Assembly: GCA_905178155.1 (NCBI GenBank)
Contig: CAJINV010000001.1
Coordinates: 9,073,865-9,137,864, forward strand
Source of the DNA: Amoebophrya sp. A120
Taxonomy: Eukaryota > Protista > Dinoflagellata
DNA length: 64,000 bases
Direction of reading: 5' to 3'
Position numbers and translations under genes: made by a program
Notes under the pieces: generated by a model
Databases searched by the model: none
Told to the model about the DNA's origin: nothing
Seen by the model: the letters and a program-made list of their open reading frames with translations, nothing else
Shown: positions 1 to 64,000 of the stretch, one piece after another
Numbering within the stretch: position 1 is the first letter of the stretch
Layout: each line of letters opens with the position of its first letter

Positions 1-3000
1 CCTTCATGTTGTTCATGTTCATGTTCATATTCATGTTTCCCTTGCCCTGCATCGGCATCTTGCCCTGCATGTTCATGTTGCCACCCTGCGCCTGCATGTT
101 CATCATGTTCATCGGCGCGGCGCCGCCCATCGGGCGAGCGCCGGCAGCCTTCGGAGCGAATGCCTGGAACTTCAGTGCGGCGGTGTCGTCTCCGGCGTCG
201 TATTTGTCTTTCCGCACGACCCGAGCCTGCTCCGTGAGCATGATCAAGTCTTCCGCTGTGGAACCCAGGGGCAGCTGCGGCATCAACATCCCGTCCTCGA
301 ATCGTACTACATCCGGAATGAGGTCCGCGAGCTTCTCGGGCGTATGAAGACCATAGCTCTGGAGGTTAAACGGCCGGCTTGCGTACCTGTGAGTTTCTTT
401 CAGCTATTCAATCGAATCAAAGATCAGTACCAATTCACATTCACAACTGTTGTGAACAGCACCATCACGAACAGTGGACATGAGCCTAATGCTCCTAGTC
501 GGTCTCAGTCATAATTTCATTGTTCTATACAGAACACAACAAAGGGTAGGCTCGCTGCTAGTCAGAAGTCAAAAATAACCATCTGTACAGCATGTAGTAA
601 AACGGGAGATTCGGTGGCGTGAAGCCGAGTCGTTCTGCGTCGCTGTCGTTCAGGAAAGAATGTAGCAAGGCATGCATCTCCACACGCAGTTGTGCCAACA
701 TCCAATCTTCTTCCGAGAAACCCTCCATGACCGGGTACACTTTTGCTGTTGTTTTAGTTTTTCGTACATAATTACATTTCCCACTTTATCATATTGCTCA
801 ATCATCTTCGAGAACGAAATTGGTATAAACAATTTACTCTAGGAAGACCTAATATCGTATAAACCCTGATTGTCGAAAACAAACACGCAGTACCCTCTTC
901 CTCGTCTTCTTCTTCCTCCCCTTTGTTGTCGGGCGACAGCTCGTCCTTGGAGGGATCTTTTGCCTTGTCTCCCTTCTTGGGTGCCGTGGTTTTGTGCATC
1001 TGTTTCTTGACCGTCGCGTACTCTTCCGTGAACTCCTTGAAAAATGGACCGGGCTTCAGGTCCCGCAGGCACTCCCGCAGGCCAACGCGCTTCTTGAATG
1101 CCTCGAACTTTTTTTCGCTTGTCTTCTCGGTGCCGCTCGCATATTCAACCGATGCGAATCCCTCAGCTTCGGTGGGCAGGGACAGGTTCTGTTGTGGATG
1201 TTAGAAAGCATGAATTCCGTGGGAGAGAAGTTGCTTACCTATGCAAAGTGAAAGAACCTTGAGGAAACAGTCTGTATTCTGCCAGATACGCAAGCAGAGC
1301 AAATCAAGAGCAATACTGCAGCTGGTGTGGCAATGACGTCCGGTCCGATGCTGCCGCCGATATCGAAAGTAGAGGGGAACACCATTGCTTTCACGTTGGT
1401 GGATGGGCAGAAAATGTTCATAAAATTTTTTCGGTCCTCCTGCTTCAAACCGGAGTTGAGGGCGAACACGTACTTGCCGCTGTAGGACGTAGTAGATGCG
1501 AGCAGCGGAACGATACTGGCTGGGAAATCCACCAAGTCCCACCCAGATTTTCCTTGCTTGTTCTTCGTCGAAGTGCCTGTACTTGTAAAAGGATAGTTTT
1601 TTCTTTTATCTCTGCGCGCCAGGCGGTGGCCGCGCAAGGGCATGGCTAACTAGGGACGAGGACTTTTCCAAAAGCCATAACTCACACAATTTGCTCTATG
1701 CAAAACCCCTGTTTCGATAACACCTCCTGCGCATGGCACGTAAGAAGCTCTAGCTGTAATATTTCGAGTTCAACCCCAAGTAAATACCTGCTTTGATTGC
1801 TTTGTCGATCATTCCCTTCATGCTGACGACGAAGTACTCCCTGCTATCTTCGAATTCTTTCAGTACGGCTTCGCTCTGCGGGTCTGCGGCCACCACGAAA
1901 ATGGCTTCTGGACCGTTGTTGTCCCGAACGTCTTCCTTGTGCACTTCCACGTCGGCCTTCGCGGCTACGGCCAGGTTATTTGTTCGGAACACCAAGGGTT
2001 TCCATGGCTCACCACTAGTGTTCACCGTTGCGGCGCCGCCCTTCAAGCAGACCGTCGGGTACCACGAGTTCGAGGTCTCCGGTAGCGCCACCGGGTCCGA
2101 GGCCCGTACGCCGTTCAGGAATCTGTTTGTTGTTTTACATGCAAACTTCTTGTTGTTCCAGCAGTCACTGTTTATTTCAACGACACCTCCACGGAAGAAA
2201 TGTTGACAAACTCGACCTACAGCGGAAGGAAGCGGTTTCTTGGGATCGAAAAGCTATCCACCACATGCACCTTCGTAGCGGCATTATACAAAAATGACTT
2301 CTCAGAAAAGAAGAAAAACTCAGGGCTGCTGCGCATGGCGAAAAAAATTTCTACAGTGAAATAGTGTTTTTGTTCTCCGATTTAGGGTCCATGTTGATAA
2401 ACAAGCCAATCACGTCGGTCTTGAGTGCTTTCTGCTGAAACGTCGGCTTGTTCGGTCGCTTTTCAATCTTGGACCCGTTGTACACATCTGGTCCAAGCAG
2501 ATCGAAAAGGCACATCGAATCGGACGGCTCGCCGTAGCCGTGCTCGCTCACGGCGGAAACCCCAACGCGAGCTTTCTCGTAATAATCAAACACGCGGAAC
2601 TCGACCAGATAGCGCCCTTTCTTCACGCCAACGCTTAGCTTTGCCCCCGTCCAGATGCAGCTGTTTGTTTTATTCTTTTGCGATTTTGTGTTTTACTCAA
2701 TCTCAATGTGCAAAACGTACGTGACAAAAATGAAAATCGCTACAACTGCATCGGTGTTCTTTGGGTACTTACTAGAAGCTGATGCTCCACCAAGATTAAA
2801 CAGAGATGCTGGAATTGTGAACTTCTCTTTCGTACAGCTGCAAATAAATGGAGACAAGGCAACACAAAGTTGTATTTTTTCTAAGTACGCAGCTTCTCCG
2901 AGGACTTTAAACGATGAACCGGATGACACCGCGCCGAAGGCGAAATCGGTGAAACAAACCGCATCGTCGGCGATCTTCGCTCTCTTGTCGACAACCGCAT

Positions 3001-3317
3001 CCTGTTCTTTCTCTTCGTCAACTGGCTTCTCAGCCTCGGCCGGGGCTTCCTCCTGGAGGGATTCGATTTGATAGGTTGTTCAATCTCCATGCAAAATGAG
3101 AATTCGATTCCCACCCCTCTTAGACGACATTCAACTGAAAACTTTTACTTTACACCACAGAGCAAAGGACAAAAATTCATCGTGGCACAGCACACAGGTT
3201 TTTGTCCGTTCGATGCATAGTATCACGCAGGATTTTTAATAAGTTCGATACCTCTTGCTTGGCCTCTTCCTTGGACGCCTCCTCAGCGGCCTTCTTCTTT
3301 GCCTCTGCAGCTGCCAT
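1..3317 (-). CDS. Multi-exon hnRNP-U-like SPRY/B30.2-domain protein (dinoflagellate type), 3' end runs off the window
   Basis: ATG at 3317 (MAAAEAKKKAAEE) followed by a GTAT donor. Exon fragments include KKGRYLVEFRVF...RVGVS...DVIGLFINMD (SPRY-like, 2351-2626), EDWMLAQLRVEMHALLHSF (558-740) and LIMLTEQARVVRKDKYDAGDD followed by an M/N/Q/G-rich tail (1-350). Family assignment is from motif recall; internal exon limits are approximate. Confidence 0.6.
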
Positions 3318-4501
3318 TGCGCCGTTCTTTAAGAGCACACGTGCTATGTATTGTAAAGGACAACTACAACGTCAAAAGTCAGCGTGAAACTTGTTGAAAA
3401 ATAAAGTGCTAGGCAGTCTTTGCTTTGCAATGGTTGCTGCGGTAAACTGTTACAATGAAAAGACCTGTTGCTCCTTAAAAAAGTCCTTATGCAATCCAAC
3501 CGCTACTTCGCACAAAATTTGTTTTCAGAAATTTTTCAACGGATCAAAAAAGCTCAATACATGCAAGATTGCACTTAATTTGTTCGTCTTCATTTTTTGT
3601 TAGCAGTGCTGCCGCTGCTGGTCCAGACGAGGATCGACATAAATAGTTGCGGGGAATCTTGCAAATACTTCATTTGCGGGTCGAGATCTTGAAAACAATA
3701 AGTAGCTTGGGATAACGCCATTCATATCCATTGCATTGAACCAACGAGCAAGTAGACCATGATAAAACTGTCAGACTATGCACGGCAATTCCCATGTTAG
3801 CTCTGAGCTTCAATTTCTGCGTGATCAATCTTCAACTTTGTCTTCATAATACATCGCTCGGGCTATCTTGCATGATACCTCTTGGCTATGCCAGCAAGAG
3901 CGTACGCAATCGCAGACCCATCATGATCGTTGGAGATCCGTCGAGACGTAAATCTTCATTAGAAAGGGACAGCACATCCACAGACAGATAATGGCCACTG
4001 TGTATTTGCAAAGATAGTATTACGATCGAATGCTGTGACAAAGGTTTATTTTAAGTCCATGGTACACGTCTTTTGTCAGTGTCTTTTTCATCACGTCGGC
4101 CAGGAACAAAAACCTCCGCATTCTCGAGGAAAGGCCCTCCCCCCGACGTATTTCTTTTGCCAAAGCCGATGTCCAGCTTGGGATTAACTCATCCTGCAAG
4201 GTAAAGCGTGTCATTGCAATTATCGCAAGTACAACTACATCTCGGTGCATTTAGTACTATTAAGTGTGGTGGTGGTAAAAGCGCAACCAATACCGCCATC
4301 AAAATTGCGACAAGCATACGCAGAATGCTGTGTCTCAAAATTTGATCGTTTTTCTTTTCCTCTAAAGCTCAAAAGGCGATGGCATCGGAAAAAACCTTCC
4401 CCGCAATACGCTCTGCGTCTTCGGGTCTTGTTTCTCAGGTTCAACGTGCGGTCCCCGAAGTGACATGCATAAGGCGACGACCTGCACCCGCGACAACAAC
4501 C

Positions 4502-6102
4502 TCACTGTTGCTTAGCCTTATTAAGGTCCCCAGTGTAATCTTCACTGCTGCCTACTGATACCTGCGACCTTACCAAAACCGGACTTTTTTCTGTTTCGCT
4601 ACCTGAACCAAGTCCTGACGCACAGGTGCTCACGCTCGATGCGTCACTGTATTTATTTGGAATACGCTGCTGCAGGATCGGAGTTTTCATTTCCGATGCC
4701 CCCCCCTGTTGAGTACTGCTATACAGCACAGTACTGGCTCTATTCACCACCCTAACGTTTGGGATCATTTCTGTCTCAGCCGCTTCTTGCTTCTTGCCTG
4801 CCTGTTCCTTTTCCGCCGTCCTCGCTTTCTTGTATTTCTGTAAATAGAACTGCGCAAACAGTAAGAAGTAGGACAGGTAGATTCCGCCCGCGAAAAGCAG
4901 GTTTTCTGGCGGTGTGCTGCAGCGGTAGTTGTTCTTGCTCCCTATATCTGCATTTTTTTCCTCGCCCATCACGATATACTCAGCCTTCCCACCTGATCCT
5001 GCTCGCGCGCCCAAATAGAAAGCCAAAGCAGAGCACGTGGTGCCAATGCCGAAGATCATCTGCAGAATCTGGCACTTCGTCACGACGTGAGCCCACTTAG
5101 GGAAAATCTTACTCGCGGTCAGAAAGTAGTAGTAGTACATGAGCGCGTGTACCGTGTAGTTCATTGCCACAAACACGATGCCGCTCGGCGTCTCGTGCAT
5201 AGAAGCATGCCAGGAGTATAGGAGCACGGAAGCATGGTGGTACCTGATGCGGCATGATAATGATGATGATGATGTATCGTCGAGCGTAATATGGAAATGT
5301 TTTATAGCAAACGCGACTGGAATCATCTTGAAAGACGTAGACCTCCGCTATGGAATTGTCCACCCGAGAACAAAGGATTGATCACTTCGAGCAGTACTAT
5401 TTTGTCACCAAACATTTTTACCAGTGAAGCAAGCTGACGGGCTTCTTTCGCACGATGAGGAAGAAAGTGTCGACAAATTCCACGTATTTGCTGTGGACAA
5501 AGAGCATGGTCCAGAACCCGGACGCTCCGTAGCCATACAACACGCTCGCCGGATCACAGTTTAACCTCCGCCATCCCACCTGCCAGAGTAACGCGAGGAG
5601 GTGCGGCACCGTCCGGCACATGCCGAGGAAAGAGAACACGGCCAGGAAAAGATTCCAATATCGGAGAGACGTGCCCACCTGCCACGGGGCCCGGTTCCGC
5701 ATCAGATACGGGCCGACGTAGAGAACGAGGAGGACGTATCTGTTTTTTTTTCATGAAAAATGTGCGTACTAGTTGATGGAAGTGCTTTCGAAAAAACCAT
5801 TTCTTTCCGACATTCGTTTGTTCCGAGCGAAAAAATTTCACAATTAGCAAACTATTTATTGCCCATCATGAAAAGATGAATTACATCGCGCTCAAGGCCC
5901 ACGGGACCCAGTACATCTGCCGCAAGTGCAGGGACCAATATTCGTGGAATTCATTCTCCAGTCGGAACGGATACAATGCCGGAAATCGCTCTTGCAGACC
6001 GGTCAAATCGTGCTGCTGCCAGCCGGGTTCGTCCCATACCACACCCCACTCCTTCACAGGATATGGGGTGGCGATGTCCCCAAAACCCGCACTCATTGTC
6101 AT
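4502..6102 (-). CDS. Fatty acid elongase (ELO/GNS1/SUR4 family, ELOVL6-like), 3 exons, ~425 aa
   Basis: Join 6102-5885, 5739-5422, 5243-4502 via GT-AG introns 5740-5884 and 5244-5421 (1278 nt, in frame). Motifs SKYVEFVDTFF, the HWYHH histidine box across the junction, MNYTVHALMYYYY, TKCQILQM, and a C-terminal KAKQQ (KxKxx ER-retrieval) signal. Confidence 0.9.
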
Positions 6103-6727
6103 ACTGGAAAAAGCAAAATGAAAATCGCCAACAAAAACATAAATCGCAGACGAAAAAGGCTCGATGAGTAAAGAAGAATGAAAGTGGCACTCACTTCGTC
6201 GCGCAAGAAACTTCTAGAACAAAGCTGAAACTACTAACCTGAAGATCCCATAGCCAAATAATGCAGCAAAAGCGCACCACTAAAAATAAGCTGTCTACCT
6301 AGAGAGAGAAGAAAAACTAGTCCGTGTTACAACAGGTCCAGAAAACTACATATGCAAAGTGAATGTAAGTATCAATGCCATATCGTATAGACACTACGAT
6401 GGCTCTGCTTCCTGTCGATCCGAAGGGGTCACAACACGATGATAACATACAGCTCTGTCAAGAATGGAATCAGATTATGCAATACGCAAAGAAATCTTCT
6501 CGTACTTTATTTCGCCAGCACCTTATTCAAGAACGACAATCAACAGAAACATCGAGAACTTCACGAGTGAACGTCACAAGGATCCTTTCGGAGCATCGAG
6601 TCATCAATCACTATTCTGCACGAAAGTAGTTTTGACCTTGCGTACTTACTTAATCCGTCCAAGTGAAATTCCCGCACGACGAGTGGCGCATTTACTTCTT
6701 GCACGAACGGAACTGATCTCATCTTTG

Positions 6728-8815
6728 TCAGCAGCACGAATCATCATTCATCAACATGGCGCACGAACCGATAGGCAGATGCTTTTTTCTTTCTTTTTCC
6801 AAGAATCCGCGAAAGAGCCGAACAACGGATCGCGAAACGCGTCTATTATCGGTCGACATTCGGATCCGTACGACTACGAGCGGTGGTCGCGCTTTGTTCA
6901 ATTGCGATTGGTGCACAACTTGAACATCCTCGTTGAGAAAGTCCGAGCCTTCTTCGAATCTTGCTGTGCAACAAATTAGATTGTTGAAAAATGCGATTCA
7001 TTTGTATTTTTTTTCGCTCTCTGCATGAATGTGATCAAAAATTACTCCCATCTTCGTCGTCGTACCAGACAGACTCGTTCGGTCTTTTTTTCGTTCGCTT
7101 TTTCCCTCGATCGTCCGCGGAATATTCGTTGCGTAATCGCCATATTTTTTGCTGTGTTTGCTTCCTTTGTAAATCATCCCCAACCGCAAACTTTTGGTCC
7201 TCAAGCAACTGCTTTGCCACACGCTCGCGTGTACGGCACGTAGCGCGGTAAAGCTTGTCTGGACCTGCGTTTGGATCGATAACTTAATATACGCATTCTG
7301 GTCGCCAGTGCGCGACTTAGCAGGTCGTCAAGACTAATAGATACTATGATTTTTAGCGCGACTATGAATACTTACCTCCACCACCTCCCGACGCGCCCGC
7401 GCTCAATGCGTGCCCGTTCGTAAATTTCTTTCCCGCCGGAAGTTGCGCCAACAGCTCCTTCTTTTCCTGGATCGCCTGCAGAACCCGCTCGTACTGCATG
7501 TCCAGCGGGTCCTGCACTATTTCGTCCACATCTTCGTCCTCGTCGTCCGACGAGTCGGCGCCAGCAGTCGCTTCCTTTATCCGCCTGCACAGTGGGCTTT
7601 CGGGGTAACTCCAGACCGAGCCCAGCCCGGGCGAGAACACCTTTTCCCGGGACATGGAATTGCTGCTGGCCGGCGGAGAGGACTCCACAGGGGAGGAGGA
7701 GGACAAAGTTGGCGGAAGCAGGTTGTTGCTGCTGCTCGAGCTGCTGGTGCCCTTGCTGCTGCTGTTGAAGCGAATCGCAAACGCGTCATTCTTATCAAAT
7801 GTAAAAATGTCTGGGTCTGGAAACTTGTGATGCTGGGTGGCGCATCATGATGAGGCTCCAAATGCTGGCTCAGCATGACAAGTTTCTGAGCTCCTCGGTG
7901 TTGCTGTTGTCTATTCCGCATGACAAACTGCGCTTCTGCATCACAGAAAAACGGAGCTCTCGGGTAACGTGCGTGACAGATTTAACAGTCATGCCAGACA
8001 AGCATGACAAACATGAATTCTTCCAGACCCAGACATTTTTACATTTGATAATTCTGCTCTTCGACACTGCTCCCGTTGTTCGTCTCCTTGCTCTGCATTC
8101 GCGAGAAGGTACTGCTGTTGCTGGAATGAAATTCCTTTGATTGCGACCTGGAGGAGTTATTAGACGTGTTGGTTCCGGATCTGGAAAACTGAATCGCCTG
8201 ATCAAACAACGCCGAGGAAGACGAAGACGCCCCACTGCTGCTGCTCCCCCCGTTAACCGTGGTCGACTGCGAGGAGTAGAGGTGAAGCAGCGCATCCTTC
8301 ATTTTGCCCCGTCCCCCCGCACCGCTGGTCAACACGTCTAGCTCGAGCTGACGCACCTTCTGCCGATACTTTTCGGTCTCCTCTTCGTCCTCGTACTCTG
8401 GCTCGACCTGGACCGCATTCGCCGGGTCGCGTGCCTCGTAGTCAAAAAGCACACGCTCTTTTTGCTCCAATCTGCTGCGCTCAACATCTTGCTGTTGCTC
8501 AATATCCCCATCATTTGTGTAGATCGAGATCCCTGCGGAGTTCCGCCGCTGAATCTTGTTCCAATCGCTGCTTTCCGGGGACTCGCGCCTTGACTGTCGC
8601 CGCAGCTCGCGCAAAGAACGGTGGTCCTGTGGAGAGCTACCGGGAATCTGTCTGCTCGCCGAGCCCCGCCGCTTTGGCTGCGAGGAGTCGCGCCGGCCGC
8701 TTGGTTCATTCGACTTGTTCGTGCCGGCGGAAAAACCTCCTGGGGAAGCAAAGGGCTGCGCACCAAAAGACGGCGCGGTGCCGGTTTCGTGCTCCTTAGC
8801 AGCAGCTGCGCCCAT
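6728..8815 (-). CDS. Hypothetical Ser-rich low-complexity protein, multi-exon, interrupted by a family A introner
   Basis: ORF 8039-8815 joins ORF 7362-7706 in frame (EEQN|DAFAIRFNSSS) after removing 7793-8050 plus one TSD. A GTAAGT donor near 7372 leads to further exons (7035-7220, 6728-6916). The 3' end is uncertain. Confidence 0.6.
7793..8050. mobile_element. Introner/MITE-like TIR element, family A (258 bp), TSD ATTCT
   Basis: Perfect 30-bp TIR TATCAAATGTAAAAATGTCTGGGTCTGGAA; ATTCT at 7788-7792 and 8051-8055; located inside a CDS. Confidence 0.95.
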
Positions 8816-9510
8816 GGTGGTGCGAGTGAATCAGGCTCTCTCTTGGATAGCAGAAAACAAACGCGGCGAGTTGTTCCCTCGAAAGTTATCCTTCTCTCGG
8901 ATCATGAAAAGGACTGACGAGAGACTTCGCTCTGCTTGCTCGATTTCTTTCTTTTATTTTTCGGTGGTAGATACATAGCAATGAATGGAACAGTCTATAT
9001 GTGCGGAACAGGCACCATCGCCTTGAGCGTGCCTAACGCGAGTTTATTTTCGGCAAAAGATAGTAGTTCGGGGACTTTTCATATAGTTGTACCTGGTAAA
9101 GATTTTTCAAATTGAGGTCAGAGTCAGACAGTGAGTCACATAAACAACGTGAACGTGTGCATTTTTGCCAGAAAGTGAATTGGTATCCACAGGCCACGTA
9201 TGTGAAGGATGTGTAAAACCAGAGAGAAGCCAGCCACGAAGACTCTGTCTAGCGAGTATCTCATTTCTAGTACTAGAGACGTTTTAATTCTTGCAGTTCG
9301 TATTCCCGAAAATCGTCGCAGAAACTACACATTTCAATTGCGCATAATTATGGTTGCATGACCATGCAAATTCTATGGCGATATTGTCACGTTTATATAT
9401 CATATCTGTTTGATACCACGTACTATCAGCAATGCTATGTATGTCCATCGAAACTACGCTTTATTCCATGTTTACTGACCTATCATACATTGGACGCTGG
9501 TAATTCTTCC

Positions 9511-12408
9511 TCAAGAAACAACCTCGGCAGCAATTCCATTACCCAGCTGACGACTCGTCATGCGTACCCGCTCTTCATATCTGCTTCGCAGGGTTTGTCT
9601 TGTCTCCCTTGCCCAGGAAATCAATCGGTTGCGGTCCTGACGAATCACATCCCAAGCAAAAAGTTCAGCCGAACTCACGTCTTCCATAAGCGGCGCGAAA
9701 TCCCCCGACTCCAAAGCCCGAATAAAATTGTCGAGCTCTTCGACATAAATACGCAGAGACGGCGTTGTAATCTTCGGATGCGCAACTAAGTCGGCCCTGA
9801 AACGGTCTGCGAAGCTCCGATGTGGTCGAACATTGTGGCCCTCCGCCGCCCCGGCCGCGGAAATCCGTTCCACTCCATCGGCCTCCGCACTGAAGACAAG
9901 CTCCAATAGTAGCCGCTTCGCCCTTACCCACGATGTGCCGTCGACCGGACGCATCATTGCCACCCCTGTCAATAGGAATTTCATCAGACCCATCCTCGAC
10001 TCCTCGGATTTCACATGCGGCGCGAGCGTCTCGATGGCGTTCAGACGGTGGTTGTCTAGGTCAAAGTACCGCGCCACGGTCGGTGCGATGTGTGCTTGCT
10101 GCTGTTGAATACTCCCGCTCAAAATCTCCAGCACAGGATCCGCACGCTCCAGGCAGTTGGGTCCGGCCAGATCCGGCAGTTTCTCCAGTGTCTTCTGAAA
10201 CATTACCTCATGGCTGTCCGTGTCCGGCCACGATCTGGAATCGACGCGATTGGTCACCGCTCGAAGAACCCCCTTCTCCAAAAACGAGATCACATCAAAG
10301 GCTTTCTCGCCGAGGAATCGCAGCTTGTTCATCCGCGGTGTCCCCGTCCCTTTCGGGGAAGAACCTGGACCAGCACGACAGAGCACGTTCTCCGCTAAGT
10401 CGACAAGACTTACGACCGGATCGAGGAACGGGTGGTTGACCCAGTTGAACTGCAGTATCTCCCCCGTCATTATGTTCCAGCCATGACGCGCCAGCTCCGC
10501 GAGCAGCGCGGTCGCCTCTGCTCCTTCCCGTAACCGCGCATGATGCGCGATCGCCAGCCACTTCTCCCCGATCTCCAAGCGCGTCGCCCGCAGCGGTGGC
10601 TGCGCGAACCGGAACGCCGGATCGTAGTCAGCGTCCAGGTCGGGCGACCCGGTGTAGAAAAGATGGTTCGCGTCGGGCTGTTGATCTGCAACATTAGGCG
10701 CCACTTGAGCAGGTAGCTCAACATCCGGTTCCTCCTGCCAAATAATTGACCCCTGATCCGACAGAAAAGAAATTGCCTCGAGTCTCAAATGCGGATATCG
10801 CTCCGCAAACAAGGCCACCTTTCCGATCTCTGACAAGGCCACAGAGCCCGGACTTACAAATACTTGCAGCAGGTTCTCGTCGCCCTCGCTGCGCACTAAT
10901 ATGTCACTCAGGGCCTGAAACGCGTCTTCAGCCCCGCTCTGCGCCAGCTGCCCAAGCGCGAAAACCGTTACCCGCCACTGCAGGGCCAGACTGAAATTTA
11001 TTCCCGATAACTGCACATAACAGTCGACAAGAGTAGTGGTGTCTATTTGCGGGTTCTCGGAATCATCGTCATGCTTGTTAGAAGTGTAGTTTTGAATGTT
11101 GCCGATGGTCAGCAAGGTCCGTCGCACCTGCGGCAGGAGTTTCGCGTTCCGGGCGCCGATGCGGCCGAGCTCCCGCAACACCAACTGATGACAGTAGTCG
11201 TACTTTGCTAATCTTCCGTGAATCGGAAAAGCGGGATCAAGTTTGGTCGCAGCGTCCATCAGGTAGTTGCGATATTTTGTCCCCGACTGGCACAAATCCC
11301 AAAACGACGACGGTGCATTTTGATCTTTTCTTGTTTCTACCGGGAACCAAAACGCCTCCAGGGTGCGGCGCGCTTCGCCTACTGGTGATTCTGGAGTTCT
11401 ACTTTCCTCGTCTTCGAGGTGGATCAACGCGTTAGCGGCTTCCCGCAAAGCGAATAGGTGCAGGTAGCCACTACCTCTTGTAGGACCGACGCCGCCAGAA
11501 GATGCGGCGGGCTCCTTCGCGGGAGGTGCTGTAATCTGACCCGTCTGCGCATGCAGTAGGAGCTGCCTTGCGGCAGTCACGCTGCCGAACTTCTGTGCCA
11601 GGAGACGGCGCGCAAGCACGCCAACGAAAGCATCGGTGTCGTTAGGAGAGGCGACGCTTCGCAACTTGTGGTCGACGCGCGCCTCAAGCCTCCGCCGTTC
11701 TTCTTCTCTTGTTGTTGGCTCTAAAACATGCAGTTCTGCTGGCCCAACACATCTTGTTCCCTCAAGATATCGATGGAATATCGCTTGCAGGCGTTGCTCT
11801 TGTTGTTTTCTAGCCGGTTCTGTCGTTTCTTCCAAGAGCTGTGTGTCATCTGCGTCATCAGCGAACGCCGGAATATTAAAGTCGCCAAAATCATCCCGCA
11901 TCATGCCCGGCAAATCGACCCACCCGGCGTGAGTGATTTTGAAATCCGGCGATTCCCCCGCATGCCCCGGTGCGGCTGCGGGAGGTTGATTTGTGAAGGA
12001 CCGGGCTTGCTCCTTAACTTTTTTCGTTTGGTAGAATCGGACGTGCATGCGCAGCGCCTCCCAGAAACACGACTCAAATCCGAGCTCCGTGTCGACCACA
12101 GTTTTCACATGGTGGCTAGTTTGCCGCAGGGTGTGCAGGAAAGTAGGCGCATTTGAACCCAAATAGTCGCTCTGCAGTGTCGCGCCGCAGGCTTCCACGC
12201 AGTCGGCGAAGCGGCTTCCCGCACGATTCGCCGCAATCGCGCGTCTCAGAGGGCTTCTCGAGGCCTTCTTGACTATTTTCCTCCCGCCTCTCGGCGATAC
12301 TGTTTTCGTGACTGCTTTGCTCCCCTTGGTCTTCCCGCCGGTGTCGCGATCACTAGCTTGGATGTAGTTACTTGTCAGTAGAAACACGATACAGCGTAGT
12401 GCCAACAT
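9511..12408 (-). CDS. Hypothetical 965-aa intronless protein with predicted signal peptide, probably alpha-helical
   Basis: Long uninterrupted ORF with a hydrophobic N-terminus (MLALRCIVFLLTSNYIQA); no family recognised. Confidence 0.75.
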   Translation of the reverse strand: MLALRCIVFLLTSNYIQASDRDTGGKTKGSKAVTKTVSPRGGRKIVKKASRSPLRRAIAANRAGSRFADCVEACGATLQSDYLGSNAPTFLHTLRQTSHHVKTVVDTELGFESCFWEALRMHVRFYQTKKVKEQARSFTNQPPAAAPGHAGESPDFKITHAGWVDLPGMMRDDFGDFNIPAFADDADDTQLLEETTEPARKQQEQRLQAIFHRYLEGTRCVGPAELHVLEPTTREEERRRLEARVDHKLRSVASPNDTDAFVGVLARRLLAQKFGSVTAARQLLLHAQTGQITAPPAKEPAASSGGVGPTRGSGYLHLFALREAANALIHLEDEESRTPESPVGEARRTLEAFWFPVETRKDQNAPSSFWDLCQSGTKYRNYLMDAATKLDPAFPIHGRLAKYDYCHQLVLRELGRIGARNAKLLPQVRRTLLTIGNIQNYTSNKHDDDSENPQIDTTTLVDCYVQLSGINFSLALQWRVTVFALGQLAQSGAEDAFQALSDILVRSEGDENLLQVFVSPGSVALSEIGKVALFAERYPHLRLEAISFLSDQGSIIWQEEPDVELPAQVAPNVADQQPDANHLFYTGSPDLDADYDPAFRFAQPPLRATRLEIGEKWLAIAHHARLREGAEATALLAELARHGWNIMTGEILQFNWVNHPFLDPVVSLVDLAENVLCRAGPGSSPKGTGTPRMNKLRFLGEKAFDVISFLEKGVLRAVTNRVDSRSWPDTDSHEVMFQKTLEKLPDLAGPNCLERADPVLEILSGSIQQQQAHIAPTVARYFDLDNHRLNAIETLAPHVKSEESRMGLMKFLLTGVAMMRPVDGTSWVRAKRLLLELVFSAEADGVERISAAGAAEGHNVRPHRSFADRFRADLVAHPKITTPSLRIYVEELDNFIRALESGDFAPLMEDVSSAELFAWDVIRQDRNRLISWARETRQTLRSRYEERVRMTSRQLGNGIAAEVVS

Positions 12409-13044
12409 TTTTTTTGGTTGAGATAGAAAAGCTGATGTATTGTCAAAGTCAAAAAGAGCAGAAAGTCAAAAGAGATACACGTTAGTCACACTGCAAAAGC
12501 AAGTCGTATACTTACTATATTGTTCGAAAAAATCTCTAAAGCATAATGCGATGGCTCCGGCTTTTCGATGGATATCTTAAAACGTCGGGCTGTCGGCTGT
12601 TACTCAGTTGAATCTCTGAAGGAATTGTTTGGAAAACTCAGTTTCCAATAGGTCAATCGCTCTGCGCACATTTTTGTGAGCGCGCGTCTGTGTCTGCACA
12701 CAAATTCCGAAGACCACGCTCTGTGAGAAACAATTTTTCAGGGTCTATGGATTTTCTGAACGAACCGGATCATTTGAATCGGTTTTTGTTGGATCAACGA
12801 TTTTTGTATCGGTTTTTTGTTGTCCACCTCGTCATGCTCATTCGCCAGTATGTGTCTCGCTATCGGAGAACTTCTATGAGACTGACACAGAGACGAGCAA
12901 TTTTGTTTGGTCACTGAAGGGATCGGACAAATTTCTATGGTATCCAGGTTGGCAAATAACCGTTTTCTTGTTCGTCTTTTTTATGATGAAGCACAAAAAA
13001 CATCCAGCCAGGTCCGTGGTCAACTTCGATCAGGAATTTTGTTC

Positions 13045-13683
13045 TCACTCCATCGACTCCTCCTCAACGGGGTCGTGCAAACGCTGCGTCATAGACACAT
13101 CCCGGGTACTCACGGCGCGACTCGATCTGCTCCCCGCTAAGCACCACCGATCCACGAGCAAGATCAGAATCAAGACGACACACACGGCGGTTAAGACCAC
13201 GGCTCCGCGGTACAGCGTGGGGTATTCGAGACGAAGCCGCGTCAGCGAAGAGGTCCTCTGAGCAGCTTCTTCCGCACTGAGAGTGACGCCGACTCCCGTC
13301 GGAAGCTTCTGCGGCCCCGGCATGTGGCCAAACGACGTTGATGCTTTCTTATTCGCATCCTGTGCCTCGTCACGGTAGAACCTCGTCACCGCGCCCGGTA
13401 GCGGCGAACTCTCCTGGTGGCGAGTTGCGGACGCCGGAGGCTTGTTACTGGACGGGGTTTCAGATGGTTTTTCAATTCTCTCCTCCGTTGCGGCTCTGGT
13501 TGCGCTCGCAGAAGGTGCCCCGGGCGCCACGAACGCGATCTTCTGCGCGAAAACTGCTAGTCTCAGCCATGATTTGTTTTCTGTCTGATTCGTCCCGATA
13601 TGGGCTAGCGACGCGAGTACAGACGCCCAGCACGATAAGCGACGCACCTTTTGCGCTGCAGACCTCCAAGAGGTCATCGTCAA
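13045..13683 (-). CDS. Hypothetical protein with C-terminal transmembrane helix
   Basis: 212-codon ORF with the hydrophobic segment AVVLTAVCVVLILILLV; true start uncertain. Confidence 0.45.
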   Translation of the reverse strand: MTMTSWRSAAQKVRRLSCWASVLASLAHIGTNQTENKSWLRLAVFAQKIAFVAPGAPSASATRAATEERIEKPSETPSSNKPPASATRHQESSPLPGAVTRFYRDEAQDANKKASTSFGHMPGPQKLPTGVGVTLSAEEAAQRTSSLTRLRLEYPTLYRGAVVLTAVCVVLILILLVDRWCLAGSRSSRAVSTRDVSMTQRLHDPVEEESME

Positions 13684-14384
13684 ACTTAGTACTTATCTCT
13701 ATCGCTTTGCTTTCAACTCCCAGCTAAACGCTTTCTGCGCAGTGGTGGCCGAGTCGGCGCTTGGAAATAGAAACCATGCCTTCAGCGAGTATCACTGCTG
13801 CACTTTGAGGGTCATACTTTCCTCGCTCGCTAAATCAGTCGCCGTCGATGACATCATCCTAGTCGCTCGTCCGCCAACACCCGCATAATTGCACGGACAA
13901 ACATGATCTACGTCGACGCATCATTCGTGCTAGCGTCTCGATGCGCCAGACTAATTGGTGTAGCACATGTCGGCGCTGACACGGAGAAATTGAAATGTTT
14001 TTTCTCGAGGACCAATTGATGCAAATTCCACGCGCGTATTAAAAGGACCTGAGTAAGGTTAGCTAGTAGCGTTACCAACCCAAACACAAGAGTCCCGAAA
14101 GGCAAAGCGAGACCCAAAAACAAAATCCTGCTTGATTTTGTGCGAAAAAAGAAAGTCTTAGTCTGCTCTTTGACGAGACGGAAAGAGAAAGTCTCGGTCT
14201 TTGGCGAGCGCGCACGTTCAAACACGGTACACCCTACGACAAGCAGTTGAAGTAACTTACATAGGCAAAGCACTCATTACCTACCAACTAAACCAAAAGT
14301 AAACCGTGATGACCACTCCAGCCGCAACGTGAACCAGACCATTCATCAGAGGAGCGTCGTCAGCACACACGCTCCTGCAAACAT

Positions 14385-15308
14385 CTAAGCTTCCAGCTTG
14401 CCTTCGGCCCTTCTTTTTTCCACGAGTTTCTCGATGATATCCCAGTCAGTGAGCGAGTCAATTTCCGCCGCGGTGTCCTCTGCCATTTCGTACACGCACG
14501 TTTTCTCACCGCAGCAACGGTTGTATCTCCCGGTTTTCGCCCCCTCCTGCAGAAACCGCGCCACTCCGAAGAAGTAGAAGGCCCCATTCTCCATGCGCTC
14601 ACCGTCCCAGTCCTGGCGCCGCGGTCTGCGTGCGGGGTCGTAGTTCATCGGGACGGCGAGCTGGTTTTCCGCATCGACCAGTTTCCAAAAAAAGCGGTGG
14701 TACCTGACCACCGTGACGAGCGAATCCGCCTGCGCCTTGCGCATCAGCTGCAGACTCTGCCGAAAGTCCTCCGCGGTGGTAAGCGGGCTCGTCGCCTGGA
14801 TCAAACAGCACATGACGTTTCCGTTGGAACAAACTTGCGCGTGATCCGGCTCCTCGACCTCGGCACTTGTAGACAATAAATCGCCGGCTGTGCCGTTGTT
14901 GGCGATAGTGTTTTCGTTCTTGTCCACCGCCGCAGAAGAAGTACAACTTCTACTACTACTCACCAACTTCGGAAAGTTCGCAAGCAGAAACTCGGCGACC
15001 GCGGATTCGCTGCTGGCCTTGTCCGAGGCTGTCTCCGCGGAACGCTGGAACACCTCCGCCCCGTAGCTGCTGGCCACGGCGGCAATTTCATCATCATCCG
15101 TGGATACTACCACACGTTTAAACACCCCCGATTTCCGCGCTGCTGTGACCGTGTAGGAGAGGAGCGGCTGGCCGGCCAGAGGCTTTATGTTCTTCCGGGG
15201 AATGCCCTTCGAACCCCCACGAGCTAGGATCAACGCAACGATGTATTCGTTGTTCTCGGAAACGTTCCCCGGCGGGGGTGACGGGGAGACGCTCTCCAAT
15301 GAAGACAT
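14385..15308 (-). CDS. CMAS: N-acylneuraminate cytidylyltransferase (CMP-sialic acid synthetase), intronless
   Basis: [25 protein letters not shown] P-loop, VVSTDD, IQATSPL, and [18 protein letters not shown] motifs of the NeuA/CMAS family. Confidence 0.9.
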   Translation of the reverse strand: [307 protein letters not shown]

Positions 15309-16358
15309 CGGGGAAGGAGTGAGTTAATACCAGCAAAGCCCTCAAACTGATTTTTTTGTAACTCCACCTGGCAAAACGACTTCTCGGTGAAATTCTACTG
15401 GTGGATCGTTAAGCTATATCAGGGCTGTTGGTGTCTCTCCATTCTTGCTTCTACGCGTACCGATCATACAGGAGGGCAGCTCTACGCTTGCTTTATGCGA
15501 AGCCCGTGGGAAGCTTTTTCTTCACTCCTTATTTCTCAGCCAGGAATCGGGACTAGCATATCCAGCCAGCTACCTTGAAATAAGACGACAAAAAGCTACA
15601 AAAACTCGAAACGCCGGAACAAAAATGCGAAAAGAGGAGAAGACATCCGCTGCTGACGGGCCTTGAACCTTAACACCAAGAACAGAGAGAAGAAATGGAC
15701 GAGAAGACATAGAGTCTGCAATTTTACACCGGATAAAAAGGAATCTGGTTTCTTTTCTTCAAGGTGTTCCCGTATGCTTGGTAAAACTTATCCTGCCCCC
15801 AGTTATTGACTGTTGTGCAGATCCTATTTTAGTGTACAGGTGGGTGTATCGTAATCGGTGATGGTATCACGCACAAGATAGCGCAACTCAACTCGCACTC
15901 CAATGCTGCAGCGTATGTTGACTATCGCAAGCGTGAAGCCACGTACTTATACATTCGTCGCGGAAAATGATCGATGTGTTTGCAAATAAGATAAAAGTGA
16001 AACATGAAAACTTTGGAATAATCATTCAAGACAACTCTACAAGGGCCACCACCGTGACTCAATTACTCAATACCAAAATATGCAGCTTCTCGTCGCTGTG
16101 CGCTTCCATGTCTCCTCAGCTGAAATTCATCAACGATCCCTGCTGCGCGCGGATACTTTGATTCTATTTCGTTTTCAACAAAACAGATGGTAAAACTCTG
16201 AAAGCAACTTGAGCATCCTGTGAAACAACTACTATCACTAAAGAAAAGAAACTACCATACTTAACATTCTCCATCTCCTATGAACACTTTATTCATGATT
16301 TTCATGTGACAAAGTACACTCATTCTTCAACTGAAGCTACTGTGCCGCAAGAAAACAC

Positions 16359-18049
16359 CTACTCCCCCTGCGCCATTTCCTGGTCCGCAGATGTGAGTGG
16401 CTGCAAGGGCATGGGGTCTGGTTGCGACAGCAGAATCTGTGGCTTCGGCAATACCGTCTTCGTCCAGTCAAGTGTGGTCGACAGTGGCGCTTTCGGCTTC
16501 GTCACCGCCTGCAAAAGCGTCGGAGCCCAGTGCCACCTGCGGATGTGAAATTTGTTTTATAGACTTTTTTGTCGTTGCATTTTTCTTCCTTGCAATAAAT
16601 TTCGACGGACGATACCTTCGAAATAAACATAAATCATTGATTGTTGATCTTCCTCCGCTAGAACGTCGATCGCGATGAAGCAGCGTCAAAAGAAGAACAA
16701 CGACGGGAAACAATGCTACAAGCAAAAAGCATAAGCAGATACGGCAATTGCCGGGCTTCCGTTCCTTTCTCCAGTTCTGGCACGAGGTATTTTTCTCGCA
16801 GTTGCGGCAGGCAGGTGAGCGGATTTGAGGTGAACAGGGTCAACTTGGGTTTCGTGGCGAAGGTTGGCGGCTTTTCGATCAGGAGCGGTTGCACCGCCGA
16901 CAGCTTTATCAAATGTAAAAATGTCTGGGTCTGGATGTCATGCTTGTCTGGCATGACTCTTAAATCTGTCATGCACGTTACCCAAGAGCTCCGCTTTTCT
17001 GTGATGCAGAAGCGCAGTTTGTCATGCAGAATAGGCAATACCTAGGAGCTCAGAAACTTGTCATGCTGAGCCAGCATTTGTAGCCTCATCATGAGACGCC
17101 ACCCAGCATCACAAGTTTCCAGACCCAGACATATTCACTTTTGATAAGCTTGGGCTGCGGCAGCCCACCGAACATGGCGGCCCCCGTGGCACCCATGATA
17201 CTCGCGTGCGTGCTAGCACCTCCCGGGAGCGCCGTCGCCACGCTGGCAACGCTGGTCATGGTATTCACCTGTTCCAGTGTAGTAGTTGGCTCTGCCGCTC
17301 CTGCCACGGCGGTGGAGGTGGCCTTACTGTTCAGAATCTCCTCGATAACGGTCTTCTCTTCGCCCAACGTTTTCTCCTCCACTTGCTCGAGTTGTTCCGC
17401 GAACACGAACCCGCTACCGAGCAAACTCTTCGGGGACGCTGTGATGGAGTTACTTATGGTGTGGCTTTTAATCCATAGCTAAACTTCTTGCAACGCTCTT
17501 GCATCGAAAAACAACAGGAAGCAACAGCTAAGTGAAACCCAACATAAAAATCAATACATGGATCGACCAACTCGGGTTCCTTGGGGCTGCGGCAAGCCGA
17601 CCGCGGCGAAAGCGCTTCGACGAGGTCTTGGACGCCCTCCGGGGGCAGCACCACCTTCAACGGAGACGGTTTCTGTTCGGTCAGCTTCAGCAGCTTGCTC
17701 TTCTCCGGAATCAAGTGCGGTCGGGGCAGGTTCTGATGAATGTTGTATACGAATCAATGCAGCACATGCACAAGAACGCAGTTGCTGAAAAAGTTGAAAT
17801 TCGTAGCCGAGGCTAGAAAAAAAGGTACCACGACTGCAATCAATCATATCCTCTATAATTTCCTTTTCGTACCAAGTGCAGTTTTGGCGGAGAGAGCACA
17901 AGGGCGGGCTCTTGCTCCACAACGTCTTCCACATCTGAGACGCTGCCCTCATCCCGGACTGTGGTCCCCTTCGCCGAGTCGCCCTTTTTCACGCCCTCGA
18001 GCCGCTTTGGGCGCTTGAAGTTTGGGTTGTGAACCAACTTTTTGGACAT
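16359..18049 (-). CDS. Hypothetical multi-exon protein interrupted by a family A introner
   Basis: Exon ORFs 17840-18049, 17454-17714, 17089-17424 and 16658-17038. The join PQPK|LSAVQP is in frame after element removal, and the last exon ends at TAG 16361-16359. One junction (~17480-17560) is unresolved. Confidence 0.6.
16907..17146. mobile_element. Introner TIR element, family A (240 bp), TSD AGCTT; inverted copy of the 7793-8050 subfamily
   Basis: TATCAAATGTAAAAATGTCTGGGTCTGGA ... TCCAGACCCAGACATATTCACTTTTGATA; AGCTT at 16902-16906 and 17147-17151; the internal sequence is a near reverse complement of 7793-8050. Confidence 0.95.
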
Positions 18050-18986
18050 CCTGTCGCAAACTTATACCGTTACCCTATTTCCACGGACTAGAAGCGAGAT
18101 CTTTTGGGTTTCTACTCACTTGAGCTTCACTGTTTCACTGAATAACGATTCGCTGGGTGCGAACGATTTGCTGGGTGAATCACAGGAGATGGAAAAATGC
18201 AACGAGCTCATCGCAGAAGGGCTACCACACCCGCAAAAGACACGCAGGGAAGAAAAGGAAAAAACAAACCGACGAGAACGTCCTCTTAATAATTGCAAAA
18301 ACACTCTTAGAGCTTGGCTTCCTCGAGAAGCTCAGAAGGTTAAAAAAAGAAGTGCGTCTGCGCCTGTCAAGGTAAGCCGGAGAAGGCCTCCCAATTGCTG
18401 TTAAACAAATCCAAAAAAACTCAGAAAAAACGGACAACTGGAAGCAGAAACGAAAGGGTTTAGTTCCAGCTCGCTCCGTGATGAACACAACTACCGAGAA
18501 AATCCAATCAAAAAAAACCCCCGTGGGACACAGCGGCTCGTTGGTTTTTGCAATGCGATCTTCAGCAGATACCTTTTGCCGCCTGGTCTCGTTTCACCAC
18601 AAGCATCGTATTTTATGTATTTTATTTGCGGTTTCTCGTTTACCAAGCATCGTATATCATTTGCCGTTTCTAGTTTACAAAAAGCCCCGATATACTAAAA
18701 ACAAAAAAAAATTGATTTAAGCGAAAGTACAGAATCCCATACCCAACAAGCACGAGGCAGACAACCTGGCAGGCTACCATGCTTTCGGCTTCTAGATATG
18801 GTTGCCCTCATAGGGTCGACGTGTAGAACGTTCAGATAAAATCTTTACGCGATCAGAACAAGACCGACAGAGCTAGTAGGGGAAACCAAATGCCTAAGTC
18901 AATCATACACAATGGGGTACTTACTAGAGGGGTCCTCTTGGTTTTCGCAAACTAAATATCCACCGAGCTCGTCTTCATCTACCTCC

Positions 18987-21900
18987 CTAACCGCCGCCTG
19001 CATCTCCTCCCGCCATTCCGTCCAAGGACGGGGTTCCCAGCGTCCACGAGAAGTGGTCGACCGGTTCGAAGGACCGGTATGGCACGGGCATGAACCCCGG
19101 CTCGTACCCGGGTTTGTCTGCCACCTGGTACACCCAGTACCCCGCAAAGTCCAAATCAGTGTCCAAAACGTCGGCGTAGTCGGGCGTCAGGAAGAATTCG
19201 TCGTACCAGGCCTCCGGCGGCTTCACCGGGTTCAGGTGCCCTTCTTGTTCGCCCTCCATGCGCTTGCGCATGTCCGCCACGATGACCGAGTGCTTGGTCC
19301 GCACCTGGCGCAGCACCCGCTGCACCTGCCACTCCTTGAACTCGAGCCGGAACTCCGTCATGTACTGGAGGGCCGCCCGCGGCAGCGGCACCAGAAAAAA
19401 GGTCTTCGGGCCGGTGCCGCCCAGGGTCCAGAACGGCCCCGCGACCAGGTCCCGGCGGATCCGCAGGTGCGGGGTCCACGTGTCCATCGGCGACAAATGG
19501 TCTCCGGCCACTTTGGGTTTCCAACACAACCGGTGGAACGCCGAGCTCCGCCCCCGCGGCACGAGCGCGCTCTGTGGCAAGGGGGCCTCGTTGCACTTCT
19601 CCTCGCCCAGATTGGAACGCGCGCTGTTCAGAGACACCTCCTTCCCGGGGGGCTTGGGGTGCGGCGCGAACAGCGGCCAATCCAGCATCTCGTCCGGTCT
19701 CGGTTCCTTCAGCGCGCCCGACCCGAACGCGGACCCCGCGAACGTCAGACCCGCGTCGCGCGGGCTCTGCTGACGCCGGATGCGCCATCCCGTGACGATG
19801 TTCGGAATGCCGTCCTTGACCAGGTAGTACGCAAAGCTGGCCTGGTCCAGCAGCACGTCGCCTTTCGTTTTCGTGACCAGCTTTCGTACCTCCTGCCCGC
19901 GGGCGGCCTGCACCAGCCGCAGCTTCTGGTAGTAGCTCAACGAGTGCTTGCGCATTTTCTCCTGTGCCTCCGGCGAGTCGACGGCACCCTCTTCGGCCTC
20001 AAACACGTAGTTGTGCAGTCCCTCCTGCAGCGTCGGGTTGCCCGAGGTTGCGGAGTCGCGCAGCATGCCCTTTTTGTGCGCGACAACGCTCGCGAACCAG
20101 TCCTGCATGCGGGTGCCGTCTTCTGCGCGAACCTGCTTGGCAAACCGCGGGTCGATGGACGTGAGTGCGGGAACGAGCGTCTTCTCCCATAGCGTGTTGC
20201 GCTGCAACACCGAAACACTTTTGTCCACCAGCTCGAACGCAAAGGGAAAGCCAAAGGATTCTTTCTTTTTGTCGTTGTTGTTTCCAGCACCGGGCTGGTT
20301 GTCATTGTTGTCCTGCTGCTGCTGCTGCTGTCTTTGCACTGGTGAGCCCTCCAGCGTCATGCGCTGGCTGATTACGCGCTGCGCGGCCTCCAGCCCGCCC
20401 AGATTCTGGATGAACACCGCCACGTCCGCGGCTTCTTCCTCATCTAGCGCCCGCTGCCTTGCATCACCCACCACCGACTGCTGGGCCGCCCGCCTCTGGT
20501 CCTGAAGCGGAAAGACGCCTTCAACGCCGCCGTAACCCGCGGCCTTGTGCACATCGTATTCCAAGATTGCTTTCGCCTTCCCCGCGACCTTCGTCGCATC
20601 GCACCAATCCGGCTTGGGAGTCGCGTTCGCGTGGAACACCGTCGGCCCGGCACCGGTGCATTTCTCTTCGTACAGCTTCACGGCCTTGTAGGTCTTGGCG
20701 ACCCAGGTTTCCCACTCCTTCTTGCCGCTCGCGAAAACTTTTGCGAGTGCGGCCACGGAGGGCTGGGTGGCTGGGTACTGGGCCAGTTCGAAGGACGAGA
20801 TTTCCGGTTTCGCGGCTTGCTGTTCGTAGATGGTGGCCAGCGTGTCGTAGGGCGAAGCTGGCTCGGCAGCGTTGCCGGGCCCCTGCTGCTCCTGCTGCTG
20901 CATCCCGGGCACGATGACGCAAAAGTAGTAGACAACCGCGAACACGCCCCCTGCAAGTAGCACGAACACGCCGCCGGCGATCCACCAGAACAACGACGCT
21001 TGCCACCACGGCGGGGCGTCCCCAGCACCGTCCTCCTTGTTGTCCAGCTCATCGAGCTTCGCCTGCAACTTCACGGCCATTTCCATCGTCATCGCCTTGC
21101 CGGCCGGCTCGGTCAAAATCGCAAACTCTGCTTCCTCCAGCGGCACTGCCGCACCAGTCGCTGCGCCGTCCTGCGACGAGGTTGCGTGCGTGGGCGCCAC
21201 GTTCGTCTGCGCGCACGAAGAACTCCCGTCCACCGCCGCGACTTTCGACGCACCCCCGCCGACAAGGACCTTCGCCTTGTTGTAATGAAAGTAGGGGTAA
21301 TCGAGCGGCTTCAGGTTCTTTTTTGAAAAGTCGAGCTTCCACGAATCCTCTTTCCATTTCTGCCGTTTCGATTTCGACGCATTTATGTTGCCCACCGACG
21401 CTTCCGAATCCGAGGAGCAGAGAGTGGACGCCGCTTTCACGTGGTCCGCGACCACCGTCTGGCACAGGTTCTCGATCCGCAACCGCAGCACATCCTTTTC
21501 CGGCGGAACGGTGTCGGAGGAGAACTGCAACTGGGCTCCGTGCGCCGTGACGGCCTGGGCCAGGGAGGGAAACAGGATGTCGCGCACGAACCGATCGAGC
21601 AGGTCCAGCCCGAAGGCGCAGGCCTGCTCGCGGGTCGGGGTCTGCGGGCAGCAGACGGTGGGGATGCCAAAAGATTCGAGCACCTTGCCGACCGTGAGGG
21701 TGTGGCAGCCCAGCAGGACCACCAGCGACGGCAGCGAGTGCTTCTCGCCGCGGGACTCCACCAGCTCGCGCAGGAAGAGGTTCAGGTCCCGCGCCAGCAC
21801 GGGCTCTTGGCTGCCCAGCTTCAGTCCGCGGTTCAGAAACTCCTGGCCCTGCGTGTGCCCGAAATAGTACCACACGTCCGGCCGGTCGCCCAGCACCTTG

Positions 21901-24671
21901 TCCTTCCACCCACTCCAGGTGTAGGCCGCGTCAATCTTCACGTCCAGTGCGCTGTCGCGCTCCTCGAACCACTGGCGTACGTCCTCCTCGTGGTGGTCTA
22001 GCAAAATGTCGCGGCTCACGTTGTCGCCCCGCTCGCCGTTCAGAAGCAAAATCTTCGGCTCGCGCAGCCGCACCGGCTGCGACTCCGCGGACAGCCGCGA
22101 AAACAGCGCGCTGTCCTCAGATGTTGACAGCATCGAAGTCATAGCTACTGGCGCAACAATCCCTCCCGGATTCACATCCACGCCCGCCTGAGCGAAAGCT
22201 TCCGGCAGCACCGAGAAAGCGGCCTTCATTTCCAGCTTCGCGGGCTCGTCCGACAGGCACCCGCCCAGAGCCTTGTTAACCCGCACCAGGTAGCCTTCCA
22301 AGGCCTCCTTCCCGTCTTCCAGAAATTGCTGCTTTTTCCCGATGGAGGCGGTTTGCAACGCTGGACTCATCGTCTGCCGACTCAAGCCGTTCGAGGAGGA
22401 GGTGTCGTCGCAGCTGCTGCTGTGGCAGGACGAAGTGTCCGAGGAGATCCCCAGCCGCTGCTTTGCGAGCGACAACGACAGCAGGGACTCGTGGGTCAGC
22501 CGCAAGCCGCCCGGCACTCCCTCCTCGACGAGCACGCGGCCGTGCAGCGTCGGCAGAAAGTACTTGGCGCACACCAGTTCGTTGGTGCCCACGTCGAAGG
22601 ACAACTCCCAGTGCATCCGGGGCACGTACCGCTCAAACTTCGCGTATCCCGGTCCGAGGTGGCGCAACACCGTGCCGTCCGCCTCCAAGGCCCGCTGCAC
22701 GAACGACATCAGCAACATCATGCGCGCGCGGTCCGCACAGACCTTCTCCTTCGTGGTCGCGAACAGAGCGGCTTTGTGCTCGTTCCGCAAAATTGCCCCC
22801 TGCTCCACGCACTTCCGGTTGCAGGTGCGCCCGCACACGGCCAACTTGTGCGAGACCTCTTTCATGGTGGCGCGAACCTGTGGTCGATTCGAAGTAGAAC
22901 CTCGTGCGTCGCGGCAGATCAGTTCCGGGGCAGTTGTAGCAGTAGTAGTACCATTACCAACATCCTGCTGTTGTATCAGTAACCCACTGCTGGAACAATT
23001 GTCGATCTCCACTACGACCTTCGTCGACTTTCGGATCGCGTTGGACAGTCCCAAAGCCTCCTGCAGGTCTCGAACCTTCGCCAATTCGCACCCGCGTTTC
23101 ACAAAATCAGTAATGTCCACCGACCACTTGTTGTTGGGGCGCGTGATGGAACTACTAGAAACCTGCTGTGTGGAAGTGCTGGGGGCTCGGTTCGTCAACA
23201 TTCCGTGCGAGCCAGAGCTTTGGTGCTGGTCAAAGCTGTAAGCAGCAATTGATTGCAGCTCCTCTCCCGACGAGCCCCGACGGTTTGGAGAATTGTTGCT
23301 GCCGGAACTACTGAAACTAGTGGAGTGCGACAGTAGCGGGTCGAACGCGGTCGCAGCGTCCACTACATTCGCCTGCTGCCGTTCCTCGCTCGACAGAAAT
23401 CCCAGCAAGTGGTAAATCTCGTGCAACACGGCGTTCGTGAATTCCGGCGTGGTCGAGACTAGATCCTGGAGAATAGCCAGCTGCGCGATCAGCCGAAACT
23501 TTTTGATAACGGTATCATTTGACGTCTGTCCGTCGAAGGAAGTTGCAGGATCCCCGTGTTGGGTGGGATTTGGATTTCCCGGGTCTGATAGTAACCGCGG
23601 CTGCTCCAGCCGAATGTCGAAAACTTTCTTGCTGGTGCTTTTCTCCAATGAGAACATAAAGTCGAAAAGGGAAACGCGTTGCTGCGGAAGGCTTCGGGGC
23701 GAAAACCCGGCTCCGTCGTCCAGGGAGACCAACCACTCGAGGCAACCGCAGTCGAAATTTAGATGCGCGGCCGCATCGGGCGCTGCCTCGGTACTAGCGG
23801 CCCGTTGTTGATGGTCCCCGTTTTCAAAGAAGCGCACAACAACTGACGCGTCGTCGAATTCGCAACCCAAAACCTGCGTCGCAAATTTGCGCAGCCGCGG
23901 GAGGACGACATTCGACCGAATCTGCTCGAGCAAGGCTCTTTTTTCCAGGGTGAAAAGCGGCGCCGGAAGGTTCCGGAACCGCACACGCACATGGTTCGTA
24001 TCCCGCATCTCGAGGTTGGCAAGGCTATGCTCGATGTGCATCGGTGGAAGCACGACATTGTGCGGATTCAAAATCTTCCGGGTCTCCTCTGCGTCAAAAT
24101 CATTGAAATCAGGCCCATGCGCGTAGCCATTATAGCCAGCATCCGCTCCGTCCCGAGCTCCAGTGGGGCTTTGGCTCACAGTCGTGCCTGTCGTCGTAGG
24201 GCTTAAAAGCTGGGGTTGCTGCGGGTGCTTGGGTTGCTCGTCCATCCACTCTAGCAACACCCGCACTAAACACTGTTGAGACGTAATCGGCACGCCGTTA
24301 TTGACAACTACTTGTGATGAAAAGTTTCCCTGGTTCGCTTGATGGTTTCCTTGAAACGGCGTGATGGTTGGCTGCAGGCGCCCGTTCTCAAGCACCCCTT
24401 GACTGAGCAATGTCATGTAGTTCGCAATCACGTGGTCAACTGGCACTCCCGCCGCCGGTCTGCCACCAAAACTTTCTGCCTGCGGAAGGCTGTGCAGTGG
24501 TTCCGCGGCCATCGGAGCAAAGTTGTCTTGCTGCGACGCAGCAAAAGGCTGATGATGAAAAGGCAGATGCTGCCCGTGTTGACTTCCATGTCCGAACGTA
24601 GCAGCTTGCAGCACCTGATGCTGCTGGTGTGCATCCGTGCTACCCACGACGCTGCTGTCGTTCATCATCAT
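18987..24671 (-). CDS. Large single-pass membrane protein with CHAT/caspase-like (clan CD) motifs, paralogue 1 (~1,890 aa)
   Basis: Intronless ORF with likely ATG at 24671 (MMMNDSS). PDVWYYFGHTQG and LPSLVVLLGCHT match the CHAT His/Cys motif pattern; TM helix WWIAGGVFVLLAGGVFAVVYYF at ~20915-20990; strong similarity to 28939-34050. Confidence 0.8.
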   Translation of the reverse strand: MMMNDSSVVGSTDAHQQHQVLQAATFGHGSQHGQHLPFHHQPFAASQQDNFAPMAAEPLHSLPQAESFGGRPAAGVPVDHVIANYMTLLSQGVLENGRLQPTITPFQGNHQANQGNFSSQVVVNNGVPITSQQCLVRVLLEWMDEQPKHPQQPQLLSPTTTGTTVSQSPTGARDGADAGYNGYAHGPDFNDFDAEETRKILNPHNVVLPPMHIEHSLANLEMRDTNHVRVRFRNLPAPLFTLEKRALLEQIRSNVVLPRLRKFATQVLGCEFDDASVVVRFFENGDHQQRAASTEAAPDAAAHLNFDCGCLEWLVSLDDGAGFSPRSLPQQRVSLFDFMFSLEKSTSKKVFDIRLEQPRLLSDPGNPNPTQHGDPATSFDGQTSNDTVIKKFRLIAQLAILQDLVSTTPEFTNAVLHEIYHLLGFLSSEERQQANVVDAATAFDPLLSHSTSFSSSGSNNSPNRRGSSGEELQSIAAYSFDQHQSSGSHGMLTNRAPSTSTQQVSSSSITRPNNKWSVDITDFVKRGCELAKVRDLQEALGLSNAIRKSTKVVVEIDNCSSSGLLIQQQDVGNGTTTATTAPELICRDARGSTSNRPQVRATMKEVSHKLAVCGRTCNRKCVEQGAILRNEHKAALFATTKEKVCADRARMMLLMSFVQRALEADGTVLRHLGPGYAKFERYVPRMHWELSFDVGTNELVCAKYFLPTLHGRVLVEEGVPGGLRLTHESLLSLSLAKQRLGISSDTSSCHSSSCDDTSSSNGLSRQTMSPALQTASIGKKQQFLEDGKEALEGYLVRVNKALGGCLSDEPAKLEMKAAFSVLPEAFAQAGVDVNPGGIVAPVAMTSMLSTSEDSALFSRLSAESQPVRLREPKILLLNGERGDNVSRDILLDHHEEDVRQWFEERDSALDVKIDAAYTWSGWKDKVLGDRPDVWYYFGHTQGQEFLNRGLKLGSQEPVLARDLNLFLRELVESRGEKHSLPSLVVLLGCHTLTVGKVLESFGIPTVCCPQTPTREQACAFGLDLLDRFVRDILFPSLAQAVTAHGAQLQFSSDTVPPEKDVLRLRIENLCQTVVADHVKAASTLCSSDSEASVGNINASKSKRQKWKEDSWKLDFSKKNLKPLDYPYFHYNKAKVLVGGGASKVAAVDGSSSCAQTNVAPTHATSSQDGAATGAAVPLEEAEFAILTEPAGKAMTMEMAVKLQAKLDELDNKEDGAGDAPPWWQASLFWWIAGGVFVLLAGGVFAVVYYFCVIVPGMQQQEQQGPGNAAEPASPYDTLATIYEQQAAKPEISSFELAQYPATQPSVAALAKVFASGKKEWETWVAKTYKAVKLYEEKCTGAGPTVFHANATPKPDWCDATKVAGKAKAILEYDVHKAAGYGGVEGVFPLQDQRRAAQQSVVGDARQRALDEEEAADVAVFIQNLGGLEAAQRVISQRMTLEGSPVQRQQQQQQDNNDNQPGAGNNNDKKKESFGFPFAFELVDKSVSVLQRNTLWEKTLVPALTSIDPRFAKQVRAEDGTRMQDWFASVVAHKKGMLRDSATSGNPTLQEGLHNYVFEAEEGAVDSPEAQEKMRKHSLSYYQKLRLVQAARGQEVRKLVTKTKGDVLLDQASFAYYLVKDGIPNIVTGWRIRRQQSPRDAGLTFAGSAFGSGALKEPRPDEMLDWPLFAPHPKPPGKEVSLNSARSNLGEEKCNEAPLPQSALVPRGRSSAFHRLCWKPKVAGDHLSPMDTWTPHLRIRRDLVAGPFWTLGGTGPKTFFLVPLPRAALQYMTEFRLEFKEWQVQRVLRQVRTKHSVIVADMRKRMEGEQEGHLNPVKPPEAWYDEFFLTPDYADVLDTDLDFAGYWVYQVADKPGYEPGFMPVPYRSFEPVDHFSWTLGTPSLDGMAGGDAGGG

Positions 24672-24741
24672 CTCGAAATTGTGTCGAGTGAAGAGAGAGC
24701 TAAATGATTGCAATTCCTGTTCCCCGAGAATTAGTATTATA

Positions 24742-27700
24742 TAAATTCACATTCCTGGCGCAATTCACCCAACGAGCGAAAGCGCGCGGAAACGATGATA
24801 ATCGAAGGCAGTGCTGACGCGCGCTGCAGTCCTCGTCGCGGGACGCCCTGCGACGGTCACACTGGCGAGCAAGAAGAGAACCCGGCCGGCACAGCGAGCT
24901 ACAAGTAGCAAGCCGCGCGAGCCAAGCTCTCAAACCCCACAGAGCCACGCCCCGGACGTGAAGGTGGGCCAAGCCGTGGAACACGACATGGCCCACCGAA
25001 CATCTTCCCCAAATGTGACTCAACGGGGCGGCCTGGCTCTGTCGGTGCAGAGATCCAGGCGCGCGGGGCTGTGTTGTAGCTAGGTAGCGAGCACGTGGGA
25101 AACGCGCCGGGGTAGGGCACCGCCGTGGAGCCCGGAACCCGGGCGACGCAGCGGGGTCTTGCTCCCAATCGTGACTAAGTTCCGGGAAGTTCCCGCGGGT
25201 ATGTGATCTAGCGGACGCAGCACATCGCGCTGCGACCTGTCTGAGACGCCAGGATTGGCGCTCCAAATGTAAAAAGGCAAATCAAGCGTCCCCAGGTACG
25301 CTGGATGAATCGAACGACTCTGGCTCGTGGAGCAGCAGAGAAATCCGAAACAGGAGAAGGACCTGCTAAAACTGCACCACAGCTCCTCGCCCCCACACCA
25401 ACCACTGAACCCCTCGACTGCGCTAATCACCTGCAGGCAATCAACGCCGGCGGACCGACGTCGAGGGGCGAAGGACGGAGCAACGACGCCGATAGGCTAA
25501 CGCGCTCAGCTCTCCTTCCAAGTCAGCACCCCTGATACCAAAGCACAAGCGACTCAGAGACATCCACATCGTGGACAAAACCAAGCGCCGGCGCAATGGC
25601 TACGACAAGGTATTTGCAAACCCCGAAGAGATGCAGCAACAATGTCGTGGACGCCCAACCCCGACCCAGCACCCGCAGGCGACATCATCGACGTCGCATG
25701 TGGTGCACACCAACGAATACTTGCAGCCTAGCCATGCGACTCAACAACATAACCGCCGCGCCTGCGGGGCTGTGCCTGTGGAGTTGCGCGTCCAGGTGCT
25801 GGGAGGTGTGGTGGGGAGAACGAAGCCTTCATCTCACCGGCACAGCCATCGGCTGTGCCGGCGTCTGTGCAACAGCAAGTCGCTTAGTAATAGTCAGCCC
25901 ATCGGGCGCCCCCCTGCCATCGGCGAGGGGGGTATGCGGGCGCGGGGTGCCCCTTGTTCGTGGGTGTTTGTCAGCGTTAGCGTGATGCTGTGCGTGTACA
26001 GTGTGTTACTCTGGCCCCGGCCAGTGACAACGTCACTGACCTCGCGGGCATCGCCCTAAATGGATACCAGTAGCCTTGGCCTTCGGTGGGGCTCTTCAGT
26101 AGGGGATTCCTGTCAAAGTGAAGCGCGGCGCCCCTGCTCGCGCGGCTTCATCAATGACAGGCGAGCGGCCCGCGTCCGTTTGGACGTCTGGTGGTGGTGC
26201 TACATTGCGCCTTACGATGCTAAGCGCAAAAGCACGAACCGCCCGCGACACACAGAGCGGCAGGCCACAGCTGTAATCAGCTGTGCTGTTGACCGTTGCG
26301 TGTTGCCGAATAAAGCGGCGCCAGCCATAGGCTAAGCTGCCGCCGGACGTATGCCTTTTTCGGCGTGAAGAGGCGCAGGCACTGCATCGCAGCGGCTGCA
26401 CCTCTCCACTCCCCGAGCAGTGGGACTCGCGAGAACCGCGAGCCGTCATCGACTTCTTCAAACCACCACCCGAAGATAGCCTGAAAAACAGCTGAAGCAC
26501 GCGAACTCTTTGCACTGTAAGAGCCGCGCATCGGCCATCTTCCCACCAAGACATCCTCCCCGGTCAGAAGGATATCCCAGCGCCCGGCTGAGCCGGGCTA
26601 CATGCACGCGGCAGTGTGCACGCCGTCTACTATGTCCTGCTCATGGCTTGAGCAGTTCAATGGCGACGGAACCGCCGGAGCTCTTTCCTTGTCGTACATC
26701 GCAATGATCCACGCTAAGGATCGGCGATGCCGGAAACGACAAGGCGGAACTGCGAAGCAGAACCAGAGCGAAGGCCTGAAGCGTACAAGTACGCCTCGCT
26801 TTCTCATCGAGACACTCCTCCGTAAACTATCCACTCTCCGAGAACCGAAGAGCTGAAAAAACGCCGAGTCCAGGCAAGCCCGGACGAAGCGGAGATTCTA
26901 GATAGAGGACAGAGAACCAGCGGAAGCTGGTCGACATCGGGCAGCCAGCCCGACGTCGGAGTGTGCAACCCTCTTGCTTGATCATGTAAATTGATATAAC
27001 TGCTACGCACGACATATTGCAATGTAAAATCAAAATTGAAGTTTAAGTAGATCACTGTAGCCGGGGCGAACTGCGTATTTTTGTGTGCTTATCCTGTCGT
27101 GTTTGAATGAAGAGAAGAAGAGGAACGAAAGTAGACCCTAACTAGAGCGGGCGCGGCGCGCGAGTGGATACTTCTGCCCACGGGGTCCCATACGGCGAAG
27201 GCAGGAGCGCCCCCGACCTAGGGGCGCTGGATCCTGCCACCGCATGGGTGCTCCCCTAGCTGGCAATAGGTCGATCGGTCAACACCCGTGGGCACCGGTT
27301 CACTGTTAACCGACTTGCGCAGCTAGCGTATACCACGTCCTAATCCTAAACCTAACAAAATACGATAGTGCCTATGCTAGATAGCTAGTTATTTCTGGTT
27401 AGTCACCTCAAAAATATAATGAAAAACAGCATGAATAATGAAAAGCATGAAGAAAGAGCCTGATTATAATTTCCTTTTTGAACTTTCATCCTTTGGATCT
27501 TCCGATCTCAGGACCTTATTATGATTGTGCATGGGGAAGAACTCAGCATAAGAAAGCGCAACTTGTAATGCATTTTTGTGATGCTGCTTTCGAGAATTGG
27601 CATTTATCCAAGAACAAAACCGGATCATGCGAGAACCAAGATTTTTGCAATACAAATTTGTGTGTGAACGTGCGAGAAAGCTCATTTATGCAACACAAAT

Positions 27701-27747
27701 ATATTTACGACTGAACATCGGTTTTGTCCAAAGCACATCACTTCAGA
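24742..27747. mobile_element. Putative degenerate ~3.0-kb insertion flanked by a 15-bp direct repeat
   Basis: AGAATTAGTATTATA at 24727-24741 and 27748-27762; most of the interior (to ~27340) is GC-rich with no long ORF; no TIR, LTR or poly-A seen. Confidence 0.45.
27175..27294 (-). other. Strongly structured element (nested stems plus loop pseudoknot)
   Basis: Stems 27175-27184/27285-27294 (10 bp), 27187-27195/27240-27248, 27200-27206/27232-27238 and 27207-27213/27221-27227; loop CGACCTA (27214-27220) is complementary to TAGGTCG (27267-27273). Confidence 0.55.
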
Positions 27748-28938
27748 AGAATTAGTATTATACATCCTTATAGTTTACAACATAAAAGTACAAAACTACA
27801 AACATAGACAGCTTCTACTACGAATTAAATGAAAAAGAAGATGAAGGTAAAAGTAAAACCACAACTCTCACAGTTAAATTACGCGGCCGCGATTGGACTC
27901 TCCTAGTAATCAAAATCAATGTGCGACAAAGAAACCAATTCGGTATCAAAATAAACAGTACTTAAATCACAAGCAGTACTGGTCTAAGCAGGAGTCTCAC
28001 TAAACGTAATACGTTCGACCTATAGGTTGCCAACAAGCTTCGCGAGTTTCCGTTGGAGCACCCGCTACTGTGAGGGATTGAGAAAATGCGGCATCTTGTG
28101 TTTTCAACAATTTAAGTACGACAATTGTAGGTCCATTTGATGCTGAGCTTCCCCGTTACAACTTTCATTTTGCTTACAGATCTGCTAGATCCGACAGCTT
28201 CGCGTGACATTTTGATCAAACCAAGTAATTTCTCCTGATGGAACTTTTAGATTTCAAAAAGCACGAGTTTTGCACAGAACTTCGATTGGATCGTCTATTT
28301 TTCCATTTCCATGCTGGGCTTGACCATGATTTCGTAGGCACGATTTCTGCACGAGTTTTTGGAATCACGTTGTGTTCTCGCCGGCCAAAACTTTTCCGAT
28401 TTACCGACTCCTCTCCGCGACCGAAATAGAAGTAAAACAAGTAATTACACTTCGTTTTGCCGCGGCTCCGCGTGTTGCTCTGGTCCACTTCTTTCACTTA
28501 TCTTTTTTTTTCTCACTCTAGTTACTTCCAAGCTTCAATAATTCGAGCATTGTACACAGTTCTTTGAGCATCAAAATCATGCGGATTTAGGCAAAACCAC
28601 GTGGAAAAAAAAGACAAAACAACTCAATGTCATTCTCCACAGCTGCAGAAAGAGCCGCACTAGAAATGCTCAGCTTCCGCGCAATTTTTTATGATGTTGA
28701 ATTGAGTTTACTGTGTGACTGTGACTCTATGTGCGTATGTTATTTTTCGGCATGCACTAGCTAAGACGAGTAACACGATGTCGATTCACTTATGAAATGT
28801 ATGATGTCGATAATAAACTCCGTCAGGACTACTTTTTCGTTCGCCATCGGACGCGGGATGTTCTTGTGCATCACATTTCTAAAAAATATTGCGTGTTAAT
28901 CCTACAACTTTTCCACGCATGCTTCGCAGCTATCGGAC

Positions 28939-31900
28939 CTACTTATCCTCCGCTGGCGGCCCCAGGCTCCAAGAGAAAAATTCGTCTGGCATGAAGCTTC
29001 TGTAGGGACTGGCCAGGAAGTCGGGTTCGTAGGTGCCGACGTTGTAGACCCAGTACCCGCCGAAGTCCAGTTTGTCCGGGTTTTCCAGGACTTCCGGGTA
29101 GTCGGGCGTGAGGAACATTTCGCGGTACCAATCTTCCCCCCGTCCGAGGTTCTTGGTTTCCATGAACTTCTGGACGTCTTCCACTACGTTCGCGTGGCGC
29201 AGCGTGACGCGCTTCAGCATGCGCTCGAACGCCGGGTGCTCGAAATTGTGCTTGTATTCCACCATGTACCGCCACGCGGCCTTGGGCAAGGGCACCAGGT
29301 AAAACGTCTTCGGGCCGACGCCGCCCAGCGTCCAAAAGGGGCCCGCGATGAGGTCGCGCCGCAGCCTGATGTGCGGTGTCCACGTGTCAATCGGGGAGAG
29401 GTGGTCGCCTCCCGCCTTCATTTTCCAACACAGCCGGTGGTACGCCGAGCTCCGCCCTCTTTGCGGCGGTGGCACTTGCACCGGCTCGTTGCATTTCTCC
29501 TCGCCCAGATTCTCCTTTGCGCTTCGAAGCGCAGTCTCACGTTTTTCGCCCCCAAAACCGGCCGGCGAGAATAATTGCCACTCCAGCATTTCGTCCCGCG
29601 GCCCTTCCCGCAGCGTCCCCGTGCCGAACGCCGCTCCGGCGGCGGTCAGGCCCGCGTCCGTCGGGTTGTCCGCGCGCCGGATGCGGTACCCGACGGCCAC
29701 GGTCGGCGGAAAGACTCCGGTCGGCAGAAAGGCGAATGTCGCCGTGTCCAGCATCGCATCGCCGTGGACCTTTGTGACGACGTTCCGGACTTCCTCCGCG
29801 CGGGCGGCCTGCAGCAGGCGCTGCTTTTGGTAGTAGCTCAAAGAGTGATCGCGCGCAAGCTCCTGCTCCGCGGCGGAACTGCTCACGCCGGAAAAAATAT
29901 GCCGGTGCAGCCCGCTCTGCAGAGTGGGATTCCCGGAGTGCGCGGCGTCGCGGAAAAAGGTGCCGCGCTTCTTTCGAAACACGTCGGCGAAGAACCTCTG
30001 TAAGCTTCTGCCGTCCCCCATGCGCACCCGGTTCGCGAACCGCGGGTCCACGCAGGTAAGCGCTCTCGCCAACGTCGTGTCCCACAGCACATTCTTTTGC
30101 ACCGCGTTCAAAGTGCGCTCCACGAGCTCCACGGCAAACGGGAACCTTACCTGCTCGTCCCCGATCTGCTGCAGAAACGGGGCCTCCTCGAGGTCCATGC
30201 GGTGACTGATGAGCCGCTGCGCCATCTGGAGCCCGCCCAGATTCCGGATCAGCACCGCCACGTCTCCGGCGTCCTGCTCCTCCTGTGCGGCTTCCGTAGC
30301 CGCGTCCGTCGGGTTGCGGCCTGAATTTTTTTCCGCTTGCATCTTATCAACCAGCGGGTACACCCCCGCGAGGCCCGCGTACCCCGCGGCCTTTTCCAGA
30401 TCGTACTGCAGCACCTTGGTCGCTTTCCCGCTCACCCGAGCCGCGTCGCACCAGTACGGGGACTGCAGCTTGTTCCTGCTTTCCGCATGGCTCAAGAAGG
30501 AACTTCTGCCACCCGGTGGCTTCGCGGGAGCAGCGGCGCATTTGGCCTCGTACAGTTTCACTGCCTTGTACGTCTTTTGGACCCACTCTTCCCAATCCTT
30601 CTGTCCGCTGCCAAAATCGCCACTGAGTTTTGTGTCGGACACTACGCCCGTCGGGTACTGGGCCAACTCGAAAGAGGAAATGGACGGGTCCGCGGCCTTC
30701 TGTTGGTAAATCTCGGTCAGCGTTGTATACGGATCGGGAGGCTTCTTGGCGGTGACAGGCCCGCCGGGGCCGGGGCCGTGGCTACCACCTCTGTTGTTTG
30801 CGTCGTCCCCTCCTTTAGGTGCGAGCACGCAAAAGTAGTACACGAGCCCGATCGACCCCGCGACAAGGAGCAGCAGCAAGCCGCCGGCAACCCACCAAAA
30901 TAGCGGCGATCGTGTGCAACTGTCGTCGTCCTGCCCCTCCCTGCGGTCGAGTTCGTCGAGCTTGGCCTGGAGCTTGACGGCCATTTCCATCGTCATAGCC
31001 TTTCCCGCAGGCTCCGTCAAAATTGCAAATTCCCGTTCTTCTAGCGGGATCGTTGTACTGTTCGCGGTTGCGACTGTGGTCTCTACCGTCGGCGCGGAGG
31101 TGGAAGCGCTCGCAAGCAGTGGGTCTCTTTCGGTGCTGTCTTCCTCTTCTTCTCGGTGAAAGTACTTGTAGTCCAGCGGCTTCAGATTTTTCAAGTCTAT
31201 GTTCCACGACTTTTCTGCCTGGAGTTGCTTCTTTCTCGGATCTAGTTGCGGCCCCGACCTGGACTTCTGCCCCGTCCTCTGTGCAGCCTGATATTTTTCG
31301 TCCGCATCCGAGGCTTCCGAGGGGCTCGACAACTGCAGTGATGTCGCTTTAACGTGATCCGCGACTACGCGCTGGCACAGATTTTCGATCCGCAGCCGCA
31401 AGACGTCCTTCTCCGGCGGGACGGTGTCCGACGAAAATTGCAATTGCGCACTGTGCGCCGTGACGGCCTGGGACAGCGGGGGAACCAGAATGCTCGTCAC
31501 GAAACGGTCCAGCAAATCCAGCCCAAACGCGCAGGCCTGTTCCCGCGAGGGCGTTTGCGGACAGCAGACGGTAGGGATGCCGAAGGACTCCAAAACTTTT
31601 CCGACAGTGAGCGTGTGGCACCCGAGCAGCACGACCAAACTGGGCAGAGAATTTTCCGCGCCCTTGGACTCCACGAGCTCCCGCAGGAAGAGGTTCAGGT
31701 CCCGCGCCAGCACGGGCTCGCGGCTTCCCAGCTTCAACCCGCGGTTCAGAAACTCCTGGCCCTGGGTGTGGCCGAAGTAGTACCACACGTCGGGGCGGTC
31801 CGCGAGCACGCGGTCCTTCCAGTCGTGCCACGTGTACGCGGCATCGATGCGCACCTCGATCTCGGTGTCCCGTTCTTCGAACCACTGTCGCACGTCCTCC

Positions 31901-34050
31901 TCGTGGTGGTCCAGCAAAATGTCCCGACTCACGTTGTCACCGCGCTCCCCGTTCAACAGCAGAATTGTCGGCTCGCGCAGACGCACGGGCACAAGGCTGT
32001 TCGGTGTGCTGGTGGACACTGCGCCGCTAGTTGCATCTACTTCATCCGGGGAGGAGAATTTTGAATCTGCGCCGGAATAAGTCGAGAAAGAGGTTAATAT
32101 TGTCTCTCCCGGACTCACGTCAAGGCCTGCCTGCGCAAAGGCTTCTGGCAAGACGGAAAACGCCGCTTTCATCTCCAATTTCGCGGTCTCGTCGGACAAG
32201 CACCCCCCGAGCGCCTTGTTTACGCGGACGAGATACCCCTCCAGTGCCTCTTTCCCGTCCTCGAGAAACTGCCGCTTTTTGCCCACCAGCTGCTCCCGTG
32301 TAGTTTTCCCCCGACCTCCTCCCGCGTCGGAATCCAACGCCGTGCTCGCGCTGCTGGACGTTGCTTCCCCGCCGGTTGGGAGGTTCAACCGCTCCCGTGC
32401 GAGCGAAAGCGAAAGCAGACTCTCGTGCGTCAAACGGAGGCCCCCCGGCACTCCATCTTCCAGCAGAACGCGCCCGTGCAAGGGCGGCAGGTAGTATCGC
32501 GCGGAAATCAAAGCATTTGTCCCCGCGTCGTCGAAAACCACCTCCCAGTGCATCCGCGGGACGTACCGCTCGAATTTGGCGTAGCCCGGGCCCAAATGCT
32601 CGGCGACCCGGCCATCGGCTTCCAGCGCCTTTTGCACCAGAGACATGAGGAACATCATCCGCGCCCGGTCGGAGCAGACCTTTTCCTTCGTGATCGCGCC
32701 CAGAGCCGCCTTGTGCTGCTGTCGCAGCGCCGCCGCTTGTTCCTGGCACTTCCGGTTGCAGGTTCGCCCGCACACCGACAGCTTGTGTGCGTGTTTGGGT
32801 GTCGGCGTCGCCGGAAAGAGCAGCGCCGTCTTCAGGTCGGTGATCTTCGCAATTTCGCACCCGCGCTTTGCAAGGGCCGTCACGTCCACGCACCATTTGC
32901 TATTTGTTCTCGCCTCCTCTGCGTCGGCGCTGCTACCGCTCACGACCGAGTGTGTTCGTGACAGGGCCCCTCGCGGTTGCTGCGAGGCATGACCATGCGT
33001 GCTGCTGTGCGAGAAAAGCGGCAAAAAAGCCGTTGCAGCATTTACGACCGCAGGTTGGTTTTTTTCTTTCTCCGACAAGAGTCCCAATAGCGAATAAATC
33101 TCGTGGAGCACCGCGTCTGTAAACTCTGGTGTGGTAGAAACCAAGTCCTGGAGAATGGCAAGCTGTGCGACAAGACGAACCTTGACTTCTGTGGCTGCAG
33201 CTGTGGATGATCCTGCAGTCGCTTCTTCGATTCGGTGTGGCTGCGCCAACTTTAGATCCAGGATTTTTTTGTTACTCGCCTTCTCCACCGCAAACGCGAA
33301 CTCGAACAACGTGACACTCTCTCGTGACGTGACTGGCATCCTACTCTGGTCGTTCCCCCTTCCTCCTGCGGATGGCACTTCGTTCTGGAGACTCGTCCAC
33401 TCGAACCACCCGCGATCGAAGGTTGTGTCACTTTCCGCGAAGCGAATCACCACGGAGCCATCGCCAAAAGCTTCTTGTCCAGTACTATGCACATCAAAAA
33501 GGTTGGCGCCGAATTTGCGCAACTTCGGTAGCACGACGTGTGTCCTTATCTGCTCCAGGAGCGCCTGCTTTTCTATTGAGAATAAGGGCGCCGGTAAATT
33601 CCGAAAGCGCACCTGGACGGCTTTGAGCCCCTCCATCTCCCGGGTGGCAAGGCCGTGCTCGACGGCCATCGGAGGCAGTACGACATTGTTCGGGTTTAGA
33701 ATCGTGCGGGCGTCCTCGTCGCGCCGCGCCTGCAAAACCACCCGCACCAGGTGTTGTTGTCCGGAGCGTTGAAAATGTCTGTCGTCACTGCTGAGATCAT
33801 GACCCGGTAGAGGGCCAGCACCGTTCCAAACTGTCAAAGCTGGTTGAACGTGTACATCCTGCAAGGCGTTTTGACTCAGCGCGGTCATGTAGTTTGCGAT
33901 GACATGGTCGATCGGAATGATATCCGGGCTTCGCTGTTGCTGTTGCGTAGGAATAAACGCGCCATGGTAGGGACGCTGCTGACCGACTCCAGGGTCACCT
34001 CCCGGTTGTCGTCCCGCAGCTAAATGAGAATTGTTGTTGTTCATCGACAT
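28939..34050 (-). CDS. Large single-pass membrane protein with CHAT/caspase-like motifs, paralogue 2 (1,703 aa)
   Basis: Intronless ORF with identical blocks PDVWYYFGHTQGQEFLNRGLKLGS and LPSLVVLLGCHTLTVGKVLESFGIPTVCC; TM helix WWVAGGLLLLLVAGSIGLVYYF at ~30830-30900. Confidence 0.8.
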   Translation of the reverse strand: MSMNNNNSHLAAGRQPGGDPGVGQQRPYHGAFIPTQQQQRSPDIIPIDHVIANYMTALSQNALQDVHVQPALTVWNGAGPLPGHDLSSDDRHFQRSGQQHLVRVVLQARRDEDARTILNPNNVVLPPMAVEHGLATREMEGLKAVQVRFRNLPAPLFSIEKQALLEQIRTHVVLPKLRKFGANLFDVHSTGQEAFGDGSVVIRFAESDTTFDRGWFEWTSLQNEVPSAGGRGNDQSRMPVTSRESVTLFEFAFAVEKASNKKILDLKLAQPHRIEEATAGSSTAAATEVKVRLVAQLAILQDLVSTTPEFTDAVLHEIYSLLGLLSEKEKNQPAVVNAATAFLPLFSHSSTHGHASQQPRGALSRTHSVVSGSSADAEEARTNSKWCVDVTALAKRGCEIAKITDLKTALLFPATPTPKHAHKLSVCGRTCNRKCQEQAAALRQQHKAALGAITKEKVCSDRARMMFLMSLVQKALEADGRVAEHLGPGYAKFERYVPRMHWEVVFDDAGTNALISARYYLPPLHGRVLLEDGVPGGLRLTHESLLSLSLARERLNLPTGGEATSSSASTALDSDAGGGRGKTTREQLVGKKRQFLEDGKEALEGYLVRVNKALGGCLSDETAKLEMKAAFSVLPEAFAQAGLDVSPGETILTSFSTYSGADSKFSSPDEVDATSGAVSTSTPNSLVPVRLREPTILLLNGERGDNVSRDILLDHHEEDVRQWFEERDTEIEVRIDAAYTWHDWKDRVLADRPDVWYYFGHTQGQEFLNRGLKLGSREPVLARDLNLFLRELVESKGAENSLPSLVVLLGCHTLTVGKVLESFGIPTVCCPQTPSREQACAFGLDLLDRFVTSILVPPLSQAVTAHSAQLQFSSDTVPPEKDVLRLRIENLCQRVVADHVKATSLQLSSPSEASDADEKYQAAQRTGQKSRSGPQLDPRKKQLQAEKSWNIDLKNLKPLDYKYFHREEEEDSTERDPLLASASTSAPTVETTVATANSTTIPLEEREFAILTEPAGKAMTMEMAVKLQAKLDELDRREGQDDDSCTRSPLFWWVAGGLLLLLVAGSIGLVYYFCVLAPKGGDDANNRGGSHGPGPGGPVTAKKPPDPYTTLTEIYQQKAADPSISSFELAQYPTGVVSDTKLSGDFGSGQKDWEEWVQKTYKAVKLYEAKCAAAPAKPPGGRSSFLSHAESRNKLQSPYWCDAARVSGKATKVLQYDLEKAAGYAGLAGVYPLVDKMQAEKNSGRNPTDAATEAAQEEQDAGDVAVLIRNLGGLQMAQRLISHRMDLEEAPFLQQIGDEQVRFPFAVELVERTLNAVQKNVLWDTTLARALTCVDPRFANRVRMGDGRSLQRFFADVFRKKRGTFFRDAAHSGNPTLQSGLHRHIFSGVSSSAAEQELARDHSLSYYQKQRLLQAARAEEVRNVVTKVHGDAMLDTATFAFLPTGVFPPTVAVGYRIRRADNPTDAGLTAAGAAFGTGTLREGPRDEMLEWQLFSPAGFGGEKRETALRSAKENLGEEKCNEPVQVPPPQRGRSSAYHRLCWKMKAGGDHLSPIDTWTPHIRLRRDLIAGPFWTLGGVGPKTFYLVPLPKAAWRYMVEYKHNFEHPAFERMLKRVTLRHANVVEDVQKFMETKNLGRGEDWYREMFLTPDYPEVLENPDKLDFGGYWVYNVGTYEPDFLASPYRSFMPDEFFSWSLGPPAEDK

Positions 34051-35334
34051 GACAGACTAGATTACAACTACGTCGACGTCCTGAAAGGTATTTTCTTCCT
34101 TATGCAAGACCAACAAAAATCTATGTTATATTCCACTTCCGCATTCATTCCGTCACCGTCGCGACGGGCAATAAGATCAGTAAAAATCAAGTCGCAGAGG
34201 TCGTCAGTAAAGAAAAAAAGCCAATTCTTGACTTCTTTTATTACGGTGAAATGATAAAAGTTAACTTTGGCCTTGGTACTGCAAACGCAGTATTCGTGAC
34301 CGTGCTAAGTCATGGGCTAGCACTAGAAGAGGATGCTCCCTGGGTTTGAGTAGGTGCATGCAGCGAATTTTCCATTTCTTCAGGGCTCACAACACGCAGG
34401 TCAGGTCAGGTGAGACTGACTGACCGCAAGTATTTTTTTTGCATGCACCGGAGCTCGGAATGTGACCACCGATACTTTGCGCCACCGACGGAGGACCGAA
34501 AGCCTTATTGGCACATGATCTATGCCGTATATTTTTTTTCACTCCTGACCGGACAAATTTCCGTAGACCCGAAATATCGACAGATGTTGATCACGCGATC
34601 AGCTTCGTTCAGATTTCCACGAAGATATTTCCCTACCGATGATAATAGGTTCCGAATTCTTCTCGATGAACCATTTTTCTGCAGCAATGCGTTGTATGAT
34701 CAACCATACACATTTCGTCCTTCACAAATATGAGTGCATTTCCAACAAAAAAAATCGCCGGAAACAGATATTCCTGCCTAAAATCTGCCCGGCGAGGTGC
34801 CTTTGGTGGTCATTTCAACTGTACAATTTCTTCCCACTCCTAGCATGTTTGCACAAAACCTGTTATGTTTGACCCTGACGATAATTTTGATTCTGAACTT
34901 TCACACAAGCGAAGATTTCCTCTTCGCTGAGTCGATCATTCGAATTAGATTTTCAAGCCGAAAAAGGAAGCCTTCTTTTACAACAAATCATTTCACTGGT
35001 ATACTTATGTTGCACTTGAATCGGACTATGTCTTACACTAATAAAACTCATGCGGCCATCTTTCGTTCCTGTCATACGAAACCGTGAAACTACAAACCAA
35101 AACTCCTAAATCTATTCTACTGCCCATAAAAAAGAATTGTGCTTTATTGAGGATATTTTGCGATTGCGAATTCTCATCCGCATGCGCATTTTGTCACATC
35201 TTAAAACTTTGGCGAATTTCGCAAAACAAGCTGACTGACTGTAGTAGCCAAATTGATCAATAAATCGTAAACCGTAGATAATCTTCGTGTTCTTAAAGAA
35301 GCAATGGCATATGACGGAGAAACAAACATCACAC

Positions 35335-38300
35335 TTACTTCGACGGTGAGTACTTCTCGCTGACCGCCCGGCGCATGATCTCGTCCAAGGGACCGAGTAA
35401 CCGCTTGAAGGATTTTCGGTCCAGGGACAAAACTTTGCAGCGCTCCTCGCCTGCCTTCACGGTGGCCAATCGTGGTTGCTCCATCAACAATGCCAACTCT
35501 CCGAAGTAGTCCGCTTGCTGATACCTGGTTGTAAAGAATACAGTTTGTTTGGCTTTCCCAGACAAGAAACTGTGAATATTTTTTTCATCCACATGCGCCG
35601 CTCCTCATGCAACTACACTGGACACTTGTAGAAAACGAGCCCGCAAGCCAGTCCAGTCAGACAGCTTCACGAAAAGCAAATACGCCAGCAATAAATTCTT
35701 CTCTCTGCGATCTATCATTATCGCAAAAAGTAGTACTGCATGACGACTTCCCCGCCCTTGACCGCGACTGGGTTTCCGGATTCCACGATGTAAAATTTGT
35801 CGCCCGCTTCACCCTCAGTCACGATGTGCTCGCCATTTTCGTATACCTCAGCCTTCAGGGCGTCCGCAATCTGATTTGGTAGTTGTTCTCAACGGCTTCT
35901 TCAGTCATGTTGCTTGTGCTTCTAGCGTATAAAAGATGGCGCATGAATCCTAGAACAGAACCTGATCCGCCACAAAAAGAAGTGCCTCGCGTTCCACCTT
36001 CGCCCTTCGCTATCGCAGTAAAACATATTGATATTGGCGGGAGACGTGATTCTACTGGGTTATTTTCCAGTGAAAAAGATGCGGTTATTGTTACGCACTT
36101 ACCTGACTGAGCTCGTAGCTGGTCATGTTCTTCAGCAGTGTGACCTGCTTGAGGAAAGATTCGTATCGCGACCTCTTGCTGGCGGCCGCGTCCTTGACGA
36201 TGGCGTTGAAGGTTTCCCGGTCGAGCTGCCAGAGCGTGCACTTGGTGGTGGACCGCACGTTGGCCGCCCGTGTGGTGTTGTACAACAGCGCTAACTCGCC
36301 GAACACGTCTATCCTGAGTAAAAACGTCCCCACACCATAGTCAAGATGGGGAATCGGCTAGACAAATCCACAAGCTTTGGCTGTTTTGCATGACAAATTC
36401 GGATTCGTAGTGTAGTGCCGTTTGAGCTAGCTCAACAGCATCACAGATCTAGCATACCATGCTGATTGGAGCATGACAAATTGCAAAACACGATTAGAAA
36501 ATGCTTCTCATGGGGCTCCGCATGAGAAACATTTTCAGCATGCAGATTTGCATTACAACTATAGGGTGGGGACGTTTTTGAATAGGATAACGTCCCCAGC
36601 CTCGCACGTCTTCACTACCGTGGAAACCCCCTCGATGTCCTTGTAGCACTCCAGCTTCCCCTCTTCTATCACAAACAGGTAATCCCCGTCGTCGCCCATG
36701 CGAATAATCTCCTTACCCGCTTCAAACTGACGGTTTTCAATATTTCACTTGCATGCTGTACTACAAAACCGTAAATCTGTACCTGAGTTGTGACTAAACA
36801 GGTGTATCATAACTCAAGCAATTGTTCACACTCGCCGGTGGCGAGTAGCACATTTTAGATTGCTGCAAAAAATAAAGCAAACTGGAAGATGAGGCATGAT
36901 GCATGCAGGCCTCAGGATCACAAAAGGCGGACGAAACGGAAACTACATCAAAGTCAAATACTATTTGCTCTTCCATGGCGTCGATGACGACCCCGAAGTC
37001 CTTTTCTTCCAGGGCCGTATCAAATGTAAAAATGTCTGGGTCTGGAAGATTTCTGGATTTGTCATGCATATTTTCCATGACCCATGATGTCTGTCATGCA
37101 TGCCCTAGCATCACAGATTTTTAGAGCGCTTTGTGATGCCTCTACAGCTTGAGAAATGACCTCTCCGCGTCGCACAAACTGGAGTCCTCTTGCTGGTCAT
37201 GCAATACAAATTTTTTCAGAATCCAGAGACAGCATAACAAGTTCCAATCTTCCAGACCCAGACATTTTTGCATTTCATAGGCCGCGAACAGGAACGATTT
37301 GCTGAGCACGTCCTTCTATCAAGTGCAAATATGTCTGGGTCTGGAAGAGTGCGAGATTTTTTGTCATGCTAGTCTAGCATCAGTCTGCGCTATGTATTGC
37401 GTGGCCACCAAGGGGTCCTCTTGCCTGTCGTGTCATGCAAAAGCGCAGTTTCTCGTGCGAAATACGCAGCACAGAAACACGAGAAACCTTGTCATGCTTG
37501 GCAGCGCACTACAGAGCACTTATTGTTCACGGACTTGCATCACAAGTTTCCAGACCCAGACATTTTTGCAGTTGATACCTTCAACCGGGTTTTCTGTTCT
37601 TGTGACTTCACAATCACCTTAGGCGTGAACTCCTTCTTTTTATTCCAGGCCCCGTAGGCCTCCGCGCTGACGCTCTGCCGGGGTCCCTTCTTCACGGCCT
37701 TCTGCGCGAACTCGGGGAGCTCATCCGGACCCTCGTCGTCGTCGTCCTCCTCCTCCGATTCCTCCTCGGCCTCCTTGGCATCGTCGTCTGGTACAGATGG
37801 GAACCAGGATATTAGCACAGCAGCTTTTTGATGGCATGACAAATATTTCGCTGCGGCTTACGCAGGGCAGCAAGACAAGACATTTCGCGCAAAAGAAAAG
37901 AAGAAAAAGATGAAAACTCGGTGAACAAATAAATTTTATACTTTTTGTGAGCGTCGCCAAAACGCCGGAGCAGTCGTTCAGGGTCTTGGATAAGGTCTTG
38001 ATTTCGTCCTTCAACTTCTCGTTTTCTTCCGTGAGTTTCTCTACGTCACCCGAGTCTGTAGTTTTTTATTGTTGTCAAGAAGTATCCTGTTGATCTCTCA
38101 CACGCTGGATCGCTGCAGCTGAAATTCATTATTTTCATTTTGTTGTTCCTGTACTCAAGACATTCACTACATCAATTAGAAAACCCTACTACCAAGCTGG
38201 ATTCCCTTCTTCTTTCTGAGCCATTCCAGCATGAAAGCAGCTGGCTCGGCGGGACATTGCTTCAGGCAGTCGGTAACGAGTTCGGTGAGCAAGGGGTTGA

Positions 38301-38361
38301 GCTGCTCTGTTATGTACTTCTTCTTCTCCTCCGGAATCTTCAGCGAATCCAGAGCCGCCAT
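35335..38361 (-). CDS. pkaR: cAMP-dependent protein kinase regulatory subunit (PKA-R), 9 exons, ~412 aa
   Basis: N-terminal dimerisation/docking-like segment, inhibitory site PRQSVSAE, and two cNMP-binding domains (FGELALLYNTTRAA; FGELALLMEQPRLA). Join 38361-38193, 38055-37942, 37787-37578, 37311-37280, 37012-36962, 36726-36590, 36304-36103, 35870-35737, 35524-35335 = 1239 nt, with 5 GT-AG introns and 3 introners. Confidence 0.95.
36310..36589. mobile_element. Introner TIR element, family B (280 bp), TSD ACGTC
   Basis: TATCCTGAGTAAAAACGTCCCCAC ... GTGGGGACGTTTTTGAATAGGATA; ACGTC at 36305-36309 and 36590-36594; removal restores CEAGDVFGELALL; opposite orientation to the copies at 58716 and 59650. 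Confidence 0.95.
37018..37279. mobile_element. Introner TIR element, family A (262 bp), TSD GGCCG
   Basis: Family A TIRs; GGCCG at 37013-37017 and 37280-37284; removal restores SFLFAALEEKD. Confidence 0.95.
37317..37577. mobile_element. Introner TIR element, family A (261 bp), TSD CCTTC
   Basis: Slightly degenerate family A TIRs; CCTTC at 37312-37316 and 37578-37582; removal restores RLKDVLSK and can be achieved with GT-AG ends. Confidence 0.95.
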
Positions 38362-39561
38362 GGTTACAAAAAACTTTAGGTAAAATCACAAATGACTAGT
38401 TGCCAGGCATGCGAGAGTGAACGTGAAGAAAAACGACAAGAAAAACTCTGGAAAATATCTAGTTCGAAAATGGGGCGGAGATTGATGACTCTGCATTGTT
38501 GTTTTTTTAAAACTGCGTCATAGTCAAAATACGATAAAAAAGAAAAGCGAAAAGGAAAAAACGGCACTCGTCTCTTTCCTCTCGCAGAGCTCCACACTCG
38601 AAGAACACACAAAACAGCAGACCGCACACAGAAAAAAACACGAAAAAAATCACTCAAGGAAAAATAGATTGATACCGCTACGCACGCTGAACAAAAAAAA
38701 AAGCAACCAGCGAAAAAGATGTGCAAAACAAAAACAATCCAAGTGCCTACTAGTACCATTTGGCCTTTAGGTGGTATAATGGTGGCACGAAACAGAACAT
38801 TTAAGGGTATCAATCTCATTGCTTTTGGTTTTGCTGAAGCTCAAGGAAAAATCTTACATAGGTGTCGTCTAGATGAAAAGCTTTCCCGGGAGCAAGCACA
38901 GTCAAGAAACAAAAAAAGTTCGCTATCAATTTTTCATGACAATAGATAGGCTTGCTAAAGAAAATTGAAGCTTCGTAAAAGTAGTTTAGTTTACTGGAAC
39001 CGAAACACAATGGAATAGTGTGTTAGGAGGAAAAATCGAAACTAGATAGAGATGCGAAAAGTTGTTGAAGTTGCTCGCTTCATATCGTTCAGATGCTAGA
39101 GCAGTGTTTCAAATGAAAAAGGTCGTATAGTCTGAAAATCTTATCATTGATTCAACACATAATTTCTTGAAAAGTCCCACCTTGCTCAAAAGCGACTGGA
39201 TAAAATAGTGCATCGTACACCGAAGGCCGGAATGCGGCCAATATTGACATTGAAGATTGCCCTAAACTGATTTCTGAGGTAGAAACGACAGTGTCCAAAA
39301 CTGGTCCGGAAACCACAAAATACTGCTAGACTAAAAGTTCTAAAATTCGAATTTCATTTTCAAAAAGCATAGAGACAAGAATGGCCATGCACCAAAAAAT
39401 TCAAAACCAAAATAAAAAAAGTTCACTTAAACCATGAAAGATACCGCGCCGTGCAAACAGATGTTAATTGTATGCCTGCTCGTAAGAACTCGAGAAGAAA
39501 AGCGTTTGATTTTTCAAAATTATACTTTTACTTTCTCCTGCTCCAACGATCACTTTCTTGC

Positions 39562-42500
39562 TCACGCCAACGCCGGCGGTTTGATCCCGGCCGCCTTCGG
39601 ACGCCCGCTGTTTGCGCGCTTGCGATTGGGGGAAGGCAAGTTGGACAACTTCATCTTGTCCGCCCAGGACAATTTGGTCGGTTGACTCTTCGTCGAACTG
39701 GGACTATTCTTCGGTCGCTGCGGCACAGGTAGTTCTTTTGCGTCCGTCAAGGACACCGAAGCGGTAATCCCGGGCTGTTCTGGCTCCGGCAGAAACAAAC
39801 GATCACCACCGGTTTTCGTGACCGAGACCCCCAACGGCGGAAAGTTCATCTTCGCGTTAGTGGAAATAGCCGCGGGCTTTTTCTTCTTCACGATTTTCGC
39901 AAACGTCATTTCCGGTTCCTTCTTCCCTGCTTCCTGCTTCTCGATAGAAGAATTTTTCTCAGCTACGATAGAACTACTTTCCACCGGTTCTTTCACGTTA
40001 TTTTCCACCTCGATTTGGATGTCCACCTCTACTACGGAACAAGAAGTTGTTCTTTCCTCACTTCCAAATTTTCCTTCCGAGCCGGTCTTGTCTTCTCCCG
40101 ACTCCGGGGACCCTTCGTTCGTCGAACAGCAGTATGCACTGCAAAAATGTCTGGGTCTGGCAGGTTACAACTTGTAATGCTAATTCTGGATCGTGCAAAA
40201 ATCTGTGTTGCATGAATGCCAAAAGCTGTCCACGTTTGACCAAGTTGAGAGGAAGTTTCTCATGCAGGATGGGCATGATACGGATCGCGCAGAATCTGTC
40301 ATGCTAGGTCCTGCATTCCAGACGACATGGATCATGGAAAATCTGCACGACAAGCCTGGGAATCTTCCAGACCCAGACATTTTTGCATTTGATAAGCAGC
40401 AGTCCGCGCGCACCCAGCCATCCTTGTCCACGAATTCGGCCCGCGTTTGCTGCCGCTGCAGGAACCGCGGCGTCCACGCGGCGCAGTAGTGCTGTTCAAA
40501 CCAAGATTCTGTTTCCTGCTCGATCGCGTCGAAGTCCGCTGCGCGCTTCAGCACCTCCTCCGAAACCTCCTTCTTTGTTCCGCCTGCAGTTCCGTCTGTC
40601 GGCGAGAACGGCGTCGTGTCCGCGTCCGGGGCGAACAAGGGGAAGGACTGGAGGGAAGAAACCAGTTCCGCGTGCGTTTTCGTCGTGTTCGCACTGGGGA
40701 GGGACCGGAATTCCGGCTCGTGCCCGTGCTTCTTCAAAAATTTGCGGTTCCGCTTTCTCCAAGTGGCCATGATCACCTCGGACAACTCGTTGATACAATC
40801 CTTCTGCGGGGGTGGTCGTTGCGGACTTCTCGCCAGCGCTTCGCTGGACTCCTGGAAGAAGTGCTTCGCGTCGCGGAAAAAATGCGGCTCTTCCCCGCTC
40901 ACCTGCTCGTCGCAGTCCCACTGCACGTCGCTGTCATTGTTGACATTACCGCCCGAACCGTTACTGCTCAGCTGATCCGGCGAGGACCTCCGCCGATCCG
41001 CAATAAAATTGTGCGCCGCGGCAGGGTCGTGCCGGCTCAAGTTAATAATATTTTCTCCGTAGTTGTTGTACACCGGAGCTACCCCAGACGGCGGAGGCGG
41101 CGGAACGACTGAAGTTGTAGTTCCCAACACGCTCGAGCGACTGCAGGGCCGGTCGTGGAGCTGCTCCGGTTCAAACATCGCGGCCGCCGGCGGCCCGACA
41201 GGAGGATGTATACCGAACTGATTTGCAGCAGCATTGTTGGTCGTGTGGTGCCCCCGCATAACGTCCGGCTGGTAGATCACTGTGTTGTGCGGAGGGGACG
41301 GCGACAACGACGGGCGCCGCACCGGCAACGGCGGTCGCGGAACCGCTAATCCCGGATGGTGGTGGTGCTGCGGGTGCAACAGCAACGGAGAGGCGATCGG
41401 CGGGCCGTACAAATGCGGCGGCATCGGCGGCGGTGGCGTCGCCCCCATCGCGACAGCCAGCGGGTGCGGCCCCAACACCGCTCCGGGGGAACGGCCCAGG
41501 ACGGCTGGGTGCGGTCCGAGCGCCGGTGGCGCCAACGGCGATCCGAAGGGAACTCCTGCCGGCGGCCCTGCTCCGCGCAACAAGTGCAGCAGCGGGGGCG
41601 GCGGTGGTGGCGGAACCGAACTGCGCTTCTGCGCCGATGCCGTCATGTGAGCGTGGTGCTGCGCCGCCTGCGCCAGCAATTGCGGGGACGTGAGCAACGC
41701 CGCGACCGCCGCTGCCTGCTGCTGCGCCACCGAAGCCGGCGGCGGTGGTGGCGGCGGCGGGGGCGGAGAAACCTGTGTTAGTGTCAAGACAAATGGAAAT
41801 GTTGTTGTCGTAAAACCATGCTGCACTACAACCAAAAAGTACTATCGACGTGGTTGCAATTCCACCAATCGCAGCGACCAAGAACTTTATCAGTCTCTCG
41901 ACAAATCACATCAAGAAGATCACATCATGTGAAGAGGACAACTAGGTACTTAAGTACCTTCGTCGGGCGCTTGGGCACCGGAACTCGCAATGGCGAGTGC
42001 TGGGGCACGAACGGAACCGCATTGGCATTCAAACTGTCCTGGCTCCTCCTCCGCTCCGAGCTGTTACTCGGCGGTGGCGTGCCTGGCACAGTTTCCTCGG
42101 CGACAGCGACAGTCGACTTGGACTCGTTGTTGCCGGCCAAGGTCTTGTTCTCTTTCTGCTGAAGAACCGTCGAACCCGAATCGCCGGCATTCTGCTTCTC
42201 CAGCTGCAGCTGTTCTGCGCGGACCTGCTGCCAAAATTTCTCCGGCGTTTCAGTCTCCTCGGCCGCAGATTTATTGTGCTCTTTTTCAGCGGTTTTCGGC
42301 ACCTTCTCCTCGGAAAATTCCAACGCGAGCGGGGTCGGCCGCGGACGGGGGACGCCTCTGTTTTCGTTCTTGAGGCCACCATTGTAAAAGCCACGGTAAT
42401 CCGAAGGCGGATCTAACGGGGACGGCAAGAGCCCGGTTGCCACGGAGAAACTGGCCGTGGGGCGACCCGCGGAGACATCATGTTCTTCATCTTCCCGTAT

Positions 42501-45240
42501 CCTCCGAACCGTGGTGGTGCCGCAACCCGCACCGGCTTCTTCGGCAATATTGCCAAGATCTTCGTTCGCACTACCGTCATTCGAGGTCGCCGGCAAGAAC
42601 GTCGCCGCGCCCTTGTTCGTCGCCGAAGTGACAACTTCCGTCGGAGAGTACAGCTCGTCGAGCAAATCCCCACCGTAGGGCACCTGGTACAACCCCTGGA
42701 GCTCTTCGGTCTCGCACTCGGCGAACGGAATCTCCTCGTCCTCGGCCTCGTGAAACGACTCGTTTTCCCCGACAAGCGACGTGCTGAAAAACAGGTCTCC
42801 CTCCATCGAGTTGCTGCGGCTTCGACCACGGTAGGAATTATTTCCGCCGTCGGCGTGGAACCCACTGTCCCCAGCGACACAAATGTCTGCGGTGTTGTCA
42901 TTTTTCGCCGACGTGTCGACAAATCCGTTGTTTCCCTTGTCGACCCTGATGTTGCAGTGGGTATTCTTAATCGTTGTTTTTGCCTGAAGATGGCCCATCA
43001 CCGGCGGCAGCTCGGGCGGGGGCAAGGCAATCTTCGGGGGGACCATCGATTCTCCAGCAGTCGCGTCGCGCAACTCGTCTGTCAGGGACACCGTGTGGGA
43101 CAGGCAAAAGTTGCCGGCGCTCGCCGTCCGGGACGTGGAGCAGGCGGAGTCCGAGAAATGGAAACCGTCTACTTCTGAGCATCCCTCCGCAGCAGAAGGA
43201 CCAGCGCCCAACCGATGTTGACCTGAACTTGTTCCACCGGGGAAAACCGTCATCAAGCGAATTGCTTCTTCCTTCGACAGGACCGGCAGACAGCTTTTTC
43301 CCTTCTTCCCCTTCGACGACTTACCCCGCTTACCGCCTTTTGAAGAGGCGTAGTACGCCGAGACCTCGGAGCAGGATTTGGAAGTCACATCACCATCAAA
43401 CGGTGGCGCCACCGAAGGCGGCTCGCGACCGATCACACTTCCGAACCGTAACGGCGCCCCGGCGTTGGGGAAGAACTCGCGCTTGCCGCCCTTCTTGCGC
43501 CCCCCGCCGCCCTTGCCAGCGGCAGACGTCTGCGTCAGGCAACTCATAGGGGTGGCTGTGCAACTAAACGCCGCTGCGGAGGTGCACGTCATCGGCGACA
43601 CCAAGTCGTAAACCTGCAACTCCGCCGCGCCGTGCTCCGCCAGCAACGCCGTCCACATTTCCGGGTCGGGGGTTTTGTAAAAACTGCGCTCCACGTCCGC
43701 GAGCTGAACCTCGGACAGGATCTGCAGCGACTTCAAAGTCGAGCGGACGGTGCACGCAACGAGGGGCGCGGCATTCGTCAAGACGTGGGTGAAAATCAAC
43801 TTTCCCGCCGCGGGCGGGACGGACACCTTGCAGACGTTTCCCTGCGCCCACAGCTTCAAAACGTCCCGCACCTCATCCGTCCGTTTGCAGTCCAGGAGCA
43901 GTTTGATCAACTTCAGCAGCACCCCCGCCTCGACGGACAGCTTCGCGAACTGCAGGCCGTCCTTCAAAAGCTCCAACGCCCGGACCACCTCGCGGTCGCT
44001 CGACGGGAGGACGTCGTTGGAGGTTGCAGCTCCTGCGATGAACGATGTGGAACCTCCAGATGCGGAACCGCAAAACAAGTAGCCGCGGAGCAACGTGAGG
44101 TAGGAGGAAAAATCCGGGTAGAAACCGAAGTTGCGCATCGCGGAGAAGTAGTGCTCAGCCAACTGCAAGTTCCGGTGCGCGACAGCGACCTGGAGCAACA
44201 GGTTCATGCACACCACGTTCGGCGTAATGTGGTCGCGCTTCACCATTTTCTCGTACAGTTGCTTGCACTTTTCCAAGTCCGAGAGCCGCGCAAAGCCCTT
44301 GATCATCGTGGAGTACAGCACGCAGTTCTTCGACATACTCTCCGTGTTCTTTTGCGCAACGCTCATCTCGTCAAAAATCTGCTCGGCAATCCGCATCGAC
44401 TGCGGCGTCGCAGCTTTCGCTAACGCATCCAAAACACAACCGTAGGTCACCTAATGGGGTGGGGAGATTTCATTTTGTTCGGACTGGTGCAGATTTAGAC
44501 AGTGCCATTTTTCTTTTCCTGCACGCGTTCTAATAGAATGTGACACACGAGGAGACTGGGAGAATGAATCACCTTCTTCCTCAAGCAAATAAAGCTGCAA
44601 TGAAAATTCTGTTTTTTACCACGCTGGGCTGCAACTGGCGCTCGGAGCGGAGCTCGTCCCACAAAGCCAGCACCCGCTCCAGCTGCTTGGTCGCGCCCAA
44701 GGCCTTGATCACGATTCCGTAGGACACTACTCCGGGCAAAACGCCGAATTTCCCTTCCTTCATGTCCTGGAAAAGCAACTCCATGTGGCCCAGCGCCGTC
44801 TCCCCGTCGCCGGGACTGGTCATGCGCTGGCTCAGCCGCGAGTAGGCGTCCAAGATGGCATTCAAAACCACCTCATCCAGGTCCGCCGGGCGGAGGGGAA
44901 GGTATTTGGTCCGCAGCAAAGTCGTGGCGTCGTACAAAAGCTCCACCCAGTTACAGCCCGCGGTCTTCTTCAGAAGCAAACTCAAAATCAGGCCGGTCGG
45001 GGGCAGATTGCGGGACAGCATCCAGTGCACCAAACGCCATGCGAAGGAAAGCGAGTCCGGGGTGTTCTGACGCATGGCAAGATCCAACTGCGCATCAAAA
45101 CCATTCGCCGCGCCAGTGGATTTCGCGAGCGCTTCCTCGATCTTCGGCGCCGGACGGTTGTTTTTGGTCGTGTGCGGGTCGGGAAACCCCATACCCGGCG
45201 GCGGAGCGGACCCACCCAGCTTTGCCGGGGGTCGCGACAT
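39562..45240 (-). CDS. Pentatricopeptide-repeat (PPR) protein with long low-complexity/Pro-rich C-terminus and PAM2-like motif, ~1,685 aa
   Basis: PPR motifs PGVVSYGIVIKALG, PSVVTYGCVLDALAK, NCVLYSTMIKGFAR and PNVVCMNLLL. Join 45240-44620, 44450-41958, 41772-40395, 40127-39562 (5058 nt, in frame). GT-AG introns 44451-44619 and 41773-41957 (ACTAAC branch motif) plus one introner. Confidence 0.8.
40133..40394. mobile_element. Introner TIR element, family A (262 bp), TSD AGCAG
   Basis: TATGCACTGCAAAAATGTCTGGGTCTGG ... CCAGACCCAGACATTTTTGCATTTGATA; AGCAG at 40128-40132 and 40395-40399; removal restores RADCCCSTNEG. Confidence 0.93.
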
Positions 45241-45843
45241 TTTCGAGTTTTTTATTGCTGTGGAGGGAGAGAGGTGGAAAAATAAGCTCCTTCTCCCAAG
45301 GGACGTGAAGTCGTGATAAGAAAATATCAAATTTCTCGCGAGTACAACCAAGCAGGCAGTTAACCTTCTCCTGCACCTCCTATTTGAAGTTTCGTTCCGA
45401 AGATTGTTTTCAGAGAGGTACAGCGAGCTGCTGCCAAGTAGGAAATCTCTTTCTTTCTTGTTCAAGGGTTTTGCTAAAAGCACAACTAGTGAGCACTTTT
45501 TGCCTGTTTGATGTTGGAGAAAGTCCTAGTCACCAGTTTGCACTTATTTGCTTGCTTCTCTACTTTTCCTACACAACCACGACAACAACATTTCTCTCAG
45601 CAACGCTTTGCAAAAAACAGAGAAGAAATCATTTGCTCTCGGATGCGACAGCACTCGAAAATCTCTCTGAAAACGACACGAAAAAACCGAACAAGATTTT
45701 CTTAACCAGTCAAACAAACTCTACGCAGCAAAAAAAACTATACTTGCCTTGCGTTTTCAGAAGCTGCACGAAAAAAACTTATAATTTCAAAACGAGTTTC
45801 TTTCTCATCTACCTCGGTGAGGCTACTTGGCATCACAACCTTC

Positions 45844-46587
45844 TCAAGAGCCAAACAGCAAGCGTTCGGACTCGAACGCCTTCTCTCTTCTTTCTTGCCA
45901 CTTCACTCGCGACTGCGTCTCGAGCGTGCGCAGGCGCTTCGTTTCCAAGTCGGCGTCCCGGTGCTGCACCTTTTTCGTGACCGTTCGCCAGTCCTTGACG
46001 GAGATCAAGTGCTTGTATTCCAGCGGTTCTGGGATGGCAAAATTTTCGTCTGTTATCTCCGCGGACCGCACGGTTCCCACGTTTTTATCCAAGTGGTGCT
46101 CCAGAAACCACCTCTTCATTTGCGCCAGCCCGAAAACGTCGCCCTGCAAATGCCCCTGCGCAAAGTTCTTTCGCGCCTTGAACCACCCGACGAGGTTGAG
46201 GTTCTGCGCGGCCTGAAAAATCTCCTTTTCCAACAAGTCGACCGGCGTCACCCCCACGCCGAAGTTCCGGGCGAGCAGTCTGCTGCTGAGCTCCACCTGC
46301 ATCAGAAAACGGAATTTTCCCATCATCTCGTGGCAATTTTCAAAAGTCCAGTACTCGTCCGGCTGCCGCTTCGGGACGTCCACCTTGGATTCAAACGCCA
46401 GTCGGTTGGTCGCCCCCTTCTGGTGCAAATCCCACTCCGCGTGAAACTGCGGCCAGCCCTTGATTTGCACGGGGATCTGCTGCGGTTCCTTCAACAAACC
46501 CTCGTTCGGCCGCCAGTGCGGGTCCGGCCGCTTCGTGATCGCGAGTCCGAACCGGATCCGCATCTTCTTAGAGTGACCCGCCACCAT
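45844..46587 (-). CDS. Hypothetical basic 247-aa protein
   Basis: Intronless ORF with GC3-rich coding-like composition; no family recognised. Confidence 0.7.
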   Translation of the reverse strand: MVAGHSKKMRIRFGLAITKRPDPHWRPNEGLLKEPQQIPVQIKGWPQFHAEWDLHQKGATNRLAFESKVDVPKRQPDEYWTFENCHEMMGKFRFLMQVELSSRLLARNFGVGVTPVDLLEKEIFQAAQNLNLVGWFKARKNFAQGHLQGDVFGLAQMKRWFLEHHLDKNVGTVRSAEITDENFAIPEPLEYKHLISVKDWRTVTKKVQHRDADLETKRLRTLETQSRVKWQERREKAFESERLLFGS

Positions 46588-47639
46588 TCTCGCTGCTGCG
46601 ACGGCTCTTGCGCTTCTGGTCTGTCACAGCTGGAGAATTTTTTCCCCACAAATTTCCGCGACGGATCGGGCGTCCGTCTGCGGTTTGAAATTGAATTCTA
46701 ATTCACTTGTACTCACTTTAGTGTTTCGTGGTGCCAGCAGTCCTGCTGTACAAACAACGGTGCCGAAAACGCATTTACCTAGCGATTGTGTCTACTGAAG
46801 CCCTTACAAGAAGGGGGGACGACGCAAGAAAAACTCCGAGCAACTTTTTTCACGCTCAGGATCCTGACGAGATGAATCAAAGACCTTCCATTGTGTAGCT
46901 GCTTGTGCTTGCTGCTAAAGCCTATCGTAGAAGGAAAAAAGATTCCAGTCAGTGGATCGAAAATTCGTCCAGCTGCGTGGCCAGAACAGCAGTCACTGTG
47001 GTTTGTCGGTGCGCGGCACTGCTGTTCCTCCTGAATCCTCGGAAAATCACAAAACCTACTCCTGCAGGTTCTCTTCCTTCAAGAGGCTCTAGATCGTCCC
47101 AACGCCAGCAATATGTCGATACAGGAAGAAATCATAGTTCAGTAGTTCAACAGGTTATCAAAAAGCAATCATCTCCATCTTGTCCGGGTCTCTTTCTTGT
47201 AAGTAACTACAACTCGACTGTCCATGTCTACATTCGTCATTTTTTAGTTTATCTTATTTCCACCAAGAAAACTTCATTGTTGTCGATGTCGGAAAAAGTA
47301 ATTCCTGTTGCCTTAACTAGCCCTTTTACATTAGCCGGCTGGTCATCAAAGAAGTAAGGTGTAGTTCTCGGGTCTGTAGTAATGTAAAGCTGTGCTGCAA
47401 TACGTTGCGAAAAAAGTTCCCATCTTTAGCTGGATCGGTTCCGCGCCGCCGCTCCGATATTTTCATCCCGCAATCCATATGAAATCCTGAGGCGCGCGAG
47501 CTCAATCTTCAGGTCTCATACATCGCACACATATTGATTCGCTACAAACCTCTCTCCGCAATCTCAACGTATCTTTTGCAAGTCGAGTTTCAATGAATTC
47601 CACTCATGCAATTTTTCCATCGCCTGCCTCACCAAATTT

Positions 47640-48101
47640 TCAGCGTCCTACTTCCAAGTGGCTTAACTCAAGCTCCGGTGAAATGTCGCGACTGCCCGTT
47701 ACGCGGCCCGTGGGTTCCTCGGAGCGGTCGTAGCGCGCCGCACCTCCCCCAGTGCCGCTGCCAGCGATCACTGCATTGTCACCAGCAAACTTGCATTGCA
47801 CAGAAGTACAACTAGCATAATTACCTTGCCGGCTCTTGTACTCCAAGGCCGGCGGGTTCAACGGGCGGGTGCGAATGGGCGGCGTAGAGTACACCATCGT
47901 GCCAGAGGTTTTCCGGTCAGCTTGCTGCATTGTCAGGGGCACGCGTTTCGCAAAATCGAAACAAATCTGCAGACGAGTCGGAAGTTCTTTCCGTTCTTTC
48001 AAGCAGTCTCGACAAATGCTCAGAATGGCATATTTTTCTTTTTTTCCTGACTTCCCGCTCTTTTCTTGCAAATCCACAAAGAAAAGCAGAAGCGAAAGCA
48101 A
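47640..48101 (-). CDS. Possible exon(s) of a hypothetical gene
   Basis: 153-codon open frame with a plausible acceptor near 48067 and a GTAA donor near 47824; the rest of the gene is unresolved. Confidence 0.25.
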   Translation of the reverse strand: MLSLLLFFVDLQEKSGKSGKKEKYAILSICRDCLKERKELPTRLQICFDFAKRVPLTMQQADRKTSGTMVYSTPPIRTRPLNPPALEYKSRQGNYASCTSVQCKFAGDNAVIAGSGTGGGAARYDRSEEPTGRVTGSRDISPELELSHLEVGR

Positions 48102-48966
48102 GAAGGAAATACAGGCGCAACTGCAAGCGGTGTCTCGAAGAAAATCAGTTTTATTTCTACTTCACACAAACATCTACCTTGCTCATGAATAATTTTTCGA
48201 TGCTTTATCACAACAGCTGGATCTGTTAAGAAGAACTTGCCACATCTTCAGTGTAGATCCTTAGAGAAAAATGACCTGAAGATCATATTTATCTGTCTCA
48301 CTCTGATGCTCCTCAATGTTTCCACCTGCTGTAGCTGTCTACAACACTGCACTTGTCTTTCTCAACTCACAACTCCAGAAAGATAATCTTCAGAATGTCA
48401 TAAACTTTCCACACTGTCGTGTTGAGAAACAGTTTACCACGTCAAGACAGCAACGCCTGCCAGGCAGTACCACGTTACGGACATGTCGGTCTTTTTGGAA
48501 TTTTGTCAAAGCAGTTGTCCATGTATGTACTTATGCGTCAAGATATCGGGCGTTTGGGGCTCTAAATTTTCTGAAAACTATGTATGGTAGATGTCAAACT
48601 CAAACTAAAACTAACTAGAGAGATGATATGGGAAAAACCTATGTTTCTATACGTTAATGTTTTCTTGGATTAATTTGGAAGAAAATGTCGTCGATCTGCA
48701 AATTTGATGGAGTGCGGGGTTGTATTTCAAAAGCATCTCTACTTCTACGGACCGGATGTGATTTCCACATACTCACAAGCCAACACAAGACATTGACATT
48801 CTGTGATAACTACATGCGAAGCACGCAACGTTGTGCATCCAACAGGCTTGCAACAACCATCCGCATCATCTTTCTAGCATGGTGGGGGACAAGAAGTGCT
48901 CTGGAATTTTGACGCGCTCTTCGATGTTATTGTTGGACGCAAGAAGTAAACTACTCAAACTTCTTC

Positions 48967-49836
48967 TCACGGTTCCATCCCTCTTGGCAAAGGCGCTGTG
49001 AGTGTTCCGTAGTTACTCTCCAAGACGCCCTGGCGGATGGCGGCCGCGGTGTTGGTGACGCCCTCGACGCCCGAGGGCACAAAGACCGTGGTGCTCCGGC
49101 CGTTGGCGACCTTCTGCATGGTTTCAAAGTACTGCGTAATGAGCAGCATCTCGGCCACGCGGTCTGCGTCCTTCCCACTGCCGATGGACGCCCGCAGCCC
49201 CTCCACGATGGCGGACCGCTGGCGCGCGATGCCCTGCCCCTGCAACTCCTGGGAGTCCGCCTCCGCCTCGGCGGCCTTCACCATGCGGACCTTTTGCGCC
49301 TCCGCCTCGTCCGTGGCCGCGACCCGGAGCCGCTTGGCCGCGTTGATCTTGTTCATTGCGTCCTTCACGCTGCTCTCCGGATCCACGTCCACCACCAGGA
49401 CGTTCAAAATGCTGTACCCGAAGGCGTTCATCTGCTCCGTTAAGTCCTTCTTGACCGCCTCCGCGATGGAGTCCTTCTTCTCGAAGACCGAGTCCAACTC
49501 CAAAAGCGGCACCTGGGACCGGATCACGTTGGTCACGTAGCTCTCGATCTGCCCCTCGGGCGCCGACAACTTGTAGAACGCGTCCTCGGCGCGCGACTGC
49601 ATGATCTGCACCTGCACCGCGACTTGCACGGTCACAAACACGTTGTCCGCGGTCTTGGTTTCGCAGCGGAACTTGTTCTCCTTGATGCGCATAGAGAGCG
49701 TGCGCGTGTTGATGCAGCAGCCCCCGATGTCGCAGCCCAAAAATTGGCACCCCGCCATCTTGGTGCCCGTGAACTTACCGCAATTCTCCACGGCCAGGAT
49801 CTGGTCCTGCGAAACAATTGAAAAGCAGTTGCCCAT
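48967..49836 (-). CDS. SPFH/band-7 protein, hypersensitive-induced response (HIR)-like
   Basis: MGNCF (myristoylation/palmitoylation-type start), CETKTADNVFV, AMNKINAAKRLRVAA, AEAEA, LQGQGIARQRSAIVEGL and LLITQYFETM. Confidence 0.9.
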   Translation of the reverse strand: MGNCFSIVSQDQILAVENCGKFTGTKMAGCQFLGCDIGGCCINTRTLSMRIKENKFRCETKTADNVFVTVQVAVQVQIMQSRAEDAFYKLSAPEGQIESYVTNVIRSQVPLLELDSVFEKKDSIAEAVKKDLTEQMNAFGYSILNVLVVDVDPESSVKDAMNKINAAKRLRVAATDEAEAQKVRMVKAAEAEADSQELQGQGIARQRSAIVEGLRASIGSGKDADRVAEMLLITQYFETMQKVANGRSTTVFVPSGVEGVTNTAAAIRQGVLESNYGTLTAPLPRGMEP

Positions 49837-50892
49837 GATTTTTCGGAAGCGCTTGTGAAAACGAAGATGTTGGAAGTTCTAGGGGGAGTGACGTCTGATA
49901 TTGTCGTGGATGAAAGTAGTGAAACAGAAAACTACTCGTCTCTAGAGGCCTAAGGCCAGGGGACAAACTTGTGAACTTTTTAGAATAAATAGCAAAGAAA
50001 AACCACTTTCAAGAAAAAACTGGGTCTGTGAAGTTTCAGGGTTAAGAAGTTTCGCGCGAAGGCAAATAACGACAAATGAGATGAAGAGGTCGAACCAGAC
50101 GATAACGATCAAAACGTACGATTTGAATTTGCACACCACGAACGATGATGTGCTCACAAACGAATTCAGACAGAACTTTCTTGTACGACGAGCACCGAAC
50201 CTTTCGTTCGTCTGCTGCGCAAATGAATACGAACGAACCTCGCACCTCACGTCCACGAGGATTAGATAGACGATTCTACGAATTCTTCACGTACTTCTCC
50301 TTTCTTATTCTTATCTTCACCATGCACAATAAATTCAGTCACTTCGACCTTTCCTCTGTTTGCACATTTTAACACATTCTGCTTCCACAGCTTGGCCTTA
50401 GACAGCGTATCGACGACCGAAATAGCTTTTGTCACTTCTGCAGCAGTATTGTTGCAACAGTCGACCAATGGCCAAGATTTCCGGTGTGGAAAAAGTGCAG
50501 TGATTTTCGGTCTCAATGATTTTTGCGCTGGCGGTCAAAAGTAGACTCTACCACTTTCAGTTCGATCCAGCAGAGCGCAATACTCATCAAAATCTTCTGA
50601 CTACGTCCATATTAATATTTTTCATCAGCTTTCTTCATGGAATAGCCCGCCGCTCGTCCACACGGTGGACCGATGGAAAATCAGATGATGTGCTCTTCTG
50701 ATGTGAATGCCCGCGAACATGTGAGCTAATGGCATTGTCTTTCGAGAATGACAGATTCTCACATTTTCGCTAGCACAGGTGAATTTCGGACTCGGATCAA
50801 GATCAATCCGCGTAGCCGCATGTGGTACTTCGAGGTGTTGACGCTCATATCGTCAGAAACCAGGAGGGGAAAGAACAGGGCACGGCAACATT

Positions 50893-51423
50893 CTAGGAAG
50901 ACAAGACCTCTTTGGAGAGGGGCTCCGACCTAGACACAGACCTTGGTTCGCGTTCGGCAGATTCCTGCGCCACAACTGGCGATTTTTGCGCCTCTGCGCG
51001 TGAGGACGGGGAAGCAATGTGAATCTCCTCGCTAGATTTTACGTCGGCTGTTGGGTGATGAATGCCTCGCACGGGTGACAACGACCGGCCCCGCGGTGGC
51101 GCGCCGTGTGGCTGCAGGCAATCTACTTCCGGCAGGGGTGGCGGTAGCACAGGAAACCCTCGCTGCGACCTCGAACCGGGACTCGGCGTCGAGGAGTTCT
51201 TGCGCAGGTCGGAGGGCGGAGTCCGCGGAGAACTACCGGTGCCGTTTTCTCCAGAGTGAAGCGGTCGAATCACAATACCGCTTCCCCGAAAACTCGTCGC
51301 AAGCCGGTGACCCGGCGGTCTCCCGCGCTGGTCCAGTAGCTGATTACTGCGAGGTGTAAGATATGGCGCCGAAAAACGATCTTGAGTTGCAAACTTAAAA
51401 TCACGTGTACAAGTGCTGTGCAT
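50893..51423 (-). CDS. Possible Ser/Pro-rich ORF or terminal exon
   Basis: 176-codon open frame just downstream of the giant gene; no recognisable domain. Confidence 0.25.
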   Translation of the reverse strand: MHSTCTRDFKFATQDRFSAPYLTPRSNQLLDQRGRPPGHRLATSFRGSGIVIRPLHSGENGTGSSPRTPPSDLRKNSSTPSPGSRSQRGFPVLPPPLPEVDCLQPHGAPPRGRSLSPVRGIHHPTADVKSSEEIHIASPSSRAEAQKSPVVAQESAEREPRSVSRSEPLSKEVLSS

Positions 51424-51548
51424 ACAGAAAATAAAAACATGATGGCCACTTACTATGTGGGGAAATCTTCAACGTTGCGATTCACGTATGATTTTATTTT
51501 CATGGCCTCTTCTTCAGAAATGTGGCAAATGAAAAATCAAAGATCGAC

Positions 51549-54500
51549 TCAAGAACTTTGTTCCGGCGTATAAGTAGTTCCGCGGTGGTGAGAGACCATT
51601 CTGCTGCCATCAGATGGATTGCTCGTCTGGTTGCTGGATTCTGCAGGAGCTTGTGCGAACGGCGAACGATAGCCATCTCCAAACGCGGTTCCAAAGTTAT
51701 TCCAGTTTCGGTATGGCGAGGGCGTAGTGGGAACCCCTCCCGGCGGGCCCTCCTGCGGATGATTCCTGCTGGAGGACGATGAATCATTTACTGGGCTAAC
51801 AACGGAATGGTCCTCGTCCCCGAGTTCATCTTGTGCCAAAAACTCCGCCGCCTCCGAATCAGACCCAGCAAGAACCCTTTCTTGTTCTGATGGACCTACT
51901 TCTGCTTCCTCCTCGTCTCTACTGCTGCTGGACAGAATCTCATCCGCATTTTCATGCATGACCTGCTGAGCCTGAACCGCCTTCCGCTCCCGCTGCCCCT
52001 GATCCGCTCGCCGGTGAGAGCTCCTCGTTCGGCCGCTCGGGACAATAACCCGGAGGCATTCCGCATCAGAAACTTTACTCTGCTTTGCGCAGGGGGATAG
52101 AAGAACCGCCCGCGGCTGCGCTCGATGGTTGACACGAAGCTCCTTCCCGAGCATGCGATGATGCTGCCTCCTCAGTCGATTCTTCTTTCGCTTGTGCCGT
52201 TTGCGCTTGCAGTTTCGATCACTGCGGTGCCGTCGTCGACTCGCGTCGTGCTCACGCGAGGAAGATCTCCTCCTGTGCCTTCTCCTGGGATCATTCCACC
52301 TCCGACGGCGCTTCTTCGTACGAGACGCGGGACTGAAAATATTCTCACAGCCCTTCGTGAACAAAGCCCTGCAGTCGCCGTAAAACAATTTCGGCCGCCG
52401 GTAGAGCATTCCCGTGAGTCTCGCGAACTCGTCCGACCCCCCGCGCACCAACATTTTCCGGTCGTCCTTGTGGAGCGCCCCCAATTTCAGCAGAGACTTG
52501 TACTCCAGCTTCGCCCGGGAAAGGTCGTAGGTCTGGCGCTTTTCGGTGTACCGCACCAGCGCACACCAGACCAAGAAAACGAGCACGCACGCGAATCTGA
52601 AGTACGTGAACTTGGACTTCAGCTTCAGCAAGCGGTACTGCAGCGAAGAAAGAAAGCTGCTCCAGGTCTGACAGAACAGGTACAGGTCTTCGCGCGCCAG
52701 AAACCGGTCCATGTAGACCCCCACCGTCCCCGGGAAGGGGTCCGACCACGGCTGCGCGACGTCCCAATTCACCAGGTGCGGTTCGAAGTACGAGCTGCTG
52801 GTCAGCAGCCGGTCGCGCTCGAACTGCTCGCCCAGCGCCTGGTACAGCGGGTTGTCGTGCTGCGTCCGCGGTAAAGGTATGCCGTTCTTCCAGCGGCGAA
52901 TATTCCGGGATCTCTCCAGCCGGTCCCGGTTCAGGTCGTCGTTCTGCGGGCCCCCCGACGGGTTGCGCACGATGGTCCCCGCCTTCCGCGGGTCCGCCAT
53001 GCCCCGCTTCGCCTCGCGGCGCGCCGCCCCGCTCTGGTGCTGGTACTCCGTGAACCCCACGCCCCGGTACAGCAGCCCCCAGCTCCACACCCGGTTCTCC
53101 AACCACACGGCCTTTTCGCGGGGCGACACGTAGCCGCTGGTCTGGTCCTCCCACTTGTCAATCGCGGACTCGCAGTGGGCATAGTCTAATCCCTTCAGTT
53201 GGATGTTGTACGCGAGCGTTTCCGCCGTGTCGGCCGTGGCCAGCGCGAAGTTCGTCTTGGGCCCCTCCTCCTGGCGCACGTAGTGCCGCCAGCTCGGCTG
53301 CCCGTTGTTGCCGTAGTCGCGGGGACAGTAGAGCAGGAAGCTGTAGGGAAGGAGACACTGGAACGCCTCGCGGCAAATGATGGGGTCCACGCCCTGCCCG
53401 AACTTGGTCATCTTGTCACACATCCACTGGTGCCGGCGGTAGTCCGCCACCGGCATCATGACCGACTCCTCCACGTCGCTCCGGAGAAACTGCTTTTGCA
53501 ACCGCCGCCCCCGCGGGTGTCCGACTAACTTCTTCGCCCATTCCTGGCGCGTGTCCTGCGGCGACGTGTACGTCGATATGCGGTCCGGGAAGGCCGAGCG
53601 CACAGGAGTTGGGGTCACGCGCGGATCTAAATTCCCATCCGAGTACACGTGCTCCGCTTCGGAGTCCGAGGGCGGGAGGTACGGGTCAAACACGGGGGGA
53701 GGTGGCGGCGGGGGTTCGGCTGCTTCTTGCGCGAAGTGGCTTGTTTCCTCCTCATCTTCGTCCGAATCGAGGTCTTCCAGGTCTACGGCCTCCAACCCGG
53801 AAAAGTCCAAAGGGTCCTCATCTTCCATGTCAACGTCTTCCTCATCTTCAAACAGGTCTTTCTCGTCACCGCCAGCACCGTCTCCACCACCTTCATCTCC
53901 GGCTCCTGCACCGCCGTAGTTTTGCCGGAACTCCTCGGCCAGCCAGGCGGCAACGCGCGGGTGCTGCGCCGCGTTGCGACTGATGGCGTGGTCCGGGCCG
54001 TGCAGCATGAAGTCCACGAACGCCTCCTGCTCCGTTTGCTTTTCGCGGCGATCCCGGCCGTCCTGGGTCACCACGTGCAAATTTCCTTTGCTCGTCGACC
54101 CCCCGTGGTTTTTGCGGACGTCCATTTCAACATCCGAGCCAGAACCGCCATCCTCGGCCGTGATGAAGGCGTCCAGGTTCTTGAAGGAGAGCTGCGCGGC
54201 GCCACTCACGTTGTCCTCGGACTCCAGCCGCGCGCGGAGCGCGGGGCCCTCGTCGCCCTGTTCCACGTCGAAACGCTCGCCGTCGGTCATGTACGGGTTC
54301 TTCTTCTCCAGCGTCTGCACCCGCGCGGCCGCCGCGGCGCGCTGACGCCGCTTCTTCGAGTAGGCCTCGAACAGCGGGCACACCAGCACGAACAGCTTGA
54401 ACTCCGCCAAAAACCGCTCCTCGGACTCCGCGGTGTCCTCGTAGCAGGTGCGCACGGCCTTGCTCTGCACGAGGAGTTGGGGGATAAAACTGTCCTTTGG

Positions 54501-57500
54501 GCCCATCCCCGCGCGGGACAGCGCGGTGGCGAATTCCGCCTCGGAGTCGGTGAAGAGGTATTTCAAAACCCGGGGCTTCTCCTCCCACCGGGCAACCTCA
54601 TCCATCTCTTTACCGCGCACCGGGCGGGGTCCCCTCCACGTCATGCGGCTCCGTTCTCTATCCTCGAACGTCCTCGAAGCCTCTTGTTTGTACTGCTCTA
54701 CTCGTCCTGGGGGTGGTCGTGCGCGGCCTGAGTACAATTCTCCGTGGTGCTCCGCGGGTCTGCCACCCGATCTCGGGGGGGACCGTTGGAAGCCGTAGGA
54801 CCCGCCCTCGGTTTGCGATGATGGAAAGTGGTAGGACAAACCACCTGAAAGGTGCTCAGAATGATCGGAATTTGCGGCAACGAGTCCTCGTCGTCCGTGC
54901 GGGCCCGCCGCGTCGTCTCCACCCGAAGCAGCATCGTCCAGCATTGGGTACTCTGGCTCTTCGTCGTCAATCGAGATGCTGGACTCGTCGTCTCGCGCGC
55001 CCTGGTTTGATGCCCGCGGGCGGTCCCGGGGTCCGAACGACGAGCGCCAGCTTTCCCGGCCGTTGCTGGAGCCGGAGCTCACCCGCTGGCTCGGATCCTT
55101 CTCGAAACCCTCCTGCTCGAGACGCTCGCGCAAAAGCACCGCCTCCAGGTCCTCCTTCGTCAACGACGGTGGCTGGTCGTCGCTTTGCCTACTTTCGAAA
55201 CTGCCACGCTCTTGGCCTTTCTCGTCATCAGGCGAGTAGCCATCCTCGTCTGGAGGAGGAGCTCCGTCTGCGCCATGGCCCCCCACCTCCGGGTCGTCGT
55301 CCTCTTCCACCCAGGCGCCCTCGCTGTGCCCAAAAAACCCGCCGTCTTGCTCGTGCTCGTCCAGACTGTCTTCCACGATGATTTCTGCGCCGTCTGCAGC
55401 GGGGGCATCCGCATACGTGTGCGGCGCACCGGGTTCACGACCTTTGCGCCGCCCGCGTGGTCCAGGCTGACTCTTTCCTGTCGCAGCTCCTTGTCCGCCG
55501 GAGGGTTTTGCCGCAGACGAGCTGGAATCCGAATCTCGTCCGCCGTCATCTTGTTCATCACTCGAGCTACTACTTTCCTTCGCCGCACTGCTTGAAGAGG
55601 GGGGTCGGGGTCCGCCACCGGGAAAAAAATCCGCCGGCGCCCCCGCTTCCCTGGCCTTCGGCGCACCGCCGCCGAGTGACTGTTTGTTTTCGTCCGGACC
55701 GGCGAACCATGCGTCCAGCAAGCTCGGACTGGGGCTGAAATAAGACGAGTACCCCGGTAATCGTGCGCATTTGCGAAAATCCAAGTAGTAGCCGTCGGCG
55801 CGGTGGTGCAGCAGCTGCCACTGCTGCCGCGCGATGTAGTAGTGCGCGTTCTTTTCCAGCTCCGACGGCTTCAGGCGCTTGCCGACCCGCACGATGCGCT
55901 CCGCCTCGTAGCCGGACGCCATGTGCCACAGCACCTTCACTGCGTTGTTGTCGTACGCCTTCACGGTGCCTGGGTACTGCGCAAACTTGCTGCCGCCAGG
56001 CCAATCCAGCATGTTCGGGTACACCAACTGCACCTGTGCCTGCTGTACAAATGTGTGAAACGTCATGCTGTACCCCTGGGGCGAGTTGTGGTAGCGCTGC
56101 TCGCTCAGCCGGTGCACACAGCCGTCCTTGTTCAGGATTTGCGGAAAGAGGTCGCGCCCGGACACAAATATGCAGCACACGCTGTATCGCTCGATCATCC
56201 GACGCTCCTCCAGCGGCACGTCATTGCCGTCCTCGTCGATAAGGTCCAGGTGTGCCTCTTTCATTCGGTATACCTGCGAATAGAGTCGAGGAATTTAAAA
56301 TTATGTGCCTCGTCATGCTACTTACTTAGTTAAGCGTACAGAAACTTCTACTCATACGGCACTTTTGAAGACAAAACAGAAAAGCATTTTTCCTATATAC
56401 CGAGTTGAAATCGACAAGGTCGTCTTCCAACGGTTCCTCCGCCCGTTCTGACGCGGCCAGGATCCGCGCCTTCTGGGCGCGTTTAGCCAGCTCCCGCGAA
56501 AAGTCGTGCAGCGTCTCGTCCGCTACCGCGCAGGCGTACACCAACGAGACCCCGCCGCTTCCGAGGGCCAGCGGTTTGAAAATTCCGTGGCTGTAGTATC
56601 ACAATGAAAAACGCCCCCACCCCCGAACTTGGGAGCATTTGTATAGCAAACCTCTCCAACAGAAACTTTCCAATCGTGAATAGCGAAAATTTGTATTGCA
56701 ACAGATCCCAGCAAGAGCGGCGCTTGTCATGAAAGCAACGCTATATACGCCTAGACTCTGCATCACAAAGATTCATATTCCTTTCATGCATGACAAAAAG
56801 TTTTCATTTGGAAACTTCACATCACAAATTATTGCAACTTTGGGGGTAGGGGCATTTTTCACGGTAATATGTAGCACGCGCACTGCTGAAACTCCGCGAG
56901 GGCGAATTTCCGGGGGTTCACGCGGATATCAATTGCAAAAGTGTCTGGGTCTGGAAGAATGCAACTTGTAATGCGTATTTCAGAACACAGAAAAGTCTCT
57001 CATGCATACGTAGCAAAAGCTGCCCGCTTTCTGTCAGCAAAATAGGGGACTTGTCATGCGGATTCGGCATTGCGGAAGCTTCTCGAAACCTGTGATGCTA
57101 GAGCTTCCATGCCAGACCTCTTGTGTCATGCAAAAGTAGCATGACTCTTCCAGACCCAGACATTTTTACATTTGATAGCGGATGATGGGGAACGACACCA
57201 GCGCCGCCATGTCCTCGGCCTGCACGAGGCCGGTCTGGTTCACGAGCAGCAGGTCCCGCGTCACCGGGTCCCGCATCTGCGGCGGGGAGGTCTGGCCGTC
57301 GGCATCGAAGGTCGTCCGCGGGTGAAGAAGCTTGCTCAGTGACGGCGCTTTGTTCGTGTGGTACATCGCGTATGTCGGATCGCGCTGCGACATCGTGAGC
57401 CGGCGGGGGCTGCTCGGAAAAACCGATGGTGGAGATCGTGCAGGGCTGGACGAGGATTGTCGCGCATATGGTCGCGTCGCCGCTTGTTGCGCATCAGAGG

Positions 57501-60106
57501 CTGCGGGTCTCTCGGAGCGGCGTCCGGGCGCATCCATGGCAGACTGGGGGTCTACTTCAGCGGACCCCTCGTCCACGACGTCGGCTAGTAGCCAGTCGAT
57601 TTCTTGGTCCCGCACGTTCAGATTTGTTGACGGACCCGAACTCGTGAAGCTCGCTTCCGACGCGCGGTCGTCGTCAATATTGTTCTTGTTGTTCTCTTCG
57701 GCCGCCAGCTTTGATGCCCGGAGCCGCGCAGCCTCCTCGTCCGGCGCAGAGTCGAGCCGCGCGGACGCAATCGGCCCCGTTGTGAGATACGGCGGCGCAA
57801 CCAGCCGCTCATTGCGCATGAAGTTGACGCACCAGCGCCACGGCTCGAACATGTGATCGCCGTTGTCGCGGCGCAACACCTTCTCCTCGAAGAAGTGCTG
57901 CTGCGTGGCCCGGGCCACGAACCGGCGGTGGTCCCCCGTGTGGCGATCGCCCAACGCGTCTAATGCAGTGTCCGGTTGCCCGCACTTGGTGATCGTGTGG
58001 TCCACCAACGGGCGGCGGGAAAAAATGATTTCGTCGCTCACGTCCTTGTTCCGCCCGTTATCCAGCTGGTTGCTCGGATTCTTCAGCGCCCGCACCAGGG
58101 GCGGGAAGTCCGGGTTGTGGCAGCTGTAGTCGTGGTACCGGGCCGTGAAGGAGTCCACCATTTGGTGGAAGAACCTCAGGTCGGACTGGTACTTCTCCTC
58201 CCGCTTCGAATAGAACAGCTGCTTCGCGCGGCTGCGGAATTGCACGCCCTTTGTTCCCGCCGCGTTCGCGAAGAACTCCGGCGGCTCGGCCCCGGGCGTG
58301 ACGGCGACCATGTGGTCAAGCATGTCGGGACTGCTCACGTGCTCATCGTGAAGCTGTTCCGGGCCCATGCCCAGGTAGTAGCTCAGGTCGAAAACCGTCG
58401 AGAACCCCCGGCGGCGCACCGGGCCGGACGCCGGCGGCGCGGCCCCGCGGCTCCACCACGCGGCCAGCCCGGAGTACCAGGCCTGGGGATCGTCGGGGGG
58501 CGGGGACGACTCCACGCTGCCCTTCGACCACTTCCGGTGTTCCTCCATGGTCTGAAAGAAGTCGAGTCGTTGCTCCTCCCGCTGCACGGCGGTCTCCTGG
58601 AACCGGTCCTCCAGCCGGCTCAGCATGCGCCGCATGTCCCGGCTGTCACTCATCACGGGGTGGTAGGTGAAGACGAGTTCCACCACCTCGCAGTACACGA
58701 CCACGAGCGCCACGATATCCTGAGTAAAAACGTACCCACGCCAGAGTTGTAATGCAAATCTGCATGCTGAAAATGTTTCTCATGCGGAGCCCCATGAGAA
58801 GCATTTTCCAGTCGTGTTTTGCAATTTGTCATGCTCCAATCAGCATGGTAGGCTAGATCTGTGATGCTGCCGAGCTAGCTCAAGCAGCACTACACTACGA
58901 ATCCAAATTTGTCATGCAAAACAGCCAAAGCTTGTGGATTTGTCTAGCTGATTCATCCCCAACTTGACTCTGGTGTGGGTACGTTTTTACTCAGGATACA
59001 CGATCCCGAAGACGTAGTGCCGCCGCCAGTTGCGGTCGTCCCGCCGCATCAGCTTGCTCTTCGTGTTTGCCGTGTACGGAATCTCGTGCTTGAAGTCCCG
59101 GGGCGGCGCGTTCGCGAGGGATTGGAACAGTTTCACGCCGATGGCGAAAAACAGCATACCGAGCCCGAACAAGAGGAAGAACAGCACCATCACAAACGCG
59201 TCGTCGGCGGGGTGCCACCCGGGCAGCGCGTGCATGTGCCGGTGCGCCACGCGACTGAGGACCAGCCCGAACCCGAACATCAGCCCGGCGAGCGAACGGA
59301 CCATCAACCACAGCCGCCCGGCGTCGCGGAGCCGGCGCCGCTCCTCCTTGCCCTCGCTATGGATTGTAAAAATGTCTGGGTCTGGAAGATTCTGAGACTT
59401 GTCATGCACGTTTTGCATGGGCCATGACGTCTGTGATGCATGCCCTTGCATCACAGACTTTTTGAGGGCTCTGCGATGCCTATTCCGCATGGCAAATGCC
59501 CTCTCCGCGTAGCCAAAATTGCATTCCCTTTGCTGCTTATGCAATACAGATTTTTTTGGAATCCAAATGCAGCATCACAAGTTCGGACTCTTCCAGACCC
59601 AGACATTTTTACATTTGATACTCGCCGCGGCTGATCAACGCCCACCGGCTATCCTGAGTAAAAACGTACCCACACCAGAGTTGTAATGCAAATCTGCATG
59701 CTGAAAATGTTTCTCATGCGGAGCCCCATGAGAAGCATTTTCTAGTCGTGTTTTGCAATTAGCCATGCTCCAATCAGCATGGTATGCTAGATCTGTGATG
59801 CTGCTGAGCTAGCTCAAACAGCACTACACTACGAATCCAAATTTGTCATGCAAAACAGCCAAAACTTGTGGATTTGTCTAGCCGATTCCCCATCTTGACT
59901 CTGGTGTGGGTACGTTTTTACTCAGGATACCGGCCCTCGTCGTGGGTCCGGCCCGGAAGGAGCGGCACGGACACGCCCAGGGACTTTAGCAAGCTGTAGG
60001 GGGTGAGCCCCAGGTGGCGGTCGCCCCACATCATCCGGCCGGGGGAGTCGAACCCCCCGTCCGAATTCTCCGCGTCGTGCGCGTCTCGTAACGGGATGCT
60101 CGTCAT
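51549..60106 (-). CDS. Giant multi-pass membrane protein of unknown function (~2,350 aa), split by 5 introners and 1 GT-AG intron
   Basis: Join 60106-59930, 59644-59621, 59352-58999, 58710-57178, 56921-56870, 56591-56401, 56273-51549 = 7056 nt, in frame. TM segments near the N-terminus and at FRFACVLVFLVWCALV. Confidence 0.8.
56597..56869. mobile_element. Introner TIR element, family C (273 bp), TSD TGTAG
   Basis: TATCACAATGAAAAACGCCCCCACCCCCGAACTTG ... CAACTTTGGGGGTAGGGGCATTTTTCACGGTAATA; TGTAG at 56592-56596 and 56870-56874; removal restores CACYSHGIF. Confidence 0.9.
56927..57177. mobile_element. Introner TIR element, family A (251 bp), TSD GCGGA
   Basis: Family A TIRs; GCGGA at 56922-56926 and 57178-57182; removal restores PIIRVNPRKF. 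Confidence 0.95.
58716..58998. mobile_element. Introner TIR element, family B (283 bp), TSD CACGA
   Basis: ~32-bp TIR TATCCTGAGTAAAAACGTACCCAC(G/A)CCAGAGT; CACGA at 58711-58715 and 58999-59003; removal restores FGIVALVVV. Confidence 0.95.
59358..59620. mobile_element. Introner TIR element, family A (263 bp), TSD CTCGC
   Basis: Family A TIRs; CTCGC at 59353-59357 and 59621-59625; same subfamily as 37018-37279; removal restores SRGEGKEE. Confidence 0.95.
59650..59929. mobile_element. Introner TIR element, family B (280 bp), TSD CCGGC
   Basis: Perfect 32-bp TIR; CCGGC at 59645-59649 and 59930-59934; near-identical to 58716-58998; removal restores DEGRWALIS. Confidence 0.95.
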
Positions 60107-60902
60107 TTCGTCGTTTCAAACAAATATGCATGATTCAATGAAATTTCTCACGAAGGCAACATCAAAATTGATTTACATTCAAAAATTACAAATTAACACC
60201 CATTGCTGGTTACGATATGGAACTGATTGGTCAAAAGATAAATTTCAAACTTCTAGATTACTTATCACCAGTCTTGTCGTGGTCAAGAGCCTCCTCTAAA
60301 GGAGCCTTAGATAGGTCGACAGCATACTTTGCTGCAAAAAAATGGACGTGGAATGCACGTTCATAAAATGGTACAAGATCACAATGTTCACGCAGAGAAA
60401 CGAAAATAGAAAAACTAAAATCCGCAAACCGGCCTGCCTCAATTGCGAACGACCTTTCAGATATCGCTATTTTTCAAAACATTGCTACATGAAAAAACGC
60501 AACATGTACCGCATTCCAAAGTGCACAGCAATGGCACTCCACAGAAAAAATCAACAAAAAAGATGCCACCGCACGAAATGACAGAGATCGTGGCATCTTA
60601 CATTTTTGCGGATGCCTGTGCTCAAGCCACTGTCTCTGTCGTGCCTTTCGAAAAAAAGAATCAGGTAGTACACGCTCGCGCATGTCTAACATCCTCCATT
60701 TTGATGATCCGCTGCGAGAGCGACTGCTGCAGCTACAGAAGAGCTGGCATTTTGGTGGAATGTGAACACCTGCGCACCAGGATTTCACGCACGGAGGCTG
60801 ATGCAGCGAAGGTGAGAAGTGTTGCATGTTGCGCATTCTCAATCTATGTTGCGTTTGGAATCCATTTCGCAAGAGCGGGCAGAATTCTGGTACAAGACCC
60901 GA

Positions 60903-63900
60903 CTACACTTTACACCACATCTGGTCGAGCAGCGCGTCCGCAATGTGATTGGGAATACTGTCCAGAAACTGCTCGCTTTCGTCACAGAGTGCGGCCATCG
61001 CACCAGACAGAGGCAAGACGTCACGGCTGCAGAGCAGCGCTATGTGCTCGGCATTGCTGTAGACATGATTGTCCTCCTGCGGCCCCGCGACTTTCTTCTT
61101 CCTTGGAATAAGGTCAAGGACCAATCGCAGCCACGACTGACGCGTTTCGCAGCATAGTACGCGCATCGCATTCAGGTACATTGCGTCCGCTTCGAATATG
61201 CGTGGCACGGACAAGTGGGGGGTGAGTGCAGCTGACACCAGAGGCAATGAATCACTTTGTTGAAGCTGTTGCGCCGTGTTTTGTGCTAATGCTGGTTCTT
61301 TCACCGGATGGTGGGGCTGATGCTGCTCGGATATCCTACCACCTCCGTGCGCGACTGACCCCATATTCTGACCTGGTCGTTGCTTCGTTTCGTGCGACGT
61401 TGGTGTCTTGCTGCGACTTTTTCGTGCGGTTGCGTGGTACTCGAGCTGAAATGTCAAGGGACCAGTACTACTCGTGTCGAGGGAACTTCTACGCGGATGG
61501 GGCTGCGAGCTGGTCGTGTCGACAGCCGGATGATGTCGACCACGATTTTCACCTTCTTCATAAGAAGTAGCTCCACTTGAAGGACGAGCAAACGTCTCCC
61601 TCCGCAAGGTTCGCGCATAGCCCAGCGACGGCAACTGCATCTTTTGCGCAAGTCCTTTTCGCAGGATGGCTTTTCGCTCTTCCAGGCCTCGCTGATGGAA
61701 CTCGTGTGTCGGAATGCGCAGGGTCTGCAGCAGTGGGTGCGCTTCTACGTGCAGGCTTGTGGGATCCCCGCGCAGCAACTCCAACAAATTCGTCCGCAGT
61801 TCTGCCTCAACCCGACGTCGCTGCTCCGCCCGGGGGAGCGGGAACTCCCGGCGCACGATTGGTGATTTTTGCGAAAAACAACTTCCAGCAGCAGTACTGT
61901 TCTCAAACGCGTTCACACTTCCCGACTGCGGTTGCTGTTGAAGCAGCAGCGCATCGTAGAGCCGCGCACAGAAGCGAATGAGCGCACGCGGACTTTGATA
62001 GAATTTTTCCGAGCGATCCTGCGCGTTAGCAGATCGTTTTTTCTGCTGCCGTTCCGCACCTACCGCTGCACCGCCGGCGCTGTGGAGACGTGTACTTGAC
62101 GTGTCTTCGCGCACGTGCGGTTGCTCGGCGAGATTTGCATTGGCGTTACGCCCGTCTCCCGACGGAGAGCCTGCAGCAGCTGCAATCCGATCGGTTTGTT
62201 CTGACGTCTCGCTTTTCTCTGGTCCTCCTGCCAATGCCAAATTCCAGGGCAATACAAAAGGAAAGTGGTAGCAGGCCAGGTCTGCGTCGTCGCGACAGGC
62301 GCGCAAAAGACCGGCGTACTGGGCGGTGGTTTGCACGGGGTTGAAGCTCACCTTGATCTGTTCGGCCGCTTGCTGGATTTCGCTGTCATGCAGCTTAGCG
62401 AAGACCCACTTGCAGACGCGCCGCCAGCGCAGCCCGTTGGCACGGTAGGCAACGCGCAGGCACCGCTCTGGTGTCAGAAACGTTTCGCAGAAGTCCAAGG
62501 CGCGTCGTTCTGTCCACTGGTGGTCGGTTACTGTGAATGATTGGAGTGAAGGTTTTCTTTCCAAGGGAAATCTTTGTGTCATTCGCCATAATTCTCGCAA
62601 AAAGAGGAAACAAAGCCATCATAGAAAAAATTTCATTGCGGAAAAACAGTAAAAGTTCTACGGTAGTCTCGCCAAGACAAGTCCTCATCGTCGTCAGCTG
62701 CCTCCTCAAATCCGCGAGAACAGGACGACCTCGACACGCCTCCAGGACTGCGTTCTCTCGCGCCGAAGCTAGGCCACCCAGACGCCGCATAGCCACCTTT
62801 CTGCGAAAGTCCTACCGCACCTCGATCCGGTTCGTCGCAGCTCTCCCCCCGACAGCACAGGATCTCGAATGCAACCAGCCCCGTCTGCTCCACGAACGGC
62901 TCCCTCGGCTGGTCCTCGGTAAGTACGTAGTCGAGGTACCGCAGAGCTTGTTCCGCATACTGCACCGCGGCCTCTGAAACATCCCACACGCTGTCGCCCT
63001 GCGTCACTTGGTACACCTCCTCCGTCAGTAGGGGCGGGAAAACCCGCTGCCGTATGCGGGACAGGTAACGCGCGGAGAGTTGTTGCTTTTGTTTCAAGGT
63101 TGCGGAAGATCCTGACGGGTCGTGAATGGTCGCAGTGCCTGTTGGAGGATGTTTATCCCCGCTGTCCATGTCGGCTAAAGTACCGGTGGAGCTGTTATTC
63201 AAGTTCTCATCCTCCTTTGTGACGACGTCTCTGAGGTTTTGCGCACTGACGTTGCCGACACTGCGATCCGTCTTTTGCCTGCTCGCAGCTGCTGCACCCA
63301 GCGGGGGCACAACCCGGCGCAGTTTGCAGTACAGATCCCAGTTAAGGTCCTGGTCTGTGACTTCAACTGCGCCACTCCTGTCGCCTGTAGCAGCACCATC
63401 CCCGCTCCAATGATCCGCGTCCGCGCTGAGATTGAGACACACGCGCTGCTCGAGACAGTCGAACGCAACGGATTTCACCGGCGCGGGTCCCGCAAGAAGC
63501 GGAAAGTTTGTGAGCACGCGGGGGGGTTCCTGTTGACGCAGCTCCAAGCGCTCCACGAGCTGTTTGAACTCATCGGGCACGACAAGTTCCTCTTCAATTT
63601 CCTCGGCAAACGACGACGAGGTGCCTTCCCTCACCAGCACATCCGCGTCGTCCACGAGAATAACGTCGGCCGCCCCACCGCTTTCGATTGCTTTGTCTTC
63701 CCGAAAAGAACCGCCAGCGGTTGATTCTGTGTATGTCTCGAAAAAGTTCAGAAGGCATTCCAGGTCCGGCAACCCGAACGCGCCCGGGTGCCGCACGCAG
63801 TACTCGGCCAGAATTTTGGCGGAAACGGAATTTGCGATCACAGCCTCGCTGCGCAGACAAAACGTGCGCACAAACTCCTGCATCGCGCAACCGCTCGGGG

Positions 63901-64000
63901 GAATCAGAAAGACCTGCACCCCGTCGTTGTGAACCACGACCAGCTGCGACGCAAGGACTGGTGCTGGGAACAAATGGTCGGAAATTTTCACGTTCTCCGC
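60903..64000 (-). CDS. Hypothetical protein, 5' end outside the window
   Basis: ORFs 62633-63991 and 60903-62600 can be joined in frame by a 68-bp GT-AG intron at 62594-62661 (DYQLWRM); no family recognised. Confidence 0.6.

What the first reader, a model, noticed from the sequence alone, without database searches (positions are those of the whole stretch)
7788..59934. Eleven TIR transposon-like elements that behave as precisely removed introns (introners) in five genes
Seen in sequence: 11 elements of 240-283 bp, all beginning TAT and ending ATA, with ~30-bp TIRs and an exact 5-bp TSD that differs at every site. All 11 lie in coding sequence and none is intergenic. Removing the element plus one TSD copy restores the frame every time, including inside conserved PKA-R motifs (GDVFGELALL, LFAALEEKD). 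Established: inverted/direct-repeat introner elements are described in Amoebophrya (Farhat et al. 2021, BMC Biology), so the phenomenon is known, but to my knowledge the removal mechanism and mobilising enzyme are unresolved. Inference: near-identical family B copies indicate recent spread.
Basis: partly seen in the sequence, partly recalled or inferred. Interest (0 to 1): 0.85.

Follow-up and report, generated by a model that had tools for sequence, protein, structure and literature searches.

The report
Transposon-derived introns of Amoebophrya type
Eleven small jumping-DNA elements sit inside reading frames of a likely Amoebophrya parasite, and the four that could be tested are cleanly absent from a likely messenger-RNA contig despite mostly lacking normal splice signals; this is a published phenomenon, to which we add a short DNA motif that likely guides where the commonest family inserts.

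Summary
Observation confirmed: 11 elements of 240-283 bp, TAT...ATA, 24-30/30 terminal inverted repeats, exact and different 5-bp duplications; 0 in 20 shuffled windows. One RNA-like contig lacks element+5 nt at 4 of 4 covered sites, along with 7 GT-AG introns, giving a full 412-aa PKA-R; DNA-like contigs show no empty site. Only 1 of 11 can be read GT-AG. These match the published Amoebophrya A120-type introners (Farhat 2021; Gozashti 2025), so the phenomenon is known. From 269 related elements in public contigs I add three things not found in the papers searched: (1) family A inserts 10 bp from a T-N-G on one side (105 of 139; 7 of 7 here), which accounts for a codon-phase bias; (2) a repeated internal motif, TGTNATGC, is shared across families; (3) there is no splice-dinucleotide, orientation or flanking-base signal. 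Best reading: non-autonomous cut-and-paste transposons, likely moved by an integrase-type transposase and removed from pre-mRNA by a hairpin-guided step. Neither enzyme was found.

The parts
7788..8055 (.). Element family A (7793-8050, 258 bp) with both 5-bp duplications; target TNG at 7775-7777
16902..17151 (.). Element family A (16907-17146, 240 bp), 88% like 7793 and inverted to it; target TNG at 16889-16891
36305..36594 (.). Element family B (36310-36589, 280 bp) in the first cNMP domain of PKA-R
   Evidence: skipped (285 nt) in run X3
37013..37284 (.). Element family A (37018-37279, 262 bp) in PKA-R; target TNG on the minus strand at 37295-37297
   Evidence: skipped (267 nt) in X3
37312..37582 (.). 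Element family A (37317-37577, 261 bp) in PKA-R; the only one with a GT-AG register; target TNG at 37299-37301
   Evidence: skipped (266 nt) in X3
40128..40399 (.). Element family A (40133-40394, 262 bp) in the PPR-protein gene; target TNG at 40115-40117
   Evidence: skipped (267 nt) in X3
56592..56874 (.). Element family C (56597-56869, 273 bp)
   Evidence: exons not covered by RNA runs
56922..57182 (.). Element family A (56927-57177, 251 bp); target TNG on the minus strand at 57193-57195
   Evidence: exons not covered
58711..59003 (.). Element family B (58716-58998, 283 bp)
   Evidence: exons not covered
59353..59625 (.). Element family A (59358-59620, 263 bp); target TNG on the minus strand at 59636-59638
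   Evidence: exons not covered
59645..59934 (.). Element family B (59650-59929, 280 bp), 95% like 58716 and 36310
   Evidence: exons not covered
35335..38361 (-). Host gene: cAMP-dependent protein kinase regulatory subunit, 412 aa after removal of 3 elements and 5 GT-AG introns
39562..45183 (-). Host gene: PPR-repeat protein, open frame of at least 1666 codons across 1 element and 2 GT-AG introns (5' end beyond the contig)
7365..8830 (-). Host frame: 401 codons, serine-rich, no known family
16661..17478 (-). Host frame: 191 codons, probably one exon; weakest coding evidence of the five
56329..60115 (-). Host frame: 804 codons restored by removing five elements; no family, no homolog, no RNA coverage

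Best explanation
These are non-autonomous DNA transposons with terminal inverted repeats and 5-bp target duplications that sit in reading frames and are likely removed from the pre-mRNA, element plus one duplication, by a step likely guided by the hairpin their ends are predicted to form rather than by GT-AG signals. Insertion (inferred): a transposase supplied from elsewhere, likely of the integrase-related IS3EU/GingerRoot/Ginger group, binds the termini and probably the repeated internal TGTNATGC motif, makes a 5-bp staggered cut, and for family A picks sites with T-N-G at 13 to 11 bases outside the duplication on one side. Removal (shown as an outcome at 4 sites, mechanism inferred): the terminal repeats pair and bring the two duplication copies together, and cutting and joining at equivalent positions in the two copies restores the original exon in either element orientation. 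Between catalysts I lean to a structure-guided route separate from normal splice-site recognition (about 55:45 against an altered U1-less spliceosome).
For: Anatomy and shuffles. X3 contig skips 285/267/266/267 nt, exactly element+5, together with 7 GT-AG introns, and encodes intact PKA-R. DNA-like run X1 has depth 0 at these four joints and contigs that run from flank into the element ends at unique-copy depth (25-37). Element sequence is in RNA-like contigs X5/X6 where neighbouring exons and intergenic DNA have almost no coverage, so it is likely transcribed somewhere. Predicted hairpins z = -8.2 and -8.3, 2 of 2 folded. GT-AG register in 1 of 11 here and 5 of 104 related coding-called elements against 3.8 expected. 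Internal-motif polarity along or against the gene 55:52 (20 ties); no preferred base next to the duplication. Removing L+5 keeps frames of >=240 nt open on both sides in 58 of 147 related sites, against 17, 26 and 26 for L+4, L+6 and L. Target motif: 105 of 139 family A sites against 4-25 at offsets of 1-6 nt, both sides only 5; independent of gene strand and element orientation; 7 of 7 family A elements in the window, matrix p = 0.0002; it predicts codon-phase shares 0.19/0.32/0.49 against 20:28:54 observed. TA..TA termini are those of IS3EU/GingerRoot and of A120 family 38.
Against: Only 4 of 11 sites are RNA-tested, on one assembled contig of a run whose RNA status is a guess; raw RNA reads did not cover the genes (9, 32 and 374 reads laid, all only partly fitting). 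X1 may be the sample the window came from, and contigs drop rare forms, so excision in some life stage is not excluded. No transposase was found: no credible Pfam hit in 21 frames from 8 long elements. IS3EU/GingerRoot make 6-bp, not 5-bp, duplications. Neither TAT nor the duplication is invariant in related elements (4.1% and 4.0% changed bases), so no base was shown to be needed for removal. A working spliceosome handles 7 of 7 ordinary introns in the same transcripts, and both element ends offer a short U-run that it could use. The target motif is weak or absent in families B/C/D (10 of 48), and it does not favour coding over non-coding DNA (weights 0.95 vs 1.6).
Confidence: 0.82

Rival explanations
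1. Same elements and RNA-level removal, but catalysed by a modified major spliceosome that lacks U1 and uses the terminal hairpin in place of splice-site dinucleotides (Farhat's suggestion). This is a sub-case of the best explanation; the figure is its overall probability.
For: Nearly all spliceosomal proteins and U2/U4/U5/U6 are reported in A120, with U1 undetected; Fritillaria non-canonical introns are reported to be spliceosomal; all 10 family consensus ends carry a T-run 11-15 nt from the end.
Against: No excess of AG (58 of 104 vs 51 expected) or GT-AG registers; GT registers 55 vs 45 expected lie at the upper edge of chance. The 7 ordinary introns have only 3-7 T in the 20 nt before AG, unlike the element ends.
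Confidence: 0.37
2. Programmed precise excision from DNA in the expressing stage, as with ciliate internal eliminated sequences (recalled analogy), so that transcripts never contain the element.
For: Element plus one duplication is the product of precise transposon excision; the signals are orientation-free; DNA and RNA runs are different samples.
Against: No empty-site joint at 4 of 4 sites in X1; element sequence and element-flank junctions are present in RNA or RNA-like runs.
Confidence: 0.1
3. The joints are reverse-transcription skips across a strong hairpin between short direct repeats; the mRNA keeps the element and the ribosome would have to hop between the repeats.
For: Reverse-transcription artefacts that mimic introns are documented (abstract; the hairpin-plus-repeat signature is recalled); a 5-nt repeat always holds one in-frame codon; no paper with Amoebophrya + A120 + direct RNA + intron was found.
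Against: Stops in all frames of all 11 elements, three of them in PKA-R. Of 15 single-mismatch duplications in coding-called sites, 8 fall inside the in-frame codon and 3 change its second base, which would break re-pairing. Element bins are 0.4-4 times the transcript depth in X3 but 250-6,700 times unique depth in X1 (crude).
Confidence: 0.05
4. Some host frames, above all the five-element one, are dead genes in which elements piled up without being removed.
For: No RNA coverage of its exons in 3 RNA or RNA-like runs; no family or homolog.
Against: 804 codons stay open once the five elements are removed, and all ten ends are intact; a hole in coverage proves nothing.
Confidence: 0.08

Closest known systems
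Amoebophrya A120-type introner elements (Farhat et al. 2021, PMC7789003; Gozashti et al. 2025, PMC12130899, Dataset file 8)
   Same: TAT + 7 variable nt + A-run termini, 5-bp direct repeats, hairpin, non-canonical borders, no internal transposase, size classes near 109, 150, 209, 250-260, 278, 305 and 321 bp with ~30-bp terminal repeats.
   Different: Nothing that excludes membership. Farhat gives 8-20-nt repeats and 3-5-nt direct repeats; here they resolve to ~30 bp and a strict 5 bp. The one-sided target motif, the phase bias and the cross-family internal motif were not in the passages read.
IS3EU/GingerRoot and Ginger-like integrase-type DNA transposons (PMC10045372); A120 family 38
   Same: TA..TA termini; family 38 is listed with a 5-bp duplication and TA/TA termini.
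Euglenid nonconventional introns (review PMC11282704)
   Same: Terminal inverted repeats pair the ends, duplication-like repeats at junctions, likely MITE origin, mechanism unsolved.
   Different: Euglenid introns have a pyrimidine|purine junction consensus and are reported to be excised as circles; no junction consensus here and the excised form is untested.
Introners of Micromonas, Aureococcus, Polarella and Fritillaria
   Same: Non-autonomous transposons that act as introns.
   Different: Those carry or co-opt specific splice dinucleotides; these show none.

Membership tests
Amoebophrya A120-type introner element | Inverted repeat starting TAT, seven variable nt, then at least three A | tested here: met
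   11 of 11 left ends; 10 of 11 elements at both ends, 16907 has AAT at one end
Amoebophrya A120-type introner element | 3-5-nt direct repeat at the exon/intron border | tested here: met
   Exact 5 bp in 11 of 11; 219 of 269 related elements exact, 34 with one mismatch
Amoebophrya A120-type introner element | Absent from transcripts, with non-GT-AG borders | tested here: met
   4 of 4 covered sites skipped in X3, 3 of them with no GT-AG register; 7 sites untested
Amoebophrya A120-type introner element | Repeated in families across the genome | tested here: met
   Three families in the window; 11,663 contigs of X1 laid on 13 kb with depth piled on the elements; at least 157 stretches in a public contig set
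Amoebophrya A120-type introner element | Predicted hairpin joining the ends | tested here: met
   2 of 2 folded, z about -8; prediction only
Amoebophrya A120-type introner element | Host is Amoebophrya of the A120 type | tested here: inconclusive
   Inferred from the terminal motif and size classes; no genome held, run labels coded
Non-autonomous TIR DNA transposon (MITE) | Terminal repeats, fixed-length variable duplication, no coding capacity, many copies | tested here: met
   (exact match at 5 bp in 140 of 172; at 6 or 7 bp in 0)
IS3EU/GingerRoot | TA..TA termini | tested here: met
IS3EU/GingerRoot | 6-bp target duplication | tested here: not met
   5 bp; 0 of 172 match at 6 bp
IS3EU/GingerRoot | Integrase-related DDE transposase in an autonomous partner | not testable with these tools
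   No genome held; long elements carry no recognisable frame
Canonical U2 spliceosomal intron | GT/GC...AG borders | tested here: not met
   1 of 11; 5 of 104 related vs 3.8 by chance
Euglenid-type nonconventional intron | Excised as full-length circle after conventional introns | not testable with these tools
   Needs raw or long RNA reads; none covered the genes

The most novel reading that the evidence does not exclude
Amoebophrya of this type has a second, spliceosome-independent intron-removal machine, an endonuclease-ligase that reads the base of a transposon hairpin and rejoins exons seamlessly at any sequence, and the elements are spread by an undescribed 5-bp-duplicating integrase-type transposase that docks on a one-sided AWTYGY site one helical turn from the cut.
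Probability: 0.35. Interest if true: 0.85.

Novelty: already known. Interest (0 to 1): 0.42.

Why it matters
The elements themselves are published. What remains open is how a cell removes tens of thousands of inserts with no splice dinucleotides, and what moves them. This locus is a clean test case: three elements and five ordinary introns in one conserved gene. The one-sided target motif gives a sequence-level prediction for a candidate transposase, shows that families differ in target choice, and explains codon-phase bias without invoking splicing. A sequence-independent seamless RNA excision activity would be a new kind of splicing.

Tried and rejected
G after the duplication on the sense strand (8 of 11 in the window): rejected; 35% in 104 related sites, equal to background. 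Special conservation of terminal TAT over the duplication: not seen (p = 0.68). Target motif as the cause of exon preference: rejected. Motif side tied to element orientation (41:35, 18:16) or to terminal-repeat variant: rejected. 10.5-bp spacing of the internal motif: mean cosine 0.34, but dominated by related family A copies, not claimed. Twelfth element: none significant. Viral contigs: 0 matches to the family A terminus. Transposase: 1 weak DUF hit below cut-off in 21 frames; whole-record search not available for these loci; none among 12 long window frames scanned. Homologs of the five-element gene: none at 280-2550 aa, a weak negative. No listed holder is on record as RNA. Raw RNA runs X10-X12 did not cover the genes, and the second lay gave no exon coverage, so both are blanks. 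Three terminal-repeat strings were not found in the 13 of 14 supplementary files searched for PMC12130899. Roy et al. 2023 is not held. Earlier scan findings: none. The element-free window has no match in the 153 loci, so orthologous empty sites could not be tested.
Full report
1. Observation. At >=20/30 the definition finds 11 in the window and none in 20 shuffles. There are three terminal types: family A (7 copies, full-length pairs 66-88% alike), B (3 copies, 93-95%) and C (1). All host frames are on the minus strand. Removing element + 5 nt opens a frame across every junction, and each element has stops in all three sense frames.

2. RNA and DNA. No genome is held. Of 12 runs listed I laid 8. 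On 33500-46500, one 7,942-nt contig of X3 (RNA is the tool's guess) skips 285, 267, 266 and 267 nt, exactly element+5, at 4 of 4 elements, and also skips 7 GT-AG introns (15 of 94 joint rows were shown). The model built from these joints gives a 412-aa PKA regulatory subunit from start to stop and a PPR protein frame of 1666 codons. X1, which keeps the ordinary introns and has even depth near 27, shows depth 0 at those joints; its contigs run from flank into element ends, though only one meets the tool's 31-letter bridging rule. X1 may be the window's own source. Raw RNA reads were uninformative for junction precision.

3. No splice-site signal. Sliding the cut through the duplication gives GT-AG for 1 of 11. 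A detector blind to the duplication found 269 distinct elements (it finds 10 of the 11 window elements): 219 exact, 34 with one mismatch, 16 with more. A coding model (130 of 138 strands right in cross-validation) called 127 of the 228 with enough flank; 101 got no call and 41 were too short. Among 104 called sites with exact duplications, GT-AG registers were 5 against 3.8 expected; internal-motif polarity ran with or against the gene 55:52; bases next to the duplication were at background. Two folded elements form long terminal stems, z about -8.

4. Insertion rule (new here). Codon phase is uneven: the first duplicated base is at codon position 1, 2, 3 in 20, 28, 54 sites (p = 9e-5; stable over five settings; the random-offset control was itself uneven, 127:88:87, in another direction). 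The 11 window elements alone do not show this bias (2, 6, 3). The cause lies further out: over 216 sites, T at -13 (52%) and G at -11 (48%) counted outward from the duplication. In family A, TNG is present in 105 of 139 sites at that offset against 4-25 at neighbouring offsets; both sides carry it in only 5, as expected if one is enough. Oriented on it, the consensus is about A-W-T-Y-G-Y at -15 to -10. The side is independent of gene strand and element orientation, so it is likely a DNA-level target signal. The window was not used to derive the motif, and 7 of 7 family A elements in it carry TNG on exactly one side, 0 of 4 B/C elements do. The matrix applied to known coding sequence predicts phase shares 0.19/0.32/0.49, close to those seen. 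Family E shows it in 19 of 33, B/C/D in 10 of 48. It does not favour exons.

5. Internal motif (new here). T(G/C)TNATGC occurs 48 times in the 11 elements against 1.9 in shuffles and 13 times in the other 61 kb, and averages 1.4-4.3 copies per element in all six terminal groups of the related set. Elements lie both ways in genes while the motif is polar in family B (101:1), so a transposase-binding role is more likely than an RNA role (inference).

6. Decay. In 171 related family A elements the two duplication copies differ at 34 of 855 bases (4.0%), terminal TAT at 26 of 633 (4.1%), the repeat core at about 3%. Perfect repeats therefore appear not to be required, though these sites are not RNA-tested. 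Median nearest-neighbour identity among 266 elements is 87%, none at 98% or more, in a small sample of a large population.

7. What is known. Farhat et al. 2021 (PMC7789003; read: abstract, sections 10, 11, 12, 16, passages, supplement legends and some tables; figures not seen) describe A120 introners with termini TAT + 7 nt + As, 3-5-nt direct repeats, 29,850 repeated introns, U1 undetected, and no transposase found in A120. Gozashti et al. 2025 (PMC12130899; passages and all 58 A120 rows of supplementary file 8) class most families as TIR DNA of unknown superfamily and family 38 as Ginger, 5-bp TSD, TA/TA termini, while the text says it lacks expected Ginger termini. PMC10045372 (passages) gives TA..TA and 6 bp for IS3EU/GingerRoot. 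PMC11282704 (section 6) covers euglenid and tunicate parallels. PMC12005148 (passages) reports mostly GT/AG introns in another Amoebophrya. PMC9860276 (passages) reports GC-rich and linker insertion biases in general. PMC8240250: abstract only. The target and internal motifs did not appear in term searches of these papers or in library searches; figures (Farhat S20-S25), supplementary file 14 of PMC12130899 and Roy et al. 2023 (not held) could hold them.

8. Verdict. Real, and a known phenomenon. RNA-level precise removal of a non-autonomous transposon is the best reading (0.82); the catalyst and the transposase are inferred, not found. The added target rule is well supported statistically but comes from one contig set plus this window. 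Novelty: already known. Interest 0.42.

Noticed in passing
window 59823-59929 (reads of run X12): 374 raw RNA reads match the last ~107 nt of a family B end (4 differences); 197 run past the terminus into a foreign AT-rich flank and 217 begin in foreign sequence: an element end kept in some other abundant transcript, possibly a half element that is not removed.
   Followed up: no
window 27540-27690: Three internal-type motifs and weak hits from three family profiles (E 0.12-0.47) in AT-rich non-coding DNA; possibly a decayed intergenic element.
   Followed up: partly
window 18990-24746 and 28942-34056: Two long uninterrupted minus-strand frames (1919 and 1705 codons), tandem paralogs 70-80% alike in matched blocks, no Pfam family, no elements.
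   Followed up: no
window 34837-45185: One RNA-like contig runs through the PPR gene, about 1.2 kb of spacer and the PKA-R gene on the same strand; overlapping or read-through transcripts, or an assembly join.
   Followed up: no
window 37280-37316, 56870-56926, 59621-59649: Elements sit 37, 57 and 29 nt apart, making micro-exons; in related loci 27 of 153 gaps are under 70 nt but only 3 under 40.
   Followed up: partly
L073 7024-7995, L025 632-1465, L049 3862-4492, L048 571-1051, L074 10903-11398, L026 6314-6770: Long elements (457-972 bp) with intact ends and exact duplications carry unique internal sequence with no recognisable protein.
   Followed up: partly
L002, L023, L040, L064, L119, L130: Family A ends with 1-5-nt insertions or deletions between TAT and the repeat core but a kept duplication; useful for testing how the cut site is measured.
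   Followed up: no
window 14388-15323 and 48970-49878: Cytidylyltransferase (PF02348) and SPFH/Band 7 (PF01145) genes.
   Followed up: no
run X9: An estuary metagenome holds family A, B and C element sequence with short foreign stretches between element ends, but no host exons of this stretch.
   Followed up: no
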